Shown here: positions 1-64,000 of the stretch, in pieces | How the letters are laid out: the number at the start of each line of letters is the position of its first letter | Numbering within the stretch: position 1 is the first letter of the stretch | Origin: a virus | Lineage: Duplodnaviria > Caudoviricetes | DNA length: 64,000 bases | IMG/VR virus record: IMGVR_UViG_2716884858_000003 | Span: 1-64,000 of that record | Reading direction: 5' to 3' (one strand) | Position numbers and translations under genes: made by a program | The notes under the pieces: generated by a model | Databases searched by the model: none | What the model was told of the DNA's origin: nothing | Seen by the model: the letters and a program-made list of their open reading frames with translations, nothing else

Positions 1-1809
1 ATGGCATACGTGGCAAAGCGGAACAACGCTGAAGGGGCCGTGACCAGCTACCAGGTGAAGTGGCGGCTCGGTGGCGCCCGCACGGCCCCGTGGCAGAACG
101 AGCGGTTCGACGACGAGGACTCGGCGGACGTGTTCTGCAAGGCCGTCAACGACAACGGCCAGCAGTGGCCGCCCGGTTGGGTGAAGGGCAAGGGGTACAT
201 CGACCCCGCCACCGGCGACGAGGCGCAGTACGTGTTCGAGGCGTACGCACGCCAGTGCATCGTCAACAAAACAGGCGTCGAGGAGCGCTACCGGCTGGAC
301 TGCGTTCGGGAGTTGGAGACGTACCTCCTGCCCACATTCGGCAACTGCGACGTCCGCAGCACCGAGCACTTCAACAAGGCGACCGTCGCGGCCTGGGTCA
401 ACCTCATGGCCAAGACGATGGTGTTCCGGGGCTCCAAGCACAAGGTCATGAGCCCCAAGACGCTGAAGAACCTGTTCGGCCTGCTGTCGTCCGTCCTCAA
501 CGAGGCCGTGAACGCCGAGCCCCCGCTCCGCGACCGGAACCCCTGCAACCTCGTCCGCCTTCCCCGCACCGACGACGACGGCGTAGACGACGACGAGGGC
601 GACGACATGGAGTTCCTGACGCCCGACGAGGTCGCCGGCCTCGTCGAGTGTCTGCCCAGGCCCGAGGACAAGGTGTTCGTCCGCACCGCGTACGGCACCG
701 GCATGCGGTGGGGCGAGATCACCGCCCTCGCCAAGCGCCACGCCCGCAACCCGGCATCCGGGGTGTTCGAACTCAAGGTGTCCAGGGCCTGGAAGCGGAG
801 CCCGGAGAAGGGGGCGTATCTCGGCAAGCCGAAGTCCAAGGCATCGCGGCGCACCGTCGACATCAGCGCCGGCCTGTGGCGCGAGCTCCAGGGCCACGGT
901 CTCGACGGCATGGCGAGCGCGCACCTGATCTTCCACAACGGCAAAGGGGAGCGGCTGGTCTACAGCACGTTCTACGACCGGTGGGTGGCGGCCGTCGCCG
1001 AGGCCAAGGAACGCGGGCTCCTTCCCGACTACAAATGGCCGACGTTCCACGACCTGCGGCACTCCCACGTTGCGGCGCTGCTGTCGGACCGGCACAGCCT
1101 CACCTACGTGCAGCGGCGGCTCGGACACGAGTCGATCAAGACGACGTCGGACAGGTACGGCCACCTGCTGAAGGAGGCCCATGCCGGCGCACTGGCCACC
1201 CTCGACCGTGCATTGGGCATCGCCCCGGAGTCGGAGGGGGCGGCCGACCTCGACGAGGAGCACGCGGCGCGGGCGCCCGTCACCGACCCGGGCCGGTCGC
1301 TGTACGTCGCGCACGTCGGCTCCCGGCTCCTCGGCTTCTGGCGGGCCGAGCACGCCGAGGAGACGGCGGAGCGGTGGGCGCGCGAGCGGGGCGGCGCGGT
1401 GCGCGTCGAGAAGTGGTCGGCGGACTGGTGGGTCCGCTCCACCGGGGGCCGGGTCGGCGAGGACAACGGGCTCAAGACCGTCCGCAGCGAGGTTCCCCAC
1501 CGGGCGTGGATCTGGTCCCTGGGCCCGGCGGTCTACACGGCCGACGGCACGGAGTGCGTCGTCGGCCTGGGCGTGCACGAGCCGTCGGGCCGGTGGGTGT
1601 GGGACTGGGAGGACGACTACACGGAGGAGCCCGCGCACTCGTCCACGCAGTGGCGGCCGGGTGTGGCGGCTGAGACGGAGGCGCGTGCCTGGGGGCCCGA
1701 CGAGGAGGCGGTCTGTGCCGCGTATGCGACGGCCCGTACGGACGCGTTGAGGATCTGTTCGCTCCACCCGGACCGTGCGGCGACGCCGGGCCGGGAGACG
1801 GTCACCTGA
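1..1809 (+). CDS. int: Tyrosine recombinase (phage integrase) with C-terminal extension
   Basis: TGMRWGE, HDLRH, LGH and catalytic Y (DRYGH) motifs. Confidence 0.93.
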   Translation: MAYVAKRNNAEGAVTSYQVKWRLGGARTAPWQNERFDDEDSADVFCKAVNDNGQQWPPGWVKGKGYIDPATGDEAQYVFEAYARQCIVNKTGVEERYRLDCVRELETYLLPTFGNCDVRSTEHFNKATVAAWVNLMAKTMVFRGSKHKVMSPKTLKNLFGLLSSVLNEAVNAEPPLRDRNPCNLVRLPRTDDDGVDDDEGDDMEFLTPDEVAGLVECLPRPEDKVFVRTAYGTGMRWGEITALAKRHARNPASGVFELKVSRAWKRSPEKGAYLGKPKSKASRRTVDISAGLWRELQGHGLDGMASAHLIFHNGKGERLVYSTFYDRWVAAVAEAKERGLLPDYKWPTFHDLRHSHVAALLSDRHSLTYVQRRLGHESIKTTSDRYGHLLKEAHAGALATLDRALGIAPESEGAADLDEEHAARAPVTDPGRSLYVAHVGSRLLGFWRAEHAEETAERWARERGGAVRVEKWSADWWVRSTGGRVGEDNGLKTVRSEVPHRAWIWSLGPAVYTADGTECVVGLGVHEPSGRWVWDWEDDYTEEPAHSSTQWRPGVAAETEARAWGPDEEAVCAAYATARTDALRICSLHPDRAATPGRETVT

Positions 1810-1822
1810 GGCCCTGGAACGC

Positions 1823-1853
1823 GAGAGGGTCCGGCGGTTGCCGGGCCCCTCTC
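1823..1853. terminator. Stem-loop between convergent genes
   Basis: GAGAGGG...CCCTCTC inverted repeat just after the integrase stop. Confidence 0.5.
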
Positions 1854-2544
1854 ACATGCTCTCGTGTTCTCGGGCTGCCGTGCCGTCGCGCGGCTGGGAG
1901 AGAACGAGACGCACGGGGTATCGCGGCCGCGTTGCCGTGGGGCGGGCATGGTCCTCGCCGTCTGCACCCGGTCGGCTGAGCGGGATAGGGACGGGGTGGG
2001 GCCGGGCCTGCTCGTTGCCGCCGCCCATGATCAGGGTCGCTGTTCCCGTGGTGCGCCTGGTGAACACCGAGCCGCGTTGCCTCAGCACTTCGCCGACAAT
2101 CTCGTTGTACTCCTCGCTGACTTCGGCGAGGTCGGTCTCCAGGTCTTCGCAGCGTTTGCGAAGTGCCTGGTTGTCGTCCGTGACCATGTCGAGCCGGTTG
2201 TACACGCTTCGCGCCCGAAGGTCCGAGAAAGCGGTCATGCGTACGAGTCGACGTTCCTGCGTGATCACCGCCCGCTCGCGCTCGATCAACTCGTCTTGCT
2301 TGAGCTGGTGTTGGGCGAGGAGCTGATTCACCGACGCAGTGGTTCGTGCCTCGTGTTGGTTGAGCCAGCGTCGAACCGCGGCGAGGATCACGGCCGTCGC
2401 GCACGCGACGGGCAGGAACCCACCTGCCACGTCGACGACCGTGTCCGAGTCCTCTCGCCAGGTGACCGCGGTCGTTACCGCTGCGCCGCCGGCTAGGACG
2501 CTTGCGGCTGCCTTGACGGGCGGCCGCGGGGTGGGACGCTGCAT
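1852..2544 (-). CDS. Membrane protein with coiled coil, lysogeny module
   Basis: Two hydrophobic N-terminal segments then heptad-rich region; follows the repressor. Confidence 0.6.
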   Translation of the reverse strand: MQRPTPRPPVKAAASVLAGGAAVTTAVTWREDSDTVVDVAGGFLPVACATAVILAAVRRWLNQHEARTTASVNQLLAQHQLKQDELIERERAVITQERRLVRMTAFSDLRARSVYNRLDMVTDDNQALRKRCEDLETDLAEVSEEYNEIVGEVLRQRGSVFTRRTTGTATLIMGGGNEQARPHPVPIPLSRPGADGEDHARPTATRPRYPVRLVLSQPRDGTAAREHESM

Positions 2545-2550
2545 CAGGTG

Positions 2551-3021
2551 TTACCCCCTTGCTACGGCACCCCCGTCGCTGTCGCTCTGGTTCTTCTCCA
2601 GTTGCAGGCGCCGGACCTGCTCGGAGTTGGCGATGAAGAGCTGACGGAGCGCAGGGTCGGTGAGGCCCCACATGTCTGCCACTTCTTGGGGGGTGAGCGG
2701 AACCGACCCTACCGGTCTAATCCGCTCATCTATTGAATCTTCGCCCATTTCCATGCCGGCAATCTCGAAGAGCCTCCGAACTGGGACATTTACCGCTCTC
2801 GCGAGCTTGGGGAAGTTCCTCGGTAGGGGGAGGGTCTTCCCGTCCAGCATGCGGCCGATGGCCGAGGCGCTCATGCCTGTTGCTTCGGCGAGGCTCGTGC
2901 GGCCGCCGGCGTTTGGTGTGACATCGAAGTCGGCGGCCATGGCCGCTCTGGTCATGAAGGCGCCGAAGCGCTGGGCTGGTGTGCCCTGCTCCGGGTTCGT
3001 CGGGTCGTCCTTACTCCGCAT
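2551..3021 (-). CDS. XRE-family HTH phage immunity repressor
   Basis: SLAEATGMSASAIGRMLDGKTLP HTH; divergent from Cro-like gene. Confidence 0.85.
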   Translation of the reverse strand: MRSKDDPTNPEQGTPAQRFGAFMTRAAMAADFDVTPNAGGRTSLAEATGMSASAIGRMLDGKTLPLPRNFPKLARAVNVPVRRLFEIAGMEMGEDSIDERIRPVGSVPLTPQEVADMWGLTDPALRQLFIANSEQVRRLQLEKNQSDSDGGAVARG

Positions 3022-3035
3022 GTCAGCAGAGGCTA

Positions 3036-3240
3036 GCGCGCATGCAAGCTACATGTGCGTGCTTGCATGCGTGCAATATTCCCAGGTCAGGTCACTCTCA
3101 GCAGTAACGGCAGGCTAGGGCGGAAGTGCACCGGCGCACTCCGCTTTAAACAACACGCCATCTCCACATCGCTTGCATGCGTGCAAGCGTTGATCTAGTG
3201 TCTTGCATGCAAGCAAGAGTTGCACGCATGCAAGCTAAAG
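3036..3240. promoter_or_regulatory. Immunity switch region with repeated TTGCATGC/GCATGCAAG operator-like sites
   Basis: AT-richer intergenic DNA with clusters at about 3038-3077 and 3171-3237 (e.g. CTTGCATGCAAG palindrome). Confidence 0.7.
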
Positions 3241-3247
3241 TCTGGAG

Positions 3248-3517
3248 GTGAGCGTGCCCCGCATCCGACTGCACGCGAACCGTCTCCGTGACAAGGCCAG
3301 GGAAGTCGGCGACGAGAGCAACGACGCCATCGCGCAGCGCGCGGGCGTGGCTGGGTCGACGCTCTCCCGGCTCCTCACGGGACGGACCACCCCGAGCACG
3401 GACACCCTCGTCGCCCTGTCCGATGCCTACGGCATCACCGTCGACGACCTCTTGCAGAGGCCGGAACACGAGCAGGTCACGACAGTCCCGGCTCACGTGG
3501 AGCGAGTACCGGCATGA
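3248..3517 (+). CDS. Cro-like XRE HTH regulator
   Basis: IAQRAGVAGSTLSRLLTGRTTPS HTH; GGAGG upstream. Confidence 0.85.
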   Translation: MSVPRIRLHANRLRDKAREVGDESNDAIAQRAGVAGSTLSRLLTGRTTPSTDTLVALSDAYGITVDDLLQRPEHEQVTTVPAHVERVPA

Positions 3518-3840
3518 CCGCAGGGATCCGCACCAGCCGTCCGTACTGCACGTGCGTCGTCGTCCAGAACTACGGCTACGACGAGGCCGCAGCGAAGCTC
3601 AAGATCAAACGCCGGTGGCTGGAGGACAACGTCAGCCGCATCCCGCACCAGAAGTTCGGCGCAAACTCGGCCGTCTTCTGCGACTGCGAACTCCGGCTGA
3701 TTCAGGCGATGTGCACCGTCCCCCCGGCCCCTGCCGAGGAGGAGGCCCCGCCCACGGAGGCGGAGCGCATTACGGCGGTCATGACCCTTCGATCCATCAA
3801 GCCGTCCGGTTCACGCCGGCCGACCGAAGCCGTCGTCTGA
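3514..3840 (+). CDS. Excisionase-like small DNA-binding protein
   Basis: YGYDEAAAKLKI...IPHQKFG resembles MerR-like excisionase HTH; ATGA overlap. Confidence 0.55.
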   Translation: MTAGIRTSRPYCTCVVVQNYGYDEAAAKLKIKRRWLEDNVSRIPHQKFGANSAVFCDCELRLIQAMCTVPPAPAEEEAPPTEAERITAVMTLRSIKPSGSRRPTEAVV

Positions 3841-3978
3841 CGGCGGCGGGGCCGCACGGACCATGCCGGGTCCAACACAGCCCCGCTCACCCAGGCCGTA
3901 CCTCAAACACCCATGAATCGAGGTCCAACCCGTGAAGCGAAACCCTAGCGCCCGCACCAACCCCCAGGGAGGTGCCCA

Positions 3979-4209
3979 GTGGCCGGTGAACTGATCCTCG
4001 CCGCCGCGGCGTCCTGCGCCGCGCTACTCCCCGCCTCCGTGGTCCTGTACCGGACGGCGACCGCCGCCCCCGAGCCCACCGTCGACAACGGCGAGTGCTC
4101 GGGCGAGGACTGCCGACAGTGCGCGGTCCTGTTCGGCCACCCGTCGCAGGCCGCCACCCGCCAGGCCATCGCCGAGGGCGTCAAGCCCCAGACCCGGAAG
4201 GGCTGGTGA
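3979..4209 (+). CDS. Hypothetical phage protein
   Basis: GGAGG RBS, CxxxxCxxC. Confidence 0.5.
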   Translation: MAGELILAAAASCAALLPASVVLYRTATAAPEPTVDNGECSGEDCRQCAVLFGHPSQAATRQAIAEGVKPQTRKGW

Positions 4210-4215
4210 GGCGCG

Positions 4216-4926
4216 ATGAGCCCCGACAAGCTGACCGGCCACCGCGCGGAGTTCGCCGCGGCGGCCCGGAGCGCCCGCGAGCAGCGCGGCACCTGGGTAC
4301 GGCTGGGCGTCTACGGGAGCGTGCGCGGCTCCCGCACAACCGTGGGCCGTATCCGCAACGGCAAGGCGGACTTTGCGCCGGTCGGCGCCTGGGACGCGTA
4401 CAGCGCGGCGTGCGAGGACGGCCAGGCCGTGTGGGCCCGCTGCATCGGCGGGGGCCCGGCGCCTGCGCCGCTGCCGGACACCATGGCCGTGCGCATCCGC
4501 TACGACGGAGAGGGCCCGGGCTCTGAGGGCGTGGGCGTCCTCACCGTGACGATCTCCACCCGCTGCCCGCGCTGCGGCGGCCCGCGCGGCGTGGAGACCA
4601 TCCGCCCCTACCGGTTCGCCCACGACGGCCAGCACCTCGTGGTGGACGCCTGGAAGAACCCGTGTGGTCACGAGGACGTCTACGCGGCCGTGCTGGCGGA
4701 GTCCCGCCAGGAGCGCCGGGCCACACCCACGGAGCTGGTCCAGGCCGCCTACGCCGCCCGCGAGATCGGCGTGAACGCCGCCCAGGCCGCCAACCTGCTG
4801 GAGCGGAACGGGTATGACGACGCCGCCGCGCTGGTGCGGGGCGAGATCAAGAACCGTGAGGGCACCTTCACCAGCTTGCAGGTCGTGGGGTTCCTCCAGG
4901 AGCTGACGGGCGGTGAGGCCCGATGA
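4216..4926 (+). CDS. Hypothetical phage protein (CPRCG zinc motif)
   Basis: Coupled operon ORF. Confidence 0.65.
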   Translation: MSPDKLTGHRAEFAAAARSAREQRGTWVRLGVYGSVRGSRTTVGRIRNGKADFAPVGAWDAYSAACEDGQAVWARCIGGGPAPAPLPDTMAVRIRYDGEGPGSEGVGVLTVTISTRCPRCGGPRGVETIRPYRFAHDGQHLVVDAWKNPCGHEDVYAAVLAESRQERRATPTELVQAAYAAREIGVNAAQAANLLERNGYDDAAALVRGEIKNREGTFTSLQVVGFLQELTGGEAR

Positions 4927-5222
4927 GCGCCGCCACGACGGCCGCAGAGAAGGTGACCGCCCACGCGCTCGTGCGCATCACCTCCTCGGATGACCCGGAC
5001 CGCTTCAAGTACCTGGTCCACACCTACGCCGACAGCGTGGCCCAGGGCCGCCGGATCGAGGCGCCCCCGCGGCTGGACGGGGACGACGTCCTGGTCGCCG
5101 CCTACGTGGAGGCCCTCGCCGGCATCAGGCGCCTGCGCGCCCAGGCCCACCCCCTCGGCTGCTTCTGCGACGCATGCCGCGTCCACGCCTACATCACTAC
5201 GGACCGGAGGTACGACCAGTGA
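4923..5222 (+). CDS. Hypothetical phage protein
   Basis: ATGA overlap; HxxxCxCxxC motif. Confidence 0.6.
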   Translation: MSAATTAAEKVTAHALVRITSSDDPDRFKYLVHTYADSVAQGRRIEAPPRLDGDDVLVAAYVEALAGIRRLRAQAHPLGCFCDACRVHAYITTDRRYDQ

Positions 5223-6292
5223 CCGCCATCATCACCGAGCCCACCATCCCCGGGGTGGACCTGGCCCCGGAGGCCCACGTGGTCCTGCCCACCGGCGACA
5301 TGCATGACCCGGCGTACCGGGAGCGCTGGCTGATGGAGCGCCAGAACGGCCTGGGGGGCTCCGACGTCGCCGTCCTGCTCGGGTTCATCAAGGGCAAGGG
5401 GCCCTGGCACGTCTACGAGGACAAGCACGGCCGCGGCAAGGACTTCGACAGTGAGGCGATGGAGTTCGGCCGGGAGATGGAGGAGCCCATCGCCCGGGTG
5501 TTCTCCCGCCGGACCGGTATCCCCGTCATGCACCCGCCCGGCATGTACGCCAACACCCAGCACCCGTGGATGCTCGGCAACATCGACCGGCTGGCCCTGC
5601 ACCCGGACACCGGCGAGGTCGACGGCCCCGTTGAGTGCAAGAACCGTACGGAGTGGCAGCTCACGGACTGGGAGCAGGACGAGGCGCCGGACGCCCCGCA
5701 GATCCAGAACCTGTGGTACCAGGCCGTCGGCGGCTGGCGTAAGGGCTACGTCGCCGCGTGCGTCGGTGGGAACAAGCTGCGCTGGCACGAGGTGGAGCGC
5801 CGGGAAGACCTGCTGGCCCACCTGGTCCAGTTCTGCGGGGACTGGTGGCAGCGGCACGTCGTGGAGGGCGAGGAGCCCCCGGCCGACGGCCTGCCCGGCA
5901 CCAAGGAACTGCTGGCCCACCTGTGGGACGTGCAGGTCGACAAGGTCGCCGAGGTGGCCGTCGAGCAGGCTCGCAACCTGCGCAAGCGGGAGGCCGCCCT
6001 GTCCGCCGCGATCGAGCGGGCCCAGCACCGCCTGAACGAGGTGCAGAACACCATGCGCCTGATCGCCCGGGAGAACGAGATCGTCAAGACGCCCGGCGGC
6101 AAGGTCGCCTGGACCGTCAAGCAGAACGGCACCTTCGCGCCGTCCCGGTTCGCCAAGGAGCAGCCGGAGCTGGCCCGCAAGTACGAGGTCACGAAGACCG
6201 CCATCGACACCAAGGCGCTCGCCAAGGACCACCCAGACATTTACCGCCAGTACCGCGGCCGGGTGCTGCGCGTGCCCTCCAAGGAGGTCTGA
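5219..6292 (+). CDS. YqaJ-like viral recombinase (RecE/lambda exonuclease family)
   Basis: WLMERQNGLGGSDVA, NIDR, VECK motifs; adjacent to RecT. Confidence 0.92.
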   Translation: MTAIITEPTIPGVDLAPEAHVVLPTGDMHDPAYRERWLMERQNGLGGSDVAVLLGFIKGKGPWHVYEDKHGRGKDFDSEAMEFGREMEEPIARVFSRRTGIPVMHPPGMYANTQHPWMLGNIDRLALHPDTGEVDGPVECKNRTEWQLTDWEQDEAPDAPQIQNLWYQAVGGWRKGYVAACVGGNKLRWHEVERREDLLAHLVQFCGDWWQRHVVEGEEPPADGLPGTKELLAHLWDVQVDKVAEVAVEQARNLRKREAALSAAIERAQHRLNEVQNTMRLIARENEIVKTPGGKVAWTVKQNGTFAPSRFAKEQPELARKYEVTKTAIDTKALAKDHPDIYRQYRGRVLRVPSKEV

Positions 6293-6295
6293 CCT

Positions 6296-7270
6296 GTGAC
6301 TGAGACGCTGATGGACCGGGTGCTCGCCGCCACTGGCGGCGGGCGCCCCGCCCCTGAGCAGAACGCAGCCCCGCAGGTGGAGCCCCCGGTGGGGGAGGCC
6401 ACCCCGGCCCAGGTGGACGCGGTCCAGGAGTACCTGGACAAGCACGGCAACAAGTTCCGTGCCTCCCTGCCCTCTCACGTGCCGTACGAGACGTTCCAGG
6501 CCGCCGTGGCCGCCCGGCTGCCCCGGCTGGCCGGGTGCACGCCGGCGTCCCTGCGCATGGCGCTGCTGACCTGCGCCCGGTTCGGCCTGGTGCCGGACGG
6601 CTACGAGGCCGCCATCGACGTGCAGGGCAATAAGGCGGTGTTCATCCCGACGTACAAGGGCTACGTCCGCCTGATGTACCGGTCCGGTCTGGTGGCCTCC
6701 GTGCACTGCGGCCTGGTCCACGAGCACGACGACTGGGAGGTCACCCCGTCCGCCCCGGCCCCGGATGACTTCACGCTCAAGATCCGGCCGGACCTGTCGG
6801 ACGAAGAGCGCGGTAAGGCGCTGTTCGCGTACGCGTTCGTGATGCTCAAGGACGGGTCCCGCTCGCAGGTGGTGTTCGTCAACCGCACCAAGGCCGTGCA
6901 GCTCCGTGACGAGTGGAGCTACGCCTACAAGCTCGCCGAGCAGAGCGGCCGCAAAGACTCCTTCTGGCACCGGGACTTCGACCACATGATGCTCAAGTCC
7001 GGTTTGAAGGCGCTGTTCCCGTGGGTGCCCACCTCGGCGGAGCTGGTGGCGCTGGCGGAGGCCGAGGACGCAGGCGAGCGGGGCGATGTGCAGATCGTGC
7101 ACGCGCCGCGCCCGGAGGCGGACGCCCTGGCCGCTGAGGCCGAGCGGGCGCACCGCGCGGCAGAGGGCAGCCAGGACGTGCCCGCCCGGCCGCTGGTGAA
7201 GCGCAACGCCGCTGGCCGCCGGTTCCTGGGCAAGAAGCAGCGCGGCGGCCGGAAGGCGGGGCGTAGCTGA
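6296..7270 (+). CDS. recT: RecT-family single-strand annealing protein
   Basis: CTPASL..ALL.CA..GL.PD, YKGYVRL.YRSG, W..DFDHM..KS motifs. Confidence 0.9.
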   Translation: MTETLMDRVLAATGGGRPAPEQNAAPQVEPPVGEATPAQVDAVQEYLDKHGNKFRASLPSHVPYETFQAAVAARLPRLAGCTPASLRMALLTCARFGLVPDGYEAAIDVQGNKAVFIPTYKGYVRLMYRSGLVASVHCGLVHEHDDWEVTPSAPAPDDFTLKIRPDLSDEERGKALFAYAFVMLKDGSRSQVVFVNRTKAVQLRDEWSYAYKLAEQSGRKDSFWHRDFDHMMLKSGLKALFPWVPTSAELVALAEAEDAGERGDVQIVHAPRPEADALAAEAERAHRAAEGSQDVPARPLVKRNAAGRRFLGKKQRGGRKAGRS

Positions 7271-7953
7271 TGAGCCGCCCCCGCACGATCCCGGTCGGAG
7301 CTCGCTCCGGCCGGCTGGTCGCCACCGAAGAGCGCACGGCCGGGCAGTCCCGCGTCAAGTGCCGCTGCGACTGCGGCAAGGACCACACCGTCAGGTTCCG
7401 GGACTGGGGCCGGACACAGTCGTGTGGCTGCCTCCTGGGGAGCCCCCGCACGATCCCGGTCGGTGAGCGCTTCGGTCGGCTGGTCGTCACCGAGGAGCGC
7501 ACGGTGGGGCAGCTGCGCGTCAAGTGCCGCTGCGACTGCGGCAAGGACCACACCGTCGTCATGCAGGAGTGGAGCCGTACGCAGTCGTGCGGGTGTCTCA
7601 GGGACGAGGTGACCACTCAGCGGAGCTACCGGCACGGGCACAGCGGCACGTCGATCTACTGGACGTGGGCGGACATGGTGGGCCGCTGCACCAACCGGAA
7701 CCACAAGAGGTGGGCGGACTACGGCGGCCGTGGCATCACCGTGTGTGAGCGCTGGCTGACCTTCGCCAACTTCCTGGCCGACATGGGCGAGCGTCCGCCC
7801 GGCCTGGAGCTGGACCGCATCGACAACGACCGCGGTTACGAGCCCAGCAACTGCCGGTGGACGACCCGCTCCATCAACGCGGAGAACCGCCGCCATCCTG
7901 AGCACCCCCGTGACTCGCTGACCGGACGCTACATCTCGGAGGCAGCGGGATGA
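7270..7953 (+). CDS. HNH endonuclease with duplicated N-terminal CxCxC repeat
   Basis: YGGRGITVCERW...LDRIDNDRGYEPSNCRW; internal duplication of about 56 aa. Confidence 0.88.
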   Translation: MSRPRTIPVGARSGRLVATEERTAGQSRVKCRCDCGKDHTVRFRDWGRTQSCGCLLGSPRTIPVGERFGRLVVTEERTVGQLRVKCRCDCGKDHTVVMQEWSRTQSCGCLRDEVTTQRSYRHGHSGTSIYWTWADMVGRCTNRNHKRWADYGGRGITVCERWLTFANFLADMGERPPGLELDRIDNDRGYEPSNCRWTTRSINAENRRHPEHPRDSLTGRYISEAAG

Positions 7954-8843
7954 CCTGGCACCGAAAGCCTCTGGCTGGCCTCGATCTCGAAACTAGCGGC
8001 ACGGACCCGGAGCGGGACTGCATCGTCACGGCCGCCGTCGTCCGCTACGGCGGCGGCCAGGCGACCGCGGCCCGCTCCTGGGTCGCCGTGCCCGAGTTCG
8101 ACATCCCGGCCGATGCGGCGGCGGTGCACGGGTGGACGACCGAGGAGGCCCACGCCCAAGGGCAGGACCCCGCGATCGTCCTGGCGGAGGTGATTGACAC
8201 CCTGGTGGCCGCCGTCGACGGCGGCCACCCCGTGGTCGTCATGAACGCGGCCTTCGACCTGACCCTGATCGACCGGGCGGCGCGGCGCTTCGGCGTCGTG
8301 CCGCTCGCCGATCGGGTCACCCCGAACGTCCTGGACCCCCGGGTTCTGGACAAGCAGGTCGACCGCTACCGCAAGGGCCACCGGCGTCTGGAAGACCTGT
8401 GCCGGCACTACTGCGTGAGCATGGACGGCCCGGCCCACGACTCCAAGGTGGACGCCGTCGCCGCCTGTGACGTCACCTGGCGGATCGCCAACCGGCACCG
8501 GTGGATGCAGCGCAAGACCTTGGCCGAGCTCCACGCCGCCCAGGAGAAGTGGGCGTATCAGCAGAACGCCTCCTTCCGTGACTACCTCGCCCGCACGCCG
8601 GGCCGGGAGTTGGAGGCCCTGGACGTGCGCCTGGACTGGCCGATGGTCCCGGCCGCCAAGGCGGCGGTCCTCGAGGAACACCGCGGCGCCGGCCCGCTGG
8701 CCGCGATGCACGCGGCCGGCGAGATCGACAGCGCCGAATACCACTACTGCACCCGCGAGCGCAGCACCCGCGCCCACGCCGTCACAGCTGACGGCGGCCG
8801 GACGTGCTGGAGCTGCGGGCTGGAAACGGCAGGCAACCAGTGA
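7950..8843 (+). CDS. DEDDh 3'-5' exonuclease (DnaQ-like)
   Basis: DLETSG, NAAFD, AHDSKVD motifs. Confidence 0.9.
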   Translation: MTWHRKPLAGLDLETSGTDPERDCIVTAAVVRYGGGQATAARSWVAVPEFDIPADAAAVHGWTTEEAHAQGQDPAIVLAEVIDTLVAAVDGGHPVVVMNAAFDLTLIDRAARRFGVVPLADRVTPNVLDPRVLDKQVDRYRKGHRRLEDLCRHYCVSMDGPAHDSKVDAVAACDVTWRIANRHRWMQRKTLAELHAAQEKWAYQQNASFRDYLARTPGRELEALDVRLDWPMVPAAKAAVLEEHRGAGPLAAMHAAGEIDSAEYHYCTRERSTRAHAVTADGGRTCWSCGLETAGNQ

Positions 8844-9580
8844 CAACGACCATGGAAGTCCCTATGCCCGGACCCGCGTTCGAGTGGCCCGAGACCGAGC
8901 AGTGCCCCAACTGTCCTTGCTGCTTCACGGAGCTGTGCCAGCGCGGCGCGGCCCGGGTGAAGGAGTGCACGGGCTGCGTGCGGCCCGAGTACCGCGCCCG
9001 TGTGTGGGGTTGCCCGTGCTCGTCGCGGCTGACGCGCGGCACCGCGGCCTGGAGGGCGGAGCGGCTGCGCGCGACCGTGCGCGCCACGGAGTGCCCGCTG
9101 CCCCCGTGCGTGGAGGTCGTCCTGCACGCTCTCGCCCAGGGCGAGGTGTCCGGCGACCGCCAGGCGCTGGCGCTGCTGCGCGTCGGCGGCTTCGTCGCCG
9201 AGCCGACTGACGAGGTGTTCACCATCACCGAGCTGGGCGAGATGTACCTGAACGCGCGCTCCGACCTGCGGTTCCCGGCCTGTCTGGAGGTGCTGGCTGT
9301 CGACAAGACGGCGCGGCTGGCCCAGGTGGTCGTGGGCGCGTGGGACACCACCCGGCCGGTGCCGGTGCTCCTGGACCAGCTGACCGACGCCACCGGCCTG
9401 GCGGCGGAGGAGCTGCCCGGCGTGTGGCTGGACGCGGAGGCGAACTGCCACGCCCAGGAGCCGGACGACGTGGTCCTGACCCGCATCCGGGTCGCGGGGC
9501 CGCTGCCCGCCGGGTTCATGGACGGCGAGTCGGGCACGGCCGTGCGCGCGCTCGCCCCGGCTGGAGGTGAGCAGGCGTGA
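8840..9580 (+). CDS. Cys-rich hypothetical phage protein
   Basis: GTGA overlap; CPNCPCC...CTGC...CPC. Confidence 0.6.
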   Translation: MTTTMEVPMPGPAFEWPETEQCPNCPCCFTELCQRGAARVKECTGCVRPEYRARVWGCPCSSRLTRGTAAWRAERLRATVRATECPLPPCVEVVLHALAQGEVSGDRQALALLRVGGFVAEPTDEVFTITELGEMYLNARSDLRFPACLEVLAVDKTARLAQVVVGAWDTTRPVPVLLDQLTDATGLAAEELPGVWLDAEANCHAQEPDDVVLTRIRVAGPLPAGFMDGESGTAVRALAPAGGEQA

Positions 9581-10212
9581 ACTACGGCGTACAGACGATC
9601 CACGAGAGCGTTCCCGACGTCCGGCCCGTCGACGGGCCTCGGGTGGTCGGTGTGGACACCAGCCTGACCGCCACCGGCCTGGCCTCCTCGGAGGGCTGGT
9701 GCCGGGTGATCGGCTACGTGGACAGGAGCAAGAAGCACCCGATCAGCAAGCTGCCCCGCGTCGAGCGGCTGGCCCACATGAACGTGTTGCTGGACGCCGT
9801 CATGGCCGGAATCGGGAACCCGGACCTGGCCGTCATCGAGGGCGCCGCCCTGTCCAAGGCGTCCGGCGGAGCGCATGAGCGCGGCTGGCTGTGGTGGCGG
9901 GTGTTCGAGCGGCTGCTGGACGCCGGGACTCCGGTGGGGATCGTGTCGACCAACCAGCGCATCCACTACGCCACCGGCAAGGGCACCGGCTCCAAGGGCG
10001 TTGTCCTGGAGCAGGTGGTGCGCCGCTGGCCTGAGTGGCAGACCGCTGGCAACGACAACGCGGCGGACGCCGTGGTGTTGATGGCCGCGGGCCGGGACTG
10101 GCTGCACCACCCGATCGGCGACGTCCCCAAGGTGCACCGCAAGGCCGTCGACAACGCCGACTGGCCGGACGCCATCGATGGCGCCCTCCTCGGGGCGGGG
10201 GCGCGGTCATGA
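9577..10212 (+). CDS. RuvC-like Holliday junction resolvase
   Basis: VVGVDTSLTATG, AVIEG, YATGKG, DNAADA. Confidence 0.88.
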   Translation: MNYGVQTIHESVPDVRPVDGPRVVGVDTSLTATGLASSEGWCRVIGYVDRSKKHPISKLPRVERLAHMNVLLDAVMAGIGNPDLAVIEGAALSKASGGAHERGWLWWRVFERLLDAGTPVGIVSTNQRIHYATGKGTGSKGVVLEQVVRRWPEWQTAGNDNAADAVVLMAAGRDWLHHPIGDVPKVHRKAVDNADWPDAIDGALLGAGARS

Positions 10213-10652
10213 GCTGGGAGGCCATTACCCGGGCTCTGCAGAACGGCGACCCGAGGGAGCTGTCGGACCGGGCACTGGCCGCCGCGCACGGGTGCAGCGA
10301 GGGCCTGGTGGCCCGGGCCCGCCGCACCCTGCGCCTGCCCGGCTACCGCCCAGGCAAGCGGTCCTGCCCGCAGACGCTGCGCCAGGCATTCATGGAGCGC
10401 TCCCGGGAGGTGGCCGGCGGCCACCGGGAGTGGAGGGCCCAGACCACCGAGAGCGGCGTGCCGGTGCTGTCGTGGCGCGGTCTGCACGTCACGGCCGGTC
10501 GGGTCGCTTTCAAGTTGGCCACCGGCCGGGACGCGGAGGGCAACGTCAAGGCCACCTGCACGTACCCGCATTGTGTGGCCCCCGGGCACCAGGCGGACCG
10601 GCCGATGCGGGAGGCGCTGCGCGCCGAGCTCCCGGTGGAGGTGGCCGCGTGA
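10209..10652 (+). CDS. HTH plus degenerate HNH-like domain protein
   Basis: SDRALAAAHGCSEGLV HTH; C-terminal CTYPHCVAPGH. Confidence 0.6.
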   Translation: MSWEAITRALQNGDPRELSDRALAAAHGCSEGLVARARRTLRLPGYRPGKRSCPQTLRQAFMERSREVAGGHREWRAQTTESGVPVLSWRGLHVTAGRVAFKLATGRDAEGNVKATCTYPHCVAPGHQADRPMREALRAELPVEVAA

Positions 10653-10990
10653 GCGTGGTCGACCGCCTGGCGGAGAGGTCCGCGCGCACCCTCGCCGGTT
10701 CCATGCCGGCGGGGGTGGGCCGGGGGGAGCTGCTCGCCGTCGCGCGTCGCCTCGCCGGCGCCCCGGAGGGGGCCACCTGGTGGCGCGGCCGGGACCTGGT
10801 GGCGGTTGCCCGCGCGGCGGACCTGGCCGCCGTCCTCCCGGTGCTGGACGAGGAGCGGGAGGAGCCGCGGCTGGCGGCGCTGGTGATGGCCGCGGTCGGT
10901 ATCGGCATCCAGGAGACCGCGGACCGTCTGGGCTGGGCGGAGCGGACCGTGTCCCGCTGGCGCGAGGCGGCGGAGGCGGGCCGTGCTTGA
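10649..10990 (+). CDS. Small HTH protein
   Basis: IQETADRLGWAERTVSRWR. Confidence 0.6.
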   Translation: MSVVDRLAERSARTLAGSMPAGVGRGELLAVARRLAGAPEGATWWRGRDLVAVARAADLAAVLPVLDEEREEPRLAALVMAAVGIGIQETADRLGWAERTVSRWREAAEAGRA

Positions 10991-11270
10991 CGCCTACCTC
11001 CGCATTGCTGACGCGCTGCTGCCGGTCGTGATGACCGTGCCGGTGTGGGGGCCGCTGCTGCTCGTCGGGACGGTCGCCGTCCTGATGTGGCAGCGGCGGC
11101 CCGCCGCCCGGGCGGTGTCCGGACATGTCTCGGACCCCGTCCGGACGTGCGCGGACACCGGCCCGGACACCCACACCCCCAGTGCTGTGACCTGCGCGGA
11201 CGCGTGTCCGGGCGTGTCCGCGGATACCTGGGCGGACGTGCCCGGACGCGAGGCAAGGGGCGAACAGTGA
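10983..11270 (+). CDS. Small membrane protein containing a GGACA motif cluster
   Basis: Hydrophobic N-terminus; coupled overlaps at both ends. Confidence 0.5.
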   Translation: MLDAYLRIADALLPVVMTVPVWGPLLLVGTVAVLMWQRRPAARAVSGHVSDPVRTCADTGPDTHTPSAVTCADACPGVSADTWADVPGREARGEQ

Positions 11271-11617
11271 CGTCGATCTTTCCCGCCCGTAAGGCGCCGG
11301 ACAACCTGCCGCGGCCCGTCCACTGGGCGAGCGCCGCGGTGTGCAAGCAGAGGGACGTGGACCCGGAGATCTTCTTTCCGGTCCCCACCGACCTGGTGGC
11401 CGTCGAGCACGCCAAGAGCTTCTGCCGTCGCTGCCCGGTGCAGATGCGATGCCGTACGGACGCCCTCAACCGGGGTGAGGAGCACGGCGTATGGGGCGGC
11501 CTGGACGAGGACGAGCTACGCGCCGTGCGCAAGGTCCGCCGGGCTGCCGCCGCCAAGCAGGCCGCCCAGGAGAAGCAGGCCGCCGACGACCTCGACGCGC
11601 TGGCCAAGGCCGGCTGA
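11267..11617 (+). CDS. WhiB-family transcriptional regulator
   Basis: W..AVC...DPEIFFP...AK.FC.RCPV...C...AL...GVWGG. Confidence 0.93.
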   Translation: MTSIFPARKAPDNLPRPVHWASAAVCKQRDVDPEIFFPVPTDLVAVEHAKSFCRRCPVQMRCRTDALNRGEEHGVWGGLDEDELRAVRKVRRAAAAKQAAQEKQAADDLDALAKAG

Positions 11618-11669
11618 CCACCTCCTGCCCTACACCACTGACCTGACCACCAACTGAGGGGAGCCACCC

Positions 11670-11969
11670 GTGGCCATCACCGAACGCGAGATCCGCATCA
11701 GGTTCGCCCCGCCCAGGACCGACGAGGTCCGCAATGACATAAAGGCCCAGATCTCCGCCAAGGCCGAAGAGTTGGCGCTGCTCATCCATGAGCTGGTGCC
11801 CGGCTGCCGTGAGCAGTCCGAGGCGATCAGCGGCGTGGAGCACGCCGTGCAGTGGGCGCACGACGGGGTGGACCGGCGCCTGGTCCTGCCCGGCGAGCAG
11901 CGCCCGGCCCTGGCCCCGTTGATGGCCGCCGAGAGCGGGCCCGCCCCCGACCGGCCGGGAGGTGCGTGA
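11670..11969 (+). CDS. Acb2/Tad1-like small helical protein (candidate nucleotide sponge)
   Basis: RF.P...KAEELALLIHELVP..REQS.AI..VE.AV.WA resembles the REKSLAITKLEEAVMWA pattern. Confidence 0.6.
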   Translation: MAITEREIRIRFAPPRTDEVRNDIKAQISAKAEELALLIHELVPGCREQSEAISGVEHAVQWAHDGVDRRLVLPGEQRPALAPLMAAESGPAPDRPGGA

Positions 11970-12169
11970 TGGCGCTGCAAATTACCGGCCTGGGCGTGGC
12001 GGACTACCAGGAGATCGTGGAGGCCCTGCTGGTCGCCTCCGACCACGCCGGGGGCCCGGAGGTCGCCGAGCGCCGCCGGGAGATCGCGGACCGGATCGGG
12101 GCCGCCCTGGAGACGCTGCCGCCGCCGCGTGAGGCCCTGGAGGCCCGGGAGGCGGTGAGGGGCCAGTGA
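11969..12169 (+). CDS. Hypothetical phage protein
   Basis: TGATG coupling, GGAGG RBS. Confidence 0.55.
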   Translation: MALQITGLGVADYQEIVEALLVASDHAGGPEVAERRREIADRIGAALETLPPPREALEAREAVRGQ

Positions 12170-12630
12170 TCGGACCGAAGGACCTGGATCCACTGGCGCA
12201 AGAGATCCTGCGCCACACCCTGGACGGCGACCTCGCGGTGGCCGCCTCGTTCCTGGACGTCGTCACCGAACACGGCGATGGCGCGGACCTGTTCGGCGTG
12301 TGCTGCGCCGCGGCCGAGACCGCGCGCGGCGCCCTGCTCACGCTGTTCCCCGACGCCGGCGCGGCCGAGGGCGACAGATGGCAGCTGCCCCCGGGCCTGG
12401 CCGACCAGCTCGCCGCCGACCCGCATCGGCTGTTCGCCGCCAGGTTCACCACCGCCTACCTCAACGACGACCGCGTGATGGCGCTCGCGCTGTTCCAGGC
12501 CACCGAGGCGGCCGGCTGCCGGGACCGCACGGAGTCCATCTGTGCCCTGCTCGCGCACGTGCGCTGCCTGACCCTGCGGGCCGAGCAGGGGCCTGCAACA
12601 CCCGACCACCCGGGAGGCGTTCCCGCATGA
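12166..12630 (+). CDS. Hypothetical phage protein
   Basis: GTGA overlap. Confidence 0.6.
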   Translation: MIGPKDLDPLAQEILRHTLDGDLAVAASFLDVVTEHGDGADLFGVCCAAAETARGALLTLFPDAGAAEGDRWQLPPGLADQLAADPHRLFAARFTTAYLNDDRVMALALFQATEAAGCRDRTESICALLAHVRCLTLRAEQGPATPDHPGGVPA

Positions 12631-12863
12631 CCACCGACACGATGCCCACGCGCGCCAAGTGGCAGCCCGTCAAGGGCGAGCACCGACAGCGGATGCGCGC
12701 CGAGGCGGCCAAGGACTACGTGGACGGGTCCAGCATCCGAGCCGTGGCCGCCCACCTGTCCGAGAGGTACGGGCCCGTCAGCTTCGGCCTGGCCCGGGAC
12801 CTGCTCCTGGAGGCCGAGGTGCCCATGCGGTCCAGGACCAGCGGCCTGCGCCGCCGTTCCTGA
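12627..12863 (+). CDS. Small HTH protein
   Basis: YVDGSSIRAVA...SFGLARDLLLEA.V.MR. Confidence 0.7.
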   Translation: MTTDTMPTRAKWQPVKGEHRQRMRAEAAKDYVDGSSIRAVAAHLSERYGPVSFGLARDLLLEAEVPMRSRTSGLRRRS

Positions 12864-12902
12864 CCGCCTGCCTCTCTGTCCCTGCTCCAGGAAGGCACCA
12901 GC

Positions 12903-13265
12903 GTGCCCCTCTTCACCAACCGTCAAATCATCATCGGCGTCGGCCTGGTCGCGTTGATCGTGCTGCTGCTCTCGTGCGGCGCCGCTGTCCGCGACGACGG
13001 CGACGCCGACGACTGCCGCGGCCTGGGTCTGGCCGCCGCTGCCAAGGGCACGCCCAAGCCTGCGAGACCGGCCGCACCGGCGGCGCCTCGGGTGCCGGTG
13101 CGCAAGGACCCGGCCCCGGCTCGCACGGCCCGCCCGGTGGCTACCCCGGCCCCGGCCAGCACCGTGCGCAAGGTGCCCGCCCCGGCCGCGACGCGCACCG
13201 TCACCGCCCACCCGCATGGCCACGACCACGGCGGCGTGGACGTCGACCTGGACGTGTGCGGCTGA
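12903..13265 (+). CDS. Putative secreted or membrane-anchored Pro/Ala-rich protein
   Basis: Hydrophobic N-terminus followed by LLSC. Confidence 0.5.
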   Translation: MPLFTNRQIIIGVGLVALIVLLLSCGAAVRDDGDADDCRGLGLAAAAKGTPKPARPAAPAAPRVPVRKDPAPARTARPVATPAPASTVRKVPAPAATRTVTAHPHGHDHGGVDVDLDVCG

Positions 13266-13367
13266 CCCTCAGACCACCCTCCCAGCGCGGCCCGGGCCTC
13301 TTCCCCCTCCCTCTGGGCCCGGGCCGCGCGCACCCTCTCTCCGTCCTCGACGCCGAAGGAGACCCCG

Positions 13368-13676
13368 ATGCCCCAGCGCTCCTACTGCCCGACCTGCGGG
13401 GCCGAGATCCGGTGGACCGTCACCGAGGCCCGTAAGCGCCTGGCGGTCGACGCCGAGCCGCATCCGGACGGCAACACCGCGGTGTCCCGTGACGGGCGCG
13501 GCACCTGGCTGTCGCGCCGGCCGACTGAGGAGCTGCCGCTGGCCGCCTACGAGAAGTTGCACAAGCCGCACGTGGCCACCTGCAAGGGCCGCCAGGACAA
13601 GGCGGAGCTGACGCGCTGCCTGGGCGTGATCCGGCTGGATGACCATCGCCGGGGCCGAGGCGTACCGGGCCGTTGA
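13368..13676 (+). CDS. Zinc-binding hypothetical phage protein
   Basis: CPTCG.EIRW...PH.ATC; AAGGAG RBS. Confidence 0.7.
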   Translation: MPQRSYCPTCGAEIRWTVTEARKRLAVDAEPHPDGNTAVSRDGRGTWLSRRPTEELPLAAYEKLHKPHVATCKGRQDKAELTRCLGVIRLDDHRRGRGVPGR

Positions 13677-13712
13677 CCTGCTGTTACGAGATGCGTACAC
13701 GGACACAGCATT

Positions 13713-13746
13713 GCAACTTGATATTGCAACGTCATCATGCAAGATT
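13713..13746 (+). promoter_or_regulatory. Degenerate copy of the 28-bp operator/promoter, upstream of the replication gene
   Basis: GCAACTTGATATTGCAAC; TTGATA-17 bp-AAGATT. Confidence 0.65.
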
Positions 13747-13824
13747 GCGGAGCGGAGGACGACGCAGCGCCCGATACGCCACGTCGCCGCCGCCCCCCAG
13801 TAACAGCGACCGAGAGAGACGACA

Positions 13825-14895
13825 GTGAGCACTGACGAGCAGGACACCCGGAAGGACGGCGGCGTGCCGAACTCCTTCGGGAACGCGCTCGCGTGGACCT
13901 GGACGCGCCAGATGCCGCGCGGCCTCAAGGGCGGATTCCTGTGCACGCTGTACGCGCTGCGCGCCATGGCGGCCCCGTCCGGGGAGCTGCGGTTCAAGGA
14001 CGGCAAGCCCATCCGGATCCAGGACATCGCCAAGGCCGCGGGATGCCGGGAGCAGGACGCTCGCCGCTACATGGAGGCCGGGCGCCTGGCGGGTGTGGTG
14101 CTGGTCGACGGCGAGCGCCGCCGCGGCCGGGCCACCCGGTACGTCATCTCCCCGGTGTCCTGGCCCGACTGGAAGGCCGCCGAGCACTACCTGAAGGGCA
14201 CCGCCCGCCGCCGCCAGGAGGAGGAGCCCGAGCAGAGTTCGGGCCACAGCGGCACGAACTCCCCGGAGGCTGGTTCGGTCCACAGCGGCACGAACCAGAT
14301 CGGGCCACAGAGGCACGAACTTGAGGCGGATGACGCCGAGGGCAATCGGGCCACAGTGGCACGTATGGGTTCGGGCCACAGTGGCACTAATGGTTCGGTC
14401 CACAGTGGCCCGAATAACCCAGGGGTTACCCAGGGGGTTACCCACGTACTGGCTGATGTAGGTACTCAAGCTCAGGTAGTTGGGGGCTCGGCAGCCAACA
14501 GCGATCACTCCAGCGGGAACCAGGCCAAGGCGGACGACGAGCCGTTCGGCCGGTGCGAGGAGTGCCACGTGCCGCTGGTGCGGCCGGGCCGCAAGCGCTG
14601 CGGGTTGCACGCCGAGACCCCCGCCCGGGGCCGGAACGCCCGTGCTGGCCGTGCGCGCCCGATCCAGGCGCCGCTGATGACTGTGGTCGCTGGAGATGCC
14701 GCAGGCCCGCAGGCGCCCGCCGAGGCGCCTCAGCAGCCCGCTACCAAGATCCCCAACCCCTGGGCCCCGGAGCGCACCTGCGGCTGCGGCCGGACCTACC
14801 GCACTGGTGAGAGCGCCTGCCCGCTGTGCATCGACCTCCAGCGCCAGGAGATCGCCCGACTCGCCGCCCACCACCCCAGCGCCCACACCGCCTGA
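13825..14895 (+). CDS. Phage replication initiator (N-terminal winged HTH, internal iterons)
   Basis: IRIQDIAKAAG...RGRATRY; repeats within the gene, as in lambda O-type initiators. Confidence 0.7.
   Translation: MSTDEQDTRKDGGVPNSFGNALAWTWTRQMPRGLKGGFLCTLYALRAMAAPSGELRFKDGKPIRIQDIAKAAGCREQDARRYMEAGRLAGVVLVDGERRRGRATRYVISPVSWPDWKAAEHYLKGTARRRQEEEPEQSSGHSGTNSPEAGSVHSGTNQIGPQRHELEADDAEGNRATVARMGSGHSGTNGSVHSGPNNPGVTQGVTHVLADVGTQAQVVGGSAANSDHSSGNQAKADDEPFGRCEECHVPLVRPGRKRCGLHAETPARGRNARAGRARPIQAPLMTVVAGDAAGPQAPAEAPQQPATKIPNPWAPERTCGCGRTYRTGESACPLCIDLQRQEIARLAAHHPSAHTA
14237..14443 (+). repeat. Iteron array, probable replication origin
   Basis: Six copies of TCGG(G/T)CCACAG(C/A/T)GGC(A/C)C followed by GGGGTTACCCA x2. 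Confidence 0.75.
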
Positions 14896-14958
14896 CCCAC
14901 CCCGGGGCGCTCCCGCCCGATACCGGAGCGCCCCGGCCACCGAGGAAGTGAGCCACCG

Positions 14959-15456
14959 ATGATCACCCGGCACCCGACCACCGCCGACGAGACAACCGGC
15001 ATGCAGCGCGGCCCGATCCGCTGGCCGGACGGCACCCCGCCCACCCCGTACGGCTGCCGCTGGTGCGGCATCGACCACGCGGAGCACCGCGACCGCCGCA
15101 CCGCGGCGGCCGGCCTGCACACCTGGCAGCGGCCCACCAACGCGCAGATCCTGGCCCGCATGCGCGCCCGCCGCGCCGCCCGCGCCGAGGCCCGCCGCCT
15201 GGCCGCCGTCCTAGTCGCGTTCGAGCGGGCCGCCGGCCTGGTCGGCCCGGCCGAACGCCGCCGCCGGGAACGCGCCGCCGCCCGCCGTTCCTGCACCACC
15301 TGCGAGCACTTCCTTCCCGCCACGCCCGTGGAGGAGCAGTGCAACCCCGACGGGTGCGGTTGCACCGGGTATCCGGACGCCTGCGACGTCCGCGCCGTCC
15401 CGGCAGGCACTGCCCTGCCCCTCGTCGGCTGCGCCAGGTGGGAGGCCGCCCGGTGA
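14959..15456 (+). CDS. Hypothetical phage protein
   Basis: PYGCRWCG..H...W.RPT.AQI.ARM motif. Confidence 0.6.
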   Translation: MITRHPTTADETTGMQRGPIRWPDGTPPTPYGCRWCGIDHAEHRDRRTAAAGLHTWQRPTNAQILARMRARRAARAEARRLAAVLVAFERAAGLVGPAERRRRERAAARRSCTTCEHFLPATPVEEQCNPDGCGCTGYPDACDVRAVPAGTALPLVGCARWEAAR

Positions 15457-15707
15457 GCGACGAGACCGAGACCGCCCCCGCCTTCCAGCTCACCCCCGAA
15501 CGCGTGGGGAGGATCCGCGAGTTGCTCGCCGAGCTCGTCACCGCCTGCGCCCCGCACGGCAAGGAGACCGTCGGCGACGCCGAGCACCGCGAGACGCTCG
15601 CCCGCTGCCGGGACGCCATCACCGACCTGATCAACGAGCGGGACGCCCTGGTCAAGGCCAACGGGGAGGCCGGCGAAGAACTGGCCCGCTGGATGGGGGA
15701 CCTGTGA
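15453..15707 (+). CDS. Hypothetical phage protein
   Basis: GTGA overlap, GGAGG RBS. Confidence 0.55.
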   Translation: MSDETETAPAFQLTPERVGRIRELLAELVTACAPHGKETVGDAEHRETLARCRDAITDLINERDALVKANGEAGEELARWMGDL

Positions 15708-16615
15708 CCGAGACCCGCAAGAAGCCCGGCCCACACCCGCAGGAGGCCCAGATCCTGGCCCTGATCGCACAGGGCCTGAACAACGCCGCCATCGCGGAGC
15801 GCCTGTTCTGTGGGCCTCGCGCGGTCCGCAAGGTGCGCGAGAACAATGACCTGCCCCCAGCGTCGCGCAACTCCTGGCGCCTGCCGCACCCCAAGGAGAA
15901 GGAGATCCGGCGGCTCCTGGCGGAGGACCTGACCGACGCGGAGATCCACCGCCGCACCGGCGCCAGTCCCGAGACGATCGCCACCAGGCGCAAGGAACTG
16001 CGTATCGGCCGGGCCCCGATGCCCAAGCCCAAGGCGCGCCCCCACCCCCGGGAGGCGGAGATCCTGGTGGAACTGCGGGCAGGCGGCACCAACAACGGCA
16101 TCGCCCGCAAGCTGGGCGTGGACAAGGTGGCCGTGGGCCGGATCCGCGGGGACCACCGCATCCCCAACACCTACGAGCGCAAGCGCGCCGAGCAGCCCAC
16201 CCTTGAGCAGCGCTGGCAGGAACTGGCCCGCACAGTGACCGGCGGACACGCGGAGTGGACCGGCAAGCGCAGCACGCCGTCCAACACGCCGATCCTGCGC
16301 CACCTCGGATCCTGGTACAGCCCGGCCGCCATCGCGTTCCGCATGCGCACCGGCCGGGAGCCTCACGGCCAGGTCCGCGCGGAATGTGACTTCCCCCAGT
16401 GCGTGGCCCCGGCCTGCGTGGAGGACGAGCCCGGCCGCCAGGCCCTGCGCCGACACCTCCGCGCCCTCCAGGGCCTGGGTCCCGTCCCGGACACCTGCCC
16501 CGGCAGCCACGACCAGGCCGTCGACGGCCGCCTCGACGCCAGCCTTCACGCCTACTGCGAGGGCTGCAAGCGCGACAAGGCGCGCGCCAAGAAGCAGGCA
16601 CGCACGACCACCTGA
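15704..16615 (+). CDS. Triple-HTH protein with degenerate HNH-like C-terminus
   Basis: Three PHPxE..I..L...G..N..IA repeats; CDFPQCVAP. Confidence 0.7.
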   Translation: MTETRKKPGPHPQEAQILALIAQGLNNAAIAERLFCGPRAVRKVRENNDLPPASRNSWRLPHPKEKEIRRLLAEDLTDAEIHRRTGASPETIATRRKELRIGRAPMPKPKARPHPREAEILVELRAGGTNNGIARKLGVDKVAVGRIRGDHRIPNTYERKRAEQPTLEQRWQELARTVTGGHAEWTGKRSTPSNTPILRHLGSWYSPAAIAFRMRTGREPHGQVRAECDFPQCVAPACVEDEPGRQALRRHLRALQGLGPVPDTCPGSHDQAVDGRLDASLHAYCEGCKRDKARAKKQARTTT

Positions 16616-16689
16616 CGCACCACCAACAGCCCGGGCCGCCCCCGCCCGATACGCGGGCCGGCCCGGCACCGACCAGAAAGACACCAGCC

Positions 16690-17164
16690 ATGACCACCAC
16701 CAACATCACCGACGCCGCCGGCCGCACCGTCCACCAGCAGGACCACGTGGGCGGCACCACCTCCGGCCGCTACCAGAACACCATCACCGGGCCCGTCGTC
16801 CAGATCGGGCGGGGCAAGGTCAAGGTCCGCGTGACCAACCGGCCCACCGTCGGCAGCGCGCGCCCAGAACGGCGATGACGTGTGGATCAGCGACGACCGC
16901 GTGTTCCTCATCCACCCCGCCACGGAGCGCCGGTTCACCGGCTACCGCACCCCGGACGGCCGGGTATGGACCCAGGCCGCCCGCGTCAAGGGCGTCCTGT
17001 GGGAGGCCCCGTTCGTGCCCGAGCGGTACGAGGCCACCCGCCTGCGCGGCATGTACGACGGCAACCTCCAGCCCGTGTGGGAGGACGTCCCCGCCCCCGC
17101 CGCCGATGAGGCCCAGCACGCCCACGACACCGCCCCCGGCCCGAACGCCGAGACCACCGCCTGA
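16690..17164 (+). pseudogene. Hypothetical gene probably split by a frameshift near 16865
   Basis: ORF 16690-16878 and ORF 16880-17164 join as ...SARP/NGDDVWISDD across a frame change; second ORF has no RBS. Confidence 0.4.
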
Positions 17165-17239
17165 CGCAAGACGGCGCCGATCGTCCCCACCCGATATGGG
17201 GGCCATCGGCGCCGGCACTCACCGTACTGGAGGAGCCCC

Positions 17240-17488
17240 GTGGCCGAGCAGCCCACTCCGCAGAAGACACCCGCCGAACGCGCGGCCGACCGCCCGCGCA
17301 CCTGGCGGCCGGACGGCCCCGGCTCCTTCCAGGCCCCGGACGGCGTCACCGCCGTCACCGACCGCACAGGCCGCCCGTGGACCCGCAACACCACCCGCTG
17401 GACGTGCACCGGCACCTGCTGGATCCGCTGGCGCGTCCTGGTCGCCGAGCACGGCCCGGTGACCGAGGCGAGACGAGCCCGGCCATGA
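17240..17488 (+). CDS. Hypothetical phage protein
   Basis: GGAGGAG RBS; W..LVAEHGPVTE ending. Confidence 0.65.
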   Translation: MAEQPTPQKTPAERAADRPRTWRPDGPGSFQAPDGVTAVTDRTGRPWTRNTTRWTCTGTCWIRWRVLVAEHGPVTEARRARP

Positions 17489-17910
17489 CCTGGGGCAGGC
17501 GGGTGCGCATCGCCCTGTACACCGTGGCGTTCGCCGTCCTGGGCTGGCACGGCGCCGCCGCCCTGTTCGCCGGCGTCTGGGTGCTCGCCGCCGCGCTCTA
17601 CGCCCTGGCGCTCGTCTTCGCCGTCGCCGCCTACGCGGAGTGGAGCACCGCCGCGGCATACGCCGACGCGGTCGACGCCCGCCTGCCCACCGACCCCACC
17701 AGCCGCGGCCACGCCCGCCTGCTCGCCCGCCGCGTCCTGCGCGACACGTGCGGCTGCAACCGCTGGTGGACCTCCTTCGGCACCGACCACGACCCCTGGT
17801 GTCCCGCCCAGACAGGAGCAGCCCATGCCCGAGCCCGCACCCGTCGACCCGTACCGCGACGCCGAGCTGTGGCAGCTGCTCGCCGTCACCACCGACACCG
17901 AGCGCGGTGA
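17485..17910 (+). CDS. Membrane hypothetical protein
   Basis: ATGA overlap, two hydrophobic segments, CGCNRWW..G.DHD..CP. Confidence 0.55.
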   Translation: MTWGRRVRIALYTVAFAVLGWHGAAALFAGVWVLAAALYALALVFAVAAYAEWSTAAAYADAVDARLPTDPTSRGHARLLARRVLRDTCGCNRWWTSFGTDHDPWCPAQTGAAHARARTRRPVPRRRAVAAARRHHRHRAR

Positions 17911-17977
17911 ATCCCCGCCAGGGCCGCGCCTGCCAGCCGGCACCGCTCGCCACCGTCACCCCGATCCGGAGCAACCG

Positions 17978-18406
17978 ATGACGACTCCGCCCGATCCCTG
18001 GCCCCTGCCGCAGCGCGGCCCGCTCATGCCGATGAACGGCACGGCCACCTGCCACACCAAGGATCACGAGAGCGCGCCCGTGTGCGGCAGGCCAGCCACC
18101 TGGCATATCGCCTGGACCCTCGAACCCGGCGTCGCCTCCTCCTTCGCCTGCGACGTGCACATGGACGCCATCCGCGCCGAGTACGTCTACACCGACCGCC
18201 ACCCGGTGGGCGCGGCCTGCCCGCTGCCCGGCATGACCTGGTGGGGCCTGCACGGACGGTGCGCCCTCGACCTCGACACCAGCCACGACCACACCCCCCC
18301 GGGAGATCACCCATGGCCGCCACTGACTGCGTCGGGTTCCTCGACGCCGACCTGCCGCCCGTACCGCCGCCCACCCCGCGAGCGCCTGCCGCCCTCACCG
18401 AGCTGA
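17978..18406 (+). CDS. Cys/His-rich hypothetical protein
   Basis: CGRPATWH...ACDVH motif; exact ends uncertain. Confidence 0.45.
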   Translation: MTTPPDPWPLPQRGPLMPMNGTATCHTKDHESAPVCGRPATWHIAWTLEPGVASSFACDVHMDAIRAEYVYTDRHPVGAACPLPGMTWWGLHGRCALDLDTSHDHTPPGDHPWPPLTASGSSTPTCRPYRRPPRERLPPSPS

Positions 18407-18876
18407 TCGCCGGCACTCTGTGGCCGCTCGCCGATTGGAAAGGCGACCGCGCCCAGTGCGAGCGCGCCGCCCAGGCCGTCGTCCGCCTCATCGTCTCCGT
18501 CAGCGCCACGACCGCCGCCCTGTATCGCGCGGCGGACGAGGAGACGCAGCGCCTGGTCGTCGACGCCGCCCGGGCGAACGCCACGATCGACCACCTGCGC
18601 AGCTGCATGGCCCGGTTGACCGGCCACAACCGCCAGGACCTGGACCCCCTGGCCGAGGCCAACTACGAGGCACGCGCCCGCGAGGCCGCCGTCGCCCAGG
18701 CCCGCCAGTGGGCCGAGCGGGCCCGCACCGCGGAGACCGCCGTCGACCGCGTCACCGCCTGGTGCAACGACCTCGACCACCGCGCCAAGGACCAGGCCGG
18801 CCCGGACGCCGTCCACCCCGTGGCCGCCCACGTCCGCCATCACCTGGCCGGCGCCACCGAGGAGGGACCGAAGTGA
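18313..18876 (+). CDS. Hypothetical phage protein
   Basis: GGAG RBS, coding-like composition. Confidence 0.55.
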   Translation: MAATDCVGFLDADLPPVPPPTPRAPAALTELIAGTLWPLADWKGDRAQCERAAQAVVRLIVSVSATTAALYRAADEETQRLVVDAARANATIDHLRSCMARLTGHNRQDLDPLAEANYEARAREAAVAQARQWAERARTAETAVDRVTAWCNDLDHRAKDQAGPDAVHPVAAHVRHHLAGATEEGPK

Positions 18877-19622
18877 CCGACCGCGAAACCCTCGACGGCC
18901 TGCTGGGGGAGTGGGTCACGGTCCGCAACCCGGACCTGCCCGTCTCCTGGTACGGGCGCCTCGTCGGACTCCACGACGACCCCGGCGTGCTGCTCGCCAT
19001 CCCCGGCCGCGGCGGTACCTGCCTGCCCCAGCGCTACACCATCGCGGCCGCCGAGGCGCCCGCCGCCGTCCCGGCCGCCCAGGGTCTGCCGGACGGCGCC
19101 CTGGACTCCGCGGCCGCCGGCGCCGACATGCTCGATGCCTGGGCCCAGACCCCGGCCGGCCGCAACCTCCTCGCCCACGCCCTGACCCAGCTCGCCAGGG
19201 ACGGCTGGCTGCGCCCCGAGCCCGGCGACGGCTGGGACCCCGTCCCCGTCCCCGACCCCGTCGCGCCCACGCCTGGGACCGCCCCGGCGGACACGCGTCC
19301 GGACATGTCCAAGACCGAGGCGGACAGCCGGGGCGGACACGTCCGGACACGCGATGCCGGCGAGGAGCCGCGCACCTGCCTCACGCCCCCGACCAGGACA
19401 GACGTTGTCCGGACACACCCGGACACGGACACGGCGGACACCCCGGACCTCGGTGTCCGGATCGAGTACCGGGCCCGCGTCCGCCGGGACCAGGTCCACT
19501 TGGCCCTCACCGAAGCCTTCAACGCCATCGCCCGGGAAACCGACCGGTGCGAGTGCGGCCAGCGCGGCGAGTTCATCAGCGCCGACAGCAGCGGTGCCCA
19601 CTGGCACGCCGCCCCCGACTAA
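18873..19622 (+). CDS. Hypothetical phage protein containing a GGACA motif cluster
   Basis: GTGA overlap, GGAGG RBS. Confidence 0.55.
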   Translation: MTDRETLDGLLGEWVTVRNPDLPVSWYGRLVGLHDDPGVLLAIPGRGGTCLPQRYTIAAAEAPAAVPAAQGLPDGALDSAAAGADMLDAWAQTPAGRNLLAHALTQLARDGWLRPEPGDGWDPVPVPDPVAPTPGTAPADTRPDMSKTEADSRGGHVRTRDAGEEPRTCLTPPTRTDVVRTHPDTDTADTPDLGVRIEYRARVRRDQVHLALTEAFNAIARETDRCECGQRGEFISADSSGAHWHAAPD

Positions 19623-19641
19623 CCCGCGAGCCGCGTATCGC

Positions 19642-19992
19642 CTAGTCCGGGAAACCGAGCGCCGTGTCCGGGCGGCAGTGAGTGCACGCCGGCACCTGGT
19701 GCCGCAACGCGTCCACCGCCTGCTCCCGGGTGACCGGACGGCACCGGCCGCTCTTCGCCGCCGCCCAGCAGTCGCCCATGTGTACAGATTCGACGTTGCG
19801 GCGGTTCAGGCCGAACTGCACCAGCCACTCGGGCCGCTGCTGCTCCCGCTCCTCGGCATGCCGCCGCTCGGCATCCCGGCGCCTTTCCTCGTCGATCCAC
19901 CTGTCCAGCTGCGCCAGACTCGTCAGCGCCTGCTGCTCGACCACGCGCCGCGCGAACAGCAGCAGGTCCAGGCGAGACGGCGTGTCGTTCAT
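19642..19992 (-). CDS. DUF6233-like protein
   Basis: W.VQ.G...VH.GDCW...TREQA.DAL...VPAC.HCRPDTALG. Confidence 0.8.
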   Translation of the reverse strand: MNDTPSRLDLLLFARRVVEQQALTSLAQLDRWIDEERRRDAERRHAEEREQQRPEWLVQFGLNRRNVESVHMGDCWAAAKSGRCRPVTREQAVDALRHQVPACTHCRPDTALGFPD

Positions 19993-20042
19993 GTGTTCGA
20001 TTCTAGGTGTGAGTGGGCGATTCCAGCCAACCCCAAACCGGA

Positions 20043-21735
20043 TGTCCGGCGGCATCGAACCTTGACCGATTGCCACTGAAGATTGACCACTGTGGTTCGT
20101 GCCATCGAAGTTTGACCGGCACCAGAGTGCCTGGTCGGCGGGCAGGAACCAGGCTCGGGCCGCCGGTCAGCCCGGGCTGCTCAACCTGCGCAGCCCAGCA
20201 GCAGCGGAAGAGTACGGCCCCTGGCGAGCGAACTCCGGTGTCAACCCGTCAATGTTCAATGCCATCGGGCGATCGTGCCCTGATCGCAACGAGCGCCCGG
20301 ATTCAGCCCCCCGATCAGGTCGCTATGGTGAGCTACCTCCCCTTCAAAGCGACAAGGATAAGCGGATGTTCTGCACCGGGTGTGGCCAACCCGCTGGCGT
20401 CGCTGACGCCTACTGCGCCAGATGCGGACGGCGCCTGGCGGCCGCCGATACTCTAGGATCGGTCGGCCAATTCGTGTCGCCACCCCCGGCCGGACCGCCC
20501 ATTGACCGCAGGCTACGGCTCATCGCAGGCGGAGCGGCGCTCGCCGCAGCCGTGTCAACCGTCATCGCCCTGTTTCCCTCCTACTCCTACACCGGAGCCG
20601 ACGCCGTGCGTCGGACCCTCCATGACTCGCCCGGCACCTTGGCCTACAACCTGGTCTTCATCACCGCACTGGTAACAGCAGCCTTGCTGACTGCGGTCGG
20701 AAAGACAGCCCGCTTCGGCCTCGGCATGGTCACCGGCAGCGGCTTTCTCTTCATGGCCATCCTTAGCGGGGACGTCGGTGACATCCTGCGCGGAGGGGCC
20801 GACTACACCAGCGCCTACAACGCACCCGGGGCCGGCTTCTACTGGGGTCTCGCCGGCGGAATCCTCGGTGCAGCCGCGGCCACCGTCGCCGCAGCCGCTC
20901 TGCGACGCTCCCAGGACCTGTTTCTGGTGCCGTCCCGAACCAGCGCACTCTGGGCGGTGGCTGGAATGGTCCTGGCGGGGTCTTGGATCCTCGGGACGTG
21001 GTGGCCTTGGACCCAGAACATCGTCACTCTGAACGACGCCAAGGGCAGCCTCAAGACCGTCGAATTCGATCGGTGCTGCTCGCTGTCGAACATGGCCTGG
21101 CAGTGGGTCGCACAGGCGGTTGCCGTCGCGGTCCTGCTCGCCGTGATCGGCGTGGTCGCTGCATGCCTTCGGTCGGCTGCCGTCGAGGCGGGTCTTCTCC
21201 TTGCCGGTGCCGTCTTCTCGGCAGCCCAGGTTGTCGACTTGCTCTTGCATAAGCCGTACACCCTTGAGCAGGTGGCCGCTGCCTACCACGTGTCGAAGTC
21301 GTCCCTAGTTGCGGCAGGGGCAGTAGTACGGCTTGAGGTGTTGCCCGGCGCCTGGATCGCCACAGCAGCCTCGGCAGGATTCGTGCTGATGGCAGTAGGG
21401 CGGGGCATCCAGGCTGGAACTGCAGCCCAGCCGTCCGCCCCGGGCCGACCGGCCGTCGCCACGGTGCCGACGCAGTCCCCCGCCCTGGACGCGCCTGCAC
21501 AGCAGGTGTCCAGCGACATTGAACATTGACGGGTTGACACCGGAGTTCGCTCGCCAGGGGCCGTACTCTTCCGCTGCTGCTGGGCTGCGCAGGTTGAGCA
21601 GCCCGGGCTGACCGGCGGCCCGAGCCTGGTTCCTGCCCGCCGACCAGGCACTCTGGTGCCGGTCAAACTTCGATGGCACGAACCACAGTGGTCAATCTTC
21701 AGTGGCATTCGGTCAAGGTTCGATGTCACCGGACA
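20043..21735. mobile_element. Non-autonomous IS21-type cassette with long inverted ends and 5-bp target-site duplication
   Basis: 20043-20261 is the near-perfect reverse complement of 21517-21735; TG...CA termini; repeated GAANNTTGACC motifs; CCGGA at 20038-20042 and 21736-21740. Confidence 0.88.
20366..21529 (+). CDS. Zinc-ribbon polytopic membrane protein (cassette cargo)
   Basis: MFCTGCG...YCARCG followed by about 8 hydrophobic segments. Confidence 0.75.
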   Translation: MFCTGCGQPAGVADAYCARCGRRLAAADTLGSVGQFVSPPPAGPPIDRRLRLIAGGAALAAAVSTVIALFPSYSYTGADAVRRTLHDSPGTLAYNLVFITALVTAALLTAVGKTARFGLGMVTGSGFLFMAILSGDVGDILRGGADYTSAYNAPGAGFYWGLAGGILGAAAATVAAAALRRSQDLFLVPSRTSALWAVAGMVLAGSWILGTWWPWTQNIVTLNDAKGSLKTVEFDRCCSLSNMAWQWVAQAVAVAVLLAVIGVVAACLRSAAVEAGLLLAGAVFSAAQVVDLLLHKPYTLEQVAAAYHVSKSSLVAAGAVVRLEVLPGAWIATAASAGFVLMAVGRGIQAGTAAQPSAPGRPAVATVPTQSPALDAPAQQVSSDIEH

Positions 21736-21910
21736 CCGGATTGTCCTGCGCCATCGATCCTTGAGCGTTTGCAGTCGAACCTTGGCGGACACGGATCTCT
21801 GCCGCCGAACTCCGAGCAGAGCCCGTGACGGTCGCCTCAGGGCGATGGTCCCGGCGTGCATGATGACCATCGGACGGCTGCCACCGCGTGTTCGTGATCT
21901 GGGGGGATGG

Positions 21911-22759
21911 ATGGGGCGTATAGCCAAGGTTCGTGCGTACTGGGCGGACACGGCACCGTCGGTGAAGTGGGTGACCTATGTCTTCGTACCAGCAGGTGTC
22001 ATTCTCGGGGGTGCCGGACTCTACGGGGACGCCAACGGCTGGTGGGATGAACGAGGCTTCCTTGCGAACCTGTTGTCGAGTGCGACGAGCCTACTGTTCG
22101 GCGTGCCCACTGCTTTGATCATCCTCGGGCAGTTAGGAGCCCATCAGGCTGAAGCGCTGGAGCGTCGCGCAGTCCGAAGGCGCGCGCGGCTGGCCGTCGA
22201 CAGTTTCAAGCAGGCTTTGCTGCGGCTGTTTGCCCTAGACGACGTGGAACTGCTCGGCGAAACACTGCACCAGTTGTTGAGAGTCACTTTTCAATGGACT
22301 GAAGCCCTGAAGTTGCTCGGCGAGGATGAGGCGAGTAGACGTGCCCTCCTCGAGGCGATCGAGAACCGCGATCTGCTCATCGGGGCATGCCTGAAGTTGC
22401 GCCGCCCCCTCGACATCGGCGAGTGGCAGGACGAACTAGTTCTGCGGTGGAGCCAGTTGGATGACGACATTCGCCCTCGAGTCGAGGGCGCTGGGCTCCA
22501 TTGGATGCCTCCTACCACCTATATGACGGTACGCAGGGACTTCGAGCGCATCAACCAAGACTGGGAAGGAGCGGGTCCTTTCACAGGAGTTGACCGATAT
22601 GTGCGAGTCCTCTTCGGCGAGGAAGGGCGTCGCGGCGTAGGTGGCCCTGAACGCTGCCGCCAGCGGTTGGAGAGGCAAGGCGAGAACGACCGGCTGATGA
22701 TCTTCGCCCTGCTGTCGCTTCTGGGTGAGCTCCCCGAGATCGAGAAAATCGCGACCTGA
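21911..22759 (+). CDS. Two-TM accessory (moron-like) protein
   Basis: Two N-terminal hydrophobic helices then helical domain; atypical codon usage. Confidence 0.65.
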   Translation: MGRIAKVRAYWADTAPSVKWVTYVFVPAGVILGGAGLYGDANGWWDERGFLANLLSSATSLLFGVPTALIILGQLGAHQAEALERRAVRRRARLAVDSFKQALLRLFALDDVELLGETLHQLLRVTFQWTEALKLLGEDEASRRALLEAIENRDLLIGACLKLRRPLDIGEWQDELVLRWSQLDDDIRPRVEGAGLHWMPPTTYMTVRRDFERINQDWEGAGPFTGVDRYVRVLFGEEGRRGVGGPERCRQRLERQGENDRLMIFALLSLLGELPEIEKIAT

Positions 22760-23300
22760 GCTCGAACGGCAATGGTCACGGCGCCATGCGACACGCGGTG
22801 GGCGGCGCTCGGGAACTCCGCCACGTCCGCTGGCCCGCACGCCAGGCCCAGGATCTCGCCGGCCACGCGCACCCGCCAGCTGCCGCTCGGCGACACCACC
22901 ACGCGACGCTGCCCGGACATGCCCCCAGCATCAGCCCGCCGTCCGGACATGCACCCGGAGCGGTTCCAGCCCTGCCGCTGCTGCGCGCGACGTTGCGACC
23001 GGGGTCCGCTGCACCACCACGCAAGACATGCGCACTACGCCATTCGGGCCCACCCTGGAAGCGGCACCATCGGCTGCACAGGCCGACCATCCCCCGGGAG
23101 GTCCTGTGGTCCTGCTCGCACTGCTCATGCCCGGCCTGATGATCGCGTTCCTCTTCACCACGGACGCCGTCGAGGATTACCTCTTCCCACGCCTGCCAGC
23201 GGCAGGTGACGTGACACCTCCAGCCGACGACATACAACCGCGCTCCCCCTGACAACAGCGCCCCGTCCGGACATGCGCCCGGACAACGTCCAGACGCACG

Positions 23301-23330
23301 ACGGCCCCTCGCCGCCAGGTGAGGGGCCGT
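23301..23330. terminator. Stem-loop downstream of the GIY-YIG gene
   Basis: ACGGCCCCTC...GAGGGGCCGT. Confidence 0.55.
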
Positions 23331-23348
23331 TCCGCGAGCCGCCGTCGC

Positions 23349-23750
23349 TCACTCCTGCCGCTCCGCTGGCGCGCGGGCTGTCGTGTCGGACGCCGAGCTC
23401 TCGCGCCTGGCGGCGCGCTGCCGGCGCTGATTCTCACCGTGGCGAGCTGTGCCGTGCACGTTGTACTTGCCGGGCTCGGCTCTCAGCGCCTCCTGCTCCA
23501 CGCCGCGGGCCTCGGCGCGCGAGGGGTGCCAAGTCCACTCATACGTCGCTACCTCGGACCACCAAGGCGCATGCCGGTGCTCATCTGACCAGCGGTGTAC
23601 CGGGTCCTTGCTCGCTCCGATGTAGAGCAGAGACCCGGCCGCGTCGTACAGCCGATACACCGCGACGTCGTCGGGTGTCGCGCGGTGAACGATGCTTCCC
23701 CGGGCGACGCTAGTTGGCGGTCTACTCGCCGTCGTCTCCGTCGTCGTCAT
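23349..23750 (-). CDS. GIY-YIG nuclease family protein
   Basis: AVYRLYDAAG.LLYIG.S.DP..RW..H...WW...E..A...E...YN. Confidence 0.82.
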   Translation of the reverse strand: MTTTETTASRPPTSVARGSIVHRATPDDVAVYRLYDAAGSLLYIGASKDPVHRWSDEHRHAPWWSEVATYEWTWHPSRAEARGVEQEALRAEPGKYNVHGTARHGENQRRQRAARRESSASDTTARAPAERQE

Positions 23751-24051
23751 CCTTTGCCTTCCGTGGGCGCGTCTTGCCCGATCCCGAGTAGCCGCGCTCG
23801 ATGTCCTGGATCGTCGAGGGGGACACGTTGATCTTCGCCGCGAGTTTCCGCACGGAGACCTTCTGCCGTCGCTGATCGAGGACGAACTCCCGGCGGAGGT
23901 CGCTGAGTTCCTTGATCTTCGGGCCGTACTCCCGGAGGAATGCGCTGATCTCACGGGCTCTGGCCGTCTCGTCAGCTATGGCCTTGAGGTCTTCCAGGGC
24001 GTCGAACACGCGCCGTGCCACCTCCCCGCCGCCAGCCTGTTCTTCGGCCAT
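23722..24051 (-). CDS. HTH regulator
   Basis: SVRKLAAKINVSPSTIQDIERG. Confidence 0.8.
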   Translation of the reverse strand: MAEEQAGGGEVARRVFDALEDLKAIADETARAREISAFLREYGPKIKELSDLRREFVLDQRRQKVSVRKLAAKINVSPSTIQDIERGYSGSGKTRPRKAKDDDDGDDGE

Positions 24052-24195
24052 CCGGTTCCTATCTGCCGTGGCCGCTTGCCGACTGTATGGGAGTCCCATA
24101 CGATCGGGCAAGCGGCGCGAGGTGCGCCTACACAACGGCCCCCGGTCGGGGCCTAGGAAACGCCGACCGGGGGCCACGTCAGATTGGGCTGACGC

Positions 24196-24675
24196 ATGGC
24201 ACAGATTACTGATCGACCCCTGGGCTTGGCCCGGGACGTCACCGGTGAACACCGGTTCAAGGCCGCCGAGATGCTGGCCGGGGTTGCCCGGACGCTGGTG
24301 TTCGAGGACCCCGAGGGCCCGGTGGACTCTCTGAAGTTCGCGGTCCTGGTGGGGGTGCGGGCGTACGACCTGGTTGGCAGGGACTGCCGCGGCGGTGGAC
24401 AGAACGTGTCCCGTATGGCGCTGCGGGCGGTGGCCGAGCGCACGGGCCTGGAGCGGGGCGAGGTCCCGGCCGCGGTGACGCGCGAGGAGTTCGCGGTCAC
24501 GGTGGCCGAGGCCGCCCGGGCGCTGGGCTTCGACTGGCGCGGCGTGCAGCTGGGTTGGGAGGAGGACCGGGAGGAGCGTGCGATCCCGCGCCTCCCGGTG
24601 CCCGGCCCTCGCCGTAGTGACGAGTCTGGCCGCGTTCCGGCCCCTCGCCCGGAGCAGGCGGTGACGGCCCGATGA
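24196..24675 (+). CDS. Hypothetical protein
   Basis: First ORF of operon divergent from the HTH gene. Confidence 0.6.
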   Translation: MAQITDRPLGLARDVTGEHRFKAAEMLAGVARTLVFEDPEGPVDSLKFAVLVGVRAYDLVGRDCRGGGQNVSRMALRAVAERTGLERGEVPAAVTREEFAVTVAEAARALGFDWRGVQLGWEEDREERAIPRLPVPGPRRSDESGRVPAPRPEQAVTAR

Positions 24676-24935
24676 GCGAGCCGATCAAGGTCAGCGAGCC
24701 CCTGACTGTGGGCGAGGTGGTACGCCGCAAGACGATCGAGGTGGCGGACCTGCTGCGGGAGTTCCCGGCCGAGTCTCCGGCTCTGCTGGAGGAGGCGCAG
24801 CGCCTCGCGAACGAGCAGACGCAGGGGGAGCCCGCCGGGGTGTTCGCCGGTGTGCTCGGCAAGCTGCCGCAGCCGCTGGACGGGGAGACCGCCCGCGCCT
24901 ACGGCACTCGCCTCCTGGAGGGGGTGAAGCGGTGA
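24672..24935 (+). CDS. Hypothetical protein
   Basis: ATGA overlap. Confidence 0.6.
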   Translation: MSEPIKVSEPLTVGEVVRRKTIEVADLLREFPAESPALLEEAQRLANEQTQGEPAGVFAGVLGKLPQPLDGETARAYGTRLLEGVKR

Positions 24936-25078
24936 CCGCCCAGACCGAGCAGGAGCGGGCCCGCCAGGCGTACGCCGCTGGCCGCCCGCAGCGCGAGAGC
25001 GAAGACGTCCAGATGGGCCGGGACAACGCCCGGATCGACGGCGCCGCGACTGGCGCGCAGGGCGGGGGTGCCCGATGA
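24932..25078 (+). CDS. Small hypothetical protein (48 aa; not in ORF track)
   Basis: GTGA overlap at start, ATGA overlap at end. Confidence 0.5.
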   Translation: MTAQTEQERARQAYAAGRPQRESEDVQMGRDNARIDGAATGAQGGGAR

Positions 25079-25302
25079 CCTGCTGTGGACAGCAGATGGT
25101 GCAGGAAAACGGTCAGCTGGTGTGCCGCAAGTGCGGTGGCTGGTTCGACCAGGGCGCCGTTCCGGGGCGGTACGTGGTGGCGGCCGGCCTCATCGCCCGC
25201 CGCACCAGTGGCCGGTCCCTGCGCCTGGCCATCACGGCCCGCGGGGTGACCGGCCACCTGCGCCCGGCCATCATGCTGGCCGCCGCTGGGGGGTGCCGCT
25301 GA
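25075..25302 (+). CDS. Small zinc-ribbon protein
   Basis: CCGQQM...VCRKCG. Confidence 0.55.
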   Translation: MTCCGQQMVQENGQLVCRKCGGWFDQGAVPGRYVVAAGLIARRTSGRSLRLAITARGVTGHLRPAIMLAAAGGCR

Positions 25303-25544
25303 TGGGTGCCCGTGACTTCCTGCGCTCCCTGCGCCCGGGCGACGACCGGGCCCTGGCTGCGGAGCTGCGCCAGAACGAGCAGGCCGCCGAGAGGCGGCGC
25401 GAGGCCGGCCAGGCGGCGGACGTAAGGGCGATCTCCGACCGCGACAAGCGGCGAACGCCCGCCGAGGTGGCGGCCAGCAAGGAACGGGGCCGCCGTAGCA
25501 AGCGGGGCGGGTTCGAGCCTCCCGCCCCCGGCTTCACCCCCTGA
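25302..25544 (+). CDS. Hypothetical protein
   Basis: TGATG coupling. Confidence 0.55.
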   Translation: MGARDFLRSLRPGDDRALAAELRQNEQAAERRREAGQAADVRAISDRDKRRTPAEVAASKERGRRSKRGGFEPPAPGFTP

Positions 25545-25630
25545 GACCGGCTCGGGCCGCCGCCCCCTTCTTCCTCGGGGTGGCGGCCCGGGCCTTCCTC
25601 TGATGACCCACGAGCCCGAAGGGCACACCC

Positions 25631-26800
25631 ATGACCGAGACACCCGAGACGCCGCAGCACTGGCAGCCGGGTACGCGCCGCAAGAAGGTCAAGATCCAGC
25701 GGGCGGAGACCACCGTCATCGACGGCAGGCCGTCCACGCGGATGGTGCCTGACGAGGTGTGGGTCACCCTCCCGCCGCGCGACTGGGACGAGATCATTCG
25801 GCGCGGTGTCACCACCGTGGCGGTCGTCGTCACCGTCCTGGCCGCAGCCGGGACCACGGCGAGCGTCGGCGGCCTGCTGTCGCACATGCTGCACCCGGGC
25901 GTCGCGTACGCCGTGGGCGTGGTGTTCACGTCCTCCTGGCTGGCCTGCCTCGGCGTGGAGCACATCGAGCGCGTTGACGCCGGCCGCGCCAAGCGGGCCC
26001 GGATCGGCGGGTGGGCGGCCCTGATCATCAGCATGGGCGCCGTCATCACGTACGGCCACACCCTGGACCTGCTGCCCGCCGGAGTCGTCGGCTCCTGCCT
26101 GGACCTGCTGGCCAAGGGCCTGTGGTTCCTGGTCATGGGACTGGACACGGTCAATCTGGACCCCGGCGTCGCCCACTGGGTCGCCGAGGAGGAGCAGCAC
26201 CTGGCCGGCCGGTTCCTGCTCGGAACCCGGCTGGCCCGCCTCAACCGGCGCGCCGTCCAGATGCGGGCAGGGGGCCCGGAGTTCCAGGCGGCGGAGGCCA
26301 TCCTGGCCCAGGCCAGCGGCCACCAGGCGCAGCAGCTCCCGGCCGCGGACACGTCCGGACAGGCGGCGCCCGTGTCCGCTCCGGTGTCCGGACAGCCGCA
26401 GGCACCGGCCCAGGCGCCGGTGTCCGGACACGTCCCGGCCCCGTCCGGCCCGCCCCCGGCGGCGCCGACCCCGCCCCCGGCCGCCCCCGTACCGCCGCCT
26501 GCCGCGCCGACGCCGCCCGCACCGCCGGTCACCCCGGCGGGCACCGGCGCGTCCGGCAGCAGCGAGCAGCAGGACGGCGGCCCCGGCCTGCGCCCCGTGG
26601 GCCCGCCCAGCAAGGCCCAGACCATCCGCGACGTCCTGGTCGCAGACCCCAAGATCAGCGACGCCGACCTGATCGAGCACGTCAAGGCCGTCCACGGCGA
26701 CGGCGACGACGCGGCCAAATTCGCGGACACCGTGACCCGTACGCGGCGGCGCATCGAGAACCCGTCCGCGCCCCGCACGAAGAAGACCCGGAGCGCCTGA
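25631..26800 (+). CDS. Four-TM protein with Pro-rich linker and C-terminal putative DNA-binding domain (Spd-like architecture)
   Basis: Four hydrophobic segments, PA-rich linker, SKAQTIRDVL..DP.ISDADL...TVTRTRRR tail. Confidence 0.7.
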   Translation: MTETPETPQHWQPGTRRKKVKIQRAETTVIDGRPSTRMVPDEVWVTLPPRDWDEIIRRGVTTVAVVVTVLAAAGTTASVGGLLSHMLHPGVAYAVGVVFTSSWLACLGVEHIERVDAGRAKRARIGGWAALIISMGAVITYGHTLDLLPAGVVGSCLDLLAKGLWFLVMGLDTVNLDPGVAHWVAEEEQHLAGRFLLGTRLARLNRRAVQMRAGGPEFQAAEAILAQASGHQAQQLPAADTSGQAAPVSAPVSGQPQAPAQAPVSGHVPAPSGPPPAAPTPPPAAPVPPPAAPTPPAPPVTPAGTGASGSSEQQDGGPGLRPVGPPSKAQTIRDVLVADPKISDADLIEHVKAVHGDGDDAAKFADTVTRTRRRIENPSAPRTKKTRSA

Positions 26801-26940
26801 TGACCACGCCCCAGTGGCTCGCCCTCGATGCTTTCGCCGGCCTGGTGATGTTCTTCCGCTGCCGCAACGACCTGTGGCGCCTGGGCGGCCTGCTCATGAC
26901 CGGCGTTGCTCTGCTGTACCTGCTCTCAGGGGTGGAGTAG
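26800..26940 (+). CDS. Small membrane protein
   Basis: TGATG coupling, hydrophobic. Confidence 0.5.
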   Translation: MTTPQWLALDAFAGLVMFFRCRNDLWRLGGLLMTGVALLYLLSGVE

Positions 26941-27659
26941 TGCGCTACGCCGTCCTGCTGCTGGTCGCCGCAGGCGGCGCCTACTGCTGGCTGCGCTACC
27001 GCGGCCCGGGGCGCACCTCGAGCGCCCGCCGCCCCCGCCCGGGCGGCCGGCCGATCGAGGGCGCGGGCGCCTCCGCGGATGCCCACGCCCGGGAGCTGCG
27101 CACCCCGCTGGTGCGCCTGGCCACCGCGGCAGGGATCACCACCCGCGCGGAGGCCCGCGCCCGGAACTTCGCGACCGGAGCCGAGGGGGAGCGGTACGTA
27201 GCCCAGCTCCTGGAGCCCTTGACCCGGGAGGGGTGGGTGTTCCTCGCCGACTGCGCCCTGCCGCACGGTGAGGCACAGGTGGACCTGCTGGGCTTCGGCC
27301 CGCGCGGCCTGGTCGTGAACGTGGACCCGAAGAAGTGGGACCGCCGTTTCCGCCTGAGCGTGCGTGGCAACCGCCTGCTGCACGGCACCAAGGACGTGTC
27401 CGGGCGCATGCGCGGCCTGGCCTACGAGACGCGCACCGTCGCCGCCCTGCTGTCCGTGCCGGTCGTGCCGGTCGCCGCCATGGTCGGCCCGATGCTGCGC
27501 GGCACGATCCTGCGCTTCCGCGGCATCCGCCTCGTCCCGGCCGAGGACGTCCCCGAGTTGCTGCGCGCCCTGGACCGCACGCACCTGACCACCATCCCCT
27601 CCGGCCGTCTCGTCGACACTGCCCAGCGGCTGCTGCCGCCCAAGATCACCAAGAGGTAA
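26940..27659 (+). CDS. Membrane-anchored NERD-domain nuclease-like protein
   Basis: GAEGE..VA..L...GW.FL.D...QVD.L..GP.G...VD.K. Confidence 0.78.
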   Translation: MRYAVLLLVAAGGAYCWLRYRGPGRTSSARRPRPGGRPIEGAGASADAHARELRTPLVRLATAAGITTRAEARARNFATGAEGERYVAQLLEPLTREGWVFLADCALPHGEAQVDLLGFGPRGLVVNVDPKKWDRRFRLSVRGNRLLHGTKDVSGRMRGLAYETRTVAALLSVPVVPVAAMVGPMLRGTILRFRGIRLVPAEDVPELLRALDRTHLTTIPSGRLVDTAQRLLPPKITKR

Positions 27660-27663
27660 CCCC

Positions 27664-27849
27664 GTGCTGAGCTACTGGGACGTTCTGGCCGTCGCTCTCG
27701 TCGGCCCCCTGTTCTTCGTGAACCCCATGCGCTTTCGAAACCTCTACCGGGCCCTGGCCGCCTATGCCCTATGTGGCGTGGCCATCGGCACTGCGTACCT
27801 GCTGGTGACCCGCCCCGCTGGCGACTGGATCGCGGGGGTGCTCGGATGA
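27664..27849 (+). CDS. Small membrane protein
   Basis: GAGG RBS, two hydrophobic segments. Confidence 0.5.
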   Translation: MLSYWDVLAVALVGPLFFVNPMRFRNLYRALAAYALCGVAIGTAYLLVTRPAGDWIAGVLG

Positions 27850-28808
27850 CCGCCGGACCCGACGAGCGCACGCTGCACGTCATCAACGGCGGCGGCCCCG
27901 AGACCGAGCAGGAGGCGGAGGACCGCATCCGGGAGGAGCTGCACCGCCGTGGCGTGGGCCCGGGCGGTCCGGCCTCCTCGCCGCCGCCCATACCCGCGCA
28001 CCCCCCGGTCGTGCCTGCCCAGCCGGCCGCCGGCGACGTCGACCGGGAGCCGGGGGAGCAGGGCTACGAGGGGTTCACGGACTGGCTGCGCGCCAAGCGG
28101 GCCGCCCTCCAGAAGTCCCGAGACCCGGAGCCGGACGACGCCGAGGACGCCGAGGACGCCACCCCGGCCCGGGCGGCCAACGACCGGCTGCCCCACTGGT
28201 GGGAGCCCCGCAAGCCGAACGTGGGCGAGCTGGACGCCGACGAGGAGGAGCCGGGGGAGGAGCCCGCCCCGCAGACCAAGGCCAAGGGCCGCGGCCCGCG
28301 CACCGCACGCCGCCCGGTGTCCAAGACCAGCCTGCGCCCGCCCGCCGACGACGAGCAGGGCGACGACGAGCAGGGCGACGGCGAGCAGGGCGACGGCGAG
28401 CAGGACGAGGAGGCGGGGGAGGAGCAGGTCCCGGCCGGGCCGCGCTGGTCCCGGCCCGCCCTCGGCTGGCCGCCCGGCCTGCCACCCAAGCGCCAGAACC
28501 TCGTCCAGTGGTGGCGCGAGGTCAAGCCCGAGCACAAGTGGCTGCTGTACCACGGCACCGGCCTGGGCGCGGGCGTGTACTTCGGCGTCTTCGCCTACGG
28601 CACCCGCGGCGCGGAGTTCGTCACCCAGCAGGGCCTGGGCGACCTGGAGGCGGACGTCACCCTGGGCCTGCTCGGCCTGGTCCTGGTCGTGGACTACCGC
28701 GTCCGCAACCTCTTCCCGCCCCTCGCCTGGGCCCTCCGCGCCATCTCCACATCACTGGTCATCGGCGCCGCCTGGAACGGCACCCCCCTCGCCGACCTCA
28801 CGAACTGA
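27846..28808 (+). CDS. Acidic low-complexity protein with C-terminal TM helices
   Basis: ATGA overlap; DEQG repeats; hydrophobic C-terminus. Confidence 0.65.
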   Translation: MTAGPDERTLHVINGGGPETEQEAEDRIREELHRRGVGPGGPASSPPPIPAHPPVVPAQPAAGDVDREPGEQGYEGFTDWLRAKRAALQKSRDPEPDDAEDAEDATPARAANDRLPHWWEPRKPNVGELDADEEEPGEEPAPQTKAKGRGPRTARRPVSKTSLRPPADDEQGDDEQGDGEQGDGEQDEEAGEEQVPAGPRWSRPALGWPPGLPPKRQNLVQWWREVKPEHKWLLYHGTGLGAGVYFGVFAYGTRGAEFVTQQGLGDLEADVTLGLLGLVLVVDYRVRNLFPPLAWALRAISTSLVIGAAWNGTPLADLTN

Positions 28809-28821
28809 ACGGAGCCACCTC

Positions 28822-29220
28822 ATGGACGCAATCCATCTTGGAATCGGCGGCGTCGCCTCCGCCCTGGTCATCGTGCTGTGGTTCGGCACCAAGGGCGGCG
28901 GCAAGCTCGGCACCCTCTCCTGGGGGTGGACGCTGTTCCTCGCCATGGTCGCCGGCTGCGCCTTCAAGGCAGCGGGACAGCCGTGGTCCTGGTTCACCGA
29001 CCTGGTCAACGGCGGCCTGGGCATGATCGGCGACGCCGCGCCCGGTATCACCGCCGCAGGCATGGCCGTCATCCTCATCCTCATCGCCTGCTTCGTGAAA
29101 CTGACCCTGCGCAAGGTCGCGCTGGTCGGCGTGGCGTTCTTCTGCGTCGCCGCCGGCGCGGGCGGCCCCTTCCAGTGGTTCGCCGGCCGTATCGAGGTCG
29201 TCGCCATGCACTGGGCGTGA
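28822..29220 (+). CDS. Gly-rich membrane protein
   Basis: GGAG RBS, about 4 hydrophobic segments. Confidence 0.7.
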   Translation: MDAIHLGIGGVASALVIVLWFGTKGGGKLGTLSWGWTLFLAMVAGCAFKAAGQPWSWFTDLVNGGLGMIGDAAPGITAAGMAVILILIACFVKLTLRKVALVGVAFFCVAAGAGGPFQWFAGRIEVVAMHWA

Positions 29221-30425
29221 CGCCGATGACCGCCGCCCTGCACCTGGTCCCCGACCCCGACGAGCCCACCCCGCCGCCCGATACGGCAGGGGAGCAGCAC
29301 CCCACCGAGGCGGCCCCGGCCGCCGCCGAGGAGGAAGGGGAGGAGCTGCCCGGCGACGTCGAGCCGGGGGAGGAGGACGCCCCCGACGAAGACCAGGCCG
29401 ACCTGGAGGACGAGGAGTCCGCCCCCGGGCGGGCCCTCGCCATGCCCGACCTGCGCCCCTACGTCGATCCCTCATGGATCCCGGCCGTCATCAACGCCAG
29501 CGCCGAGGGCACCCGCCGCTGGCGCCAGCGTGCCCCGGAGCGCAAGGCCGCCCGCCGCGCGGAGAGGAAGAAGAGGGAGGCGGCCGGGGAGTTGTTCGGC
29601 CGGCGCAGGGCGTGGCAGATGGCCGCGGACTACCTGAACGGAACCCGCCTGCTGCTGGGCCACCTGGCCGCCTGGCTGTCGGGGGAGTACGGCCCCAAGG
29701 ACATGAAGGTGCCCGCCCGCCTGGCCGCGCTCGGCATCGCCGGATACTGCGCCGTGCGCACCGTCATGGCCTGGCCCGTCTGGGGCACGGTGGGCATCTT
29801 CACCGTGTGGTGCTGCGCCGCCCTCGGCGCCCTCCACCGGCAGCGCGCCGAGCAGGGCAAGAAGCAGCCCACCGGCACGGCCGCCAAGGGCGTGGCCAAG
29901 GTGCCCGGCCCGCCCCCCGCCGAGGGCCCCGCCGAGGACGCCGACGACTCCCCCGACGAGGCCGCCGACGAGGCCGCGGAGGAGGCTCCTGCAGAGCCCC
30001 CGCCGCCGCCCTCCCGAGAGGCCATCGCGGTGGCCCTTCACGGGCTCGTCGGGGAGGGCCGGGGGGTGTTGCTCACCACCCTCTGCCAGTACCTCTCACT
30101 CCCCCACACCCGGGCCGTCCGGGAGGCGCTGGACGGGGCCGGTATCCGGGTGCGCCCGGGGGTGCGCACGACGGCCGGCAACGGGCCCGGCGTCCACCTC
30201 TCGGATTTCCCGCCGCCGCCCCCCTCTCCTGACCCCGCCCAGGGGACCGGCGTTGTTGCAGGTGAGAGCGCCAACGCCAACACCAACAACGCCGAGAGCG
30301 ACCCTCAGAAGGGGTTGAGTGCAGACGGCAGCTATTGGCCGGAGGGGAAGGACTACCACCTGGAGCCGGACCCCTCCAACCCTCAGCGGACAGTGATCGT
30401 CTACCACCCGGACGACCGGCGATAG
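29217..30425 (+). CDS. Membrane protein with acidic linkers and C-terminal putative wHTH
   Basis: GTGA overlap; two TM; GVLLTTL...VR..L..AGIRVR.GVRT..GNGPGVH. Confidence 0.65.
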   Translation: MTPMTAALHLVPDPDEPTPPPDTAGEQHPTEAAPAAAEEEGEELPGDVEPGEEDAPDEDQADLEDEESAPGRALAMPDLRPYVDPSWIPAVINASAEGTRRWRQRAPERKAARRAERKKREAAGELFGRRRAWQMAADYLNGTRLLLGHLAAWLSGEYGPKDMKVPARLAALGIAGYCAVRTVMAWPVWGTVGIFTVWCCAALGALHRQRAEQGKKQPTGTAAKGVAKVPGPPPAEGPAEDADDSPDEAADEAAEEAPAEPPPPPSREAIAVALHGLVGEGRGVLLTTLCQYLSLPHTRAVREALDGAGIRVRPGVRTTAGNGPGVHLSDFPPPPPSPDPAQGTGVVAGESANANTNNAESDPQKGLSADGSYWPEGKDYHLEPDPSNPQRTVIVYHPDDRR

Positions 30426-30578
30426 CGTCGTCCGCCCGTTCGATAGACGGCGCGCCCGTCTCGGTCAGTTCGAGTCGGGCGCGCCGCTCATGTAACGGAT
30501 CGACACGGAACGGTTACGTACGGCGGCCGTGATCGGTCACCATGGGCAGAGACGTACGCGAGAAGGAGGGCGGCCGGA

Positions 30579-30815
30579 ATGGTCAGGCGGTACCGGTGCG
30601 ACGACTGCGGGGGCACGTCGGGCCTGTGCTTCACGGACGGCATGCTGTGGCGCGAGACGCAGCGCCACCGGCTGCTGGAGCACGCCGGCCTCCGCCCGGA
30701 CGGCGAGCGCGTCATCCACGTTCCGGTCGCCCGGCTGGTGGACGTGCCGCGCGGCCAGGCCATCGCCACGGTGGTCCTGTTCACCGTCCTGGTCGCCTGG
30801 GCGCTCCTGCGCTGA
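30579..30815 (+). CDS. Small zinc-finger membrane protein
   Basis: YRCDDCG...H...H, C-terminal TM; AAGGAGG RBS. Confidence 0.6.
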   Translation: MVRRYRCDDCGGTSGLCFTDGMLWRETQRHRLLEHAGLRPDGERVIHVPVARLVDVPRGQAIATVVLFTVLVAWALLR

Positions 30816-30840
30816 CCGCGCTCGCTCCCCCGCCCACAGT

Positions 30841-30876
30841 AAAGGGCCCGCGCTCCCCGTGGAGTGCGGGCCCTTT
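30841..30876. terminator. Bidirectional intrinsic terminator
   Basis: AAAGGGCCCGCGCTCC...GGAGTGCGGGCCCTTT between convergent genes. Confidence 0.8.
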
Positions 30877-30897
30877 CTGCCGCCTACGGCGCGGGCG

Positions 30898-31404
30898 CTA
30901 CGAGGCGCCGGCGGCTGCCTTCTTCCTGGCCTCCCGGCCCCACCGCATGATCGTGTTGCGGTCGAACTCGGAGGCGTCCGCCAGGGTCTGGGCGCTGGCG
31001 TGGTTGTCCAGGTAGTGCTGGGTGGCGGCGGCCTGGAGGGCGGCGTGCGTCTTGCTCTCGCGCTCCTCGGCCTTGGTGAAGTCGGTGGTGAGCCGGTCCA
31101 GCTCCGCCAGGGCGGCGGCCACCACTTCCGGGTCGTAGACAGGCACCTCGGCCGGCTGGCCTTTGACGCGTAGCGGCTTGACGCCGGCGTTGCGCGCGAT
31201 CACGCCGACGTGGTTGCGGTCGTAGGGGGTGTGGTCGGAGACCTCCCCGGGTGGGGCGTTGCGCTCCCGCAGGTGGCGCACGATCGCCTCTTGCAGGGCG
31301 TCCCGGGCGGCGGTGACGGCGTCCTTATCGGCGCTCAGCTTGGCGCGCTGGCGCTTGAGCTCGCGGACAGCACGAGCCTCGGTGGTGGGGTCGTAGGTCG
31401 GCAT
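30898..31404 (-). CDS. Tandem two-domain HTH-like regulator (candidate repressor of the 28-bp operators)
   Basis: Internal repeat YDP....A..EL...ALQ.A...H.....DRN; divergent from first operator. Confidence 0.65.
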   Translation of the reverse strand: MPTYDPTTEARAVRELKRQRAKLSADKDAVTAARDALQEAIVRHLRERNAPPGEVSDHTPYDRNHVGVIARNAGVKPLRVKGQPAEVPVYDPEVVAAALAELDRLTTDFTKAEERESKTHAALQAAATQHYLDNHASAQTLADASEFDRNTIMRWGREARKKAAAGAS

Positions 31405-31462
31405 GCCCAGCACTATGCCATATCGGGTTGCAATGTGGAAGCGCAGTAGTGCGCCGTGCGGG

Positions 31463-31496
31463 GCAACTTGACATTGCAATACTGAGTTGCAAGTAT
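31463..31496 (+). promoter_or_regulatory. 28-bp symmetric operator overlapping a sigma70-type promoter
   Basis: GCAACT-TGAC-ATTGCAAT-ACTG-AGTTGC; TTGACA-17 bp-AAGTAT. Confidence 0.82.
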
Positions 31497-31545
31497 GTGG
31501 GTGTCAGGACGGGCGAGGGGCCCGGCCGGAACGGAAGGACACGCC

Positions 31546-32610
31546 ATGAACACCACCACCGCCCCGGCCCAGGTCGGCAAGGGCCGCACCGTCCACCAGG
31601 TCCCCACCGGCGAGATGGTGACCCTGTGCGGCAGCACCGCCACCAGCGTCCTGACCGCCGCCGAGGCCCAGAAGGGCAAGGCGTGCGCCAAGTGCACCAA
31701 GATCGCCGCCCTGCGGACCGCCGCGGCCGCCACCGAGGCCCCGGCCGCCGAGGAGGCGCCCGCCGCCCCGGCCGAGCAGACCCCCGCCGAGGCCGCCCCG
31801 GCCGCCGAGATCGCCCCGGCCGTGGAGGCCGCCCCGGTGTGGCGCACCCTCAAGGGTGCGGGCACCAGTGGCGCGTTCATGATCTACGGCGACCTGCACG
31901 AGGCGCGCGGCAAGCTGATCTTCACCTCCTGGGGCACCGCGAAGCAGATCAAGGGCCAGCCGTACACCTTCACCCGCCAGTGGACCGAGAACCGCGGCTT
32001 CAACCGCTACCTGGAGGACGCCCTGGGCCGCACCGTGGAGTTCAACGGCGGCGTGGCCACCAGGGTCTGGATGGTGGACGGCGTCCCGACCCCGGCCGCC
32101 GAGCAGGCCCCCGCCGAGGAGCCCGAGGCCCCGGCCGTCGAGGAGGCCCCGGAGGCGGACGACGCCCCCGTCGAGGAGGCCCCCGAGATGGCTGCCGCCC
32201 CGGCCGGGCAGGTCCAGGTGACCGCCTACACCGCCGCCCGGGAGGCCCTGCATATCAACGGCCAGGACAACGACGACCGCACCCTGACCCTGGACGCCTC
32301 CGCCGTCCAGGAGACCGTGGCCGCCATGCGCCGCGTGCCCCGCTGGAACGCCGCACAGGAGCGGTTCACGGTCAACAAGGTCGCGCTGATCGTGGCCCAG
32401 GACGCCCAGGGGCAGCGCGTGTGGGTGCGCGGCGAGGCCGCCCCGATCCGGGTGGACCTCGCAGGCAACCCGGTCGCCGAGGACGCCCCCGCCGAGGTCG
32501 GCACCGTGGACATGGCCGCCGTCCTGGCCGCCACCCGGGTGCTGCGCCGCCGCGCGGAGGTCCGGCGGGTCATCGACAACCGCACCGCCGCCCGCGCCGC
32601 CAGCGCCTGA
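31546..32610 (+). CDS. Hypothetical early protein with acidic APAEE linkers
   Basis: AAGGA RBS; VH...LCG...CAKC N-terminal motif. Confidence 0.75.
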   Translation: MNTTTAPAQVGKGRTVHQVPTGEMVTLCGSTATSVLTAAEAQKGKACAKCTKIAALRTAAAATEAPAAEEAPAAPAEQTPAEAAPAAEIAPAVEAAPVWRTLKGAGTSGAFMIYGDLHEARGKLIFTSWGTAKQIKGQPYTFTRQWTENRGFNRYLEDALGRTVEFNGGVATRVWMVDGVPTPAAEQAPAEEPEAPAVEEAPEADDAPVEEAPEMAAAPAGQVQVTAYTAAREALHINGQDNDDRTLTLDASAVQETVAAMRRVPRWNAAQERFTVNKVALIVAQDAQGQRVWVRGEAAPIRVDLAGNPVAEDAPAEVGTVDMAAVLAATRVLRRRAEVRRVIDNRTAARAASA

Positions 32611-32700
32611 CCGACCGGCCCCGCCCAGGGGGACCGGGGCGCCGGCCGTTCCGGGGCCCTCGTACGACGCACGGGTGAACCGACCATGCAACCCCACAAA

Positions 32701-32734
32701 GCAACTTGACATTGCAATGTAGAGTTGCGAGAGT
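32701..32734 (+). promoter_or_regulatory. 28-bp symmetric operator/promoter copy
   Basis: GCAACT-TGAC-ATTGCAAT-GTAG-AGTTGC; TTGACA-17 bp-GAGAGT. Confidence 0.82.
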
Positions 32735-32785
32735 GTGAGTGTCAGGACGGGCGAGGGGCCCGGACGGAACCGGAGGGACAGCGCA

Positions 32786-33547
32786 ATGAACACCACCGCC
32801 AAGGCCGCGCAGCAGATCGCCCGCCTCGTTGAGGCCGAGGACGCCCTCACCACCGCCCGCCGCGAGGAGGCCCGCACCGCCAAGACGGCGGAGCGCGCCA
32901 CCGCCCGCGCCAAGGCCGCCCGCGCCAAGGTCGCCCCCGCCCGCACCGAACTGCGCAAGGCGGAGCGCGCCGGTAAGGGCGTGGCCGCCGCCACCCGCCG
33001 CCTGGCTGCCCGCATGGCCAAGGCCGCCGACCTGGCCCAGACCGCCCGGGAGGCCCGCTACGCCGCCCGCCTGGCCGCCCGCGCCGCCACCACCGCCGCC
33101 CGCCGACTGGACCGCCTGGCCCTGCGCGCCGCCACCACCGCCACCCGCATGGTGGGCGAGGTCGCCCAGCGCATGGGCGAGCGCGTGGCCACCCCCGCCG
33201 CCGAGCAGGACAAGACCCTGCCGGTGGAGGAGCTGCCCGCGGTCGCCGACATCGAGCAGCGCGCGGAGCGCTTCAAGACCCTGGACACCGAGGCCAAGGC
33301 CAAGGCCAAGCTGGCCGACGCCGAGAAGAAGTGGCTCCGCCGCCTGCCCGTGGGCACCTACGGCCGCGTGACCGTCACCCGCACCAACGGCGGCACCGTC
33401 ATCGACGCCGACCAGGTCGCCGTGGACTACCTGGACAACGGCCTGGGAGTGCCCCCGCGCAAGGGCCGCAAGGACACCTTCAAGGTCGCCCTGGAGGCCC
33501 CGGCGGTCGAGACCGCCGACCACGTGGCCCTGGTGATCGCAGCCTGA
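32786..33547 (+). CDS. Ala/Arg-rich coiled-coil hypothetical protein
   Basis: GGAGG RBS; helical N-terminus. Confidence 0.72.
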   Translation: MNTTAKAAQQIARLVEAEDALTTARREEARTAKTAERATARAKAARAKVAPARTELRKAERAGKGVAAATRRLAARMAKAADLAQTAREARYAARLAARAATTAARRLDRLALRAATTATRMVGEVAQRMGERVATPAAEQDKTLPVEELPAVADIEQRAERFKTLDTEAKAKAKLADAEKKWLRRLPVGTYGRVTVTRTNGGTVIDADQVAVDYLDNGLGVPPRKGRKDTFKVALEAPAVETADHVALVIAA

Positions 33548-33614
33548 CCCACAACCCCCACCCCGCCGGGCACCGTACGGTGCCCGGCCCCACCGAAGGA
33601 ACGGAGCACACCCC

Positions 33615-34040
33615 ATGTCGATCCTGCCCCGCTACACCCCCGAGGTTCACCTGACCGCCCTCCGCGAGGAGCTGACCGCCGCCGGCATCGAGCTGGGCCC
33701 CGTCAAGCCGGGCACCCGCGTGACCCGCGTCGTGGACCACGGCGGAATCCGCTGGGAGCTGACGTTCCTCGGAGACCGCTACGGGTGGGCCCTGCGCGGC
33801 CCCGGCATTGAGCACGGCGTGGGCATGGACGCCCCGGAGGCCGCCGAGCGCATCGCCGCCGCCGCCCTGGATGCCGAGGAGCCCGGCATCCCGGCACCGG
33901 CCACCTGGCGCGGCGTGCCCGTGCCCGAGGAGTACGCCACCCGCTGGGACAGCCCGGCCGCCGTCGCCTGGCGAGAGGGAGCAGGCGCCGCCCTGGCCGT
34001 CGCCAAGCTGACCGCCGTCGCCGCCCAGGGTGACAGCTGA
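33615..34040 (+). CDS. Hypothetical early protein
   Basis: GGAG RBS. Confidence 0.7.
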   Translation: MSILPRYTPEVHLTALREELTAAGIELGPVKPGTRVTRVVDHGGIRWELTFLGDRYGWALRGPGIEHGVGMDAPEAAERIAAAALDAEEPGIPAPATWRGVPVPEEYATRWDSPAAVAWREGAGAALAVAKLTAVAAQGDS

Positions 34041-34105
34041 CCCCCGCCCCCACCGCCCGGGCGCACCCGATAGGCGCCCGGCCCCCCACGGAAGGAGCCA
34101 CCGCC

Positions 34106-34288
34106 ATGGCCGCACCTGCCCTGTACGGAGTCGCCGCCCGCTCCGTCGCCACCGGCGACCTGATCACCTGCGACTCCGCGTTCGACCTGGAGGACCTGCC
34201 TGCCCTGCTGGAGGGCTACCGCATCCGCTACGCGGACCGCGACGACGTGCTGATCGACCTGGACACCACCCCCCTGGCCGCCAACTGA
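34106..34288 (+). CDS. Small acidic hypothetical protein
   Basis: AAGGAG RBS; flanked by CCCGAT hairpins. Confidence 0.65.
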   Translation: MAAPALYGVAARSVATGDLITCDSAFDLEDLPALLEGYRIRYADRDDVLIDLDTTPLAAN

Positions 34289-34409
34289 CCCCACCCACCC
34301 GGGCCGGGGCGGGCGCACCCGATGGGCGCCCGCCCCGGCCCCTGCTGCTGGAGGCCCCTGGGTGACCCGCAGGGGTGAACCTCTCGCCATGCGGCACGCA
34401 CTCCACATT

Positions 34410-34443
34410 GCAACTTGACATTGCAATGTCGAGTTGCAATCAT
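34410..34443 (+). promoter_or_regulatory. 28-bp symmetric operator/promoter copy
   Basis: GCAACT-TGAC-ATTGCAAT-GTCG-AGTTGC; TTGACA-17 bp-AATCAT. Confidence 0.82.
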
Positions 34444-34496
34444 GGCGAACACCGGGAAGGGCGCAGGGCCCGACCGGAACCCCCCAGGAGCACCAG

Positions 34497-35012
34497 ATGG
34501 CCGCCACCACCGCCGCCCGCACCGCCACCCCGTACGCGTACCGCCAGTGCGCCGCCCGCGCCCGCGACCTAGCGGACATCCTCCGCACCCGCCTGGACGG
34601 CCACCCCCACCGCAGCGAGCTGCTGGTGTTCATCGGCCACCTGCACACCGCCGCCGAGGGGTTCGAGACCGCCGAGCCCCTGGTCATGGACGGCGTGACG
34701 ATCCCCAACGTCGCCCCCGCCGAGGGCCACCTGCCCCTGCTCATGGCCGCCGGCCACGCCGCCGACCACCCGGAGGTCGGCATCTCGGAGGCCGTGTTCG
34801 CCTACGTCACCGCCCCCGTCACCCGCCGCACCTACCGCCTGGAGCCGCTGACCGGCGGCGGCCTCGAGGACGCCGAGCTGCGCACCCGCATCGCCCTGGC
34901 GGAGCACGACCTGGCCACCGAGGGCGACCCCACCACCCGCTACGCCCTCCTGGCCACCCTCGTGCAGCTCCACGGCGACCACCTCGCCCGCGGCGGCCAG
35001 GTCGCCGCCTGA
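34497..35012 (+). CDS. Hypothetical early protein
   Basis: AGGAG RBS. Confidence 0.7.
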   Translation: MAATTAARTATPYAYRQCAARARDLADILRTRLDGHPHRSELLVFIGHLHTAAEGFETAEPLVMDGVTIPNVAPAEGHLPLLMAAGHAADHPEVGISEAVFAYVTAPVTRRTYRLEPLTGGGLEDAELRTRIALAEHDLATEGDPTTRYALLATLVQLHGDHLARGGQVAA

Positions 35013-35097
35013 CCCGCCCCCGTCAGGCCGGGCGCACCCGATATGCGCCCGGCCCCCGGCCCCACTCCCCAGCGCCACCAGGAACGGAGCACCACCC

Positions 35098-35835
35098 ATG
35101 CGCTATTACGCCACCGCCCAGAACATCGGCGGCCGGGCCGTCCAGTGCGACGCCGCCGCCGTGCACACCGCCCCTGGGGGCGCACGCGCCTACGTCTTGC
35201 TTGACGGCATCGGTGACAAGCCGCACGTGCGCGACTGGACCCGCACCGCCGCCCGCCGCCTCGCCCGCAGCGCCGCCCAGCTCCTCGACGCCGCCGCCGG
35301 CCTGCGCGGGGAATACATCCGCTACGCCGCCGAGCCGGACCGCCACGGCCCCCGGGGAGCGGGCCCCATGGCGTGCGCCGTCGTGGCCGTCGAGGCCCCT
35401 GGCCGGCCGCTCACCGTCGCCTGGTGCGGCGACGTGCGCGCCTACTGGCTCGTGCGCGGCACCCTGCGCTGCCTCACCCAGGACCACAACCTGCGCCGCG
35501 TGTTCCCGCCCTGCGAGACGTACCCGGCGGGCGGCAGTCGCCACGCGGTCACCAGCTGCCTCGGCTCCGTCAATGGCGACGAGGAGCTGATGCGCGAGGT
35601 CCGGCACCCGGCCATCGAGACGGCCGCCATCGGCGCCGAGCGCGGGCGCCTGCTGCTCGCCTGCGACGGCGCATACGAGCCCCACGAGGACGCCGGACAC
35701 CAGCTCTCCGACCTGCTGTACGGCCCGCCCGCCGAGGCCGCCCGCCGCGTCGTCAACGACGCCGTGGCCACCGCCCTGACCGTCACCCACCGGCCGGACA
35801 ACGCCACCGCCCTGGTGGCCGACCTGTACGTGTAA
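35098..35835 (+). CDS. PP2C/PPM-family Ser/Thr phosphatase
   Basis: R..QCDA, LLDGIG, AWCGDVRAY, LTQDH, LLLACDG, DNAT motifs. Confidence 0.85.
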   Translation: MRYYATAQNIGGRAVQCDAAAVHTAPGGARAYVLLDGIGDKPHVRDWTRTAARRLARSAAQLLDAAAGLRGEYIRYAAEPDRHGPRGAGPMACAVVAVEAPGRPLTVAWCGDVRAYWLVRGTLRCLTQDHNLRRVFPPCETYPAGGSRHAVTSCLGSVNGDEELMREVRHPAIETAAIGAERGRLLLACDGAYEPHEDAGHQLSDLLYGPPAEAARRVVNDAVATALTVTHRPDNATALVADLYV

Positions 35836-35926
35836 CCGCAGGCCGGACGATGTCCGGACGCGTCCGCCCCCTGTTCTGGGACGCGTCCGGACATCGGCCC
35901 GGGGTGGCGCGCCCGACACCCATATT

Positions 35927-35960
35927 GCAACTTGACATTGCAATATGGAGTTGCCAATAT
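35927..35960 (+). promoter_or_regulatory. 28-bp symmetric operator/promoter copy
   Basis: GCAACT-TGAC-ATTGCAAT-ATGG-AGTTGC; TTGACA-17 bp-CAATAT. Confidence 0.82.
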
Positions 35961-36009
35961 GGATCACGTGAGGGAGGGCAAACGGCCCGACCGGAACGGA
36001 GCGAACGCC

Positions 36010-36186
36010 ATGAATACCTACACCGTCGGCCAGCGCGTACGGATCACCGTCGACCTGGACCCCGAGAAGTACCCGATCGGCACCGAGACCACCGTCACCG
36101 GCCACTGTGACCTGAGCGGCTTCCCGTGCATCACCCTCGGCGGCCAGACCGTGACCATGATCCCCGGCCACCTCCTCCCCGCCTGA
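36010..36186 (+). CDS. Small SH3-like-barrel hypothetical protein
   Basis: YTVGQRVRI...GTE.TVTG; GGAG RBS. Confidence 0.6.
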   Translation: MNTYTVGQRVRITVDLDPEKYPIGTETTVTGHCDLSGFPCITLGGQTVTMIPGHLLPA

Positions 36187-36283
36187 CCCAACGCCAGGCG
36201 CCGGGGGCCGCACCCGATATGCGGCCCCCGGCGTTCACCCACCGAGACCGGCCACCAGCCACAGGCCCCCGAAAGGAACCCCG

Positions 36284-36535
36284 ATGCGCCTGCGCTACTC
36301 GATCCCACTGCCCGGCCCGTTCTCCGTCGGCGGAGGCGTCAACCTCGGCGGCGGGGGTAAGGCGCTCGGCTACCTGTTCGTGCTCCCGATCATGCTCCTG
36401 CCCTACCTGCTGCTGGGCGAGGCGTGGCTGATGTGGTGGTGCCTCAAGCCCTGGTACATCGCCGGCGTGCTCGTACACCGCAAGGTCACCGGCCGGCCCA
36501 CGCCCATCTGGCGCTCCCGCAACGGCTGGTGGTAA
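36284..36535 (+). CDS. Small membrane protein
   Basis: AAAGGA RBS, hydrophobic. Confidence 0.6.
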   Translation: MRLRYSIPLPGPFSVGGGVNLGGGGKALGYLFVLPIMLLPYLLLGEAWLMWWCLKPWYIAGVLVHRKVTGRPTPIWRSRNGWW

Positions 36536-36794
36536 CCCGCCCCCGGACACCGGCCGGACAACCCCGGCCGGACACGCCGGACACGACCTGACCAGCACCG
36601 ACGACCCACCAACGGACACGGGGCGGACACGCCCGCCCCACGTCCCGGACACCCGCCCCGGACACGTCTGGGACACCGCCCGCCCAGGCCGCCCCCTCCG
36701 GCCCGGGCGGGCCCTCGTCGTCCCCAGGAGCCACCTCGCCGCCCGGCGTACCCTGCTCCGCTGCCCAAGCAGCCCCCGAGCAGGGACAACGCCC

Positions 36795-37649
36795 ATGAGC
36801 CAGGCCACCTACGACCGCACCGCCGACGTGCCCCTCGGCGACCTCCGCCCGTTCCCGGGCAACGCCCGCCGCGGCGACCCGGCCGTCATCCTGCAAAGCC
36901 TGGTCCGCACCGGGCAGTTCCGCAGCCTCATCGTGCGCGACACCGGCGACAGCCTGGTGGTCCTCGCCGGTAACCACACCCTCCAGGCCCTGCTGGCCCA
37001 CGGCCCCGGCCCTTGCGGCATGACCACGACCGTGGACGGTGCGGAGCTGCCCTGCGCCCTGTGCGGCGGCCAGGAGTGGGCGCCCGCCGCGCGCTGCGAG
37101 ATCGTCACCTGTGACGACGCGACGGCGACCCGCATCAACCTCGTGGACAACCGGTCGGCGGAGCTGGGCGGGTGGGATGAGCAGGCGCTGGCGGAGCTGA
37201 TCGCCGGACTGGACGGCGACCTGGACGGCACCGGCTACACGGACGCCGACCTGGCCGACCTGGTGGCCGCCATCGAGGAGGCGTACGAGGAGGAGCCCGA
37301 GGAGGAGCAGCCGGCCCCGGCCGGGAACGCCGCACCGGCGGAGCCGGCCACCTCGAGCGCCGCCCCGGCCAGCGGCGACACCATCCCCGAGGGCCCGGCC
37401 CCCGGCACCGTCGCCCCGCCCATGCCGGACGGCACCCGCTCCATGCTGCTCACGTACCCGGCCGCCGACCGCGACGAGGCGGCCCGCCTGGTCGTCGCCG
37501 CCCGCGAGGTGTTCCCGGCCGAGGACGCCGCCGTCATCGTGCTGCGCGCCCTGCGCACCCTCGTGGCCGTCCTGGACTCCCGCCACGCCCACGACGGCGT
37601 GGTCACCGTGGCGGCCCTGCTGCGCGCCGCAGGGGCCCCAGAGTCATGA
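36795..37649 (+). CDS. ParB/Srx-like N-terminal domain protein (paralog 1)
   Basis: L.PFPGNARRGD...GQFR...VLAGNHT...NLVDNR. Confidence 0.82.
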   Translation: MSQATYDRTADVPLGDLRPFPGNARRGDPAVILQSLVRTGQFRSLIVRDTGDSLVVLAGNHTLQALLAHGPGPCGMTTTVDGAELPCALCGGQEWAPAARCEIVTCDDATATRINLVDNRSAELGGWDEQALAELIAGLDGDLDGTGYTDADLADLVAAIEEAYEEEPEEEQPAPAGNAAPAEPATSSAAPASGDTIPEGPAPGTVAPPMPDGTRSMLLTYPAADRDEAARLVVAAREVFPAEDAAVIVLRALRTLVAVLDSRHAHDGVVTVAALLRAAGAPES

Positions 37650-38002
37650 GCACGGCCGTCGACCTGGCCCCGCCTCGTCGGCGCCGCTCGCGCCGCCCTG
37701 AGCGCCTGCTGACCCAGAACAGCGAACTCCGGGACGAGGGCATTTGGAACTGGACGCTCCCGGCGCTGGCCACCCGGCTGCGAGACGGACGCACCGTCAA
37801 GACCTGTCCGGCTGCTGGGGTCTGCGTGTCGCGTATCGCTGCAGATGCCGTGTCCCCCGCATGTGTGTCGCTTTACGCGGGACCGGAGCCCCGATGCGCC
37901 AACTCGCCATGGAGGATCAAGGTGTCTCATTCCTTCTCTGGCCTGTGGTCGAGATCACACTGCGCGGCGACAGGGCCCAGCTGCTCGATGTCCACTGGCT
38001 GA
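37646..38002 (+). pseudogene. Truncated Gp88-like phage protein (similarity ends near 37826)
   Basis: LLTQNSELR..GIWNWTLPA...TCPAAGVC then abrupt shift to non-coding-like sequence. Confidence 0.65.
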
Positions 38003-38090
38003 TTCGGTGGTCCACCACGCTGACAGGCTTCGAAAAATACGGCAGCAGGTGCACTCGGCGTGGAGCGGCCGCCGAATGTCGAGTGCCCGG

Positions 38091-40061
38091 CTACTCGTCC
38101 TCGTCGTCGATCGGTTCAGTGATCCACTCCGGAGGTACGAGGGCCTGGCTGTTGCTGTAGCGCCAGCGCTCGACGACGTGGTCACGGAAGAGCGGATCGG
38201 CCAGGTCGGCGTGCTCGACGACGATGACCTGGAGCGCGCCGTCGAGCGCCTGGACGGTGTCATTGATGGTCCGGTAGATATCCAGCAGGTGGCTGAGGTC
38301 AGTCCCCTGGGGTGTGGGCTCGCCGGTGTAGTCGGGCGGGAAGTACACCTGGGACGGCTGGTCGAGGATCAGCGTCCGCGGGACGGGTCCGCGGTGCTCG
38401 CTGAACCACTCGTGCAGGCTCAGCAGCGTGGCGACGTGGTAGCCCAGGTGGTTCTCGGCGCTGCCCATGTCGGCGAGTCGGACGGGACCGTCGGCCGTGT
38501 CGGCGACGACAGTCAGCCGGTTGACGTCGAGGCGGATGGGCGCGTCCGAGTGGTCGAGCTCCAGCGCGGCAGCCTTGGTGCGGATGTTCTGGCTGATCAG
38601 GGACAGGTAACTGGTGAGCCGGTCGCCCTGGGTGTCGTCGCTCAGGAGCTCTTCCAGCTCAGCGATCTGTTGCTGGAGGGCGTCGCGGCGGTCTTCGACC
38701 TGCGGGGCACTCACATGCTGGGCAGTGGTGTCGAGGTAAAGGCTGATACGGCCGCGCACATGGGCGGCCCGCTGCGCCTGGTCCGGCTCCTGCTGCAGCG
38801 CGCGCAGCCCGGCGCTGATCTCGTTGATTTCGTCCTGGCTGCGGGAGAGCGCCGCGCGCAGTTGCTGTAGCTGCTCCTCCTCCAGGGCCATCTGGCGTTG
38901 CAGGGCGGGTGTGTCGCTGCCGATCACCTGTAGATCGCCGTCGAGGCGTTCGAGGTCGTGCATGATCGTCGCCACCGTGGTGTTGGCCGAGGCGATCGGG
39001 CTTTCGCACACCGGGCACTGCGCGGCCTGGGAGGTGTCTGGGGACAGTCGCATCAACCCGAGAGACGCGAGACGCCGGCGCTGCTCTCTTGCCTCGCCCG
39101 CGAAGTCGTCATTCTCCTCGACCGCGCGCTTGAGGTCGGCGATGCGGGCCCGGGACTGCCCGACGGCGCGCCGCAGTTGGGCACGCCGGCCGATGGCGGC
39201 GGTCAACGGGTCGCCGTCGTTGTCCGGTCGGGACTCCAGCTCTAGCCGGATGCTGCCTTCCAGGGCGAACCGCAGAAGGCCAAGGATCTCCTCCGCCGTC
39301 GGCTCGCTGTCGCGGTGCGGTACAAGCCCTGCCTCGACCGCCTCGGTGAGCAGTGCTCGGGCCTGGCCCGACGCTGGGCCGAGGTCGCGGGCCTGGGCGA
39401 GTTTGGCTTCAAGGTCGGAAAGGTCCCGGCGCAGGAGCCGCAGCCGGTTGCGCAGCGCTGCCTGTTCGGGGTCGACGGCGCCGAGGAAGTACGGAATCAC
39501 ACCCCGGATGGTGTTCGGTCGCCACTCCTCACCTTGGGAGTGGAACAGCAGGTCGGGGTTGGCGACCTCGTTCTGTGCCTGGAAGCAGAAGTACAGCGCG
39601 TGGCGGATCGACGGAGCGATGGTCTGGGCGCGGGCGACCGCGGGCACCTTGATGGTGCGGTCGATGCCGCAGAAGTCGCTGAGGATGTCCTTGGCGGTGT
39701 CCAGGGGCGTCGCGAAGGTCAGCTCCTCCAGCGGGGGAGGCGGGGTCTCTGGGGCCTGGGACAGGACACACAGCACGGTGCTCACGGCGTTCCCCGGCTC
39801 CGGGGCGCGCCGGGCGACGAAGAGCTGCTGGTCGGGCTTCGCCAGGGTGACGGCGTAGGCGCCCACGTACTTGCGGACCTTGCCGGCCTTGACGGGGTAG
39901 TCGGAGCTAGCCAGGCAGTAGTCGATGATGGTCAGCAGCGCGCTCTTCCCGCGCCGGGAGTCGCCCGTGACGATGTTCAGGGTGCCGGTGTGGAACGGGA
40001 CCGTGCGGACCTGTCCGGGCTGCTTGCCGTAGACGGTGACCGCTTGGATCTGAAAGGTCAC
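38091..40061 (-). CDS. SMC-like ABC ATPase (DUF3732; Lamassu LmuB-like)
   Basis: Walker A GDSRRGKS, coiled coil with CPVC, MGSAEN signature, ILDQPSQVYFP Walker B. Confidence 0.88.
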   Translation of the reverse strand: MTFQIQAVTVYGKQPGQVRTVPFHTGTLNIVTGDSRRGKSALLTIIDYCLASSDYPVKAGKVRKYVGAYAVTLAKPDQQLFVARRAPEPGNAVSTVLCVLSQAPETPPPPLEELTFATPLDTAKDILSDFCGIDRTIKVPAVARAQTIAPSIRHALYFCFQAQNEVANPDLLFHSQGEEWRPNTIRGVIPYFLGAVDPEQAALRNRLRLLRRDLSDLEAKLAQARDLGPASGQARALLTEAVEAGLVPHRDSEPTAEEILGLLRFALEGSIRLELESRPDNDGDPLTAAIGRRAQLRRAVGQSRARIADLKRAVEENDDFAGEAREQRRRLASLGLMRLSPDTSQAAQCPVCESPIASANTTVATIMHDLERLDGDLQVIGSDTPALQRQMALEEEQLQQLRAALSRSQDEINEISAGLRALQQEPDQAQRAAHVRGRISLYLDTTAQHVSAPQVEDRRDALQQQIAELEELLSDDTQGDRLTSYLSLISQNIRTKAAALELDHSDAPIRLDVNRLTVVADTADGPVRLADMGSAENHLGYHVATLLSLHEWFSEHRGPVPRTLILDQPSQVYFPPDYTGEPTPQGTDLSHLLDIYRTINDTVQALDGALQVIVVEHADLADPLFRDHVVERWRYSNSQALVPPEWITEPIDDEDE

Positions 40062-40540
40062 GCTTGGACTCCCAGGAGCGTCAGGACGGTGCTGATGCTG
40101 CCGGTGCTGGGCAGCCAGCGCCCGAGTTGGTGGGCGGCTTTCTGGATCGCGGTGTTCTGTTCGGGGCCGTCCTTGAGGGCCGTCACGGCCCGTGGCTTCA
40201 CCGTCAGCCCGGAGCCTTGAAGCCTGAGCACATCGCTCTGAAGGGCGAAGAGCAGGCCTGGTCGCACGACGGTGGCGAGGGCGGCGGCGTTGAGACCCAT
40301 GGCCACGCGGACGGCCTCGTTCTCGTCGAGCCAGTTCATCAGCCCGGTGCGGAGGGTGGCGGGCAGCGCCGTCCGGATAGACGGCTGGAGAGCCATAACC
40401 GCGGCGGTCACTGCGACTGGAAGCGGGCAGGCGGAGCGGTACTGCTTCTCGTAGCCCTGCACAGCCCGGACGCACACGAGTGCTGTGAAGGCCGGGTTGA
40501 ACAGTGCGCGCTCCTCGCGGCTGAGGTCACGCTCGGCCAT
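40058..40540 (-). CDS. ABC three-component middle component (LmuC-like)
   Basis: EERALFNPAF...AHQLGRW; GTGA coupling to the ATPase. Confidence 0.8.
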   Translation of the reverse strand: MAERDLSREERALFNPAFTALVCVRAVQGYEKQYRSACPLPVAVTAAVMALQPSIRTALPATLRTGLMNWLDENEAVRVAMGLNAAALATVVRPGLLFALQSDVLRLQGSGLTVKPRAVTALKDGPEQNTAIQKAAHQLGRWLPSTGSISTVLTLLGVQA

Positions 40541-41753
40541 CAGCGGCTCCCGCCGGCTCCAGCAGAGCCGCCAGCCGGGCGCTGAAGTCCGGATGCCACC
40601 CGACCTGCAGCTCGTCCGCGAGCATTTGGTACGACCCCTTGACGACGAACACCTCTTCACAGCCTGTGCGGATGCGAAGCCGGGCCTCCCGGTCGACCCA
40701 CCTGTAGATCAGCTTGGCCTCACGCTTCATCTCTTCTTCGGTGGCTTCATCGCCGAGATCTTCACGCATCTCGGCGAAGCGCGACTGCCACTCCTCCACG
40801 AGCCTGCGCTCATACGCGCCGATCTCGCCGGCACGTAGCAGGTTCTCGTTCGCCCAGCGGGAGCGCTGAGCGAAGGCCCTCACCCAGTCCCGAACCGCGT
40901 AGCCGATCCGCTCCGCGCCCACGTCGATCAGCCGGAGCTGATGCACGAACACCTTGTCGGCGGCATCGGCAGCGGCCGGGGCCGCAGCCGTGAGCGCGGC
41001 GATATCAGGGTCGATCGGCAGATTGTGCTCACCGATCTGATTGCGCAGATCGTTGAACAGCTCGTCGAACTCGGAGCCGGTCACCGGATCCGACCCCGGG
41101 AAGCTCATCTGGACGGACGCCCGCTCGAAGAACCAGCCCTCAAGACGCTGAAGAAAGGACTCGGCGTACCGGCGCTCGACGGCCAGGCTTGCGTAACCGA
41201 GCAGGTCCTCCCTGATGGAGTTCATCCCCGGCGCGTCACCGATGACCTCGACCCGGCTGATGAGCTCGGCCCGGCGCTGCGCCCCGAGCGCGTCGAACGC
41301 CTCGAAGGCCTTGGCCAACGTCGTACTCTTCGAGGACTGCCGTGCCTGGACGAGGAGAGCCTCGGCAGCCTGCTCGTCACGGTGCCCGCTGGCCTTGGGC
41401 TGCAGGAGGAACCCCGCGCTGTCGTCCGGCAGCTCTGCGGTGGTAATCAGGTAGAGGCTTGTCTCGGCAAGGTCGATGTGCCCCTCGGTAACGGCGTGTG
41501 ACCAGACCCTGATTGTCTTCCACAGGTCCGACGACAGGTCCGTCAGTCTCACGTTGTCTGCCCGCTTCTTCAGCTGGGTCAGCTCGGTGTGCGACCCGAT
41601 GAGGGCCTGGACATCGTCCGTTGCCTCAATCGCCACACTCCACTCGATCCCGCCCCTGGAGAGCTCCACGCACCGCTGGAGCGCCACGCGGAGTTGGTAG
41701 AGGTATCCGAGCGCTGACGCCGATGCTTCGAAGGGATTCTCCGGGCTGGTCAT
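40527..41753 (-). CDS. ABC-3C/Lamassu effector with Cap4-like PD-(D/E)xK nuclease (LmuA-like)
   Basis: GYLYQ...E..DDV...QLK...DLWKT..VW N-terminus; GSYQMLAD..VGWHPDF C-terminal domain. Confidence 0.82.
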   Translation of the reverse strand: MTSPENPFEASASALGYLYQLRVALQRCVELSRGGIEWSVAIEATDDVQALIGSHTELTQLKKRADNVRLTDLSSDLWKTIRVWSHAVTEGHIDLAETSLYLITTAELPDDSAGFLLQPKASGHRDEQAAEALLVQARQSSKSTTLAKAFEAFDALGAQRRAELISRVEVIGDAPGMNSIREDLLGYASLAVERRYAESFLQRLEGWFFERASVQMSFPGSDPVTGSEFDELFNDLRNQIGEHNLPIDPDIAALTAAAPAAADAADKVFVHQLRLIDVGAERIGYAVRDWVRAFAQRSRWANENLLRAGEIGAYERRLVEEWQSRFAEMREDLGDEATEEEMKREAKLIYRWVDREARLRIRTGCEEVFVVKGSYQMLADELQVGWHPDFSARLAALLEPAGAADGRA

Positions 41754-41845
41754 GCACCCACCGCCTCCCTCTGATTACCGAGTGCAGCGATCATTCCATG
41801 GCCGCGCCGCAGGTAAAACACGGATTGCCGAACTTGCCGAACCGT

Positions 41846-42226
41846 TACGAGTGCTGGCCAGCCGCCCGTAGTAGCGGCTTGCCCGTGGTGCTCTACCTCC
41901 CCGCCGACCGCGACGAGTTGCTGCGGCGCCTGGCCGAACGCAACGAACGCGAGGACGCCAACGCGCTGACCGTCTCCCCCGAAGCCCTGGACGACTTCTT
42001 CGCCCGCTTCGATGCCCCGGCCGACTACGAGTGCTGGCCAGCCGCCCGTAGTAGCGGCCTGCCCGTGGTGCTCTACCTCCCCGCCGACCGCGACGAGTTG
42101 CTGCGGCGCCTGGCCGAACGCAACGAACGCGAGGACGCCAACGCGCTGACCGTCTCCCCCGAAGCCCTGGACGACTTCTTCGCCCGCTTCGATGCCCCGG
42201 CCGACGACGAAGACGTGATCATCTAA
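41846..42226 (+). pseudogene. 3' remnant of an AAA/kinase-like gene with a 180-bp tandem duplication
   Basis: 41846-42025 repeated at 42026-42205 with 1 mismatch; YLPADRDELLRRLAERN...RFDAP. Confidence 0.7.
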
Positions 42227-42533
42227 ACCGGGGACCTGGACGTCCTCGTGACGGCCTCACGGAGGCCCGGGGGCGGTAAGGCGGGGCCTCGGGGCCGGTG
42301 ACGTCAGCTGCACGACCCGTACGGGGCCGTGCTGTGCGCACCCCACATGGCTGCGCCTGCACCAAGTGCCGCGCCCAGCAACCCAATCACGGCCGTCATC
42401 CATTCGCCCATGCGGACAGAGTCTGGTCGTTTCGCTCACCCCGCTGCCACCCGGAGCGACAACCCCCAGGCGGAACTTGCACCTCCGCTTATCCTTCTCC
42501 GTCGCCCAGGACACCGACCAGGGGGATAAGCCC

Positions 42534-43283
42534 ATGTCACAGGCGACGTACGTGCGCACCGCCACGGTGCCGCTCAGGGATTTGAGCCCCTACCCGGGCA
42601 ACGCCCGCAAGGGCGACGTGCGCCTCATCCTGGACAGCCTGCGCACCAGCGGCCAGTACCGATCACTGATTGCCCGTCAACCCCCGGACGGCCGCCTGGT
42701 CGTCCTCGCCGGCAACCACACCATGTTCGCCTTGGCGCTCCACGGCCGCGGCCCGTGCCTCCAGACCATCCCCATGGCCGGCCACCCGGAGCAGCCCTGC
42801 GCCATCTGCAACGGCGCCCGTTGGGAGCCCTCCGCCCGGGTGGAGGTCGTGGAGTGCGACGACGAGACCGCGCTCCGCATCAACGTCGTGGACAACCGCG
42901 CCGCCGAGAAAGGCGCCTGGGACCTGGACGCCCTCGTCGACCTGCTCTCCTACCTGCCGGACTACGACGGCACCGGCTACAGCGACCAGGACGTGGAGCG
43001 CCTCCTCGCCCCGCCCCCGACGCTCGAGGAACTGGCCGACACCTACGCCCCGCCCGCGGACTACGGCGACGACCCGCCCGCCACCGGCCGCCTCGGCATC
43101 CCGGCCGGGGACGGCAGCGGCCTGGGCGAGGGGAGCGGCCTGTGGCCCGTGCTGCGCCTGCGCGTACGCCCGCAGGTCCGTGACGACTTCTACGCAGCCA
43201 CGGCCGGCTGCCCCACCCCAGGCGACGACGGCGCCCGCCTCGCCTGGCTGCTCGAACACACCCGAGAGGACTCCCCCCGATGA
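42534..43283 (+). CDS. ParB/Srx-like protein (paralog 2)
   Basis: PYPGNARKGD...GQYR...VLAGNHT...VDNR. Confidence 0.82.
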   Translation: MSQATYVRTATVPLRDLSPYPGNARKGDVRLILDSLRTSGQYRSLIARQPPDGRLVVLAGNHTMFALALHGRGPCLQTIPMAGHPEQPCAICNGARWEPSARVEVVECDDETALRINVVDNRAAEKGAWDLDALVDLLSYLPDYDGTGYSDQDVERLLAPPPTLEELADTYAPPADYGDDPPATGRLGIPAGDGSGLGEGSGLWPVLRLRVRPQVRDDFYAATAGCPTPGDDGARLAWLLEHTREDSPR

Positions 43284-43999
43284 CCACCGCCACCTACCTG
43301 CGCACCGACACCATCCCGGTGGACCAGCTCACCCCGTACCCGGGCAACGCCAAGCGCGGCGACGTCCCCGCCATCCTGCGCAGCCTGCGCAAGAACGGGC
43401 AGTACCGCGGCCTGGTGGTCCGTCAGCAGCCGGACGGCACCCTGGTGGTGCTCGCCGGCAACCACACCCGCATGGCGCTCGCCGAGCACGGCCCCGGCGA
43501 CTGCGGCGTCAAGGAGTGCGGCATCTGCCGCAACAGCCCGGCCTGGACTCCGGCAGCCCGCTGCGAGGTGGTCGAGTGCGACGACGCCACCGCGCTGCGG
43601 GTCAACCTGGCGGACAACCGCACGGCCGAGCTGGGCCACACCGACTACGCGGCCCTGGCCGACCTGCTCGGCACCCTGGACGACTTCGACGGCACCGGCT
43701 ACAACGACCAGGACGTCGCCGACATCACCCAGCTGATCGCGCTCCCACAGGACGACGTCAAGGGCGACCCCCGCCCGCCGTCCGGATCCACGGCGCCCGG
43801 GGACGGCCCCGGCCCGGGCAGCCACGATGACGAGGCGAGCCCAGAGGCGTTCCTGCCCGTCATCACCCTGCGCGTCAGTCACGCCACATTCGACCGCTGG
43901 CGCGACGCCCTGGACGCCCACCCGGGAGAGGACGACGCCGCCAAGCTGCTCGGCCTGCTCGCTGAGCTGGAGGCCTACCGCGCCCGGGCGGCCGCATGA
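43280..43999 (+). CDS. ParB/Srx-like protein (paralog 3)
   Basis: PYPGNAKRGD...GQYR...VLAGNHT...ADNR. Confidence 0.82.
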   Translation: MTTATYLRTDTIPVDQLTPYPGNAKRGDVPAILRSLRKNGQYRGLVVRQQPDGTLVVLAGNHTRMALAEHGPGDCGVKECGICRNSPAWTPAARCEVVECDDATALRVNLADNRTAELGHTDYAALADLLGTLDDFDGTGYNDQDVADITQLIALPQDDVKGDPRPPSGSTAPGDGPGPGSHDDEASPEAFLPVITLRVSHATFDRWRDALDAHPGEDDAAKLLGLLAELEAYRARAAA

Positions 44000-44928
44000 C
44001 CGCCACCGCGTCCATCCCCGGCCAGCCCTTCAAGGTGCTGTGCTCCTACGCCTACTTCCGCGGCCACAACTTCGGGCCTCTGCTGGAGAGCGTCCACCAG
44101 GGCCCGGCCATGGTCTTCGGGGACTCCGGCGCCCACTCCGCCCGCACCCTGGGCATCTCCCTGACCCTGGACGGCTATGCGGCCTGGTGCCACCGCTGGG
44201 ACCAGCACCTCACCCTGTACGCCAACCTGGACGTCATCGGCGCCCCAGAGGCCACCTGGCGCAACCAGCGCGCACTGGAGGAGCAGCACGGCCTCACCCC
44301 GATCCCCGTGTTCCACACCGGTGAACCGTGGAGCTACCTGGAGCGGTACATCGACGAGGGATACACGTACATCGCCCTCGGCAAGCTCCTCGGCAACCCG
44401 CTCGATGAGCTGCTGCCCTGGCTCGACAAGGCATTCAGCATCGCCGGCGACCGGGCCGTCTTCCACGGCTTCGGCATGACCGTGTGGGACGTGGTGCGCC
44501 GGCTGCCCTTCTACAGCGTGGACTCCTCCACCTGGACCCAGCCGTACCGGTTCGGGATCGTCAAGCTCTTCGACCACCACCGCGGCCAGTGGGTCAACTT
44601 CCTCATGCGGGACAAGCAGAAGGTCCTCCAGCACCGGGACCTGCTGCGGGCCCACCACACCGACCCGCTCATCTACGCCTCCCACGGAACCTACGACCGC
44701 ACCGAGGCCACCGTCACCGCGGCCGTGGCCTGGCGCCGCGCGGAGGCATTCCTGTGCGCCCGGCACGGACCCATCGCCATGCCACCCAGCGAGCGCAACC
44801 CGATCACCCGCCACGGCGGTACGGCCACGCCCGGCCTGCACCTGTACCTGGCGGAGTCCACCACCACCAACATCTACCGGGCCAGCAAGGGCGTACGGGC
44901 CCGGGCCCACCTGGAGGCCACCCGATGA
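43996..44928 (+). CDS. TGT/DpdA-like guanine transglycosylase
   Basis: DSGAHS, NLDVI, PVFH, YIALG, HGFG, SVDSSTW motifs; adjacent to que/fol genes. Confidence 0.72.
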   Translation: MTATASIPGQPFKVLCSYAYFRGHNFGPLLESVHQGPAMVFGDSGAHSARTLGISLTLDGYAAWCHRWDQHLTLYANLDVIGAPEATWRNQRALEEQHGLTPIPVFHTGEPWSYLERYIDEGYTYIALGKLLGNPLDELLPWLDKAFSIAGDRAVFHGFGMTVWDVVRRLPFYSVDSSTWTQPYRFGIVKLFDHHRGQWVNFLMRDKQKVLQHRDLLRAHHTDPLIYASHGTYDRTEATVTAAVAWRRAEAFLCARHGPIAMPPSERNPITRHGGTATPGLHLYLAESTTTNIYRASKGVRARAHLEATR

Positions 44929-45434
44929 GCGGCACCCCAACCCCGCAGCCCTGCGAGATCCCCCACGCGACCAGGCAGGAAGAGGAGGAATGCGAGCGGC
45001 GCCGCCTCGCCGCACCGGACACCACCACCCTCATCCGCACCGTCACGGTCGGCCCCATCGCGATCTTCTTCACCAACGTCAACCGGGCCATGGGCCTGCG
45101 CGCCCACTCCCACACCGGTGCCGTCACCGTCGTCTACGACACCATCGGCCGCCACGGCTACCCCTCCTTCGCGGAGACGAACGCCGCCCTGGAGCGCCGC
45201 ATCCACGAGCTGACCCGGGCCGTGTTCAAGGACGCCACCAACGAGGACATCGCCGACCGCCTGTTCGCCCACCTCGACGGCTACACGGCGCCGGAGTGGG
45301 AGAGCTGGGGCGGGGCCTACGACCTGCGCGGCGTCCACCTTGACGTCATCGGCGTCCGGGACGCCATCGGCCACGACACCGGCACCACCCGCTACACCGT
45401 CGCCCGCACCCACCCCCAGGAGCACCAGTCATGA
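44925..45434 (+). CDS. QueD-like T-fold paralog (candidate DpdL-type CDG decarboxylase)
   Basis: AHSH and ATNEDIADRLF echo QueD HGH and PT.E motifs; lacks the QueD catalytic Cys. Confidence 0.5.
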   Translation: MSGTPTPQPCEIPHATRQEEEECERRRLAAPDTTTLIRTVTVGPIAIFFTNVNRAMGLRAHSHTGAVTVVYDTIGRHGYPSFAETNAALERRIHELTRAVFKDATNEDIADRLFAHLDGYTAPEWESWGGAYDLRGVHLDVIGVRDAIGHDTGTTRYTVARTHPQEHQS

Positions 45435-45883
45435 GCCACCACGTCACGGTCCGGCACAACTTCGAGACCGCCCACCGCGTGCCGCACCTGCCCGGCAAGT
45501 GCACCAACCTGCACGGCCACTCCTGGTGGGCAGAGATCACCGTCACCGCACCAGAGCTGTCCCGCGGCGGCATGGTCGTGGAGTTCGGCGCCTTCAAGAA
45601 GCTGCTGCGCCGGTGGATCGATGACTACCTGGACCACGGCGCCATGCTCGGCGCCCAGGACGCCCTGCTGCCCATCCTGCGCGCCCACGGCTCCAAGGTG
45701 TACGAGGTGACCGGCTGGCCCACCGTGGAGGCCACGGCCGAGCTGCTCGCCCACGTCGCCGGCGACATCCTCACGGACCTGGTGCGCGCGGAGGGCGCCT
45801 ACGTCTCCCGAGTCCACGTCACCGAGACCCACGTCAACGGCGCCACCTGGACCGCGCCCGCCCCGGCCGGGGCGACCGCATGA
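45431..45883 (+). CDS. queD: 6-carboxytetrahydropterin synthase
   Basis: FETAHR...KCTNLHGHS, LDH, PTVE. Confidence 0.92.
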   Translation: MSHHVTVRHNFETAHRVPHLPGKCTNLHGHSWWAEITVTAPELSRGGMVVEFGAFKKLLRRWIDDYLDHGAMLGAQDALLPILRAHGSKVYEVTGWPTVEATAELLAHVAGDILTDLVRAEGAYVSRVHVTETHVNGATWTAPAPAGATA

Positions 45884-46611
45884 CCCCCGACACCGTCACC
45901 GTCGACACCACCGACACCCTCGTCATCCGAGAAGTGTTCGGCTGCACCGTGCAAGGAGAGGGACCCTCCTGCGGGCGGCGCTGCTCGTTCATCCGCCTGG
46001 GCGGCTGCAACCTGACCTGTGGCTGGTGCGACACCCCGGAGACCTGGGACGCGGGCCGATTCGACCTGCGCCAGACCCTCACCCGCACCCCCGTCGCCGA
46101 GATCGTCACCCGCGCCCTGGAGGGCGACCCCGGCATGGTCGTCATCACCGGCGGGGAACCCCTGCTCCACCAGCGCAAGGACGGCTGGCGCTCCCTCCTC
46201 GGCGCGCTCATCCTCGCCGGCACGGAGATCGAGGTGGAGACCAACGGCACCCAGGAGCCCGAGGAGCACACCGCCCGCTGGGTGACCCGCTTCAACGTCT
46301 CGCCCAAGCTCGCCCACGCCGGCGACCCCGCGGACAAGCGCATCCGCCCCGGCGCCCTGTACGCCCTGCACGACACCCACAAAGCCGTCTTCAAGTTCGT
46401 CTGCTGCAACACCGCCGACGTCCATGAGGTACAGGCGTTCACCGCCGCCCACGGCATCCCGCCCGGCCTGGTGTGGGTGATGCCCGAGGGCACCGACACC
46501 GCCACCATCTCCACCCGCCTGGGGGAGATCGCCGACCCGGCCATCGCCGCCGGATTCAACCTGAGCACCCGCCTGCATGTACATGCCTGGGGCGACGAGA
46601 AAGGCCGATAG
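45880..46611 (+). CDS. queE: 7-carboxy-7-deazaguanine synthase (radical SAM)
   Basis: TVQGEG, FIRLGGCNLTCGWCDT, TGGEP, ETNG, SPK, RLH. Confidence 0.93.
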   Translation: MTPDTVTVDTTDTLVIREVFGCTVQGEGPSCGRRCSFIRLGGCNLTCGWCDTPETWDAGRFDLRQTLTRTPVAEIVTRALEGDPGMVVITGGEPLLHQRKDGWRSLLGALILAGTEIEVETNGTQEPEEHTARWVTRFNVSPKLAHAGDPADKRIRPGALYALHDTHKAVFKFVCCNTADVHEVQAFTAAHGIPPGLVWVMPEGTDTATISTRLGEIADPAIAAGFNLSTRLHVHAWGDEKGR

Positions 46612-46615
46612 ACCC

Positions 46616-47287
46616 ATGACCACCACCGAGCCCAAGGGCCTGCGGATCGCCCCCGGCGCCCTCACCCCCAAGCCCTCCCGCTCCATCACCGTCCCGGCCC
46701 CCGCCTACCCGGGCGACCCGCTGCCCGGCGCCGTGGCGCTCCAGGCCGGCGTACGGGCCTGGCTGGAGGCCCGCGGCCTGGACGCGGACGCCCCGGACCT
46801 GGTGGACACCCCCGCCCGCGTGCTCCGGGCCCTCAACGAGATGACCGCCGGCTACGACGAGGACCCCGCCCAGCACCTCGCCCGGACGTTCCCGGCCCAG
46901 CACGCCGGGACGCCGATCGTCGTCACCGGCGTGCCGTTCACGTCGCTCTGCGCCCACCACCTGCTCCCGTTCACCGGGCACGCCGATATCGCCTACCAGC
47001 CCCGCTTGGGCGACCCCGTGGCCGGACTGTCCAAGCTCCCCCGCGTCCTGGACGTGTACGCCCGCCGCCTCCAGACCCAGGAAGACCTCACCCGCCAGGT
47101 GACCGCCGCCCTGGACGAGCACCTGGCTCCCCTCGGCGCCGCGTGCGTCATCCGCTCCGAACACGGCTGCCTCGCCCACCGAGGGGCCCGCAAGCCCGGC
47201 GCCGTCATGGTCACCGCCTCCTACACCGGGTGCTTCGACGCCGACGTGTACCGGCGGGAGGAGCTGCACCGCCTCATGTCCGGCTGA
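46616..47287 (+). CDS. folE: GTP cyclohydrolase I
   Basis: TPARV, SLCAHHLLPF.G, GLSKL.R, RRLQ.QE, HGC..RG. Confidence 0.93.
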   Translation: MTTTEPKGLRIAPGALTPKPSRSITVPAPAYPGDPLPGAVALQAGVRAWLEARGLDADAPDLVDTPARVLRALNEMTAGYDEDPAQHLARTFPAQHAGTPIVVTGVPFTSLCAHHLLPFTGHADIAYQPRLGDPVAGLSKLPRVLDVYARRLQTQEDLTRQVTAALDEHLAPLGAACVIRSEHGCLAHRGARKPGAVMVTASYTGCFDADVYRREELHRLMSG

Positions 47288-47334
47288 CCCCCCGATATGC
47301 GAACCAATAGGCACATGCGAACGGAGGGCACCCG

Positions 47335-47784
47335 ATGAGCGCCAGCAGGGCCAAGCGCGCCCAGGTCGCGGAGCGCCGCGCCAAGGCCATCGCCATGGTG
47401 CTGGCCGGAGTCGATTACGAGACGATCGCCGACCGGCTCGGCTACGCGAGCAGAGGCGCCGCGCACACCGACGTGGACCGCGCCCTGGCCGCGAACCTCA
47501 CCGACCTGGAGACCTCGGCGGGCAGCCTGCGGGAGGTCCAGTTCATGCGCTACCAGCGGCTGCTGGCCGCCGTGTGGCCCAAGGCCCTCAAGGGCGACCT
47601 GAAAGCGGTGGAGGGAGCGGCGCGGCTGGTCGACCGCATCGTGAAGCTTTGGGGCCTGGCCGAGCCGGAGCGGCTGGACCTCAACGTGGACGCCCAGAGC
47701 CTGGGGGACGAGATCCTGGCGCTCCTGCGCGAGCAGACCAGCGACGGCGACGAGGGCGACGAGGATGCGTCTGACCTGCCGTAA
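47335..47784 (+). CDS. Terminase small subunit (putative)
   Basis: N-terminal HTH (Y.TIADRLGY); immediately upstream of the large terminase. Confidence 0.7.
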   Translation: MSASRAKRAQVAERRAKAIAMVLAGVDYETIADRLGYASRGAAHTDVDRALAANLTDLETSAGSLREVQFMRYQRLLAAVWPKALKGDLKAVEGAARLVDRIVKLWGLAEPERLDLNVDAQSLGDEILALLREQTSDGDEGDEDASDLP

Positions 47785-47915
47785 CGACCCTGTACCAGGG
47801 CACCGTTGGCGTGATCTTGGAGGCCGCTGCGCCCCTACCATTTCAGGCGAAAGCCCCGTAGCGGCGGCCACCGCCACGGGGCACTGCCAGACCTGAAGAC
47901 ACGTGAGGTCCGACG

Positions 47916-50567
47916 TTGCAGAACAGTACAGACCGCCTGAGCGCCGTCGAGGCGCAGCTCGCCGCTCTCGTGCGCGCGGGGGACACCAAGGCCCTCCGCG
48001 CGCTGCGGGACCGCGTCAAGGCCCAGCACACCACCAAGCGCGCTCGCCGCGCCGTGCACTATTACAAGGACCCGGCCGGGTGGGCGCGGGACGCCATCGA
48101 CTGGGGCAGCGACGGCGGCCTGACGGCCTACCAGGCGGACATCCTGGGCGAGCTGCCCGCCCGCAGGCGCGTGGCCGTGCGCGGACCCCACGGCCTCGGC
48201 AAGGCGCAGCCGTACGGCCTCCTCATCGACACCCCGTCCGGGCCCCGGAAGTTCGGGGAGCTCCAGGTGGGTGACACCGTGTTCGGCTCGGACGGCCGAC
48301 CCACGTCCGTCATCGGCGTGTACGAGCGTGGCGAAATGGACGTCTACCGCGTGACGTTCGATGACGGCACCTCCACCCTGTGCTCCGCAGACCACCTCTG
48401 GACCGTCAAGCGGTTCACCTGGTCAAGGAACGCCCCCGTGGAGTGGGTGACGAAACCCCTCTCGGAGATCATGGCGGAGGGCGTCGACCGCTCGAACGGG
48501 AAGGGTCGGGCCCGTAAGTGGGCGCTGCCCACCGCGGAGCCGCTGGAGTACCCGTTTCGGTGGGTGCCCGTGGACCCGTACACCCTCGGCGCCTGGCTCG
48601 GCGACGGGTCCAGCGGTAAGGGCACGATCAGCGGCAAGGACCGGGAGGTGGCGGAACGCGTCCGGCACGCCGGGTACCACGTCGTGGAGCGGGAGACACG
48701 CACCTGCCAGGAGTGGTCCGTCTACGGCCTCGGCCCTGCCCTCCGCCGCCTCGGCCTCCTCGGCACCAACGTCCGCGCGAAGGCTGTCCCGGACGTCTAC
48801 CGCTACAACATCCCGGAGGTGCGTCGGGAAGTGCTCCGCGGCCTCCTGGACACGGACGGCACGGTCACGCCCGAGGGCACCATCACGTTCACCAGCGTCA
48901 GCCGACAGCTCGCGGATGACGTCGCCTGGCTCGCCCGCTCCCTGGCCGGTACGGCTGCCGTCCACCGCCGGGTGAAGCGGCGGGAGGGCGAGGAGCCGTA
49001 TGAGTTCTACGTCGTCCGGCTCACCCTCCCGGAGGGCCGCTGGTTCCACATCGAGCGCAAGCAGGCTCGCGTCAAGCCGGTGAGTCAGAAGCGCTACCTG
49101 TGGCGGTGGATCGCCTCCGTGGAGCACGTGGGCGCGGGGCCCGTCCGCTGCATCCAGGTCGCCGCGCCGGACGGCCTGTACGTGTGCAACGACGTCATCG
49201 TGACCCACAACACCGGCCTGGCCGCCATCACCATTCTGTGGTTCGCCACCACTAGGGAGGCGGCGGCCGTCGACTGGAAGGTCATTTGCACCGCCTCCGC
49301 CTGGAGACACCTGCAAGTTTTCTTGTTCCCGGAAGTGCACAAGTGGGCACGCCGCATTCGCTGGGACGTGCTGGGCCGAGAGCCGTTCTCGGAGCTGACG
49401 GAGCTGCTGGCGCTCAACCTCAAGCTCCACCACGGCGCCGCCTCGGCCGTCGCCTCCAATAAGGCCGAGCTGATCGAGGGCGCGCACGCGGACTCCCTCA
49501 TGTACCTCATTGATGAGGCCAAGATCGTGCCCGATGGCACGTGGGACGCCATTGAAGGCGCGTTCTCGGGCGGCCGGGACGAGGGCCTGCCCGAGTCGTT
49601 CGCCCTGGCCATCTCGACGCCGGGCCCGCCCGCCGGCCGGTTCTACGAGATCCACAAGCGCGCCCCGGGCCTCGAAGACTGGCACGTACGGCACGTGACG
49701 CTCGAGGAGGCCATCGCCGCCGGCCGCATCTCGCCCCAGTGGGCCGAGCAGCGCGCCAAGCAGTGGGGCACCGACTCCGCCATGTTCGCCAACCGCGTCC
49801 TGGGGGAGTTCCACGCCTCCGACGAGGACAGCGTCATCCCCCTCTCGTGGGTGGACGCTGCGATCGAGCGGTGGCACGAGTGGGACCAGGCCGGCCGCCC
49901 CGAGCCGGACGGCCGCCGCGTGCTGGGTGTCGACGTCGCCCGAGCCGGCGGGGACTCCACCGTCCTGGCGCACCGCTGGGGCCTGGTCGTCGCGGAGCTG
50001 GAGATCCACGACCGTGAGGACACCATGCAGACCACCGCCCGCGTCCAGGGCGCCCTGGGCGAGGAGCCCGGCGGTGCCGTCGCCGTGGTCGACTCCGTGG
50101 GAGTGGGCGGTGGCGTCATCGACCGCTCCCGGGAGCTGCGCGTGCCCGTGCTGGCCTACACCGGCGCGGCCGGGACCAAGCTGCGCACCCGCGACGGGCA
50201 GTACGGGTTCACCAACACCCGCAGCGCCGCGTACTGGAGGCTGCGGGAGCTGCTCGACCCCGCCTTCGGCGCCCGGCTCGCCCTCCCGCCGGACGACCTG
50301 CTGGTGTCCGACCTGACGACGCCGACGTGGGACATCACCACCGGGGTGCCGCCCAAGATCAAAGTGGAGCCCAAGGACGACGTGGTCGCCCGCCTCGGCC
50401 GCTCCCCGGACAGGGGCGATGCGGTGGCCATGGCCATGTACGCGGACCACCTGGCCGCGTCCAAGGTCCACGCCCCCGGCGGCCAGCGCGACGGCCGGTC
50501 CTCCCGTGCCGCTGCTCGCTACGGCCGCCCGACGACCCAGGGCCTGCCACCGTCCAAGTTCACCTAA
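47916..50567 (+). CDS. terL: Terminase large subunit with intein
   Basis: Walker A GPHGLGK/T split by intein, LIDEA Walker B, ISTP, GVDVAR, SPDRGDA nuclease motifs. Confidence 0.92.
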   Translation: MQNSTDRLSAVEAQLAALVRAGDTKALRALRDRVKAQHTTKRARRAVHYYKDPAGWARDAIDWGSDGGLTAYQADILGELPARRRVAVRGPHGLGKAQPYGLLIDTPSGPRKFGELQVGDTVFGSDGRPTSVIGVYERGEMDVYRVTFDDGTSTLCSADHLWTVKRFTWSRNAPVEWVTKPLSEIMAEGVDRSNGKGRARKWALPTAEPLEYPFRWVPVDPYTLGAWLGDGSSGKGTISGKDREVAERVRHAGYHVVERETRTCQEWSVYGLGPALRRLGLLGTNVRAKAVPDVYRYNIPEVRREVLRGLLDTDGTVTPEGTITFTSVSRQLADDVAWLARSLAGTAAVHRRVKRREGEEPYEFYVVRLTLPEGRWFHIERKQARVKPVSQKRYLWRWIASVEHVGAGPVRCIQVAAPDGLYVCNDVIVTHNTGLAAITILWFATTREAAAVDWKVICTASAWRHLQVFLFPEVHKWARRIRWDVLGREPFSELTELLALNLKLHHGAASAVASNKAELIEGAHADSLMYLIDEAKIVPDGTWDAIEGAFSGGRDEGLPESFALAISTPGPPAGRFYEIHKRAPGLEDWHVRHVTLEEAIAAGRISPQWAEQRAKQWGTDSAMFANRVLGEFHASDEDSVIPLSWVDAAIERWHEWDQAGRPEPDGRRVLGVDVARAGGDSTVLAHRWGLVVAELEIHDREDTMQTTARVQGALGEEPGGAVAVVDSVGVGGGVIDRSRELRVPVLAYTGAAGTKLRTRDGQYGFTNTRSAAYWRLRELLDPAFGARLALPPDDLLVSDLTTPTWDITTGVPPKIKVEPKDDVVARLGRSPDRGDAVAMAMYADHLAASKVHAPGGQRDGRSSRAAARYGRPTTQGLPPSKFT
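48204..49211 (+). mobile_element. Class 3-type intein with LAGLIDADG homing endonuclease (336 aa)
   Basis: Starts AQP, ADHLW, VRCIQV, ends VTHN/T; LGAWLGDG and LRGLLDTDG. Confidence 0.9.
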
Positions 50568-50859
50568 AGCCTCGGACGCGAGACCCGGACCAGCTCCCGG
50601 GCGTCCAGCAGCTCAACAACAGGCTTGCCGACACACCTGTCGCTTGGCAAGGCTCGGGCGTGCGGCGAGGGAATTCCCCGTATGGCTGCGGCCAGCTGCA
50701 TGCCGGCGACCGGGAAGTGTTGAGGGGGCGGCTTACGGTGTAGAGGAGCGGACTCACCTCCGCTGGCGCGGAGAGCACTTCGCGACCAGGTGCCACAGGC
50801 GGATGAGTTGCGACCCACCTCCGCTCGAGCGGAGGTGAACCGGTCGCCGCGCGTGGCTT

Positions 50860-52390
50860 CTGGTCCGAAAATGAAAGGTGAGCCCAGGTCCGCGAGGTAG
50901 TGGGTGGGGTGTGTTCATGCGGCTTCGATGGGGTCGAAGCGGACGGTGAAGCCGAGGGCGTTGGCCTGCCGGGTGATGCGTCGCATGGCGCGTTCCGGGT
51001 TGTGCCTGGCGTAGTAGTCGCCGCCGAGGTCGTGGAAGGCGACGTTGTCGGTGAGGATGTGCCAGACAGCGGTCAGCAGGGTGTGTTCGAGGGCAACGAG
51101 GGCTTTCTTCTTGCCGAGACGGGGCACGAGGCGGTGGTAGCGGGCGCCGGGGTAGGTGCTCTTCCTGGTGTGGGAGGCGGCCATGGCGGCGGTGCCGAGC
51201 GTGGCGCCCAGCCAGCGGTTTCCGTGGCGCCGACGTCCGGACTTGTGTTTCCCGGCGGACTCATGGTGGCCAGGGCAGACCCCGGCCCACGAGGCCAGAT
51301 GGCCCGCGGTGCGGTAACGGGCCATGTCCCCGCCGGTCTCGGCGATGATGACCTCAGCGACGGCCCTGCCGACACCGGGAATGGTCTGCAGCAGCTCAAT
51401 CTGCTGGGAGAAAGGGAACATCTCGGCCTCGATCCGTGCGGACAGCTCCCCGATCGCCTCGGTGAGATGGTCGATCCGCTCCAGATGCAGCCGGCACAGG
51501 AAAGCGTGATGCTCACCGAAGTTCCCGGTCAGTGCCTCCACCAGTGCGGGGATCTTCGGCCGCATCCGGGCTTTGGCCATCCCCGCCAGGGCGTGGACAT
51601 CGCGCTCCCCCTCGATGAGCGCGTCCAGCATCGCCCGCCCGGAGACGCCCATGATGTCGGTGGCCACGCTGGAGAGCTTGATGCCCGCGTCCTCCAGCTC
51701 CTTCTCCAGGCGCTGGACTTCCCGGGACCGCTCCGCGGTCAGGCTGGCGCGGTAGCGGGTCAGATCCCGTAGGTGCCGGACCGGCTCGGGCGGCACGAAC
51801 GACGCCTTGAGCAGGCCGCATTCGCCGAGCTGGCACAACCAGGCGGCATCGGCGACGTCGGTCTTGCGGCCGGGCAGGCCCTTGGCGTGCGCGGCGTTGA
51901 CCAGGATCACGTTCAGGCAGTCCTCCAGCAGGTAGAACGCACCTCGCCAGTAGTCGCCCGTCGCTTCCAACACCACGAGGGTGACCTTCTCGGCGAGCAG
52001 CCAGTCCCGCAACTCGAGCAGGGAGTTGGTTACGGTGGCGAACGTACGGATCTCCTGCCGGCGCGAACGCCTGCCGGAAGGATTCGGGGTGCGGACGCAC
52101 GCCTTGAGGTCCTTCTTGCCGATATCCAGCGCGGCACACCGCTCATGCAGTACGTCCACGAATCCCTCCCAGGCAACGACGTGACATGCCAACGGCACGC
52201 CGTCCGGAGGGACCACAGGGCTGAAGAGTCTGGTCCGCGTGCTGCCGCAACAATTGACGGTCCCTGTCAGCGATCCCCATCGCCATCCTGACACGCGAGC
52301 TCACAAGGCATCACAGTGAAACCGGCGTTCCGGACGGAGCAGACTCATTTTCCCGCCTCCACGGCGGCCCGCGCAGCGGCCTGGGTTCCT
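50860..52390 (-). mobile_element. IS110-family element 1
   Basis: Transposase plus non-coding ends bounded by CT cores. Confidence 0.85.
50915..52159 (-). CDS. IS110 transposase
   Basis: ALDIGK, LEATG, KTD..DA (DEDD) and GVCP..HESAGK. Confidence 0.95.
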   Translation of the reverse strand: MDVLHERCAALDIGKKDLKACVRTPNPSGRRSRRQEIRTFATVTNSLLELRDWLLAEKVTLVVLEATGDYWRGAFYLLEDCLNVILVNAAHAKGLPGRKTDVADAAWLCQLGECGLLKASFVPPEPVRHLRDLTRYRASLTAERSREVQRLEKELEDAGIKLSSVATDIMGVSGRAMLDALIEGERDVHALAGMAKARMRPKIPALVEALTGNFGEHHAFLCRLHLERIDHLTEAIGELSARIEAEMFPFSQQIELLQTIPGVGRAVAEVIIAETGGDMARYRTAGHLASWAGVCPGHHESAGKHKSGRRRHGNRWLGATLGTAAMAASHTRKSTYPGARYHRLVPRLGKKKALVALEHTLLTAVWHILTDNVAFHDLGGDYYARHNPERAMRRITRQANALGFTVRFDPIEAA

Positions 52391-53904
52391 GGTCCGAAAA
52401 TAACGTCTGAGCCTCCGCTGGGCAGGCGGTGTCATGCGGCCTCGATGGGATCGAAGCGGACGGTGAGGCCGAGGGCGTTGGCTTGCCGGGTGATGCGGCG
52501 GAGGGCTCGTTCGGGGTCGTGCTTGGCGTAGTAGTCGCCGCCGAGGTCGTGGAAGGCGGCGTCATGGGTGAGCATGTGCCAGACCGCGGTCAGCATCGAG
52601 TGCTCCAGGGCGACCAGGGCTTTCTTCTTGCCCAGGCGGGGCATCAGACGCATGTAGCGGGCGCCGAGGTAGGTGCGATCGCGGGTGCGGGAGGCGGCCA
52701 TGGCCGCGGTGCCCAGGGCGGCGCCGAGCCACCGGTTGCCGTGTCGTCTGCGGCCGGACTTCTGTTTGCCGGCGGATTCGTGGTGGCCGGGGCAGACACC
52801 GGCCCAGGAGGCGAGGTGCCCGGCGGTGCGGAAGCGGGACATGTCGGCGCCGGTCTCCGCGATCAACACCTCCGCGACGGCCTGCCCGACTCCGGGGATG
52901 GTCTGGAGCAGCTCAACCTGGCGGGCAAAAGGGTGCATCTCCTCCTCGATCCGCGCGGAGATCTCCGCGATGGTGGCCTTGAGGTGGTCGATGCGCTCCA
53001 GGTGCAGACGGCACAGGAAGGCGTGGTGCTCGCCGAAGTTCCCGGTCAGCGCCTCCATCAGTTCGGGGATCTTGGGGCGCATGCGGGCCTTGGCCATCTG
53101 GGCCAGGGTGTGCACGTCGCGTTCCCCGTCGATGAGCGCGTCGAGCATGGCCCGGCCGGAGACGCCGAGGATGTCGGTGGCCACCGCGGAGAGCTTGATG
53201 CCTGCGTCCTCGAGTTCCTTCTCCAGCCGCTGGGCCTCGCGGCTCAGCTCGCCGGCGAGGGTGGTGCGGTAGCGGGTGAGGTCGCGCAGGTGCCGGATGG
53301 GCTCCGGCGGCACGAACGAGGCTTTCAGCAGCCCGCACTCGCCCAGCTGGCACAGCCAGGCCGCGTCCGCGACGTCCGTCTTGCGGCCGGGCAGGCCCTT
53401 GGCGTGGGCTGCGTTCACGAGGATGACGTTGAGGCAGTCCTCCAACAGGTAGAACGCGCCGCGCCAGTAGTCGCTGGTGGCCTCCATGACCACCAGGGTG
53501 ATGTTCTCCGCGACCAGCCAGTCCCGCAGCTCCAACAGGGCGTTGGTGGTGGTGGCGAAGGTTCGGATCTCCTGGCGACGGCTGCGGCGTCCGCTCGGGG
53601 AAGGGGTGCGCACGCACGCCTTGAGGTCCTTCTTGCCGATGTCCAGCGCGGCGCACCGCTCGTGCAGCACGTCCATGAGAGCCCTCCCCGTCTACGGCCG
53701 ACAGCAACAGCGTGCCGTCCGGAGGGGCCACAGGGCTGAAGAGTCTGGTCCGCGTGCTGCAGCAACAATTGACGGTTCCTGTCAGCGGCCCCCGACGCCA
53801 TACTGACGCTCGAGCTCATAGGCATCACAGATTCGCCGGCGTCCCGGACGGACACGCCCCCATTTTCCCGGCCTCACGGCGGCCGCGCAGCGGCCTGGGT
53901 TACT
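52389..53904 (-). mobile_element. IS110-family element 2
   Basis: Close paralog of element 1, same CTGGTCCGAAAAT end. Confidence 0.85.
52432..53676 (-). CDS. IS110 transposase
   Basis: DEDD motifs as in element 1. Confidence 0.95.
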   Translation of the reverse strand: MDVLHERCAALDIGKKDLKACVRTPSPSGRRSRRQEIRTFATTTNALLELRDWLVAENITLVVMEATSDYWRGAFYLLEDCLNVILVNAAHAKGLPGRKTDVADAAWLCQLGECGLLKASFVPPEPIRHLRDLTRYRTTLAGELSREAQRLEKELEDAGIKLSAVATDILGVSGRAMLDALIDGERDVHTLAQMAKARMRPKIPELMEALTGNFGEHHAFLCRLHLERIDHLKATIAEISARIEEEMHPFARQVELLQTIPGVGQAVAEVLIAETGADMSRFRTAGHLASWAGVCPGHHESAGKQKSGRRRHGNRWLGAALGTAAMAASRTRDRTYLGARYMRLMPRLGKKKALVALEHSMLTAVWHMLTHDAAFHDLGGDYYAKHDPERALRRITRQANALGLTVRFDPIEAA

Positions 53905-55534
53905 GACGCGTAAATAGATCCTGTTCAGGGTGGGTGTGGGTAGGGCTGGGCGCCCGGTGACCGTGGCGGGGCCGCCGGGTGTCCGGTTTGTCGGTCAGGC
54001 TGTGTTCTCCCTCGGGTTGAGGGTGACGGTGTAGCCGAGCTGGTTGAGCTGGTTGATGGCTCGGCGGGTGGCGCGTTCGGGGTCGCGTTGGGTGAAGTAG
54101 GTGCCGCCGAGCTCGTGGTAGGGGACGTTGTCGGTGAGCATGTGCCAGATCGCGGTGATGATCGAGTGCTCGACGGCGACCAGTGCCCTGAGCGGGCCGC
54201 GGCGGGCGGTCAGACGCTTGTAACGGGCCTGCAGGTAGGTGTCCTTGGTTCTCACCGCGCCGAATGCCGCGAGGCCGAGGGCGCCTTTGAGGTAGGGGTT
54301 GCCGGGCCGGACCTTGGTGTTCTTGGTGCGGCCGGCGGATTCGTGGTGGCCCGGGCAGACCCCGGCCCAGGACGCGAGGTGCTTGGCCGTCGCGAAGCGG
54401 GTCATGTCGCCGCCGGTCTCCGCGACGATCACTTCGGCGGTCGCCTGGTTGATCCCGGGGATGGTGTCGAGCAGGTCGAGGGCGTCACGAAAGGGAGCCA
54501 TCGCCTCCTCAACCCGCCCGGAGAGCTGGTCGATCATGGAGGTGAGCTGGTCGTACTGGTTCAGATGCAGGCGTGTCAGGAACGCGTGGTGCTCGCGGAA
54601 GCGTCCGGTCAGGGCCTCGGTGAGTTCGGGGATCTTGTTGCGGAGCTTGCGCTTGGCCAGGTCCGCGAGGACCTGCGGGTCGGCTTCGCCGCTGATGAGG
54701 GCTTCGAGCATGGCCCGGCCGGAGACGCCCATGATGTCGGAGGCGACCGCGGAGAGTTTGATGCCGGTGTCCTCCAGCAGTTTCTCCAGCCGCTGCACCA
54801 CGCGGGAGCGTTCGCGGGTGGCGGTGGTCCGGGCCCGGGTGAGGTCGCGTAGTTCACGGACCGGTTCGGGCGGCACGAAGGAGGGCCTCACCAGGCCGTG
54901 GGCACCGAGCTGGGCCAGCCAGGCCGCGTCCGAGACATCCGTCTTGCGGCCGGGCAGGTTCTTGACCTGCCGGGCGTTGACCAGGATCACGTTCAAGCCC
55001 TCGGACAGCACGTAGTAGAACGGCTTCCAGTAGTCCGAGGTCGCCTCGATCACCACCAGCGTCACCCGTGCGGCGAGCAGATGGTCGCGCAGGGCGAGGA
55101 CCGCGTTCGTCGTCGATCCCCACGTCGTGGTCTCGGTCGTGAAGGACCCCCGCCGCTTCGTACTCGGAGTACGGACACATGCCTTGGCGTCCTTCTTGCT
55201 GATATCGAGGCCCACGCAGCGTTCGTGCAGCACGTCCACGGCCTTGCTCCCTCCCGTGCCGAACAGCCGAGTACGCCGTTCCGGGAGGGCCAGGGTGAAT
55301 CAGGAATTCTGACGCACGTGCTCACAACAACACTCCACGGTTCCCGTGGACGGCCCCCAGCACCACGCTGACCTGCGAGCTCACCGGCATCACAGAAATA
55401 TCGGTTTCGGCCGGAACGGACACCACCACGATCCCGAACGGCATCACCCCAGGTCAGGGCAGACAGAAGCACCTCCGGCGCGCACACGGGATTTACCACG
55501 CCCCCGGCGCGCACCGAAGGTGCGCTGGATCGCT
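53903..55534 (-). mobile_element. IS110-family element 3 (more divergent)
   Basis: Ends CTGACGCG... and ...GGATCGCT; right end inferred from guide-like match. Confidence 0.75.
53995..55239 (-). CDS. IS110 transposase
   Basis: GLDISK, IEATS, KTD..DA, GVCP..HESAG. Confidence 0.95.
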   Translation of the reverse strand: MDVLHERCVGLDISKKDAKACVRTPSTKRRGSFTTETTTWGSTTNAVLALRDHLLAARVTLVVIEATSDYWKPFYYVLSEGLNVILVNARQVKNLPGRKTDVSDAAWLAQLGAHGLVRPSFVPPEPVRELRDLTRARTTATRERSRVVQRLEKLLEDTGIKLSAVASDIMGVSGRAMLEALISGEADPQVLADLAKRKLRNKIPELTEALTGRFREHHAFLTRLHLNQYDQLTSMIDQLSGRVEEAMAPFRDALDLLDTIPGINQATAEVIVAETGGDMTRFATAKHLASWAGVCPGHHESAGRTKNTKVRPGNPYLKGALGLAAFGAVRTKDTYLQARYKRLTARRGPLRALVAVEHSIITAIWHMLTDNVPYHELGGTYFTQRDPERATRRAINQLNQLGYTVTLNPRENTA

Positions 55535-55592
55535 GACCTGCGAAAAAGGGAAGCTTGAGGCAGGGGCGGGAAGATCGCGGACGATCCTCAAA

Positions 55593-55640
55593 GGACTCAT
55601 AATCCGTCGGCCGTGGGTTCGAGTCCCACCCGCCCCACCA
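55593..55640 (+). other. attR core: 3' half of a CAT-anticodon tRNA (Ile2/Met type)
   Basis: GGA-CTCATAA-TCC, GTGGG-TTCGAGT-CCCAC T-arm, CCGCCCC-ACCA; no canonical TAGC/D-loop GG upstream. Confidence 0.8.
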
Positions 55641-55994
55641 CAAGCATGCCCTGGCCTGCGGAAACGTTCCTCGTCGGGTGTTGGAGCGTCAACTTCCGTC
55701 CAGCGGACGGAATCCGCTGCTCGCGTGCTTGGGGTCGTAGCGGTCTGTGGCGGTCGGCACTCCGCTGACCTGCGGGGACGTATCGATCCGCTCGTGGCCC
55801 GAGCCATCGCGGGTCGCCGGTCTGGCGACGGAACGGTGATTTGAGGACGCTGGCAGGTCGCGGGGACCGGAAGTGTCCTCGAGGGTCGGTGGGTGCGGTG
55901 TGTGCCTGCTGTGGAGCGCAAGGTGTTCCTGGCCCTACGGCAGGGCCCCGCCGCTCCTGGTGGGTGCGGCGGGGCCCGGGTGTCGGTGGTGGGG

Positions 55995-58900
55995 TCAGTG
56001 CAGTGCGCCGACCTCGGTTGCTGAGAGCGTCCGTGGGTAGACGTGGAGGTCGGCGACGGAGCCGGGGAAGGCCAGGTAGGGGCTGGTGGCTGCTGCGCTG
56101 TTGACGCAGCCGCCGATGGTCAGGGGCATGGAGGAGTCGTACTGGGGGCTGAGGTTGGTGGCGGTCCCCATGAGGGTCCCGTTTTGGTAGAGGGCCATCG
56201 AGCCGGTGCCGGACTTTCCGGCGACGGGTGCCCGGTAGGCGGCGACGAGGTGGGTCCAGGTGCCGATGGGGCCGGTGTTGGGGTCTCCTTCTGCGGTGGG
56301 GAAGTCGGAGTTCTCGTCGTTGGTGGTGGTGGTCTGGAACATCCAGGCGCCACTGGGTTTGTCGTAGGAGATGTAGAACGCCTGGTGTTGGGTGGTGCCC
56401 TGGCAGACAGCGGTGGTGCCGAGGGCTGAGTTGATCTTCACCCAGGCGGAGACGGTGTAGTCGCCGAGTGTGTTCACCGCGCTCTGCTTGCTCTTGAGGA
56501 AGCCGGTGTTCCCGTCGAAGGCGACGCTGCCGGCCATCCCGCTCGGTGCGTCGGTGCCGTAGGTGGCGCTGCCGGAAGCGGTGAACGGGTTGAGGGCGGC
56601 GGTGTCGGTCCCGCTGGTGGCGAGCTTCCATTCGTCCTCGGGCATCCCGTTGCCCCAGCCCGCCGGCACGATCACGCTGTCTGCGCCGGCCTGGTCGCTC
56701 GGCATGGCGTACGGGTAGGTGTGAACGTCGGCCACGGAGCCGGGGAAGGCGGCGTACGGCGTGGTCGCGTCGACGCTGTTGACGCAGCCGCCGATGGTCA
56801 GGGGCATGGACGAGTCGTACTGCGGGGTGACGTTGTTGGCCGTCCCCATCAGGGTGCCGTTCTGGTAGAGCGACATCACGCCCGTGCTGGAGTCGCCGTC
56901 GACCGGGGCCGTGTACGTGACCAGCAGGTGCGCCCAGGTGCCTACGGCGGCGGTGTTGCTGTCTCCCTCTGCGGTGGGGAAGTCGGCGCTGGCGTCGTTG
57001 GTGGTCGTGGTCTGGAACATCCAGCCCTTGTTGCCGCTGTCGTAGCCGATGTAGAGGGCCTGGTGCTGGCTGGTGCCCTGGCAGATGGCGGTGGCGCCGA
57101 CATCTGAATTGATCTTCACCCAGGCGGAGATGGTGTAGTCGCCGGAGGTGTTGACGGCGGTGTGGTCGCTCTCCAGGAATCCGGTGCTGCCGTCGAACGA
57201 CGCCGAGCCGGCGCCGGCGTTGACCGCGTTGGGGCCGTCGGAGCTGAAGGTCGCGCTGCCGACTGCGGTGAGCGGGTTGTCTGTGTTGCTGTCGGTGCCG
57301 TCGGTGGCCAGCTCCCAGTCGTCCTCGGGGGTGTCGCTGCCGGTGGCGAGCGGGACGATCAGGTTCGGCTTGATGTCGACCACGGTGTTGGTGTCGTTGA
57401 GGTACTGGCTGGCGAGGTCGGTGTAGTAGGCGTTGGAGGGGTTGCCGCCTGAGAGGTCGGCCGCTTTCACGGTTGAGGAGGTGGTGTTGCCGTCCGTGGA
57501 GACCGCGGCGGCGAAGTCGATGACCTGGGTGGAGAAGCTGTCGAACAGGTAGCCGTTGACCAGCTGACGTGCGGATTCCTGGGTTGCTGTGCCTGGGTGG
57601 GCGGCGGTGAAGGGCGGGATGGTGGCGAGGTAGACGGTGATGTTGGAGTTCTGGGTGATCGGATTGTTGTTGGCGTCGTAGGTCTGGCTGTCGTCGGTGT
57701 AGTACGAGCTCAGCTGGCTGTTGAGGGAGGCCAGTCCGTTCTCCACGTTGGTGGCGCAGGTTCTGGCGTCGCTGGTGCAGTTGAGGAGGTCGGCGGCGCC
57801 GGTGGAGACGAGGACGGTGCGCACGTTGCCCTGGGCCAGCACGTTGCGGTCCACGGGGTTGAGCGCGTCTTTCGGGACGACGCTGTTGGTGATCTGGGGC
57901 AGCAGGTTGTTGCTCAGGCTGGTGCTGTTGGTGCCCGCGTTGAGGACGCCGTAGTCCACGGAGTTGTCCCCGTTGGTGTCACTGACCAGAGCGTTGGTGA
58001 TGGCGTCGCTGAGGTGGTATGGGCTGTTGCTGCTGCCTGCGGTATCACCGTTGATGCTCTGGTCGCCGTAGAGGACCAGCGAGCCGGTGGGGGTGGAGGT
58101 GGGGGTGTAGCTGGGGGTGGTGACGTCGATGCCGGTGAGGTAGGGCAGACCGGTGTAGGTGGTCTGCGTGTAGTTGGTGGCGGCGGTGTCACTGGTGCGG
58201 TTGGCGGCATCGCTGGCCCAGACGGGGGTCTGGGCCACGGCGTGGCCGGGCATCGCCGACGTTGAGCCGTGCACCTGCAGGCTGATCAGGACGGTCGCCT
58301 GTTGTGTGACGGGCAGGGTCACTGGGTTGCTGGTGGCGTCGCCACCTGCCGGGATGGTGACGGAGGGGGAGGCGGGGGTGCCGAAGGTCAGCGGGGTCGG
58401 GGTTGCGGTCGCGGTGGCGCCGCCTGCTGTGGTGTCCTGCAGTGCGACGGAGGCCGCGTCGAAGGTCACCGGGGTGGTGCCCATGGCGTTGGACAGGTGG
58501 ATGCGTACGCCGTTGCCGGTGTCGGTACCGACACTGACGTGCGCTGGGATACGGAGCGTCTGCCCTGCGTTGATGCTGGCGGTGTTGCCGTTGGACTGCT
58601 GCACCTTGGCGGTGTCCTGGACCGAGGCCCAGGTGCCGACCCAGTGCTGGGGGCTTGATCCGCCGGTGAGGGTCATCGGCCGCAGGCCGAGCCCGAGGAC
58701 GTGCAGGGAGGGCTGGCCTGCCTGGACGCCGTTGGTGAACAGCGGCAGGGAGATGCTGCTGACGACCGAGCCGGGGCATTGCAGCGGGACGCTGATGGCG
58801 TAGATCTTGGGGCCGGGGCTCGGGCTGGTCTGTGTGTTGTTGCTGTGGTTCTCGTGGACCAGGCTGATGGAGGCCGCGGAGGCCGGGCCGGAGAGCCAGT

Positions 58901-61900
58901 CGGGCACGGTGTCCAGTTGGTAGGGCTGATCGAATGGGTTGTTTTGGTCCGCGCAGTTGTTCTTGGCGTAGGTGATGGTGCCGCCGGTGCCCTTGGCGGC
59001 GCCGCCGGTGGCGAAGGCGAGGAAGACCAGGGCGTCGCCGGTGTTGACCACTCCGCTGCCCGGCAGGGTGATGGTCTGGCCGGAGGCCAGCATGTTGTCG
59101 TACGTGCCGGTGCCGAACTTCGGCAGTGTGACGGTGGCGCCGTCGACGGTGACGGTCTTGTTGCTCTGCCAGCCCGACGTGCTCGTCAGGTCGGATGAGT
59201 TGATGCTGTTGCCGGAGCCGTCGGCGTCCGCTGTGCTGGTTGTGGTGGTGAAGGTGCTGGTGGCGGTGTTGTTCAGGCAGCTGCTGGTGTCGTTGATCGC
59301 GCACGTGAGTGCCGAGCCGAGGCGCAGTACGTCGATGCCGGCCTGGTAGCCGGTGGAACTGGGGTTCTTGCCGCTCAGAGTGAGGGTGAGGGTGTGTACG
59401 CCTTGTTTGAGGGTGAGCAGCTGGCCGCCGGCGTCCTTGGGGATGCCGAGGTTGAGGAACTGGGTGGTGGTGTAGGAGTTGTAGGCGTCGAAGCCGCTGA
59501 TCAGGGTGGACTGGGTGCTCTGGCCCGCGTCCAGGACCAGGCGGTAGATCCCGTAGTCCTTGCCCTTGGTCAGGTTCGCTCCGAAGCTCCAGGGGCCGTC
59601 CTTGGGGATGTCGAAGCTGAAGGTGGCGCTGTCACCGCTGATGACCTTCGAGGTGGTGCTCTTGTTGGCGAGCATGGCCTGGTAGCCGTCGGCGAAGTCG
59701 TAGCCGCTGAAGGCCGCCTGGCTGATCAGCTGGCCGCCGGTGCTGGTGGTCGTGGCCTTGGGTACGGCAGTGGTGGTGCCGTCAGTGTTGGTCGCGGTCC
59801 AGCCGCTGATCATCTTGTCGCCGTAGGCGTAGGTCGGGGTGCTGGTCCCAGCGTAGAAGACGTAGGACGTCTCGGAGAGGGACGTCGAGCCGGCCTGGTC
59901 CACCGCCTTGGCGTACAGCGTGTGAGGTCCGGCCGAGCCGGGGGCGAAAACGGGGGAGGCACTGCCGTTGAGGACCGAGGTCCCGGTGCCGGGACCGTTG
60001 TCGGACGTGGCGTAGTAGATGTTGCCCTTTGTGATTTTCGTGCTTGCTGTCAAGTGGATGACGCCGCTGCTGGTGTACACCGTGCTGGCGAGTGTGGCGT
60101 CCAGGGAGAACAGGTAGCCGGTGATGTTGTTGGTGTGGTTGTTGCCCAGGACGAAGGTGCCCTGGTCGCCGAAGGCGGCGCCGATCTGCTTGGCGGGGAA
60201 CTGACTGGAGGTCACCGTGGGGGAGGGTGGGGCGCTGGTGTCCACGGTGAAGGTCTGGGTCTTGGTCCAGATGCCGGAGCCGGGGCCGACCCAGTAGCCT
60301 GCCGCGTTCTGTGCGGTGGCCTTCCAGGTGTAGGTGCCGTCCGGCAGGTGCGGGGTTGTCCAGTCGCTGCCGTTGGTGTTGTAGCGTGCGCGTTTTTTGG
60401 AGTCGAGGTTGGGGCCGAAGCCCTGGCCCACGAGGGTGCCTGAGGAGTTGTAGACGCTGTAGTCGATGCGCACCAGCTCGCTGCCGCCGGCCAGGTCGGG
60501 GTCGACCGCGCGGGCGGACAGCGTCGGGGTGTGGGTGGTGGTCATCGTCTTGCCCGAGCTGACGATGGACGGCTTGATGGCGGGGGTACCGGTGCCGTTC
60601 TTGAGCTTGGGCCGGTAGCTGTAGGTGACCGACAGGGTGGCGCCCCCGCCGTAGGCGAGCTGCTTCCACTGGTAGGGGTCGTTCATGTCGGGCGACTGGA
60701 CCATCAGCGTCATGCTGCTCCAGCTGCCGCCCGCCGCGCTCTGGGCCCGGGAGGTGACATCGAACTCCAGCGACGGCGGGCTGACCCAGGAGTTGGACCC
60801 CTCTTTGACCGGGCAGGTGCCGGCCTCCTTGCTCTTCGGGTCGGTGCCGAGGGCGCCGGTGCGCCCGCCGGGCTCATGCCCCCAGTACAGCGAGGAGGAG
60901 TTCCATCCGGCGGGGCGGTCGGTGCCGTAGACGGCGGCCGGGGTGTCGTCGCAGGAGGCGGCGGAGAGCTGGGTCACGTACAGCGAGGCATGACTGACCA
61001 CGGCGCCCTTGATGCCGCTGGTGTTGATCTGGTAGTAGGTGCGGGCGCGCTCACCGTTGCCGGGGGCGGTGTTGTCCCATCCCTCCCGGGCGTTGGTCGC
61101 TCCGCTGGTGGACGTCGAGTTGTAGACGTTCCACCCGTTGTCGGAGATCCGGGCCCAGTCCAGCTGGGAGGGCCTGCCGCTCCACTCCGGGTCCACGTAG
61201 ACCGGGTAGGTGGTGGTCTTGGCGGTGAGCAGGGACTTGTCCAGGCCGAGCAGCTGCTTGCCGTGCTTGAGAGTCACATGCACCCGGGCACGGTGCGTGC
61301 CGACCCTGGCTGCGGCGGTGTGCTCGGCCCGCGCGGCAGAGACGGTCGCCGTCCGGGCGAGCGCCTTGCCTCCGGCCTTCTGGCCGGTGCTGTCCCACAT
61401 CAGCGCGGTGTCGCTGTGGAACACCGTCTTACCGGTCTGCTTGTCGGTGGCCTGGGCGCCGCCGTTCGCGGTGGCGGCCAGCTTGAGGTTGGCCGCAGTG
61501 GTGTTCCATGCGAGGCTTTGCAGCCGCGGATCGGCTGCGGCCTTGGGGGTCTTGACCACCAGGATCGAGGAGTAGCCGGAGGCGTCCGCGGTCAGCTGGA
61601 GGTCGACCCCGGGCAGCACCTCCGGGTAGGTGGCGGTGTCTTTGGAGATCACCGGTTTGGGGAGTGCGCCCGGCCAGGAGAAGCCCAGCTTGTCGGCCCC
61701 GTCGCGCATCGTGACCAGCGCGCCGGAGCCACCGTCGGAGAAGGCCACGTGCGTGACGGCGGCCTTGGGTGCCCAGGTCCCGTCCGGCTGCCGCACCAGG
61801 GTGGTGTCGATGGGGACCCATTTGCCTTGCTGCTGCACACGCTGGGGCATCGAGGTATCGGTCCGGGTGAAGGTGCCGTCCGGGTTGGCCACCACCTGGG

Positions 61901-62174
61901 TCCCGGTGCCGGTGAGCTGGTTGATGGTCACCGGCTGGCCGGTCGCCTTCGCCTGCGCGGACGCCGACTCCGTGGGGTTGAGGCGCCTGGCCGCGGGCTG
62001 GGCGCGGTCGCTTGGCGACGTGGCCTGGTGTGAGGAGGCCGGCGCGTCGGATGCGGCGTGGGCCGGTGCCGTGGCGGCCAGTGATCCGGCAGCCAGGGTG
62101 GCGACGACGGCGGCGGCGATCGGTCTCGACGTGGGGCGTCTGGACGCGTGCACGGTTTTGCGAGAAGCGGACAT
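55995..62174 (-). CDS. Large secreted multidomain protein (SGNH-like region, two C-terminal LamG domains), Rhs-locus associated
   Basis: Signal peptide, VVANPDGTFT, YPVYVDP, two YT.SAWVK...W.HL...LYQNG repeats. Confidence 0.88.
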   Translation of the reverse strand: MSASRKTVHASRRPTSRPIAAAVVATLAAGSLAATAPAHAASDAPASSHQATSPSDRAQPAARRLNPTESASAQAKATGQPVTINQLTGTGTQVVANPDGTFTRTDTSMPQRVQQQGKWVPIDTTLVRQPDGTWAPKAAVTHVAFSDGGSGALVTMRDGADKLGFSWPGALPKPVISKDTATYPEVLPGVDLQLTADASGYSSILVVKTPKAAADPRLQSLAWNTTAANLKLAATANGGAQATDKQTGKTVFHSDTALMWDSTGQKAGGKALARTATVSAARAEHTAAARVGTHRARVHVTLKHGKQLLGLDKSLLTAKTTTYPVYVDPEWSGRPSQLDWARISDNGWNVYNSTSTSGATNAREGWDNTAPGNGERARTYYQINTSGIKGAVVSHASLYVTQLSAASCDDTPAAVYGTDRPAGWNSSSLYWGHEPGGRTGALGTDPKSKEAGTCPVKEGSNSWVSPPSLEFDVTSRAQSAAGGSWSSMTLMVQSPDMNDPYQWKQLAYGGGATLSVTYSYRPKLKNGTGTPAIKPSIVSSGKTMTTTHTPTLSARAVDPDLAGGSELVRIDYSVYNSSGTLVGQGFGPNLDSKKRARYNTNGSDWTTPHLPDGTYTWKATAQNAAGYWVGPGSGIWTKTQTFTVDTSAPPSPTVTSSQFPAKQIGAAFGDQGTFVLGNNHTNNITGYLFSLDATLASTVYTSSGVIHLTASTKITKGNIYYATSDNGPGTGTSVLNGSASPVFAPGSAGPHTLYAKAVDQAGSTSLSETSYVFYAGTSTPTYAYGDKMISGWTATNTDGTTTAVPKATTTSTGGQLISQAAFSGYDFADGYQAMLANKSTTSKVISGDSATFSFDIPKDGPWSFGANLTKGKDYGIYRLVLDAGQSTQSTLISGFDAYNSYTTTQFLNLGIPKDAGGQLLTLKQGVHTLTLTLSGKNPSSTGYQAGIDVLRLGSALTCAINDTSSCLNNTATSTFTTTTSTADADGSGNSINSSDLTSTSGWQSNKTVTVDGATVTLPKFGTGTYDNMLASGQTITLPGSGVVNTGDALVFLAFATGGAAKGTGGTITYAKNNCADQNNPFDQPYQLDTVPDWLSGPASAASISLVHENHSNNTQTSPSPGPKIYAISVPLQCPGSVVSSISLPLFTNGVQAGQPSLHVLGLGLRPMTLTGGSSPQHWVGTWASVQDTAKVQQSNGNTASINAGQTLRIPAHVSVGTDTGNGVRIHLSNAMGTTPVTFDAASVALQDTTAGGATATATPTPLTFGTPASPSVTIPAGGDATSNPVTLPVTQQATVLISLQVHGSTSAMPGHAVAQTPVWASDAANRTSDTAATNYTQTTYTGLPYLTGIDVTTPSYTPTSTPTGSLVLYGDQSINGDTAGSSNSPYHLSDAITNALVSDTNGDNSVDYGVLNAGTNSTSLSNNLLPQITNSVVPKDALNPVDRNVLAQGNVRTVLVSTGAADLLNCTSDARTCATNVENGLASLNSQLSSYYTDDSQTYDANNNPITQNSNITVYLATIPPFTAAHPGTATQESARQLVNGYLFDSFSTQVIDFAAAVSTDGNTTSSTVKAADLSGGNPSNAYYTDLASQYLNDTNTVVDIKPNLIVPLATGSDTPEDDWELATDGTDSNTDNPLTAVGSATFSSDGPNAVNAGAGSASFDGSTGFLESDHTAVNTSGDYTISAWVKINSDVGATAICQGTSQHQALYIGYDSGNKGWMFQTTTTNDASADFPTAEGDSNTAAVGTWAHLLVTYTAPVDGDSSTGVMSLYQNGTLMGTANNVTPQYDSSMPLTIGGCVNSVDATTPYAAFPGSVADVHTYPYAMPSDQAGADSVIVPAGWGNGMPEDEWKLATSGTDTAALNPFTASGSATYGTDAPSGMAGSVAFDGNTGFLKSKQSAVNTLGDYTVSAWVKINSALGTTAVCQGTTQHQAFYISYDKPSGAWMFQTTTTNDENSDFPTAEGDPNTGPIGTWTHLVAAYRAPVAGKSGTGSMALYQNGTLMGTATNLSPQYDSSMPLTIGGCVNSAAATSPYLAFPGSVADLHVYPRTLSATEVGALH

Positions 62175-62512
62175 CGCGGTTGGGGTCCTTCGCGGGTTTC
62201 ATGCGGTTCCCCCCGTGGGCCCCGCGCCGCTGTGCATTCTGTGTGGCTGGTGTGTGCGGGGTCCATCGTCCATGGATTGCCAAGTGCCCGTCTGTGGTTC
62301 GTTTTTGACGCATTGGGGTCAACTTGAGTTCCAGTTTGGGTGATTCCTTTGTTCTTCCTGTGGAGATACTTTGCGTATCGGGTCGATCTCAGGCCGTAGC
62401 GTGAGCCCCCGCGGGGGACTTGATCGACGTGTGCCTCCGTTTTGACGTGCACTCAAATCGCCGCAGTTGAGGGGAACTTGGGCGGTTCGGGGCTGGGGAG
62501 GGGACGCACAGC

Positions 62513-64000
62513 ATGGCGGGGATTTCGGGGTGGAGACGCGGTCGGGCGGCCTGGGCTGCCCGGAGGGTTCGTCGCACGGCAGTGGTGATGGCCGGTGCCT
62601 TGGTGGTGGGCCTGCTGCCCGCCGGCGTGGCCGCGGCCACGCCGGTGAAGCCGCACGTGGCGGCTCCCGCCGCTCCGCACAACAAACGGGTTCCCTTGGC
62701 CCGGCCCTGGCCCAAGCGGAGTTCATCTCCCAAGCGGTTCAAGCACTTCGACCCCAGCGGGCACACGAAGCTCCCCTCGCCGGGCAGCGCCGTGGTGACC
62801 CTGCCCAACGCGGCTGCCTCCGCGAGCCTGAGCGCCAAGGCGGCTCAGGTACGGGCCGGAAATCTGCCTGTCCTGCTCGGTGCTGCCGCGGGCTCGCAGG
62901 CCCGGTCTGCCGCCGTCATCGGGTCGCAGCGGGTACGGGTGACGATGCTGGCCCAGACGTCCGCGCGCGCGGCCGGTGTCCACGGTGTGCTGTTCACGCT
63001 GCAGCGCACCAGCCCGGGGAGCGGGAAGGTCGCGCTGCGGGTGGACGACTCCTCGTTCCGCTACGCCTTCGGCGGTGACTTCGCCTCGCGCCTGCACTTG
63101 GTTCAGCTGCCCGCCTGTGCGCTGACCACGCCGAAGCTGGCCAAGTGTCAGGCTCAGGCCGCGGTGCGCACCACCCCCGGAACGCCGCTGACCGCCCAGG
63201 TCTCGGTGCCGGGCTCTTCCGCCGCCTCCGGCACGGGGGTCTCTCCTCGCTCGGCAACGGCTGCGTCCAGTGCGATGGTCGTCATGGCGGCGACCGCAGG
63301 CTCTTCCGGGTCATCCGGTGACTACTCGGCGACCGCTCTGTCGCCGGGCGGCTCCTGGTCGACCTCGGGGAACACCGGCGCGTTCACCTACAGCTACCCG
63401 ATCGCCGTGCCGCGGGCGATCGGCGGAGCGGCCCCGAATGTGGACCTGTCGTACAGCTCCGCCAGCCAGGACGCGCGCACCGAGGGGACGAACAATCAGC
63501 CCTCGTGGCTGGGTGACGGCTGGACCTCGACGGAGAACTACGTCGAGCGCACCTACAAGTCGTGCGACGACGACTCCTCGTCCGGCGCGCCGAAGAACGA
63601 CGGCGACGAGTGCTGGGCGGGGCAGATCCTGACCCTGTCGCTGAACGGCACCTCCACCGACATCGTCTATGACGACGCGACCAAGACCTTCCGTCCCGCC
63701 GACGACAACTCCACCACCAAGATCGAGGACCTGAGCAACGGCACGAACGGCACCAAGAACGGTGAGTACTTCAAGGTCACCGAGGGTGGCGTGCAGTACT
63801 TCTTCGGCCTCAACCGCCTGCCGGGCTGGTCCAGCGGCAAGGACGAGACGAAGTCCGTGTGGACCGTGCCGGTGTACCACGCGCACAGCGGAGTGTCCGA
63901 CTGCCCGGACAGCACCGACTTCGCCTCCACCTCCTGCACGCTGGGCTACCGCTTCAACCTGGACTACGCGGTCGACACCCACGGCAACGCCACCGCCTGG
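62513..64000 (+). CDS. Rhs/YD-repeat polymorphic toxin, N-terminal part (runs off the window)
   Basis: Open frame from ATG 62513 with signal peptide; GDYSATALSP.GSW, FTYSYPI, NNQPSWLGDGW, YVER.YKSC, SVWTVPVY, YRFNLDY. Confidence 0.85.
   Translation, partial: MAGISGWRRGRAAWAARRVRRTAVVMAGALVVGLLPAGVAAATPVKPHVAAPAAPHNKRVPLARPWPKRSSSPKRFKHFDPSGHTKLPSPGSAVVTLPNAAASASLSAKAAQVRAGNLPVLLGAAAGSQARSAAVIGSQRVRVTMLAQTSARAAGVHGVLFTLQRTSPGSGKVALRVDDSSFRYAFGGDFASRLHLVQLPACALTTPKLAKCQAQAAVRTTPGTPLTAQVSVPGSSAASGTGVSPRSATAASSAMVVMAATAGSSGSSGDYSATALSPGGSWSTSGNTGAFTYSYPIAVPRAIGGAAPNVDLSYSSASQDARTEGTNNQPSWLGDGWTSTENYVERTYKSCDDDSSSGAPKNDGDECWAGQILTLSLNGTSTDIVYDDATKTFRPADDNSTTKIEDLSNGTNGTKNGEYFKVTEGGVQYFFGLNRLPGWSSGKDETKSVWTVPVYHAHSGVSDCPDSTDFASTSCTLGYRFNLDYAVDTHGNATAW

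Follow-up and report, generated by a model that had tools for sequence, protein, structure and literature searches.

Dispersed CCGGAC arrays and an SpdB-like membrane protein in a temperate Streptomyces phage: a possible system for tethering or spreading phage DNA

Introduction

SpdB2 of the plasmid pSVH1 binds double-stranded DNA and forms oligomers and pores, and its DNA binding is non-specific rather than motif-directed, according to excerpts of the work on this protein (PMC4447253). The same excerpts note homologues of SpdB2 and SpdB on actinophages, for which a role in spreading phage DNA is suggested, and describe the recognition of clt by the C-terminus of TraB (PMC4447253). Furthermore, SpdA2 of pIJ101 is a DNA-binding protein that affects plasmid segregational stability; repeats of the short palindrome that it binds lie within its own coding region and there also code for a peptide motif (excerpts of PMC4170104). 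In the pIJ101 record this sps site, CGTCACGTGACG, occurs as two copies in one place.

Phages provide additional precedents. In phi29 the phage-encoded protein p16.7, a DNA binder anchored in the membrane, organises the phage DNA there; it has a single transmembrane helix, its binding is not sequence-specific, and to our knowledge it has no cognate site arrays. Genome-wide short sites for one phage protein, some of them inside genes, are represented by the stoperators of cluster A mycobacteriophages and the conserved inverted repeats of phiC31; in both cases the immunity repressor binds individual sites of 13-17 bp, the stoperators being of fixed orientation.

The window analysed here, a stretch of 64,000 nucleotides, comprises the initial 64 kb of a Streptomyces provirus of 114,478 bp, and its gene 25631-26800 encodes a protein that resembles SpdB2 of pSVH1 and SpdB of pIJ101, four-helix integral membrane proteins of similar size with a homologous membrane domain. 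The present gene differs in that it lies on a 114-kb prophage that has neither Spd79 nor SpdB3 and encodes no FtsK/TraB translocase anywhere in the record, and in that its product has a C-terminal domain of three helices that is distinct and is attached by a long disordered linker. In addition, the binding proposed here is sequence-specific and directed to dispersed arrays, in contrast to that published for SpdB2. The gene shares with SpdA2 the repetition of sites inside the gene of the putative binder (array 3, Table 1), but SpdA2 is small and soluble and its sites occupy a single place, whereas seven arrays extend here over 110 kb. TraB, which recognises an 8-bp repeat of clt (GACCCGGA), is an FtsK-like hexameric DNA pump, unlike any protein of this record, and serves one clt locus per plasmid rather than dispersed arrays. 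p16.7 is comparable as a phage-encoded, membrane-anchored DNA binder, binding by the present protein being a proposal, and no Pfam or PHROG link connects the two. Similarly, stoperators and phiC31 repeats are scattered over the whole genome, also within genes, whereas the sites described here form clusters of 5-9 copies with a 6-8-bp core in mixed orientation, separate from the operator-like motif of this phage.

Clustering of the motif

An earlier note on this DNA had described clusters of a palindrome and of CGGACA half-sites in seven places, none of them right of 37 kb. Palindrome and half-sites are indeed clustered, but the conserved element is CCGGAC rather than the 10-mer TGTCCGGACA; it often forms the palindrome GTCCGGAC, and the next base is A more often than G. 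Five of the places are real (at 11116, 26346, 35843 and 36541 and in the 19288-19462 region), while 22911-22950 and 23265-23295 hold two hexamers each and are not significant alone. The boundary at 37 kb applies to the window, and the whole record has two arrays beyond it (Table 1).

The full record contains seven clusters of at least four CGGACA sites, with 49 sites in total and with two of the clusters beyond the window, against 0.07 clusters expected and a maximum of one in 200 order-5 Markov simulations preserving hexamer count. Within the window, CGGACA occurs 89 times on both strands (null 59.3 +/- 6.9, null maximum 75), and TGTCCGGACA has four copies (11116, 19406, 26385 and 26421), with 0.12 expected and at most one in 100 shuffles. 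The motif is the most clustered hexamer of the record, as CCGGAC is of the relative G003. Of the clustered sites, 17 are intergenic and 32 are distributed across all six frame/strand classes. Same-strand spacings peak at 9-13 and 21 bp, which places adjacent sites about one or two helical turns apart, and the arrays of this record show no periodic tandem repetition.

The arrays encode DT, VSG and RT peptides, as had been claimed, and also SGH/SGQ tracts in which the codon GGA recurs, yet it is the rarest glycine codon in the gene calls (186/2999). A codon-matched null, against which the earlier note proposed to judge the clustering, is exceeded in four ORFs or genes when the protein is preserved: ORF 18873-19622 has 11 sites versus 2.4 (0/1000 runs reach 11), gene 25631-26800 has 8 versus 1.3-2.1 (0/1000), gene 74592-77942, beyond the window, has 11 versus 3.6-4.4 (<=1/1000), and ORF 10983-11270 has 6 versus 1.7-2.5 (3-5/1000). 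Since the sites are found on either strand, in every frame and in intergenic gaps, and exceed protein-preserving nulls, it is the DNA itself that is constrained, and the clusters are real.

Table 1. Site arrays and associated genes (coordinates from the start of the record)
Feature	Position	Strand	Details
Array 1	11116-11247	both	6 CGGACA (11116-11220); 12 CGGAC (11117-11247)
WhiB-like transcription factor gene	11267-11617	+	Pfam PF02467, E 2.3e-20; directly downstream of array 1
Arrays 2a and 2b	19288-19349 and 19406-19483		5 and 6 CGGACA within ORF 18873-19622
CGGACA pairs	22914/22944 and 23268/23280	+	two sites each; indistinguishable from chance
SpdB/SpdB2-like membrane protein, 389 aa	25631-26800	+	predicted structure, mean pLDDT 79.8
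Array 3	26346-26447		7 CGGACA including two TGTCCGGACA; in gene 25631-26800
C-terminal three-helix domain, candidate motif reader	26612-26758	+	pLDDT block means 91-97 in full model
NERD (nuclease-related domain) gene	26940-27659	+	Pfam PF08378, E 2.3e-7; conserved neighbour of SpdB-like gene
Array 4	35844-35892		6 CGGAC, only 2 full hexamers
Array 5	36544-36664	+	8 CGGACA, all + strand, 9-35 bp spacing
ParB-like N-domain protein, rival candidate binder	36795-37649	+	PHROG 723, E 7.8e-43
ParB-like paralogues	42477-43283 and 43280-43999		
Array beyond window	77674-77838		8 sites
Array beyond window	109846-109951		9 sites, plus two further TGTCCGGACA

Positions of the arrays in this phage and its relatives

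Array 1, which occupies the tail of the weak 95-codon ORF 10983-11270, is separated by 20 bp from the WhiB-like gene, and whiB homologues with an upstream array are also found in G001, G003 and loci L091 and L115. Arrays 2a and 2b are read in three frames, and the homologue of their ORF in the phage TurkishDelight, gp87, holds an array of CCGGGGAC. Array 3 encodes residues ~238-272 of the SpdB-like protein, a part of its disordered linker at which homologues have arrays too. Array 4 lies just beyond the stop codon of the PP2C-like gene 35098-35835, a position shared by G001, G003, L117 and the circular 103.5-kb plasmid pSITFR-21c (26464-26502), while array 5 is found in the gap that separates 36284-36535 from the ParB-like gene, where G001, G003 and G004 also have arrays (14 sites in G004).

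Overall, G001, G003 and G004, which share ~40-85% protein identity with this record, have arrays at matching gene positions, as does pSITFR-21c, although the number, order and strand of the sites differ. The best explanation is that the clusters are arrays of short putative protein-binding sites, kept at fixed positions by selection on the DNA.

The SpdB-like protein

In the model of the SpdB-like protein, a beta-hairpin (residues 17-46) and four long helices (52-171) are followed by further helices (178-233); a disordered linker (234-327) then leads to a three-helix bundle (328-376) with a basic tail behind it. The four membrane helices and the C-terminal domain that the earlier note had read from this gene are thus predicted, the three-helix bundle confidently, but fold searches did not assign the latter to a DNA-binding fold, giving at best a Foldseek E-value of 2.5 and a VIA Z-score of 6.1, which fell in the range of unrelated small helical bundles. 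When modelled alone, the C-terminal domain again forms three helices; in its alignment an R of helix 1 and the TVxR of helix 3 are conserved.

The protein matches PHROG 35187 and 29416, both of unknown function. Its membrane domain aligns with pIJ101 SpdB (hhalign probability 90.4%, E 1.4e-6) and with a protein that a small Streptomyces plasmid encodes next to an AAA ATPase (99.6%, E 1e-23), and, judged by these profile comparisons, it is homologous to the plasmid spread protein SpdB. The 87 homologues of the protein come chiefly from named Streptomyces and are all annotated as hypothetical. The NERD gene adjoins the SpdB-like homologue in 12/79 loci and in pSITFR-21c.

Co-occurrence of arrays and gene

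Among the relatives examined whole, gene and arrays are both present in G000, G001, G003, TurkishDelight and pSITFR-21c, and both are absent from the complete relatives G002 and G005. Covariation of motif and C-terminal domain, which had been suggested as a check, is seen in one measure and not in another. In the 79 homologue loci, CCGGAC arrays outside the gene accompany 31/64 loci with the C-domain versus 1/15 with another C-terminus (Fisher p 0.003, kinship ignored), but the outside-gene density of CCGGAC does not differ (median 1.81 versus 1.61 per kb, p 0.21), and 33/64 C-domain loci have no outside array within 10 kb. Nine loci with a 'YVRTV..YL' C-terminus have zero clustered CCGGAC sites, while TurkishDelight and L183, in which helix 3 reads 'KDVRRL' in place of 'DTVTRT', have arrays of CCGGGGAC. 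The independent contrasts with outside-gene arrays number only about four (CCGGAC, CCGGGGAC, CAGGAC and none), as the lineages are not independent, and the in-gene array is tied to the C-domain by its position. In IMG/VR loci chosen by a pair of GTCCGGAC, the C-domain was found in 11/118, versus 0/119 in a control-palindrome sample.

Possible functions of the arrays

The most likely ligand of the arrays is the C-terminal three-helix domain of the SpdB-like protein, and we infer that this domain faces the cytoplasm and binds the motif. Anchored in the membrane, the protein may pair with these sites to tether or spread phage DNA, a reading to which we give slightly less than an even chance. The C-domain would bind the CCGGAC arrays spread along the ~114-kb temperate phage. 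Because the flexible linker would connect this domain to the membrane part of the protein, a phage chromosome bound at several of its arrays would be fixed at many points to complexes of the membrane or septum. Such tethering could hold or segregate replicating or episomal phage DNA; alternatively, phage DNA might pass between hyphal compartments, as proposed for plasmid Spd proteins. The arrays and the SpdB-like protein hint at a way in which a phage of a filamentous host could keep its DNA at membranes or have it pass through them, and anchoring or spreading of this kind would be a variant on the plasmid Spd theme, for which Streptomyces plasmids provide the precedents.

Alternatively, the arrays may be real binding-site arrays read by a factor other than the SpdB-like protein, mainly for transcription control, which we consider unlikely. 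One possibility is a host factor that acts with the phage WhiB and reads GACA(C) in the manner of WhiA or sigma region 4. Excerpts of two studies give the footprinted WhiA motif as GACAC, with GACGC and GACAG tolerated (PMC3781837), and liken the WhiA DNA-binding domain to sigma region 4 bound to TTGACA (PMC10243135). Although GGACAC accounts for 36/57 GGACA sites in the arrays of this record, the invariant part is CCGGAC and not GACAC, which is present at only 14/33 GGACA sites in G003 and 9/28 in G004. Transcription control would suit the arrays upstream of whiB, as well as array 5 and both arrays beyond the window, which precede genes.

The reader could also be another phage protein, the candidates being the 60-codon gene 34106-34288 (in 4/4 CCGGAC-type relatives and 0/3 others), the basic protein 32786-33547 (in 5/5 array-bearing relatives and absent from G002 and G005) and the GerE-HTH/HNH protein 15704-16615. 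However, the first two are missing from the 10-kb flanks of the array-rich loci L181, L184, L185, L188, L200 and L245. Phages without the SpdB-like gene can still have arrays, which favours another reader: of ten high-GC IMG/VR records with arrays and no homologue in the fetched locus, eight have no membrane-domain match anywhere in the record, and seven of these also have no C-domain match, including the complete G007 and G013. Against this, arrays are absent from the related phages G002 and G005. On Streptomyces chromosomes, tandem repeats built on a GTCCGGAC core also lie beside housekeeping genes. Among prokaryote genome loci with a GTCCGGACA pair, 119/120 had no homologue inside the fetched 8 kb, and at seven Streptomyces loci of this kind all ten flanking genes sampled were ordinary chromosomal genes and the arrays were regular tandem repeats. 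The control palindrome, however, saturates the collection scan equally, so that the chromosomal matches may be chance tandem repeats.

That the clusters have no function, and arose by replication slippage, short-repeat gene conversion or a bias in codons and dipeptides (Pro-Asp, Ser-Gly, Arg-Thr) within rapidly evolving spacers and disordered linkers, appears improbable. The plain tandem form of the chromosomal examples agrees with such an origin, as do the confinement of the arrays to otherwise unconstrained sequence (disordered linkers, protein tails and intergenic gaps), the variable number, order and strand of their sites, and the local low-complexity repeats of other relatives (GAGCCT in G002 and GGGACC in G005). 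Furthermore, CCGGAC and CCGGAG in short-form linkers equal Pro-Asp and Pro-Glu, and the CCGGAG 'variant' of L232, L233 and L241 occurs in the linker only and is readable simply as Pro-Glu codons. On the other hand, the same 6-8-mer recurs at seven separate places regardless of strand, frame or coding status, above synonymous-codon nulls and without tandem periodicity, matching array positions are kept across genomes ~50% diverged, and relatives of equal G+C have no motif arrays.

A centromere-like role, with the arrays as parS for the three ParB-like proteins in the partition of an episomal prophage, is very improbable. Array 5, the largest one-strand array, is indeed only 130 bp away from the ParB-like gene downstream of it, the homologues of this gene in G001, G003 and G004 have arrays 0.5-3 kb upstream, and one relative was deposited as a circular plasmid. 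Nevertheless, ParB-like homologues of similar identity occur in the array-free G002, G005, L017, L018 and L022, the record has no ParA-type ATPase, and local Pfam searches gave no ParB HTH in the ParB-like proteins. The paralogues adjoin GTP cyclohydrolase I and radical-SAM genes, neighbours that we take to suggest a DpdB-like role in 7-deazaguanine DNA modification.

It is just as improbable that the arrays are clustered targets of a DNA modification or restriction activity that protects or marks regions: the palindromic core TCCGGA/GTCCGGAC includes a type II recognition sequence (TCCGGA, counted 42 times on both strands in G003 arrays), a modification-like (deazaguanine-type) module lies at 43996-47287 and methyltransferases adjoin the ParB-like genes of TurkishDelight, but half-sites outnumber palindromes, the clustering of modification sites at matching positions has no obvious reason, and no enzyme could be linked to the motif in this analysis.

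The same phage carries a separate operator-like motif, ACATTGCAATGT.

Dispersed CCGGAC arrays in the phage record

The source record is an IMG/VR provirus of 114,478 bp that is rated complete and has a G+C content of about 71%, the window being its bases 1-64000. The closest homologues of its proteins come from named Streptomyces, and the only cultured relatives found are the Streptomyces phages TurkishDelight and SF3. Genes were called with a third-position G+C model and annotated with Pfam and PHROGs, and the resulting layout is summarized in the table; the head and tail genes are located outside the window, further along the record.

No hexamer of the record is more strongly over-represented than CGGACA (165 copies against 84 expected under an order-3 model; 89 in the window against 59 +/- 7), and the 10-mer TGTCCGGACA occurs four times in the window, where 0.12 copies are expected, and six times in the whole record. 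When sites within 60 bp of each other are grouped and at least four sites are required, the record contains seven clusters that hold 49 sites in total. The strongest words in these arrays are CGGAC, CCGGAC and the palindrome core GTCCGGAC, followed by A more often than by G. Neighbouring sites on the same strand are mostly 9-13 or 21 bp apart, that is, about one or two helical turns, and the arrays are not regular tandem repeats. Stoperator-type sites are single, asymmetric, 13-14 bp long and in one orientation relative to transcription, whereas the present sites form clusters of 5-9 with mixed strands, such as '-+++--' and '-+----+--'.

Order-5 Markov simulations (200 runs) reproduced the hexamer count (166 +/- 13) but yielded 0.07 clusters, and no run had more than one. 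Genes contain 32 of the 49 clustered sites, spread over every one of the six combinations of frame and strand, and the other 17 lie between genes. In a synonymous-codon null, each protein was held fixed while codons were resampled by genome-wide usage or by shuffling within the gene; the resulting 1.3-4.4 sites compare with 6-11 in the actual sequence, a count that 0-5 of 1000 trials attained. The constraint acts on DNA and not on peptides. The earlier note, which had described the clusters from the sequence alone and had named a codon-matched null as a test that could refute them, is confirmed and extended in its observation. The clusters withstand this null. The main ones in the note stand, those at 22.9 and 23.3 kb amount to two sites each, and the note's statement that no clusters occur right of 37 kb holds inside the window and fails for the whole record.

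Rfam gave no match at gathering score in the whole window, terminator and promoter scans of 35000-37000 returned no site of either type, and the RNA fold of 36536-36700 has an indecisive z of -3.1. Among the literature matches listed for the motif strings, the sole bacterial one is the mycobacterial MscA box TTGTCCGGACAA, as it appears in a passage of PMC11711680, and the others are primers and p53 sites. No description of such arrays was found in the SpdB2, phage and motif literature, supplements and Smith et al. (2013) excepted.

Features of the record, site clusters, matching array positions and chromosomal repeats (record coordinates unless a fetched locus, L, is named)
Feature	Position	Remarks
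Tyrosine integrase	40-1809	first in gene order; then Cro-like HTH and excisionase-like gene
Genes after the integrase group		homologues of TurkishDelight genes annotated exonuclease, RecT-like, DnaQ-like, RusA-like
Tandem duplication	7277-7589	165-bp unit x 1.9, 85% identity
CGGACA cluster	11116-11220
WhiB	11267-11617	then a long stretch of unknown-function genes
CGGACA clusters	19288-19349; 19406-19459
SpdB-like gene	25631-26800 (+)	then NERD gene, PP2C-like gene, three ParB-like genes
CGGACA cluster	26346-26430
Additional 5-mer (CGGAC) cluster	35844-35892
CGGACA cluster	36544-36664
Copies of ACATTGCAAT(GT)	13721; 31471; 32709; 34405; 34418; 35935	all on the + strand
Inserted ABC-3C-type island	38091-41687 (-)	three genes
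Tandem duplication	41846-42210	180-bp unit x 2.0, 98% identity
Deazaguanine-type genes	43996-47287	after the island
Terminase large subunit	47916-50567	883 aa
Three consecutive IS110-family transposase genes (-), then tRNA-Met	50915-55640	tRNA-Met at 55563-55640
Two giant genes, divergent	55995-61931 (-); 62582-69250 (+)	1978 and 2222 codons
CGGACA clusters	77674-77838; 109846-109951
Matching array positions in relatives		before whiB; in homologues of 18873-19622; in homologues of 25631-26800; end of PP2C-like gene; before ParB-like gene; end of head protease/MuF gene; between two tail genes
Intergenic tandem repeats around GTCCGGAC, Streptomyces loci	L332 2560-2669; L362 3747-3809; L360 3551-3672; L333 7333-7424; L324 5104-5214; L307 6333-6489
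Flanking genes sampled at Streptomyces loci		MurT, TetR, acyl-CoA dehydrogenase, symporter, HTH protein, histidine kinase, alcohol dehydrogenase, GroEL, two MFS transporters

Arrays in related genomes

An IMG/VR search with the ParB-like protein returned 17 loci, and five of the records (G001-G005) were read whole. Arrays of the same motif are present in G001, G003 and G004, and no CCGGAC arrays were found in G002 or G005, both of which are rated complete and have equal G+C. According to a tblastn map, the arrays of the positive genomes occupy matching gene positions at protein identities of about 40-85%, and site number, order and strand vary between the relatives. TurkishDelight has almost no copies of the CCGGAC motif and carries four arrays of a related one, CCGGGGAC with A or G as the next base; two of these arrays lie inside the homologues of 18873-19622 and of the SpdB-like gene. 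In addition, a Streptomyces isolate has a possibly episomal relative, pSITFR-21c, whose deposited sequence is a circular plasmid of 103.5 kb. Of the 115 genes called in the present record, 42 are shared with it, among them the head and tail genes and the adjoining SpdB-like and NERD genes. It bears CCGGAC arrays as well, and two of them match arrays of the present record in position, one following the PP2C-like gene and the other closing the head protease gene. The integrase has no homologue in this plasmid, where one protein gives a sub-threshold integrase match.

G002 and G005 have local hexamer clusters of their own, each limited to one region (GGCTCA/TGAGCC at 17648-21333 of G002 and GGGACC at 11263-13360 of G005), which are mostly in-frame dipeptide repeats. 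A CRISPR-like array with a repeat of roughly 29 bp lies at one end of the G001 record (bases about 100-4040; loci L033-L036), and is probably host flank taken into the record.

A SpdB-like membrane protein with a C-terminal three-helix domain

The protein encoded by the SpdB-like gene has no match in local Pfam, its PHROG matches are families of unknown function, and every one of the 87 homologues found is called hypothetical; PF27080 is listed for homologues. An AlphaFold2 model based on 49 sequences (mean pLDDT 79.8) consists of a beta-hairpin, four long helices (residues 52-171; pLDDT block means 85-94), two more helices, a disordered stretch (234-327), a three-helix bundle (328-376; block means 91-97) and a tail rich in basic residues. 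Part of the disordered stretch is encoded by the array at 26346-26447. The protein is predicted to be an integral membrane protein with four transmembrane helices, as expected of SpdB. A membrane-domain profile built from 12 homologues matched SpdB of pIJ101 (probability 90.4%, E 1.4e-6, 130 columns), and also a 360-aa protein that adjoins an AAA ATPase on the small Streptomyces plasmid pADI95-16c (99.6%, E 1e-23); the homology to a named SpdB protein is confined to the membrane domain. Fold searches yielded no assignable known family for the full model or the C-terminal domain. For the latter, the best Foldseek E-value was 2.5 and no VIA-align Z exceeded 6.1, values within the reach of unrelated bundles; many small DNA-binding helical domains are among the weak VIA-align rows, which include homeodomains, FoxP, MecI and a RecX repeat (rmsd 1.7 over 47 residues).

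In passages of Thoma et al. (2015, PMC4447253), SpdB2 is a membrane protein with four helices that oligomerises, forms pores and binds dsDNA without specificity; these biochemical traits, together with a genetic role in intramycelial spread, characterise SpdB/SpdB2. Their genes accompany TraB and other spd genes on conjugative elements, whereas the present gene lies in the early region of a phage. The FtsK/TraB model PF01580 (FtsK_SpoIIIE) has no match across the 114-kb record and does match the control genomes. Furthermore, SpdA2 of pIJ101 binds a 12-bp palindrome repeated within its own gene, the removal of which lowers plasmid stability (in passages of PMC4170104); this palindrome was found in the pIJ101 plasmid record and is unrelated to the present motif. 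While Spd-type DNA handling is known in Streptomyces, here it would come with a sequence-specific reader domain and with arrays dispersed over a phage genome.

Co-occurrence of the C-terminal domain and the motif

An alignment-based IMG/VR scan found the membrane domain at 80 loci; L256, whose ORF is cut, was set aside, which left 79 for analysis. The three-helix domain is present in 64 of them and another C-terminus in 15, nine of the 'YVRTV..YL' type. CCGGAC arrays outside the gene and within 10 kb accompany 31 of the 64 loci with the domain and 1 of the 15 without it (Fisher p 0.003), locus counts that overstate independence because the lineages are related and the linker array is physically linked to the domain. 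Inside the gene, CCGGAC density is 8.6 sites per kb with the domain and 1.05 with another C-terminus, and outside the gene there is no difference (1.81 versus 1.61 per kb, p 0.21). In array-rich loci such as L200 and L245, the SpdB-like gene is the sole gene in common with the present phage. In addition, lineages with KDVRRL in helix 3 (TurkishDelight, L183) use GGGGAC, and those with DSIAKAITR (L247, L249) use CAGGAC. The variants CCGGAG, CCGGAT and CCGGAA also seemed to track helix-3 changes, but were discounted as covariation because the CCGGAG arrays are confined to the linker in L232, L233 and L241, with one that extends slightly beyond the gene end in L235 and L243; in the linker, this variant reads as Pro-Glu.

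Scans for palindrome pairs approach the association from the side of the DNA. Since a control palindrome is also abundant among the matches listed, raw counts are uninformative and linked genes were compared instead: among the matches listed, the domain occurs in 11 of 118 IMG/VR loci picked by a GTCCGGAC pair alone and in 0 of 119 picked by the control. One of these loci (L077) carries two copies of the domain, with 31 sites between and around them. Other results count against the pairing. Among 10 high-GC array-bearing records that have no SpdB-like gene in the fetched locus, the membrane domain lies elsewhere in only 2 and the C-terminal domain in one more, and two complete ones (G007 and G013) have neither. 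Five lower-GC records show no match, and in prokaryote genomes the SpdB-like gene lies within 8 kb of a GTCCGGACA pair in 1 of 120 loci among the matches listed.

Alternative readers of the arrays

That a factor other than the SpdB-like protein reads the arrays is unlikely, though this is the rival to be taken most seriously. At Streptomyces loci, the chromosomal arrays are regular tandem repeats with a period of about 12-28, and all ten flanking genes sampled at seven loci are ordinary chromosomal genes; the repeats adjoin housekeeping genes in five scanned loci (L307 flanks left out). These repeats keep a host factor possible, and they may be chance hits, since a control palindrome fills the scan listings equally. 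WhiA is kept within this explanation only. Its motif is GACAC in passages of PMC3781837 and PMC10243135, the former adding tolerance of GACGC and GACAG. In the arrays of the present record, 36 of 57 GGACA sites contain GACAC; the figures are 14 of 33 for G003 and 9 of 28 for G004, and GACAC seems not to be the conserved part in either relative. CCGGAC is invariant. The genes 34106-34288 and 32786-33547, indicated by presence and absence across seven genomes, have no Pfam or PHROG match and are missing near the array-rich homologue loci.

It is quite improbable that clusters which exceed the codon-matched null and recur at matching gene positions are a functionless by-product, variable as their number, order and strand may be. 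The ParB-like proteins were considered because an 8-site array adjoins one of their genes (36795-37649), and were rejected as the main binder because array-free relatives retain these genes and no ParA was found in the record. G002, G005 and TurkishDelight all have ParB-like homologues while lacking CCGGAC arrays, and PF13614 (AAA_31), the sole ParA model searched, has no match in the record while matching 14 of 14 controls. Neither a ParA alongside the ParB nor centromere repeats travelling with the ParB gene, as in ParABS, is found, and a ParB-based reading is scarcely credible. The same low probability applies to a reading of the arrays through DNA modification.

A possible multi-site membrane tether

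The pairing of the SpdB-like protein with the CCGGAC sites, as put forward in the earlier note, is the best-supported explanation, and co-occurrence, homology and predicted architecture bring it to a little short of an even chance. Tentatively, and with the odds leaning against it, a temperate Streptomyces phage family might have converted a membrane protein of the plasmid spread type into a multi-site tether that is sequence-specific and works without a ParA or an FtsK-type pump. The C-terminal three-helix domain, held on a flexible leash, would recognise CCGGAC arrays that recur along the phage chromosome at intervals of a few to tens of kilobases, one of them inside the SpdB-like gene itself. 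The phage genome would be fastened in this way at many points to the membrane or to septal sites, and the whole could act as a centromere-like system that holds, segregates or passes phage DNA between the compartments of the mycelial host.

How phage and plasmid DNA are positioned and moved in the multinucleate, septated hyphae of Streptomyces is still an open question. Plasmid spread depends genetically on Spd proteins, how they act is poorly understood, and their phage homologues have received no more than passing mention. If the pairing is correct, the question would become directly testable, with a protein domain and a 6-8-bp site that are both defined and with arrays that occur naturally. 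It would also mean that a phage genome can hide many functional sites within coding sequence, readable only as DNA, and in Streptomyces the motif could be used together with its protein as a tool for tethering.

Other features of the record

The island between the ParB-like paralogues includes a DUF3732 protein and a protein with CTD7 of ABC three-component (ABC-3C) systems, looks like an inserted defence-type island, and is without a homologue among the six relatives. The three ParB-like genes are adjoined by genes for a radical-SAM protein and GTP cyclohydrolase I, which look like a 7-deazaguanine DNA-modification module, and the ParB-like proteins may have a DpdB-like role in it. The terminase large subunit contains a LAGLIDADG_3 domain and is aligned by its relatives over about half of its length only, which is consistent with an intein. 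The two giant ORFs have an unusually low first-position G+C and no homologue in the six relatives, and the first one ends in a Laminin_G_3 domain. Finally, a second motif, ACATTGCAAT(GT), is present in six copies with at most two mismatches, against 0.27 expected; the copies lie 24-100 bp upstream of gene starts and probably serve as a set of promoters or operators of the phage, separate from the CCGGAC arrays.

What the first reader, a model, noticed from the sequence alone, without database searches (positions are those of the whole stretch)
14902..36233. Family of intergenic hairpins with variable stems but a conserved CCCGATA loop
Seen: hairpins at 14902-14936, 16631-16666, 17172-17214, 34057-34081, 34301-34341 (loop ACCCGATGG), 35026-35054 and 36199-36233. 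All are in + orientation within about 20 nt after a TGA stop, most are shortly before the next RBS, and none has a U-tract. Stems differ in sequence yet still pair, while the loop is conserved. Weaker copies occur before the replication gene (about 13767-13779) and after folE (about 47291, no stem). Inference: a loop-specific signal such as an antitermination or processing site, a translational control element, or an ssDNA recombination site delimiting single-gene cassettes. I know no described element with this loop.
Basis: partly seen in the sequence, partly recalled or inferred. Interest (0 to 1): 0.8.

Follow-up and report, generated by a model that had tools for sequence, protein, structure and literature searches.

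The report
Gene-end hairpins sharing one fixed loop
A 114-kb temperate Streptomyces phage ends many of its early and accessory genes with strong hairpins whose stems differ but whose loop always reads CCCGATA, which suggests that an unidentified factor reads the loop, and the hairpins also mark the joints where related phages have swapped genes.

Summary
All seven hairpins exist at the stated places. They lie on the + strand, 5-22 nt after a TGA stop, and have 0-2 T in the next 10 nt. CCCGATA is the only 7-mer that recurs as a hairpin centre in the window: 5 copies plus one CCCGATG, every other 7-mer 2 or fewer. Three related prophages carry the same loop at orthologous sites. Loop identity is 257/259, stems 88%, flanks 67-73%, and 13 of 14 stem pairs covary. 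A second loop class, CTCGACC, with the same architecture occurs in four other Streptomyces phage records, up to about 17 copies each. The shared core is C-Y-C-G-A.

In two host genomes the family is almost confined to the prophage. It matches no Rfam family. Homology between relatives breaks exactly at hairpin edges.

My best reading is U-tract-less intercistronic or gene-end RNA hairpins whose loop is read by an unknown factor, and which also serve as recombination joints, as PeSL cassettes do in T4-type phages. No experiment or RNA-end data support the mechanism. Earlier notes of this scan describe the CTCGACC kind on other DNA. I found no paper describing either class.

The parts
13760..13786 (+). 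Weak family copy (loop CCCGATA, 8 of 10 pairs) in the leader between a promoter-like site at about 13718 and the replication gene
   Evidence: The loop is kept with different stems in G001 (14299) and G002 (14385), ahead of a different replication gene.
14902..14936 (+). Hairpin A, 13 of 14 pairs, loop CCCGATA, 6 nt after the TGA of the replication gene
   Evidence: (E 9.8e-7). It travels with this type of replication gene. Homology to G001 and G002 resumes 7-15 nt after it.
16629..16667 (+). Hairpin B (bulged stem), loop CCCGATA, after the HTH-HNH gene 15704-16615
   Evidence: E 8.9e-5. Orthologues in G001, G002 and G004 have different stems and the same loop.
17172..17214 (+). Hairpin C, 18-bp stem with one mismatch and one G.T, loop CCCGATA
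   Evidence: Its 31-nt core (12 + 7 + 12 nt) scored 100% identical in four phages, while the flanks are 60-84% identical.
29269..29291 (+). Weak copy (7 of 8 pairs) inside my ORF call 29217-30425
   Evidence: (E 0.08). Two tandem copies lie at the same place in G001. Its status is unresolved.
31421..31427 (-). CCCGATA on the - strand, just upstream of the - strand gene 30898-31413, with only a 4-5 bp mini-stem
   Evidence: The identical context is kept in G002.
34055..34083 (+). Hairpin, loop ACCCGATAG (A.G at the closing position), 14 nt after a stop and 22 nt before the next start
   Evidence: (E 1.5e-6). Orthologues in three relatives.
34301..34341 (+). Strongest hairpin (-46.3 kcal/mol), loop ACCCGATGG, followed about 70 nt later by a promoter-like site
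   Evidence: (E 6e-7). Relatives carry unrelated 3-6 kb insertions right after it. One relative (L055) keeps only the 5' arm plus CCCGgta.
35026..35054 (+). Hairpin, 11 of 11 pairs, loop CCCGATA, before the PP2C-like gene
   Evidence: (E 8.2e-8). Loop 42/42 and stem 139/144 positions identical across the four phages.
36199..36233 (+). Hairpin E, loop CCCGATA
   Evidence: (E 1.4e-7). It is the only block shared where four phages combine different upstream and downstream genes.
47291..47297 (+). CCCGATA plus TGCG of a 3' arm, with no 5' arm, right after the folE-like gene
   Evidence: no stem. Possibly a remnant.
33565..33588 (+). Control: a non-family gene-end hairpin (gccgggcacc GTAC ggtgcccggc)
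   Evidence: The stem is kept and the loop varies in relatives, the opposite of the family.
34415..34426 (+). One of five promoter/operator-like repeats TTGAYATTGCAA (also at 13718, 31468, 32706, 35932) that start the transcription units holding the hairpins
   Evidence: The -35/-10 reading is my inference from the sequence.

Best explanation
These are gene-end, intercistronic stem-loops formed in the messenger RNA of the repressor-controlled early and accessory region of a temperate Streptomyces phage. This is inferred, not shown. Each folds about 5-20 nt after a stop codon and lacks a U-tract. It most likely sets or protects a 3' end, or attenuates read-through into the next cistron, as the U-less hairpins of actinomycetes and of phiC31 early genes are reported to do. 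The loop has core C-Y-C-G-A inside A-CCCGATA-K here and CTCGACC in another phage group. It is kept by selection, so an unidentified trans-acting reader, phage or host, probably binds or cuts it and makes the punctuation conditional (inferred). Because each hairpin is a conserved island of about 30 nt between variable genes, it also serves as a joint for homologous exchange of gene cassettes between phages. The junction pattern is shown; the process is inferred.
For: **Structure.** 86.4% of cells pair against 58.2% in shuffles (0 of 500 shuffles reach it). 13 of 14 pairs change on both sides. Sliding the partner by 1-3 columns drops pairing to 29-47% (24 hairpins that I chose, weak copies left out).

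**Selection on the loop.** Loop identity is 257/259, against stems 783/888 and flanks 67-73%, in 8 orthologous sets. An unbiased search for 5-mers shared by 3 or more hairpins with 2 or more different stems, run on 27 sources, gave a full 7-nt loop family for CCCGATA and CTCGACC only; the other sources gave GC-rich 5-mers at most, and L060 a short CTCCG loop at 4 sites. Among 66 distinct family hairpins there are 40 distinct 9-nt arm segments.

**Tie to genes.** Of 72 strict members in 8 records, 58 follow a co-oriented gene, with a median of 11 nt from stop to stem base (IQR 7-15). Copies among - strand genes are flipped with them (G005 31748 and 36057; G006 34292; five such copies in the looser count).

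**Phage-specific.** In an 8.5-Mb and a 9-Mb host genome, 12 of 14 model hits lie in the prophage. In the record itself, all hits lie at 14.9-36.2 kb.

**Not canonical terminators.** There are 0-2 T in the next 10 nt. Several hairpins sit between genes of one promoter unit.

**Joints.** Four gene combinations surround hairpin E. A replication gene plus hairpin A is swapped as a block. Cassette genes are shared between the two loop classes.

**Background.** Streptomyces terminator hairpins are long, poor in U and have a median loop of 4 nt (PMC12207403, passages read).
Against: - No RNA data exist. Only contigs of relatives were available, and they cannot show ends.
- No candidate reader was found by Pfam or PHROGs in the whole record.
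- A strand test gave no support for the + strand. Inside the stems, G.T/T.G mismatches number 8 against 15 A.C/C.A, and the - strand folds as well or better in 35 of 39 cases, an effect of the C-rich flanks.
- A few copies are inverted relative to their genes: G005 27915, G006 22838, probably G007 24147 and G003 16559.
- 6 of 72 strict members fall inside my crude ORF calls.
- Mycobacterial RNA polymerase is reported to need a U-tract (PMC3993855; search listing and start of abstract only). Termination by these hairpins is therefore doubtful.
- The junction pattern fits a DNA-level role equally well.
- Gene calls are my own GC3-based calls, so distances are approximate.
Confidence: 0.5

Rival explanations
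1. The element works on DNA. The extruded or single-stranded hairpin is nicked or bound in its loop by a nuclease or recombinase, so that genes between two hairpins move as cassettes, in the manner of integron attC sites, rolling-circle origins or REP/RAYT elements. The fit to transcription would be secondary.
For: - Homology between relatives breaks at the hairpin edges.
- One cassette in L055 is flanked by two hairpins.
- L055 keeps a 5' arm plus CCCG followed by unrelated DNA, so the break lies in the loop. 47291 is a loop with a partial 3' arm.
- The hairpin flips together with its gene.
- The strand test does not favour RNA.
- An HTH-HNH protein sits beside hairpin B. It is the only early protein family I found in both loop classes, in G005 and G007 but not in the sampled parts of G003 and G006.
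- From memory, not from any call: phiX174 and pC194-type origins are nicked at CTTG/ATA.
Against: - No HUH, Rep, relaxase, Y1 transposase or integron-type integrase was found by Pfam across the record. The only recombinase is a phage tyrosine integrase at the prophage end.
- RecT/YqaJ recombination at any conserved island of about 30 nt would give the same junctions without a dedicated enzyme.
- The tight spacing of about 11 nt from stop codons and 22-46 nt to the next start is not needed for recombination.
- Stems that differ between copies lower homology, which argues against selection for recombination alone.
Confidence: 0.2
2. These are ordinary U-less terminator or stabiliser hairpins with no reader. 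The loop would be kept because it gives the hairpin a favourable fold or folding rate, as the CUUCGG hairpins of T4 do, or because copies are homogenised by gene conversion.
For: - Phages are known to reuse one very stable loop in many intergenic hairpins with varied stems (CUUCGG; PMC8948821, passage read).
- Three stem types (C, D, E) are nearly identical across phages, which fits recent spread or conversion.
- No reader was found.
Against: - No special stability is known for these 7-9 nt loops (my knowledge), and the folding program assigns them none.
- Two different loops share C-Y-C-G-A rather than one optimum.
- Conversion would homogenise stems too, yet in sets 5'UTR, A and B the stems are 56-76% identical with the loop at 100%.
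- Neighbouring non-family hairpins in the same phages use diverse loops. phiC31 shows no such loop family.
Confidence: 0.15
3. The hairpins are nut/boxB-like loading sites. A phage antiterminator binds the loop on the nascent RNA and makes RNA polymerase read through downstream stops.
For: - The architecture is a conserved loop on a variable stem.
- A copy lies in the leader right after the promoter-like site at 13718 and is kept in relatives ahead of a different gene.
- Each of the units starting at 13718, 32706, 34415 and 35932 holds at least one copy.
Against: - There are many copies per unit, up to about 17 in class-B phages, not one per operon.
- Most copies sit at gene ends, not near promoters.
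- I saw no boxA-like flank when reading the flanks; this was not tested formally.
- No small arginine-rich N-like protein is recognisable.
- The unit starting at 31468 has no copy before the next promoter.
Confidence: 0.1
4. The hairpins are single-strand initiation (sso-like) signals for lagging-strand priming on displaced + strand DNA.
For: - The element is strand-specific, with a conserved loop on variable stems.
- From memory, not from any call: ssoA origins have a conserved 6-nt loop.
- The first cluster lies just right of the iteron-bearing replication gene.
Against: - Orientation follows gene direction, including flipped copies among - strand genes.
- Copies are confined to 14-36 kb of 114 kb.
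- Spacing is tied to stop codons.
Confidence: 0.04

Closest known systems
PeSL (promoter-early stem-loop) cassettes of T4-type phages (Arbiol et al. 2010, PMC2839356, abstract and section 13 read; Comeau et al. 2014, PMC4122927, abstract read)
   Same: Both are repeated intergenic stem-loops beside early promoters in the variable, ORFan-rich part of a phage genome. Both act as, or look like, terminators or attenuators, and both sit at the points where related phages have exchanged genes.
   Different: In PeSLs the conserved part is the sigma-70-type promoter, and the stem-loop is a variable G/C run. Here the conserved part is the loop. Most copies have no adjacent promoter. The host and phage type are unrelated. 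Mini-circles were not tested.
U-less hairpin 3' ends of Streptomyces and the poly-U-less early terminators of phage phiC31 (Ingham, Hunter & Smith 1995: title seen only in the reference list of PMC2602773, paper not held; TERMITe survey PMC12207403, passages read)
   Same: Both are long GC-rich hairpins without a U-tract after genes, in the early region of a temperate Streptomyces phage with many repressor-controlled promoters.
   Different: No conserved loop is described for them. In the phiC31 genome I found diverse loops on such hairpins, and whole-palindrome repeats (CCTACTC ACGT GAGTAGG) instead. The median Streptomyces terminator loop is 4 nt and lies further from the CDS. Here loops are 7-9 nt and stems start about 11 nt after the stop.
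Lambdoid nut boxB hairpins read by N protein (recalled, no call)
   Same: An RNA hairpin whose loop, not its stem, carries the specificity. Different phages use different loops.
   Different: There is one site per operon near the promoter, with boxA and a known reader. Here there are many sites at gene ends, and no boxA or reader was found.
CUUCGG intercistronic hairpins of T4 and other phages (Tuerk et al. 1988, as summarised in PMC8948821, passage read)
   Same: One fixed loop on many different stems, mostly intergenic, in phage genomes.
   Different: That loop is a hyperstable tetraloop, which explains its reuse. These are 7-9 nt loops with no known special stability, and they come in two related versions.
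Integron attC sites and REP/RAYT elements (recalled, no call)
   Same: Strand-specific folded repeats at gene ends that bound movable gene cassettes or spread in intergenic DNA.
   Different: Those families are defined by conserved stem-base boxes or stems and by a cognate integrase or Y1 transposase. Neither was found here, and the family is not spread through the host genome.

Membership tests
Canonical intrinsic (Rho-independent) terminator | GC-rich hairpin directly after a gene | tested here: met
Canonical intrinsic (Rho-independent) terminator | U-tract of about 7-9 nt right after the stem | tested here: not met
   0-2 T in the 10 nt after each of the seven stems.
Canonical intrinsic (Rho-independent) terminator | RNA 3' ends or termination at the site | not testable with these tools
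   Only contigs of relatives were available.
U-less actinomycete / phiC31-type early terminators | Stable hairpin without a U tail after genes of a Streptomyces phage early region | tested here: met
   Termination activity itself was not tested.
PeSL cassettes | Stem-loop joined to a conserved sigma-70-type early promoter | tested here: inconclusive
   A promoter-like repeat follows 34301-34341 in the window, but not the other six hairpins. In class-B phages an operator-like palindrome often follows the hairpin.
PeSL cassettes | Located at exchange points between related phages, next to genes of unknown function | tested here: met
Lambdoid nut (boxA + boxB + N) | Hairpin with a loop-borne signal | tested here: met
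Lambdoid nut (boxA + boxB + N) | One promoter-proximal site per operon, with boxA and an N-like reader | tested here: not met
   Several gene-end copies per unit. No N-like protein by PHROGs or Pfam. BoxA was checked only by eye.
Integron attC | Integron integrase and conserved R/L boxes at the stem base | tested here: not met
   Stem bases vary. The only tyrosine recombinase is the phage integrase at 1-1809. No IntI-specific test was run.
REP/RAYT or IS200/IS605-type hairpins | Y1 HUH transposase and spread through the host chromosome | tested here: not met
   No such Pfam family in the record. 12 of 14 model hits in two host genomes lie in the prophage, but only 150 of about 15,000 first-look candidates were scored.
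Rolling-circle dso/sso hairpins | HUH Rep protein that nicks the loop | tested here: not met
   No Rep or relaxase family found. Many proteins remain unassigned.
Any Rfam family | Match to a curated covariance model | tested here: not met
   No match at the hairpins at E up to 1, in window 13-38 kb or in 39 kb of G005.

The most novel reading that the evidence does not exclude
C-Y-C-G-A loops on free-form stems are a shared punctuation code of a broad group of roughly 100-kb temperate Streptomyces phages. A dedicated reader, protein or RNA, binds or cuts the loop and so decides whether transcription or the message continues past each accessory gene. That would be a new factor-dependent termination, antitermination or processing system. 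The same islands would drive cassette exchange between phages. In the boldest version, the HTH-HNH protein beside hairpin B nicks the extruded loop.
Probability: 0.3. Interest if true: 0.85.

Novelty: new variant of a known kind. Interest (0 to 1): 0.6.

Why it matters
Gene-end hairpins without U-tracts are the commonest and least understood RNA 3'-end signal in Streptomyces and its phages. A family in which selection holds the loop fixed while stems drift gives a clean handle. It predicts a specific reader that could be fished out with a 30-nt bait. It offers a test of whether U-less hairpins terminate, pause or protect. It also shows, at single-nucleotide resolution, where large temperate actinophages swap accessory and defence genes. 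If a reader exists, it would be a new regulatory layer and a portable, orthogonal part for Streptomyces engineering.

Tried and rejected
- **Rfam.** No match at the hairpins.
- **Isolated phages.** No record in the phage collection carries the hairpin. The nearest isolate, TurkishDelight, shares only genes.
- **The 15-mer CGCACCCGATATGCG in viral contigs.** It gave 45 loci; only L011 and L012 were relevant and the rest were chance.
- **The 15-mer GCCACTCGACCTGGC.** It matched 90 stretches. I screened loci L104-L195, as many as were held. Four loci from three records carry real hairpin families (L125, L126, L155, L172), and one AT-rich locus (L184) is a chance hit.
- **The HNH/HTH protein as anchor.** It gave no viral loci.
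- **Strand test by wobble pairs.** No support for the + strand; confounded by C-rich flanks.
- **Sequencing runs.** No run holds half of the sampled words. One RNA library holds contigs of a roughly 90%-identical relative, which cannot show ends or even transcription. DNA contigs of X5 break at the repeated hairpin 35026-35055, an assembly effect.
- **Candidate reader.** Small basic proteins are listed, but none has an RNA-binding family hit. Shared-protein profiling between loop classes found only the HNH family and scattered cassette genes, and only about 40% of the class-B records was sampled.
- **Ideas considered and dropped for lack of fit, all from reasoning or recall:**
  - tRNA T-loop or anticodon-loop mimicry: C at loop position 1 where tRNA has U54, and no U33 in class A.
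  - Hairpin promoters of an N4-type polymerase: no phage RNA polymerase found.
  - Targets of the IS110 elements at 50.9-55.2 kb: their flanks lack the motif.
  - CRISPR-repeat mimics: stem and loop sizes differ.
  - Pairing of the loop with rRNA: not tested.
- **Papers.** Ingham et al. 1995 could not be read.

Full report
**What the window is**

The window is the first 64 kb of a 114,478-bp provirus record with 70.8% G+C. Family scans show a temperate Streptomyces-type phage:
- a tyrosine integrase at 1-1809, then a Cro-like repressor and an excisionase;
- YqaJ/RecT, a RuvC-like resolvase, WhiB and several HNH genes;
- a replication gene with internal iterons;
- a long stretch of small genes of unknown function;
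- an ABC-3C defence-like cluster on the - strand;
- ParB-like genes and 7-deazaguanine genes;
- a terminase with a LAGLIDADG insert, and three IS110-type genes.

Its only DNA relatives among isolated phages are Streptomyces phages. Gene coordinates in this report come from my own GC3-based calls and are approximate.

**Check of the observation**

- They lie on the + strand, 5-22 nt after a TGA stop.
- Six of seven end 22-44 nt before the next start.
- The 10 nt downstream hold 0-2 T.
- CCCGATA is enriched: 11 copies against 3.2 expected, with 0 of 100 shuffles reaching 11.
- In a census of every hairpin-centred 7-mer it is the only repeated one: 5 copies plus CCCGATG, all others 2 or fewer, and shuffles give at most 3.
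- The weak copies at 13770 and 47291 exist.
- I add 29277 (inside an ORF call) and 31427 (- strand, before a - strand gene).

Stems fall into about five types rather than seven. The three copies at 34-35 kb share the inner stem.

**Relatives**

I used the PP2C-like gene (35098-35835) as an anchor. It returned 8 viral loci and 12 loci from bacterial genomes.
- Three loci carry the same loop at orthologous places: L046 (4 copies), L054 (5 copies) and L055 (4 copies).
- One locus (L063) carries hairpins of the same design with the loop CTCGACC or CTCGACG.
- The other 16 loci have no such family.

I aligned 24 hairpins that I chose, leaving out the weak copies. On this alignment 86.4% of cells pair against 58.2% in shuffles (0 of 500), 13 of 14 pairs change on both sides, and loop positions 1, 3, 4 and 5 are invariant.

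A covariance model built from the alignment gave these results:
- In the record itself it finds the seven hairpins and nothing else below E 0.006.
- In the two host genomes of 8.5 and 9 Mb it finds 6 and 8 hits. All 6, and 6 of the 8, lie in the prophage, including a second cluster about 20 kb upstream that matches the window's 14.9-17.2 kb cluster.
- Only 150 of about 15,000 first-look candidates were scored in those genomes.

**Selection on the loop**

In 8 orthologous sets across four phages, identity is as follows:

| Segment | Identity |
|---|---|
| Loop | 257/259 |
| 12+12 nt of stem | 783/888 (56-76% in sets 5'UTR, A and B; 97-100% in sets C, pre-PP2C and E) |
| 40-nt flanks | 67% upstream, 73% downstream |

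The neighbouring non-family hairpin at 33565-33588 does the reverse: its stem is kept and its loop varies.

**A second loop class**

A scan for a class-B 15-mer matched 90 stretches. Four of the screened loci, from three more viral records of 98-99 kb, one with terminal repeats, hold real families. In the roughly 39 kb fetched from each:
- G005 and G007 hold about 17 copies and G006 about 8.
- The loop is (A/C/T)CTCGACC(G/T/C/A), on many unrelated stems.
- The hairpin is often followed by an operator-like palindrome TGTAGCTACA.

Across 8 records I collected 66 distinct family hairpins: 19 of class A and 47 of class B. They have 40 distinct 9-nt arm segments. 44 of 47 class-B cores are exactly CTCGACC and 16 of 19 class-A cores are exactly CCCGATA. 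The regular expression used for collection fixes positions 1, 3, 4 and 5, so the unbiased evidence is. Both classes favour A before the core and T or G after it, closed by C-G.

One class-A prophage (G001) also has a CTCGACC hairpin among its - strand genes. This weakens a simple picture of one phage with one reader specificity.

**Position and orientation**

Of 72 strict members, 58 follow a co-oriented gene, 8 do not and 6 lie inside my ORF calls. The median distance from stop to stem base is 11 nt (IQR 7-15) and to the next start 46 nt.

Copies lying among - strand genes are flipped and keep the same spacing. A few copies are clearly inverted: G005 27915, G006 22838, probably G007 24147 and G003 16559.

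**Mosaic joints**

Around hairpin E the four phages show the arrangements X-E-Q, X-E-P, Y-E-P and Y-E-R-D-P, where D is another family hairpin. Only the 31-nt hairpin is shared by all four.
- After 34301-34341, relatives carry unrelated insertions of 3-6 kb.
- L055 keeps only the 5' arm and CCCGgta at that site.
- The replication gene plus hairpin A is replaced in G001 and G002 by another replication gene without a hairpin, and homology resumes 7-15 nt after hairpin A.
- Some cassette genes occur in both loop classes.

**Mechanism**

What is shown:
- a folded element under selection;
- a loop more constrained than its stem;
- a tight tie to gene ends and gene direction;
- confinement to the prophage;
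- location at exchange joints.

What is inferred:
- that the fold acts in RNA;
- that it sets or protects 3' ends or attenuates read-through;
- that a factor reads the loop.

Points against, or left open:
- There are no RNA-end data.
- No reader was found.
- The wobble test gave no + strand signal.
- A few copies are inverted.
- U-less hairpins may not terminate by themselves (PMC3993855; search listing and start of abstract only).

The DNA-level rival, loop nicking or cassette exchange, is kept at 0.2. Its enzyme is missing, and RecT-type recombination at any conserved island would explain the joints.

**Comparison with known systems**

The nearest described systems are PeSL cassettes and U-less Streptomyces and phiC31 terminators. 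The nearest analogies for a fixed loop on free stems are boxB (recalled) and the CUUCGG hairpins of T4. Each fails at least one defining feature; the membership table gives the details.

My searches found no paper describing CCCGATA or CTCGACC loop families. The library lacks most subscription journals.

Earlier notes of this scan report the same kind of family on other DNA: CUCGACC, CTCGACT and CGCACGACC loops. My class-B result agrees with the first of these. I did not check the others. If they are correct, they fit the core C-N-C-G-A.

**Verdict**

This is a real, selected, phage-borne hairpin family. It is a new loop class of an undescribed but recurrent kind of gene-end punctuation. Its function is unproven.

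Noticed in passing
window 13718, 31468, 32706, 34415, 35932 (+): Five copies of TTGAYATTGCAA, flanked by further (A/G)TTGCAA(C/T) words. They look like sigma-70-type promoters with repressor operators and start the units that hold the hairpins. Class-B phages use TGTAGCTACA palindromes in the same role.
   Followed up: partly
window 14235-14420: Iteron-like direct repeats (GGTTCGGGCCACAGTGGCAC and variants) inside the replication gene, probably the origin.
   Followed up: no
window 11108-11160, 11201-11252, 35848-35897: A second hairpin type built from GTCCGGAC words, with long variable loops. Relatives carry similar ones after the PP2C-like gene.
   Followed up: no
window 16690-16878 and 16880-17164: Two adjacent ORFs between hairpins B and C match a single fused ORF in G001, G002 and G004. 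The window copy is split by a stop or frame change.
   Followed up: no
window 29269-29291; G001 29173 and 29293: A family-like hairpin inside the low-complexity N-terminal coding part of gene 29217-30425, duplicated in tandem in G001 where it encodes a PAPDTAGEQH-type repeat.
   Followed up: partly
window 38091-41753 (-): DUF3732, MC3 and CTD7/Cap4-nuclease genes: an ABC-3C-type defence cluster carried as a reverse-strand insert. It is absent from the three close relatives.
   Followed up: no
window 50915-55239 (-): Three tandem IS110-family transposase genes, each of 414 aa, with repeated spacers.
   Followed up: no
window 42477-47287 and 36795-37649: Three ParB-like genes plus a DpdA/TGT-like gene and QueD-, QueE- and FolE-like genes, a 7-deazaguanine DNA-modification set. 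The TGT-like gene is duplicated in L046.
   Followed up: no
window 47916-50567: A large terminase gene of 883 aa with a LAGLIDADG domain at residues 301-362, probably an intein.
   Followed up: no
window 55995-62174 (-) and record 62582-69250 (+): Divergent giant genes of 2059 aa (Laminin_G_3 domains) and 2222 aa (RHS repeat) in the middle of the provirus record.
   Followed up: no
L055 6160-6330: A remnant of the hairpin after the 60-aa gene: the 5' arm plus CCCGgta, then unrelated sequence. The break lies within the loop.
   Followed up: partly
G003 29589-30972 (L063 region): Three tandem paralogous genes of 117-118 aa. The last two are each followed by a CTCGACC hairpin, which suggests that gene and hairpin duplicate together.
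   Followed up: no

What the first reader, a model, noticed from the sequence alone, without database searches (positions are those of the whole stretch)
50860..55543. Head-to-tail IS110 stack whose bridge-RNA-like guides read out the insertion history
Seen: junctions share a CT core (50860, 52389, 53903, 55533). At one aligned position in the upstream non-coding region each element carries its own end sequence: CTGGTCCG at 52230 and 53745, CTGACGC at 55309. At a second aligned position, element 3 has CTGACCTG (55368), matching its flank at 55533, and element 2 has CTGACGC (53803), matching the end of element 3. Element 1 has CTGACACG (52288), yet abuts a donor-like end. Known: IS110 bridge RNAs have target- and donor-binding loops. 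Inference: element 3 targets the CAGGTCAG motif near att, element 2 targets element 3's end, and element 1 joined through a donor-type junction.
Basis: partly seen in the sequence, partly recalled or inferred. Interest (0 to 1): 0.72.

Follow-up and report, generated by a model that had tools for sequence, protein, structure and literature searches.

The report
Three stacked RNA-guided IS110 elements
Three jumping genes of the RNA-guided IS110 family sit head-to-tail beside a tRNA gene, and short guide segments in their non-coding RNAs match their neighbours, showing that two of them home to the right end of the third.

Summary
Window 50860-55532 holds three intact IS110-family elements on the minus strand: E1 50860-52388, E2 52389-53902 and E3 53903-55532. 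Every junction is CTG on the + strand. In 71 related elements the same two RNA positions covary with the DNA: one with the flank next to the left end, the other with the element's own right end. I also found a second, short target guide and a 2-nt handshake-like dinucleotide. E3 (type A) sits in a conserved motif upstream of tRNA-Met; four other Streptomyces genomes carry that motif unoccupied. E1 and E2 (type B) belong to a lineage whose long target guide matches the right end of other IS110 elements, so they home to E3's right end. A simpler history fits at least as well. E1's guide pairs with E3's right end (7 Watson-Crick pairs plus one G-U), as in its relative L007. So E1 probably inserted first and E2 later went in between. 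This is a new variant of a known kind and is moderately interesting.

The parts
50860..52388 (-). E1, IS110-family element of type B, 1529 bp. Its right end is at 50860 and its left end at 52388.
   Evidence: Boundaries come from relatives L007, L008 and L009, which are 91-92% identical over the whole element and lose similarity at both ends. The flanks are CTG at both junctions.
50915..52159 (-). E1 recombinase gene, 414 aa.
   Evidence: PF01548 and PF02371. NF033542 at 260 bits against a cutoff of 140. D12, E65, D101, D104 and S301 are invariant.
52389..53902 (-). E2, IS110-family element of type B, 1514 bp.
   Evidence: 83% DNA identity to E1 and 88% to L014. A public contig from run X10 matches 52389-53916 with 19 differences and diverges after that.
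52432..53676 (-). E2 recombinase gene, 414 aa, 87% identical to E1.
53903..55532 (-). E3, IS110-family element of type A, 1630 bp.
   Evidence: 68-71% DNA identity to E1 and E2. A 22-kb contig from run X18 matches 53903-55540 with unrelated DNA on both sides. 36 type A relatives share the same ends.
53995..55239 (-). E3 recombinase gene, 414 aa, 62% identical to E1.
   Evidence: Weak but specific matches to the solved ISCro4 and IS621 recombinases, with the DEDD and Ser motifs aligned.
55366..55378 (-). E3 long target guide plus a 2-nt handshake-like extension. In RNA sense it reads UCGCAGGUCAG+CG.
   Evidence: 13-nt identity to the junction at 55531-55543. This position covaries with the flank in relatives.
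55393..55401 (-). E3 short target guide, RNA AUAUUUCUG. It is complementary to CAG plus the DNA to the right of the right end.
   Evidence: In type A, 3.54 of 5 positions pair against 3.07 in shuffles; 23 of 10000 shuffles reach the observed value. It pairs with the stack's outer right flank AAG through A-U, A-U and G-U.
55309..55315 (-). E3 long donor guide, RNA GCGUCAG, equal to E3's own right end.
   Evidence: The last 7 nt of the donor guide equal the last 7 nt of the right end in 61 of 64 elements.
53801..53809 (-). E2 long target guide plus 2 nt, RNA GCGUCAG+UA.
   Evidence: 9-nt identity to the E3/E2 junction at 53901-53909.
53745..53752 (-). E2 long donor guide, RNA CGGACCAG, equal to E2's right end at 52389-52396.
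53828..53836 (-). E2 short guide position, RNA GCGAAUCUG.
   Evidence: Homologous position. In type B it shows no significant pairing with the right flank (2.27 against 2.03; 882 of 10000 shuffles reach the observed value).
52286..52295 (-). E1 long target guide plus 2 nt, RNA CGUGUCAG+GA.
   Evidence: It does not match the adjacent E2 right end (5 Watson-Crick pairs, 2 wobbles and 1 mismatch of 8). It pairs with E3's right end at 53903-53910 (7 Watson-Crick pairs plus 1 G-U).
52230..52237 (-). E1 long donor guide, RNA CGGACCAG, equal to E1's right end at 50860-50867 and also to E2's right end.
52314..52322 (-). E1 short guide position, RNA GUUUCACUG.
   Evidence: Homologous position.
55533..55547 (-). 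Chromosomal target half-site next to E3's left end. In sense it reads TTTTTCGCAGGTCAG.
   Evidence: The same motif lies unoccupied upstream of the same tRNA in 4 Streptomyces genomes (L099, L101, L111, L113). It is occupied by type A in L055 and L065.
50850..50859 (-). Outer right flank of the stack. In sense it reads AAGCCACGCG.
   Evidence: It is compatible with E3's short guide. It is not homologous to the empty sites, so a later rearrangement cannot be excluded.
55563..55640 (+). tRNA-Met (CAT).
   Evidence: ARAGORN.

Best explanation
The region is a stack of three autonomous IS110-family bridge-recombinase elements. Each one encodes, upstream of its recombinase gene, a structured RNA with four guide features:
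- a long guide identical to the DNA just outside its left end;
- a short guide complementary to the DNA just outside its right end;
- a long guide identical to its own right end;
- a 2-nt extension of the long target guide that covaries with its own left-end start, like the IS621 handshake guide.

E3 (type A) used both target guides to enter a conserved motif, CGCAGGTCAG|A, about 20 bp upstream of tRNA-Met. E1 and E2 belong to a sister lineage (type B). The long target guide of type B is tuned to the right end of other IS110 elements, and its short guide shows no fit to what follows. Type B therefore recognises essentially a half-site.

That half-site survives each insertion. A later type B element can then enter at the same point, so the stack grows with the newest element next to E3. 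The most likely order is E3, then E1 at E3's right end, then E2 between E3 and E1. E1's mismatch with its present neighbour is the trace of that order.

Shown: the anatomy, the boundaries, guide-DNA covariation, and type B's preference for right-end-like targets. Inferred: that the RNA is made, that it guides recombination, and the order of events.

Sub-confidences: guides are functional bridge-RNA guides, 0.9; type B homes to IS110 right ends, 0.85; order E3 > E1 > E2, about 0.6.
For: The three proteins have both IS110 domains and pass the NCBIfam cutoff. The catalytic D, E, D, D and S residues are invariant and align to IS621 and ISCro4.

The survey covered 71 elements: 68 in 66 of the 79 genome loci, plus 3 in the window. 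The other 13 loci lacked the conserved anchor and were left out.
- The long target guide matches the flank at 4.47 of 6 variable positions, against 2.90 for non-cognate pairs. This rests on 45 distinct pairs, and 0 of 10000 permutations reach the observed value.
- Three copies in one genome (L053-L055) have different DNA beyond position -7.
- The donor guide equals the right end in 61 of 64 elements.
- The 2 nt after the target guide equal the left-end start in 37 and 36 of 38 distinct cases, across four states.
- The short guide pairs with the right flank in type A (23 of 10000 shuffles reach it) but not in type B (882 of 10000).

Four empty sites read CGCAGGTCAG|AG.

19 of 26 distinct type B left flanks look like IS110 right ends, against 3 of 23 for type A. 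Type B elements L007, L008, L009, L011, L012, L014 and E2 sit on TATTTACG[C/T]GTCAG.

The other six loci carrying E1's guide variant GCGUGUCAG with a readable left flank sit as follows. Two are on perfect targets (L009, L081). Two are on wobble targets: L007, whose target sequence is identical to E3's right end, and L210. One is on a donor-like end (L010).

The consensus fold has covarying helices.
Against: No RNA or activity data are available. No Rfam family matches, and single-sequence folds of E1 and E2 are no better than shuffles. The fold topology is not that of IS621. The short donor guide is conserved, so it cannot be tested by covariation.

The order of events has no direct witness. 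No genome or contig with E3 joined directly to E1 at this locus was found.

In three other type B junction types, the flank equals the element's own donor end while the target guide fits badly (L010, L017b, L164/L165). In L165 the sequential-insertion model fails. Donor-type events therefore do seem to occur in this clade.

The stack's outer right flank is not homologous to the empty sites of other genomes.
Confidence: 0.6

Rival explanations
1. This is the reader's history: E3 first, then E2 at E3's right end, then E1 at E2's right end. The last step is a donor-type, left-donor half-match event. E1's donor loop recognises E2's right end, which is identical to E1's own (ATTTTCGGACCAG).
For: E2's right end and E1's own right end share 13 of 14 nt.

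For IS621, a preprint reports that single half-sites suffice in vitro. In vivo it counts LD-only insertions at 21 sites and 57 reads out of 168 sites and 5183 reads (10.64898/2026.08.31.748434, section 8 read).

Another preprint reports LD-only matches at the boundaries of tandem IS110 units (10.64898/2026.08.14.744561, section 8 read).

In this clade, 3 of 34 distinct type B junction types have a flank equal to the element's own donor guide and 2-3 mismatches to the target guide. In L165 no alternative history fits.
Against: In the IS621 data such events are about 1% of reads, so a canonical event is far likelier a priori. If E1 had arrived after E2, its guide fits the preserved E3 half-site well. 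The canonical product would then be E3-E1-E2, which is not what is seen. All three closest relatives of E1 (L007-L009) sit directly on type A ends.
Confidence: 0.28
2. E2 and E1 were already joined elsewhere and moved as one 3-kb composite. E1's right end is the same as E2's, so E2's donor loop would accept the junction between E1's right end and E2's left end. The composite then entered at E3's right end through E2's target guide.
For: The donor guides and right ends of E1 and E2 are identical. Expanded and multi-module IS110 loci are reported in preprint 10.64898/2026.08.14.744561. In one metagenome-assembled genome, six copies of a type B element carry the same upstream element (L022, L023, L025-L028).
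Against: No second E2-E1 junction was found. The right-end/type-B-left-end junction pattern occurs in 0 of 401 sampled Streptomyces genomes and nowhere else in the 114-kb record. The same preprint says whole-unit mobility declines with size.
Confidence: 0.07
3. The matches are chance or simply shared ancestry of related elements, and the stack arose by duplication or homologous recombination without RNA guidance.
For: E1 and E2 are paralogues (83% DNA identity). The octamer CTGGTCCG is not rare in the window (7 found against 6.3 expected).
Against: Guide and flank covary across independent insertion sites (0 of 10000 permutations). An 11-mer is shared by guide and flank against 0.08 expected. 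The empty sites are known. The three elements are 68-83% identical, so they are not recent duplicates.
Confidence: 0.02

Closest known systems
IS621 and the IS110-group bridge-RNA recombinases (Durrant et al. 2024, PMC11208160; Hiraizumi et al. 2024, PMC11208158; passages read)
   Same: The recombinase has the DEDD RuvC-like domain plus a Tnp domain with Ser. The non-coding left end is long and the right end short. One RNA carries a target module followed by a donor module. Each module has one guide in the sense of one DNA strand and one guide complementary to the other strand, overlapping at a shared core. A 2-nt handshake-like extension follows one guide. A CT dinucleotide lies at every junction.
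   Different: In the RNA's own sense, the long guide (8-11 nt) is the 3' guide of the loop and the short guide is the 5' one. The junction reads CAG. The IS621 layout is recovered only by calling the antisense strand 'top', so the core polarity relative to the recombinase gene is inverted. The fold differs: one outer helix encloses both modules, and a long-range helix pairs GGGGGCCG with UGGCCCUC. There is no Rfam match. Protein similarity is low (E 6.6e-8, Tnp domain only). The figures of the six other bridge RNAs in that paper are not held, so I cannot say whether this arrangement is among them.
Half-match (LD-only or RD-only) recombination and tandem IS110 modules (preprints 10.64898/2026.08.31.748434 and 10.64898/2026.08.14.744561; abstracts and one section each read)
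   Same: Repeated insertion into occupied IS110 loci, head-to-tail modules, junctions that match only the left donor arm, and no target immunity.
   Different: Those reports concern copies or parts of one element and off-target events. Here the stack is made of three different elements. For two of them, the neighbour's end is the programmed target of the target guide rather than an off-target. [quoted passage not shown] In type B the surviving half-site appears to be enough.
[quoted passage not shown]
   Same: A member of the wider IS110/IS1111 family whose specific target is the end of another mobile element.
   Different: They belong to another group (RNA in the right end, long subterminal repeats). 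Their target is an unrelated transposon family rather than the donor end of a sister IS110 element, and no head-to-tail stacking logic is described.

Membership tests
IS110 family, IS110 group (bridge-RNA recombinase elements) | Recombinase with an N-terminal DEDD RuvC-like domain and a C-terminal Tnp domain with catalytic Ser | tested here: met
   PF01548 and PF02371 are present in all three proteins. NF033542 scores 259-263 bits against a cutoff of 140. D12, E65, D101, D104 and S301 are invariant and align to the IS621/ISCro4 motifs.
IS110 family, IS110 group (bridge-RNA recombinase elements) | Long non-coding left end upstream of the gene and a short right end | tested here: met
   Left end and right end measure 293 and 92 nt in E3, 226 and 43 nt in E2, and 229 and 55 nt in E1, from the boundaries and ORFs.
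IS110 family, IS110 group (bridge-RNA recombinase elements) | Target guide in the non-coding RNA that covaries with the insertion-site flank | tested here: met
   For the long guide, 45 distinct pairs give 4.47 against 2.90 matches of 6, and 0 of 10000 permutations reach that. The short guide in type A is reached by 23 of 10000 shuffles. Four empty sites are known.
IS110 family, IS110 group (bridge-RNA recombinase elements) | Donor guide that matches the element's own end | tested here: met
   The last 7 nt are identical in 61 of 64 elements; the exceptions are L017b, L030 and L032a. The short guide for the left-end start (GUUGCUG against CAG+[C/T]AAC) is conserved on both sides and therefore untestable by covariation.
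IS110 family, IS110 group (bridge-RNA recombinase elements) | Handshake guide: 2 nt after a target guide, complementary to the donor next to the core | tested here: met
   The 2 nt after the long target guide equal the left-end start in 37 and 36 of 38 distinct cases, with the states CG, CA, GA and TA. The donor-loop counterpart is weak (36 and 10 of 60).
IS110 family, IS110 group (bridge-RNA recombinase elements) | Two-loop RNA fold like IS621 (stem, guide, stem-loop, guide, stem, twice) | tested here: inconclusive
   Covarying helices exist. The hairpin at columns 101-115 has up to 25 double changes per pair, and the long-range helix 92-99/159-166 has up to 19. A short closing stem of the target module shows A-T/G-C covariation. 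The overall topology differs, and no Rfam family matches.
IS110 family, IS110 group (bridge-RNA recombinase elements) | CT core shared by target and donor on the strand that has the sense of the RNA | tested here: not met
   In RNA sense all 71 elements have CAG at both junctions, so CT is on the antisense strand. The guide order suggests that this CT is nevertheless the functional core. Which strand is cut first cannot be tested here.
IS110 family, IS110 group (bridge-RNA recombinase elements) | Expressed RNA, a circular intermediate and recombination activity | not testable with these tools
   No RNA run is listed as a holder. The laid contigs cannot show circles.
IS1111 group | RNA in a long right end, and subterminal inverted repeats of 7-17 bp | tested here: not met
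   The right ends are 43-92 nt and shorter than the left ends, and the guides lie in the left end. No subterminal inverted repeats stood out in the end alignments, but I ran no dedicated repeat search.

The most novel reading that the evidence does not exclude
This actinobacterial IS110 clade uses a mirror-image bridge RNA. Its guide order and core strand are inverted relative to the recombinase gene when compared with IS621. One sub-lineage (type B) has re-aimed its target loop at the donor end of sister IS110 elements and dropped the requirement for a matching right flank. It is in effect a parasite of a parasite. It builds head-to-tail stacks in which the position of an element and the misfit of its guide record the order of arrival.
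Probability: 0.4. Interest if true: 0.65.

Novelty: new variant of a known kind. Interest (0 to 1): 0.5.

Why it matters
The finding gives a natural test case for three open questions about bridge recombinases:
- how much of the target a natural bridge RNA really needs (type B appears to work on a half-site);
- whether donor-type half-match insertion happens in nature;
- how far the RNA architecture can vary (guide order, core polarity).

It also shows that guide-to-flank comparison can be used to annotate IS110 boundaries, to predict their targets, and in stacks to infer the order of insertion. For engineering, a natural recombinase with an 8-11-nt guide on one side and no need for the other side is both a warning about off-targets and a possible scaffold.

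Tried and rejected
- **Single-sequence folds**. The z-scores were -3.28, -0.32 and +0.47, which is uninformative for E1 and E2.
- **Rfam** at E<=1 over 49000-58000. Only sub-threshold hits on the tRNA.
- **Copies in the same record**. None beyond the three elements.
- **Left-flank homologues in 401 Streptomyces genomes**. 3 hits, and the best diverges after the ORF stop, so no empty site was obtained from that side.
- **Junction pattern TTTWCGNNNNCAGKAAYCCAG**. 0 of 401 genomes in those searched.
- **Viral contigs with the E1 protein**. No relatives.
- **RNA runs**. No RNA holder listed.
- **Read laying**. The joints in its table 5 have sides of 20-29 nt between paralogous elements, or come from a diverged copy, so they are not used. 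No contig joins E3 directly to E1.
- **Sigma-70 promoter scan**. 0 sites.
- **Alternative boundary model.** I considered a core at the CG 6 nt inside what I call the flank, prompted by the L032 tandem. I rejected it because the empty sites contain GGTCAG.
- **Heteroduplex or staggered-exchange model for L032 and L010.** Rejected because the other listed junctions show no hybrid ends.
- **GGAUCG in E3's left end as a guide for its own start.** A coincidence; it does not covary.
- **Six-mer scan for further guides**. Only the position 5' of UGAUGCC held up.
- **Sources not available.** Bruton and Chater 1987 is not held. Supplements and figures of the papers could not be seen; they may show whether this RNA arrangement or IS-on-IS targeting is already catalogued.
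- **Literature searches**. These found no paper describing an IS110 element whose target guide is aimed at another IS110's end. That is the limit of the claim.
Full report
**What is there**

Window 50860-55532 holds three ORFs of 414 aa on the minus strand: 50915-52159, 52432-53676 and 53995-55239.
- Each has the two IS110 domains PF01548 and PF02371.
- Each passes NCBIfam NF033542, 'IS110 family RNA-guided transposase', at 259-263 bits against a cutoff of 140.
- The catalytic D, E, D, D and S positions are invariant among the three. They align to the motifs of the solved ISCro4 and IS621 recombinases (E 3.5e-9 and 6.6e-8).
- E1 and E2 are 87% identical as proteins and 83% as DNA. E3 is 62% identical as protein and 68-71% as DNA. 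These are three different elements of two sub-lineages, which I call type A (E3) and type B (E1, E2).
- A tRNA-Met gene lies at 55563-55640 on the + strand.
- The record is a 114-kb IMG/VR provirus call and holds no further copies.

**Check of the observation**

Some matches are longer than reported.
- E3's guide region 55366-55378 is identical over 13 nt to the junction at 55531-55543. The 11-mer inside it occurs twice in 64 kb against 0.08 expected.
- E2's guide 53801-53809 equals the junction 53901-53909; it occurs 2 times against 0.29 expected.
- CTGGTCCG by itself is not rare (7 found against 6.3 expected). The case for it rests on position and on relatives.

The boundaries hold. Relatives lose similarity exactly at these junctions. 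Two independent public assemblies have contigs whose match stops at 53903/55540 (an E3-like copy in other DNA) and at 52389/53916 (an E2-like copy).

The elements are therefore E1 50860-52388, E2 52389-53902 and E3 53903-55532. Each is written with its right-end copy of the shared trinucleotide.

**Relatives and covariation**

A scan of one genome per prokaryotic species gave 79 loci.
- 66 of them carry the conserved anchor UGUGAUGC...GAGCUC upstream of the gene. That yields 68 elements, or 71 with the window's three. The other 13 loci had no anchor and were left out.
- Read in the sense of the recombinase gene, every element is flanked as flank...CAG|left end ... right end...CAG|flank.
Among 45 distinct flank/guide pairs, 4.47 of the 6 variable positions agree, against 2.90 for non-cognate pairs. 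None of 10000 permutations reaches the observed sum.
- Guide variants go with flank variants: GCAGGUCAG with CAGGTCAG, GCUGGUCAG with GCTGGTCAG, and GCACGACAG with CCCGACAG.
- Three copies in one genome differ upstream of position -7.

First, the 2 nt that follow the long target guide equal the first 2 nt of the element's own left end. This holds in 37 and 36 of 38 distinct cases, over the four states CG, CA, GA and TA.

Second, the 5-8 nt just 5' of ...CUG|UGAUGCC are complementary to CAG plus the DNA outside the right end.
- In type A, 3.54 of 5 positions pair against 3.07 in shuffles; 23 of 10000 shuffles reach this.
- There are clear covarying cases: GACUCUG with AGTCA, CGACUCUG with AGTCG, GCUCUG with AGC, and UUUCUG with AAA.
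- In type B there is no significant fit (2.27 against 2.03; 882 of 10000).

**Comparison with IS621**

In IS621 the 5' guide of each loop has the sense of the top strand left of the core. The 3' guide is complementary to the top strand from the core rightwards, and is followed by a 2-nt handshake guide complementary to the other DNA (passages of PMC11208160 and PMC11208158).

Here the RNA order is a short guide ending in CUG, then a spacer, then a long guide ending in CAG, then the 2 nt. In that case the RNA and the recombinase gene point the other way relative to the core than they do in IS621. In the RNA's own sense the core is AG within CAG. Which strand is cut first cannot be decided here.

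The fold has covarying helices: a hairpin, a long-range helix, a closing stem of the target module and an outer helix. It is not the IS621 topology, and Rfam has no match. Durrant et al. state that bridge RNA structures are diverse. Their figures are not held, so I cannot say whether this arrangement has been drawn before.

**E3's target**

The motif next to E3's left end is CGCAGGTCAG in sense. It lies unoccupied upstream of the same tRNA in four other Streptomyces genomes, always followed by AG. It is occupied by type A elements in L055 and L065.

E3's short guide predicts AAA to the right. The stack's outer right flank begins AAG, which gives A-U, A-U and G-U. The two outer flanks of the stack thus fit E3's two target guides. 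That outer flank is not homologous to the empty sites of the other genomes, so a later rearrangement on that side is not excluded.

**Type B homes to IS110 right ends**
- Type B elements L007, L008, L009, L011, L012, L014 and E2 sit on TATTTACG[C/T]GTCAG, the invariant right end of type A. Their guides match it.
- A metagenome scan gave 80 loci, of which 37 had the anchor; the other 43 were left out. With these included, 19 of 26 distinct type B left flanks have the form of an IS110 right end (xTTT[T/A/C]C...CAG), against 3 of 23 for type A.
- Type B's short guide does not fit what follows. The right flanks of type B are also diverse. So recognition seems to rest on the left half-site, and that half-site is still present after an insertion.

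**The E1 question**

E1's long guide (GCGUGUCAG) does not fit its present neighbour, E2's right end, well: 5 Watson-Crick pairs, 2 wobbles and 1 mismatch of 8. It pairs with E3's right end over 8 positions with one rU-dG wobble. That is at least as good as E2's guide, which has 7 pairs followed by a mismatch.

The other elements carrying this guide variant sit as follows:
- L009 and L081 are on perfect targets.
- L007 (91% identical to E1) and L210 are on wobble targets. L007's target is exactly E3's end sequence.
- L010 is on a donor-like end, as E1 is.

The simplest history is therefore E3, then E1 at E3's end, then E2 at the same half-site between them.

This is a documented kind of event for IS621 (LD-only half-match, about 1% of reads; preprint section read). 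It is also reported for tandem IS110 modules (preprint section read). It seems to occur in this clade: 3 of 34 distinct type B junction types have a flank equal to the element's own donor guide together with a poorly fitting target guide. In L165 the sequential model does not work.

I put sequential insertion at about 0.6, the donor-type event at about 0.28 and a pre-formed E2-E1 composite at about 0.07.

**What is new and what is not**

Already known from 2024:
- Non-coding RNAs of IS110 elements carry target and donor guides that match flank and ends.

Already reported in 2026 preprints:
- Occupied IS110 loci receive further insertions.
- Tandem modules have left-donor-only boundaries.

Appears new in the searches I ran:
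- a sub-lineage whose programmed target is the donor end of sister elements;
- the resulting stack of different elements, whose order can be argued from guide fit;
- the mirrored guide and core arrangement.

None of this has experimental support here.

**Left unexplained**
- Copies of 13-14 nt of the type A right end lie next to type B elements without any type A gene. These are seen in L012, in L014 (which also holds a second copy with no adjacent element) and in the X10 contig. A further solo copy lies in L069 next to a type A element.
- In the tandem pair in L032, the inner junction carries the flank sequence instead of the donor sequence.

Noticed in passing
L012:3765-3778; L014:3757-3770 and 7625-7638; L069 about 3662-3675 (minus strand); run X10 contig at window 53903-53916: Solo copies of the last 13-14 nt of the type A right end (ATTTACGCGTCAG) with no type A gene beside them. 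Those in L012, one of the two in L014 and the X10 contig directly abut a type B left end. The second L014 copy has no adjacent element, and the L069 copy lies, inverted, next to a type A element. They are longer than the 8-9 nt the guide specifies, and their origin is unclear (relics, or carried along?).
   Followed up: partly
L032:2100-5430: A tandem of two near-identical type B elements. The inner junction reads CGGACCAG, which is the sequence of the outer left flank and of the target guide. It does not read CGGGTCAG, which both donor guides and the outer right end have. No model I tried explains this.
   Followed up: partly
L042, L043, L047, L052, L057, L059 (type A elements with guide GCACGACAG): In six genomes this type A variant sits in the same target, AAGAT[C/T]CCCGACAG|AGTC, most often followed by AAGCT. 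Both of its target guides fit. The nature of this recurring target was not looked into.
   Followed up: no
L022, L023, L025-L028 (one metagenome-assembled genome): Six copies of a type B element all carry the same upstream IS110-like element ending in TTTTCCGGTCAG. Either a two-element composite is spreading, or the same carrier has been hit repeatedly.
   Followed up: no
window 38091-41753 (minus strand): Two adjacent genes with DUF3732 (E 1e-46) and the CTD7 domain of ABC-three-component systems (E 2e-44). This is a putative conflict or defence module.
   Followed up: no
window 45880-50567 (+ strand): A radical SAM gene, a GTP cyclohydrolase I gene (E 3e-54) and an 883-aa ORF with a LAGLIDADG_3 domain lie just left of the stack. 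This may be a deazaguanine-type pathway and an intein or homing-endonuclease-bearing protein.
   Followed up: no
window 55995-62174 (minus strand): A 2059-aa ORF with C-terminal Laminin_G_3 (concanavalin-like) domains lies right of the tRNA.
   Followed up: no
window 50586-50593: The right-end octamer of E1 and E2 (CGGACCAG on the + strand, that is, inverted) lies about 270 nt left of the stack. This is at chance level for the window.
   Followed up: partly
window 55533-55562 and L099, L101, L111, L113: The type A target upstream of tRNA-Met itself resembles an IS110 right end (TTTTCG.....CAG). It is conserved in Streptomyces, and in the other genomes GGAAGG-rich repeats lie further upstream.
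   Followed up: partly
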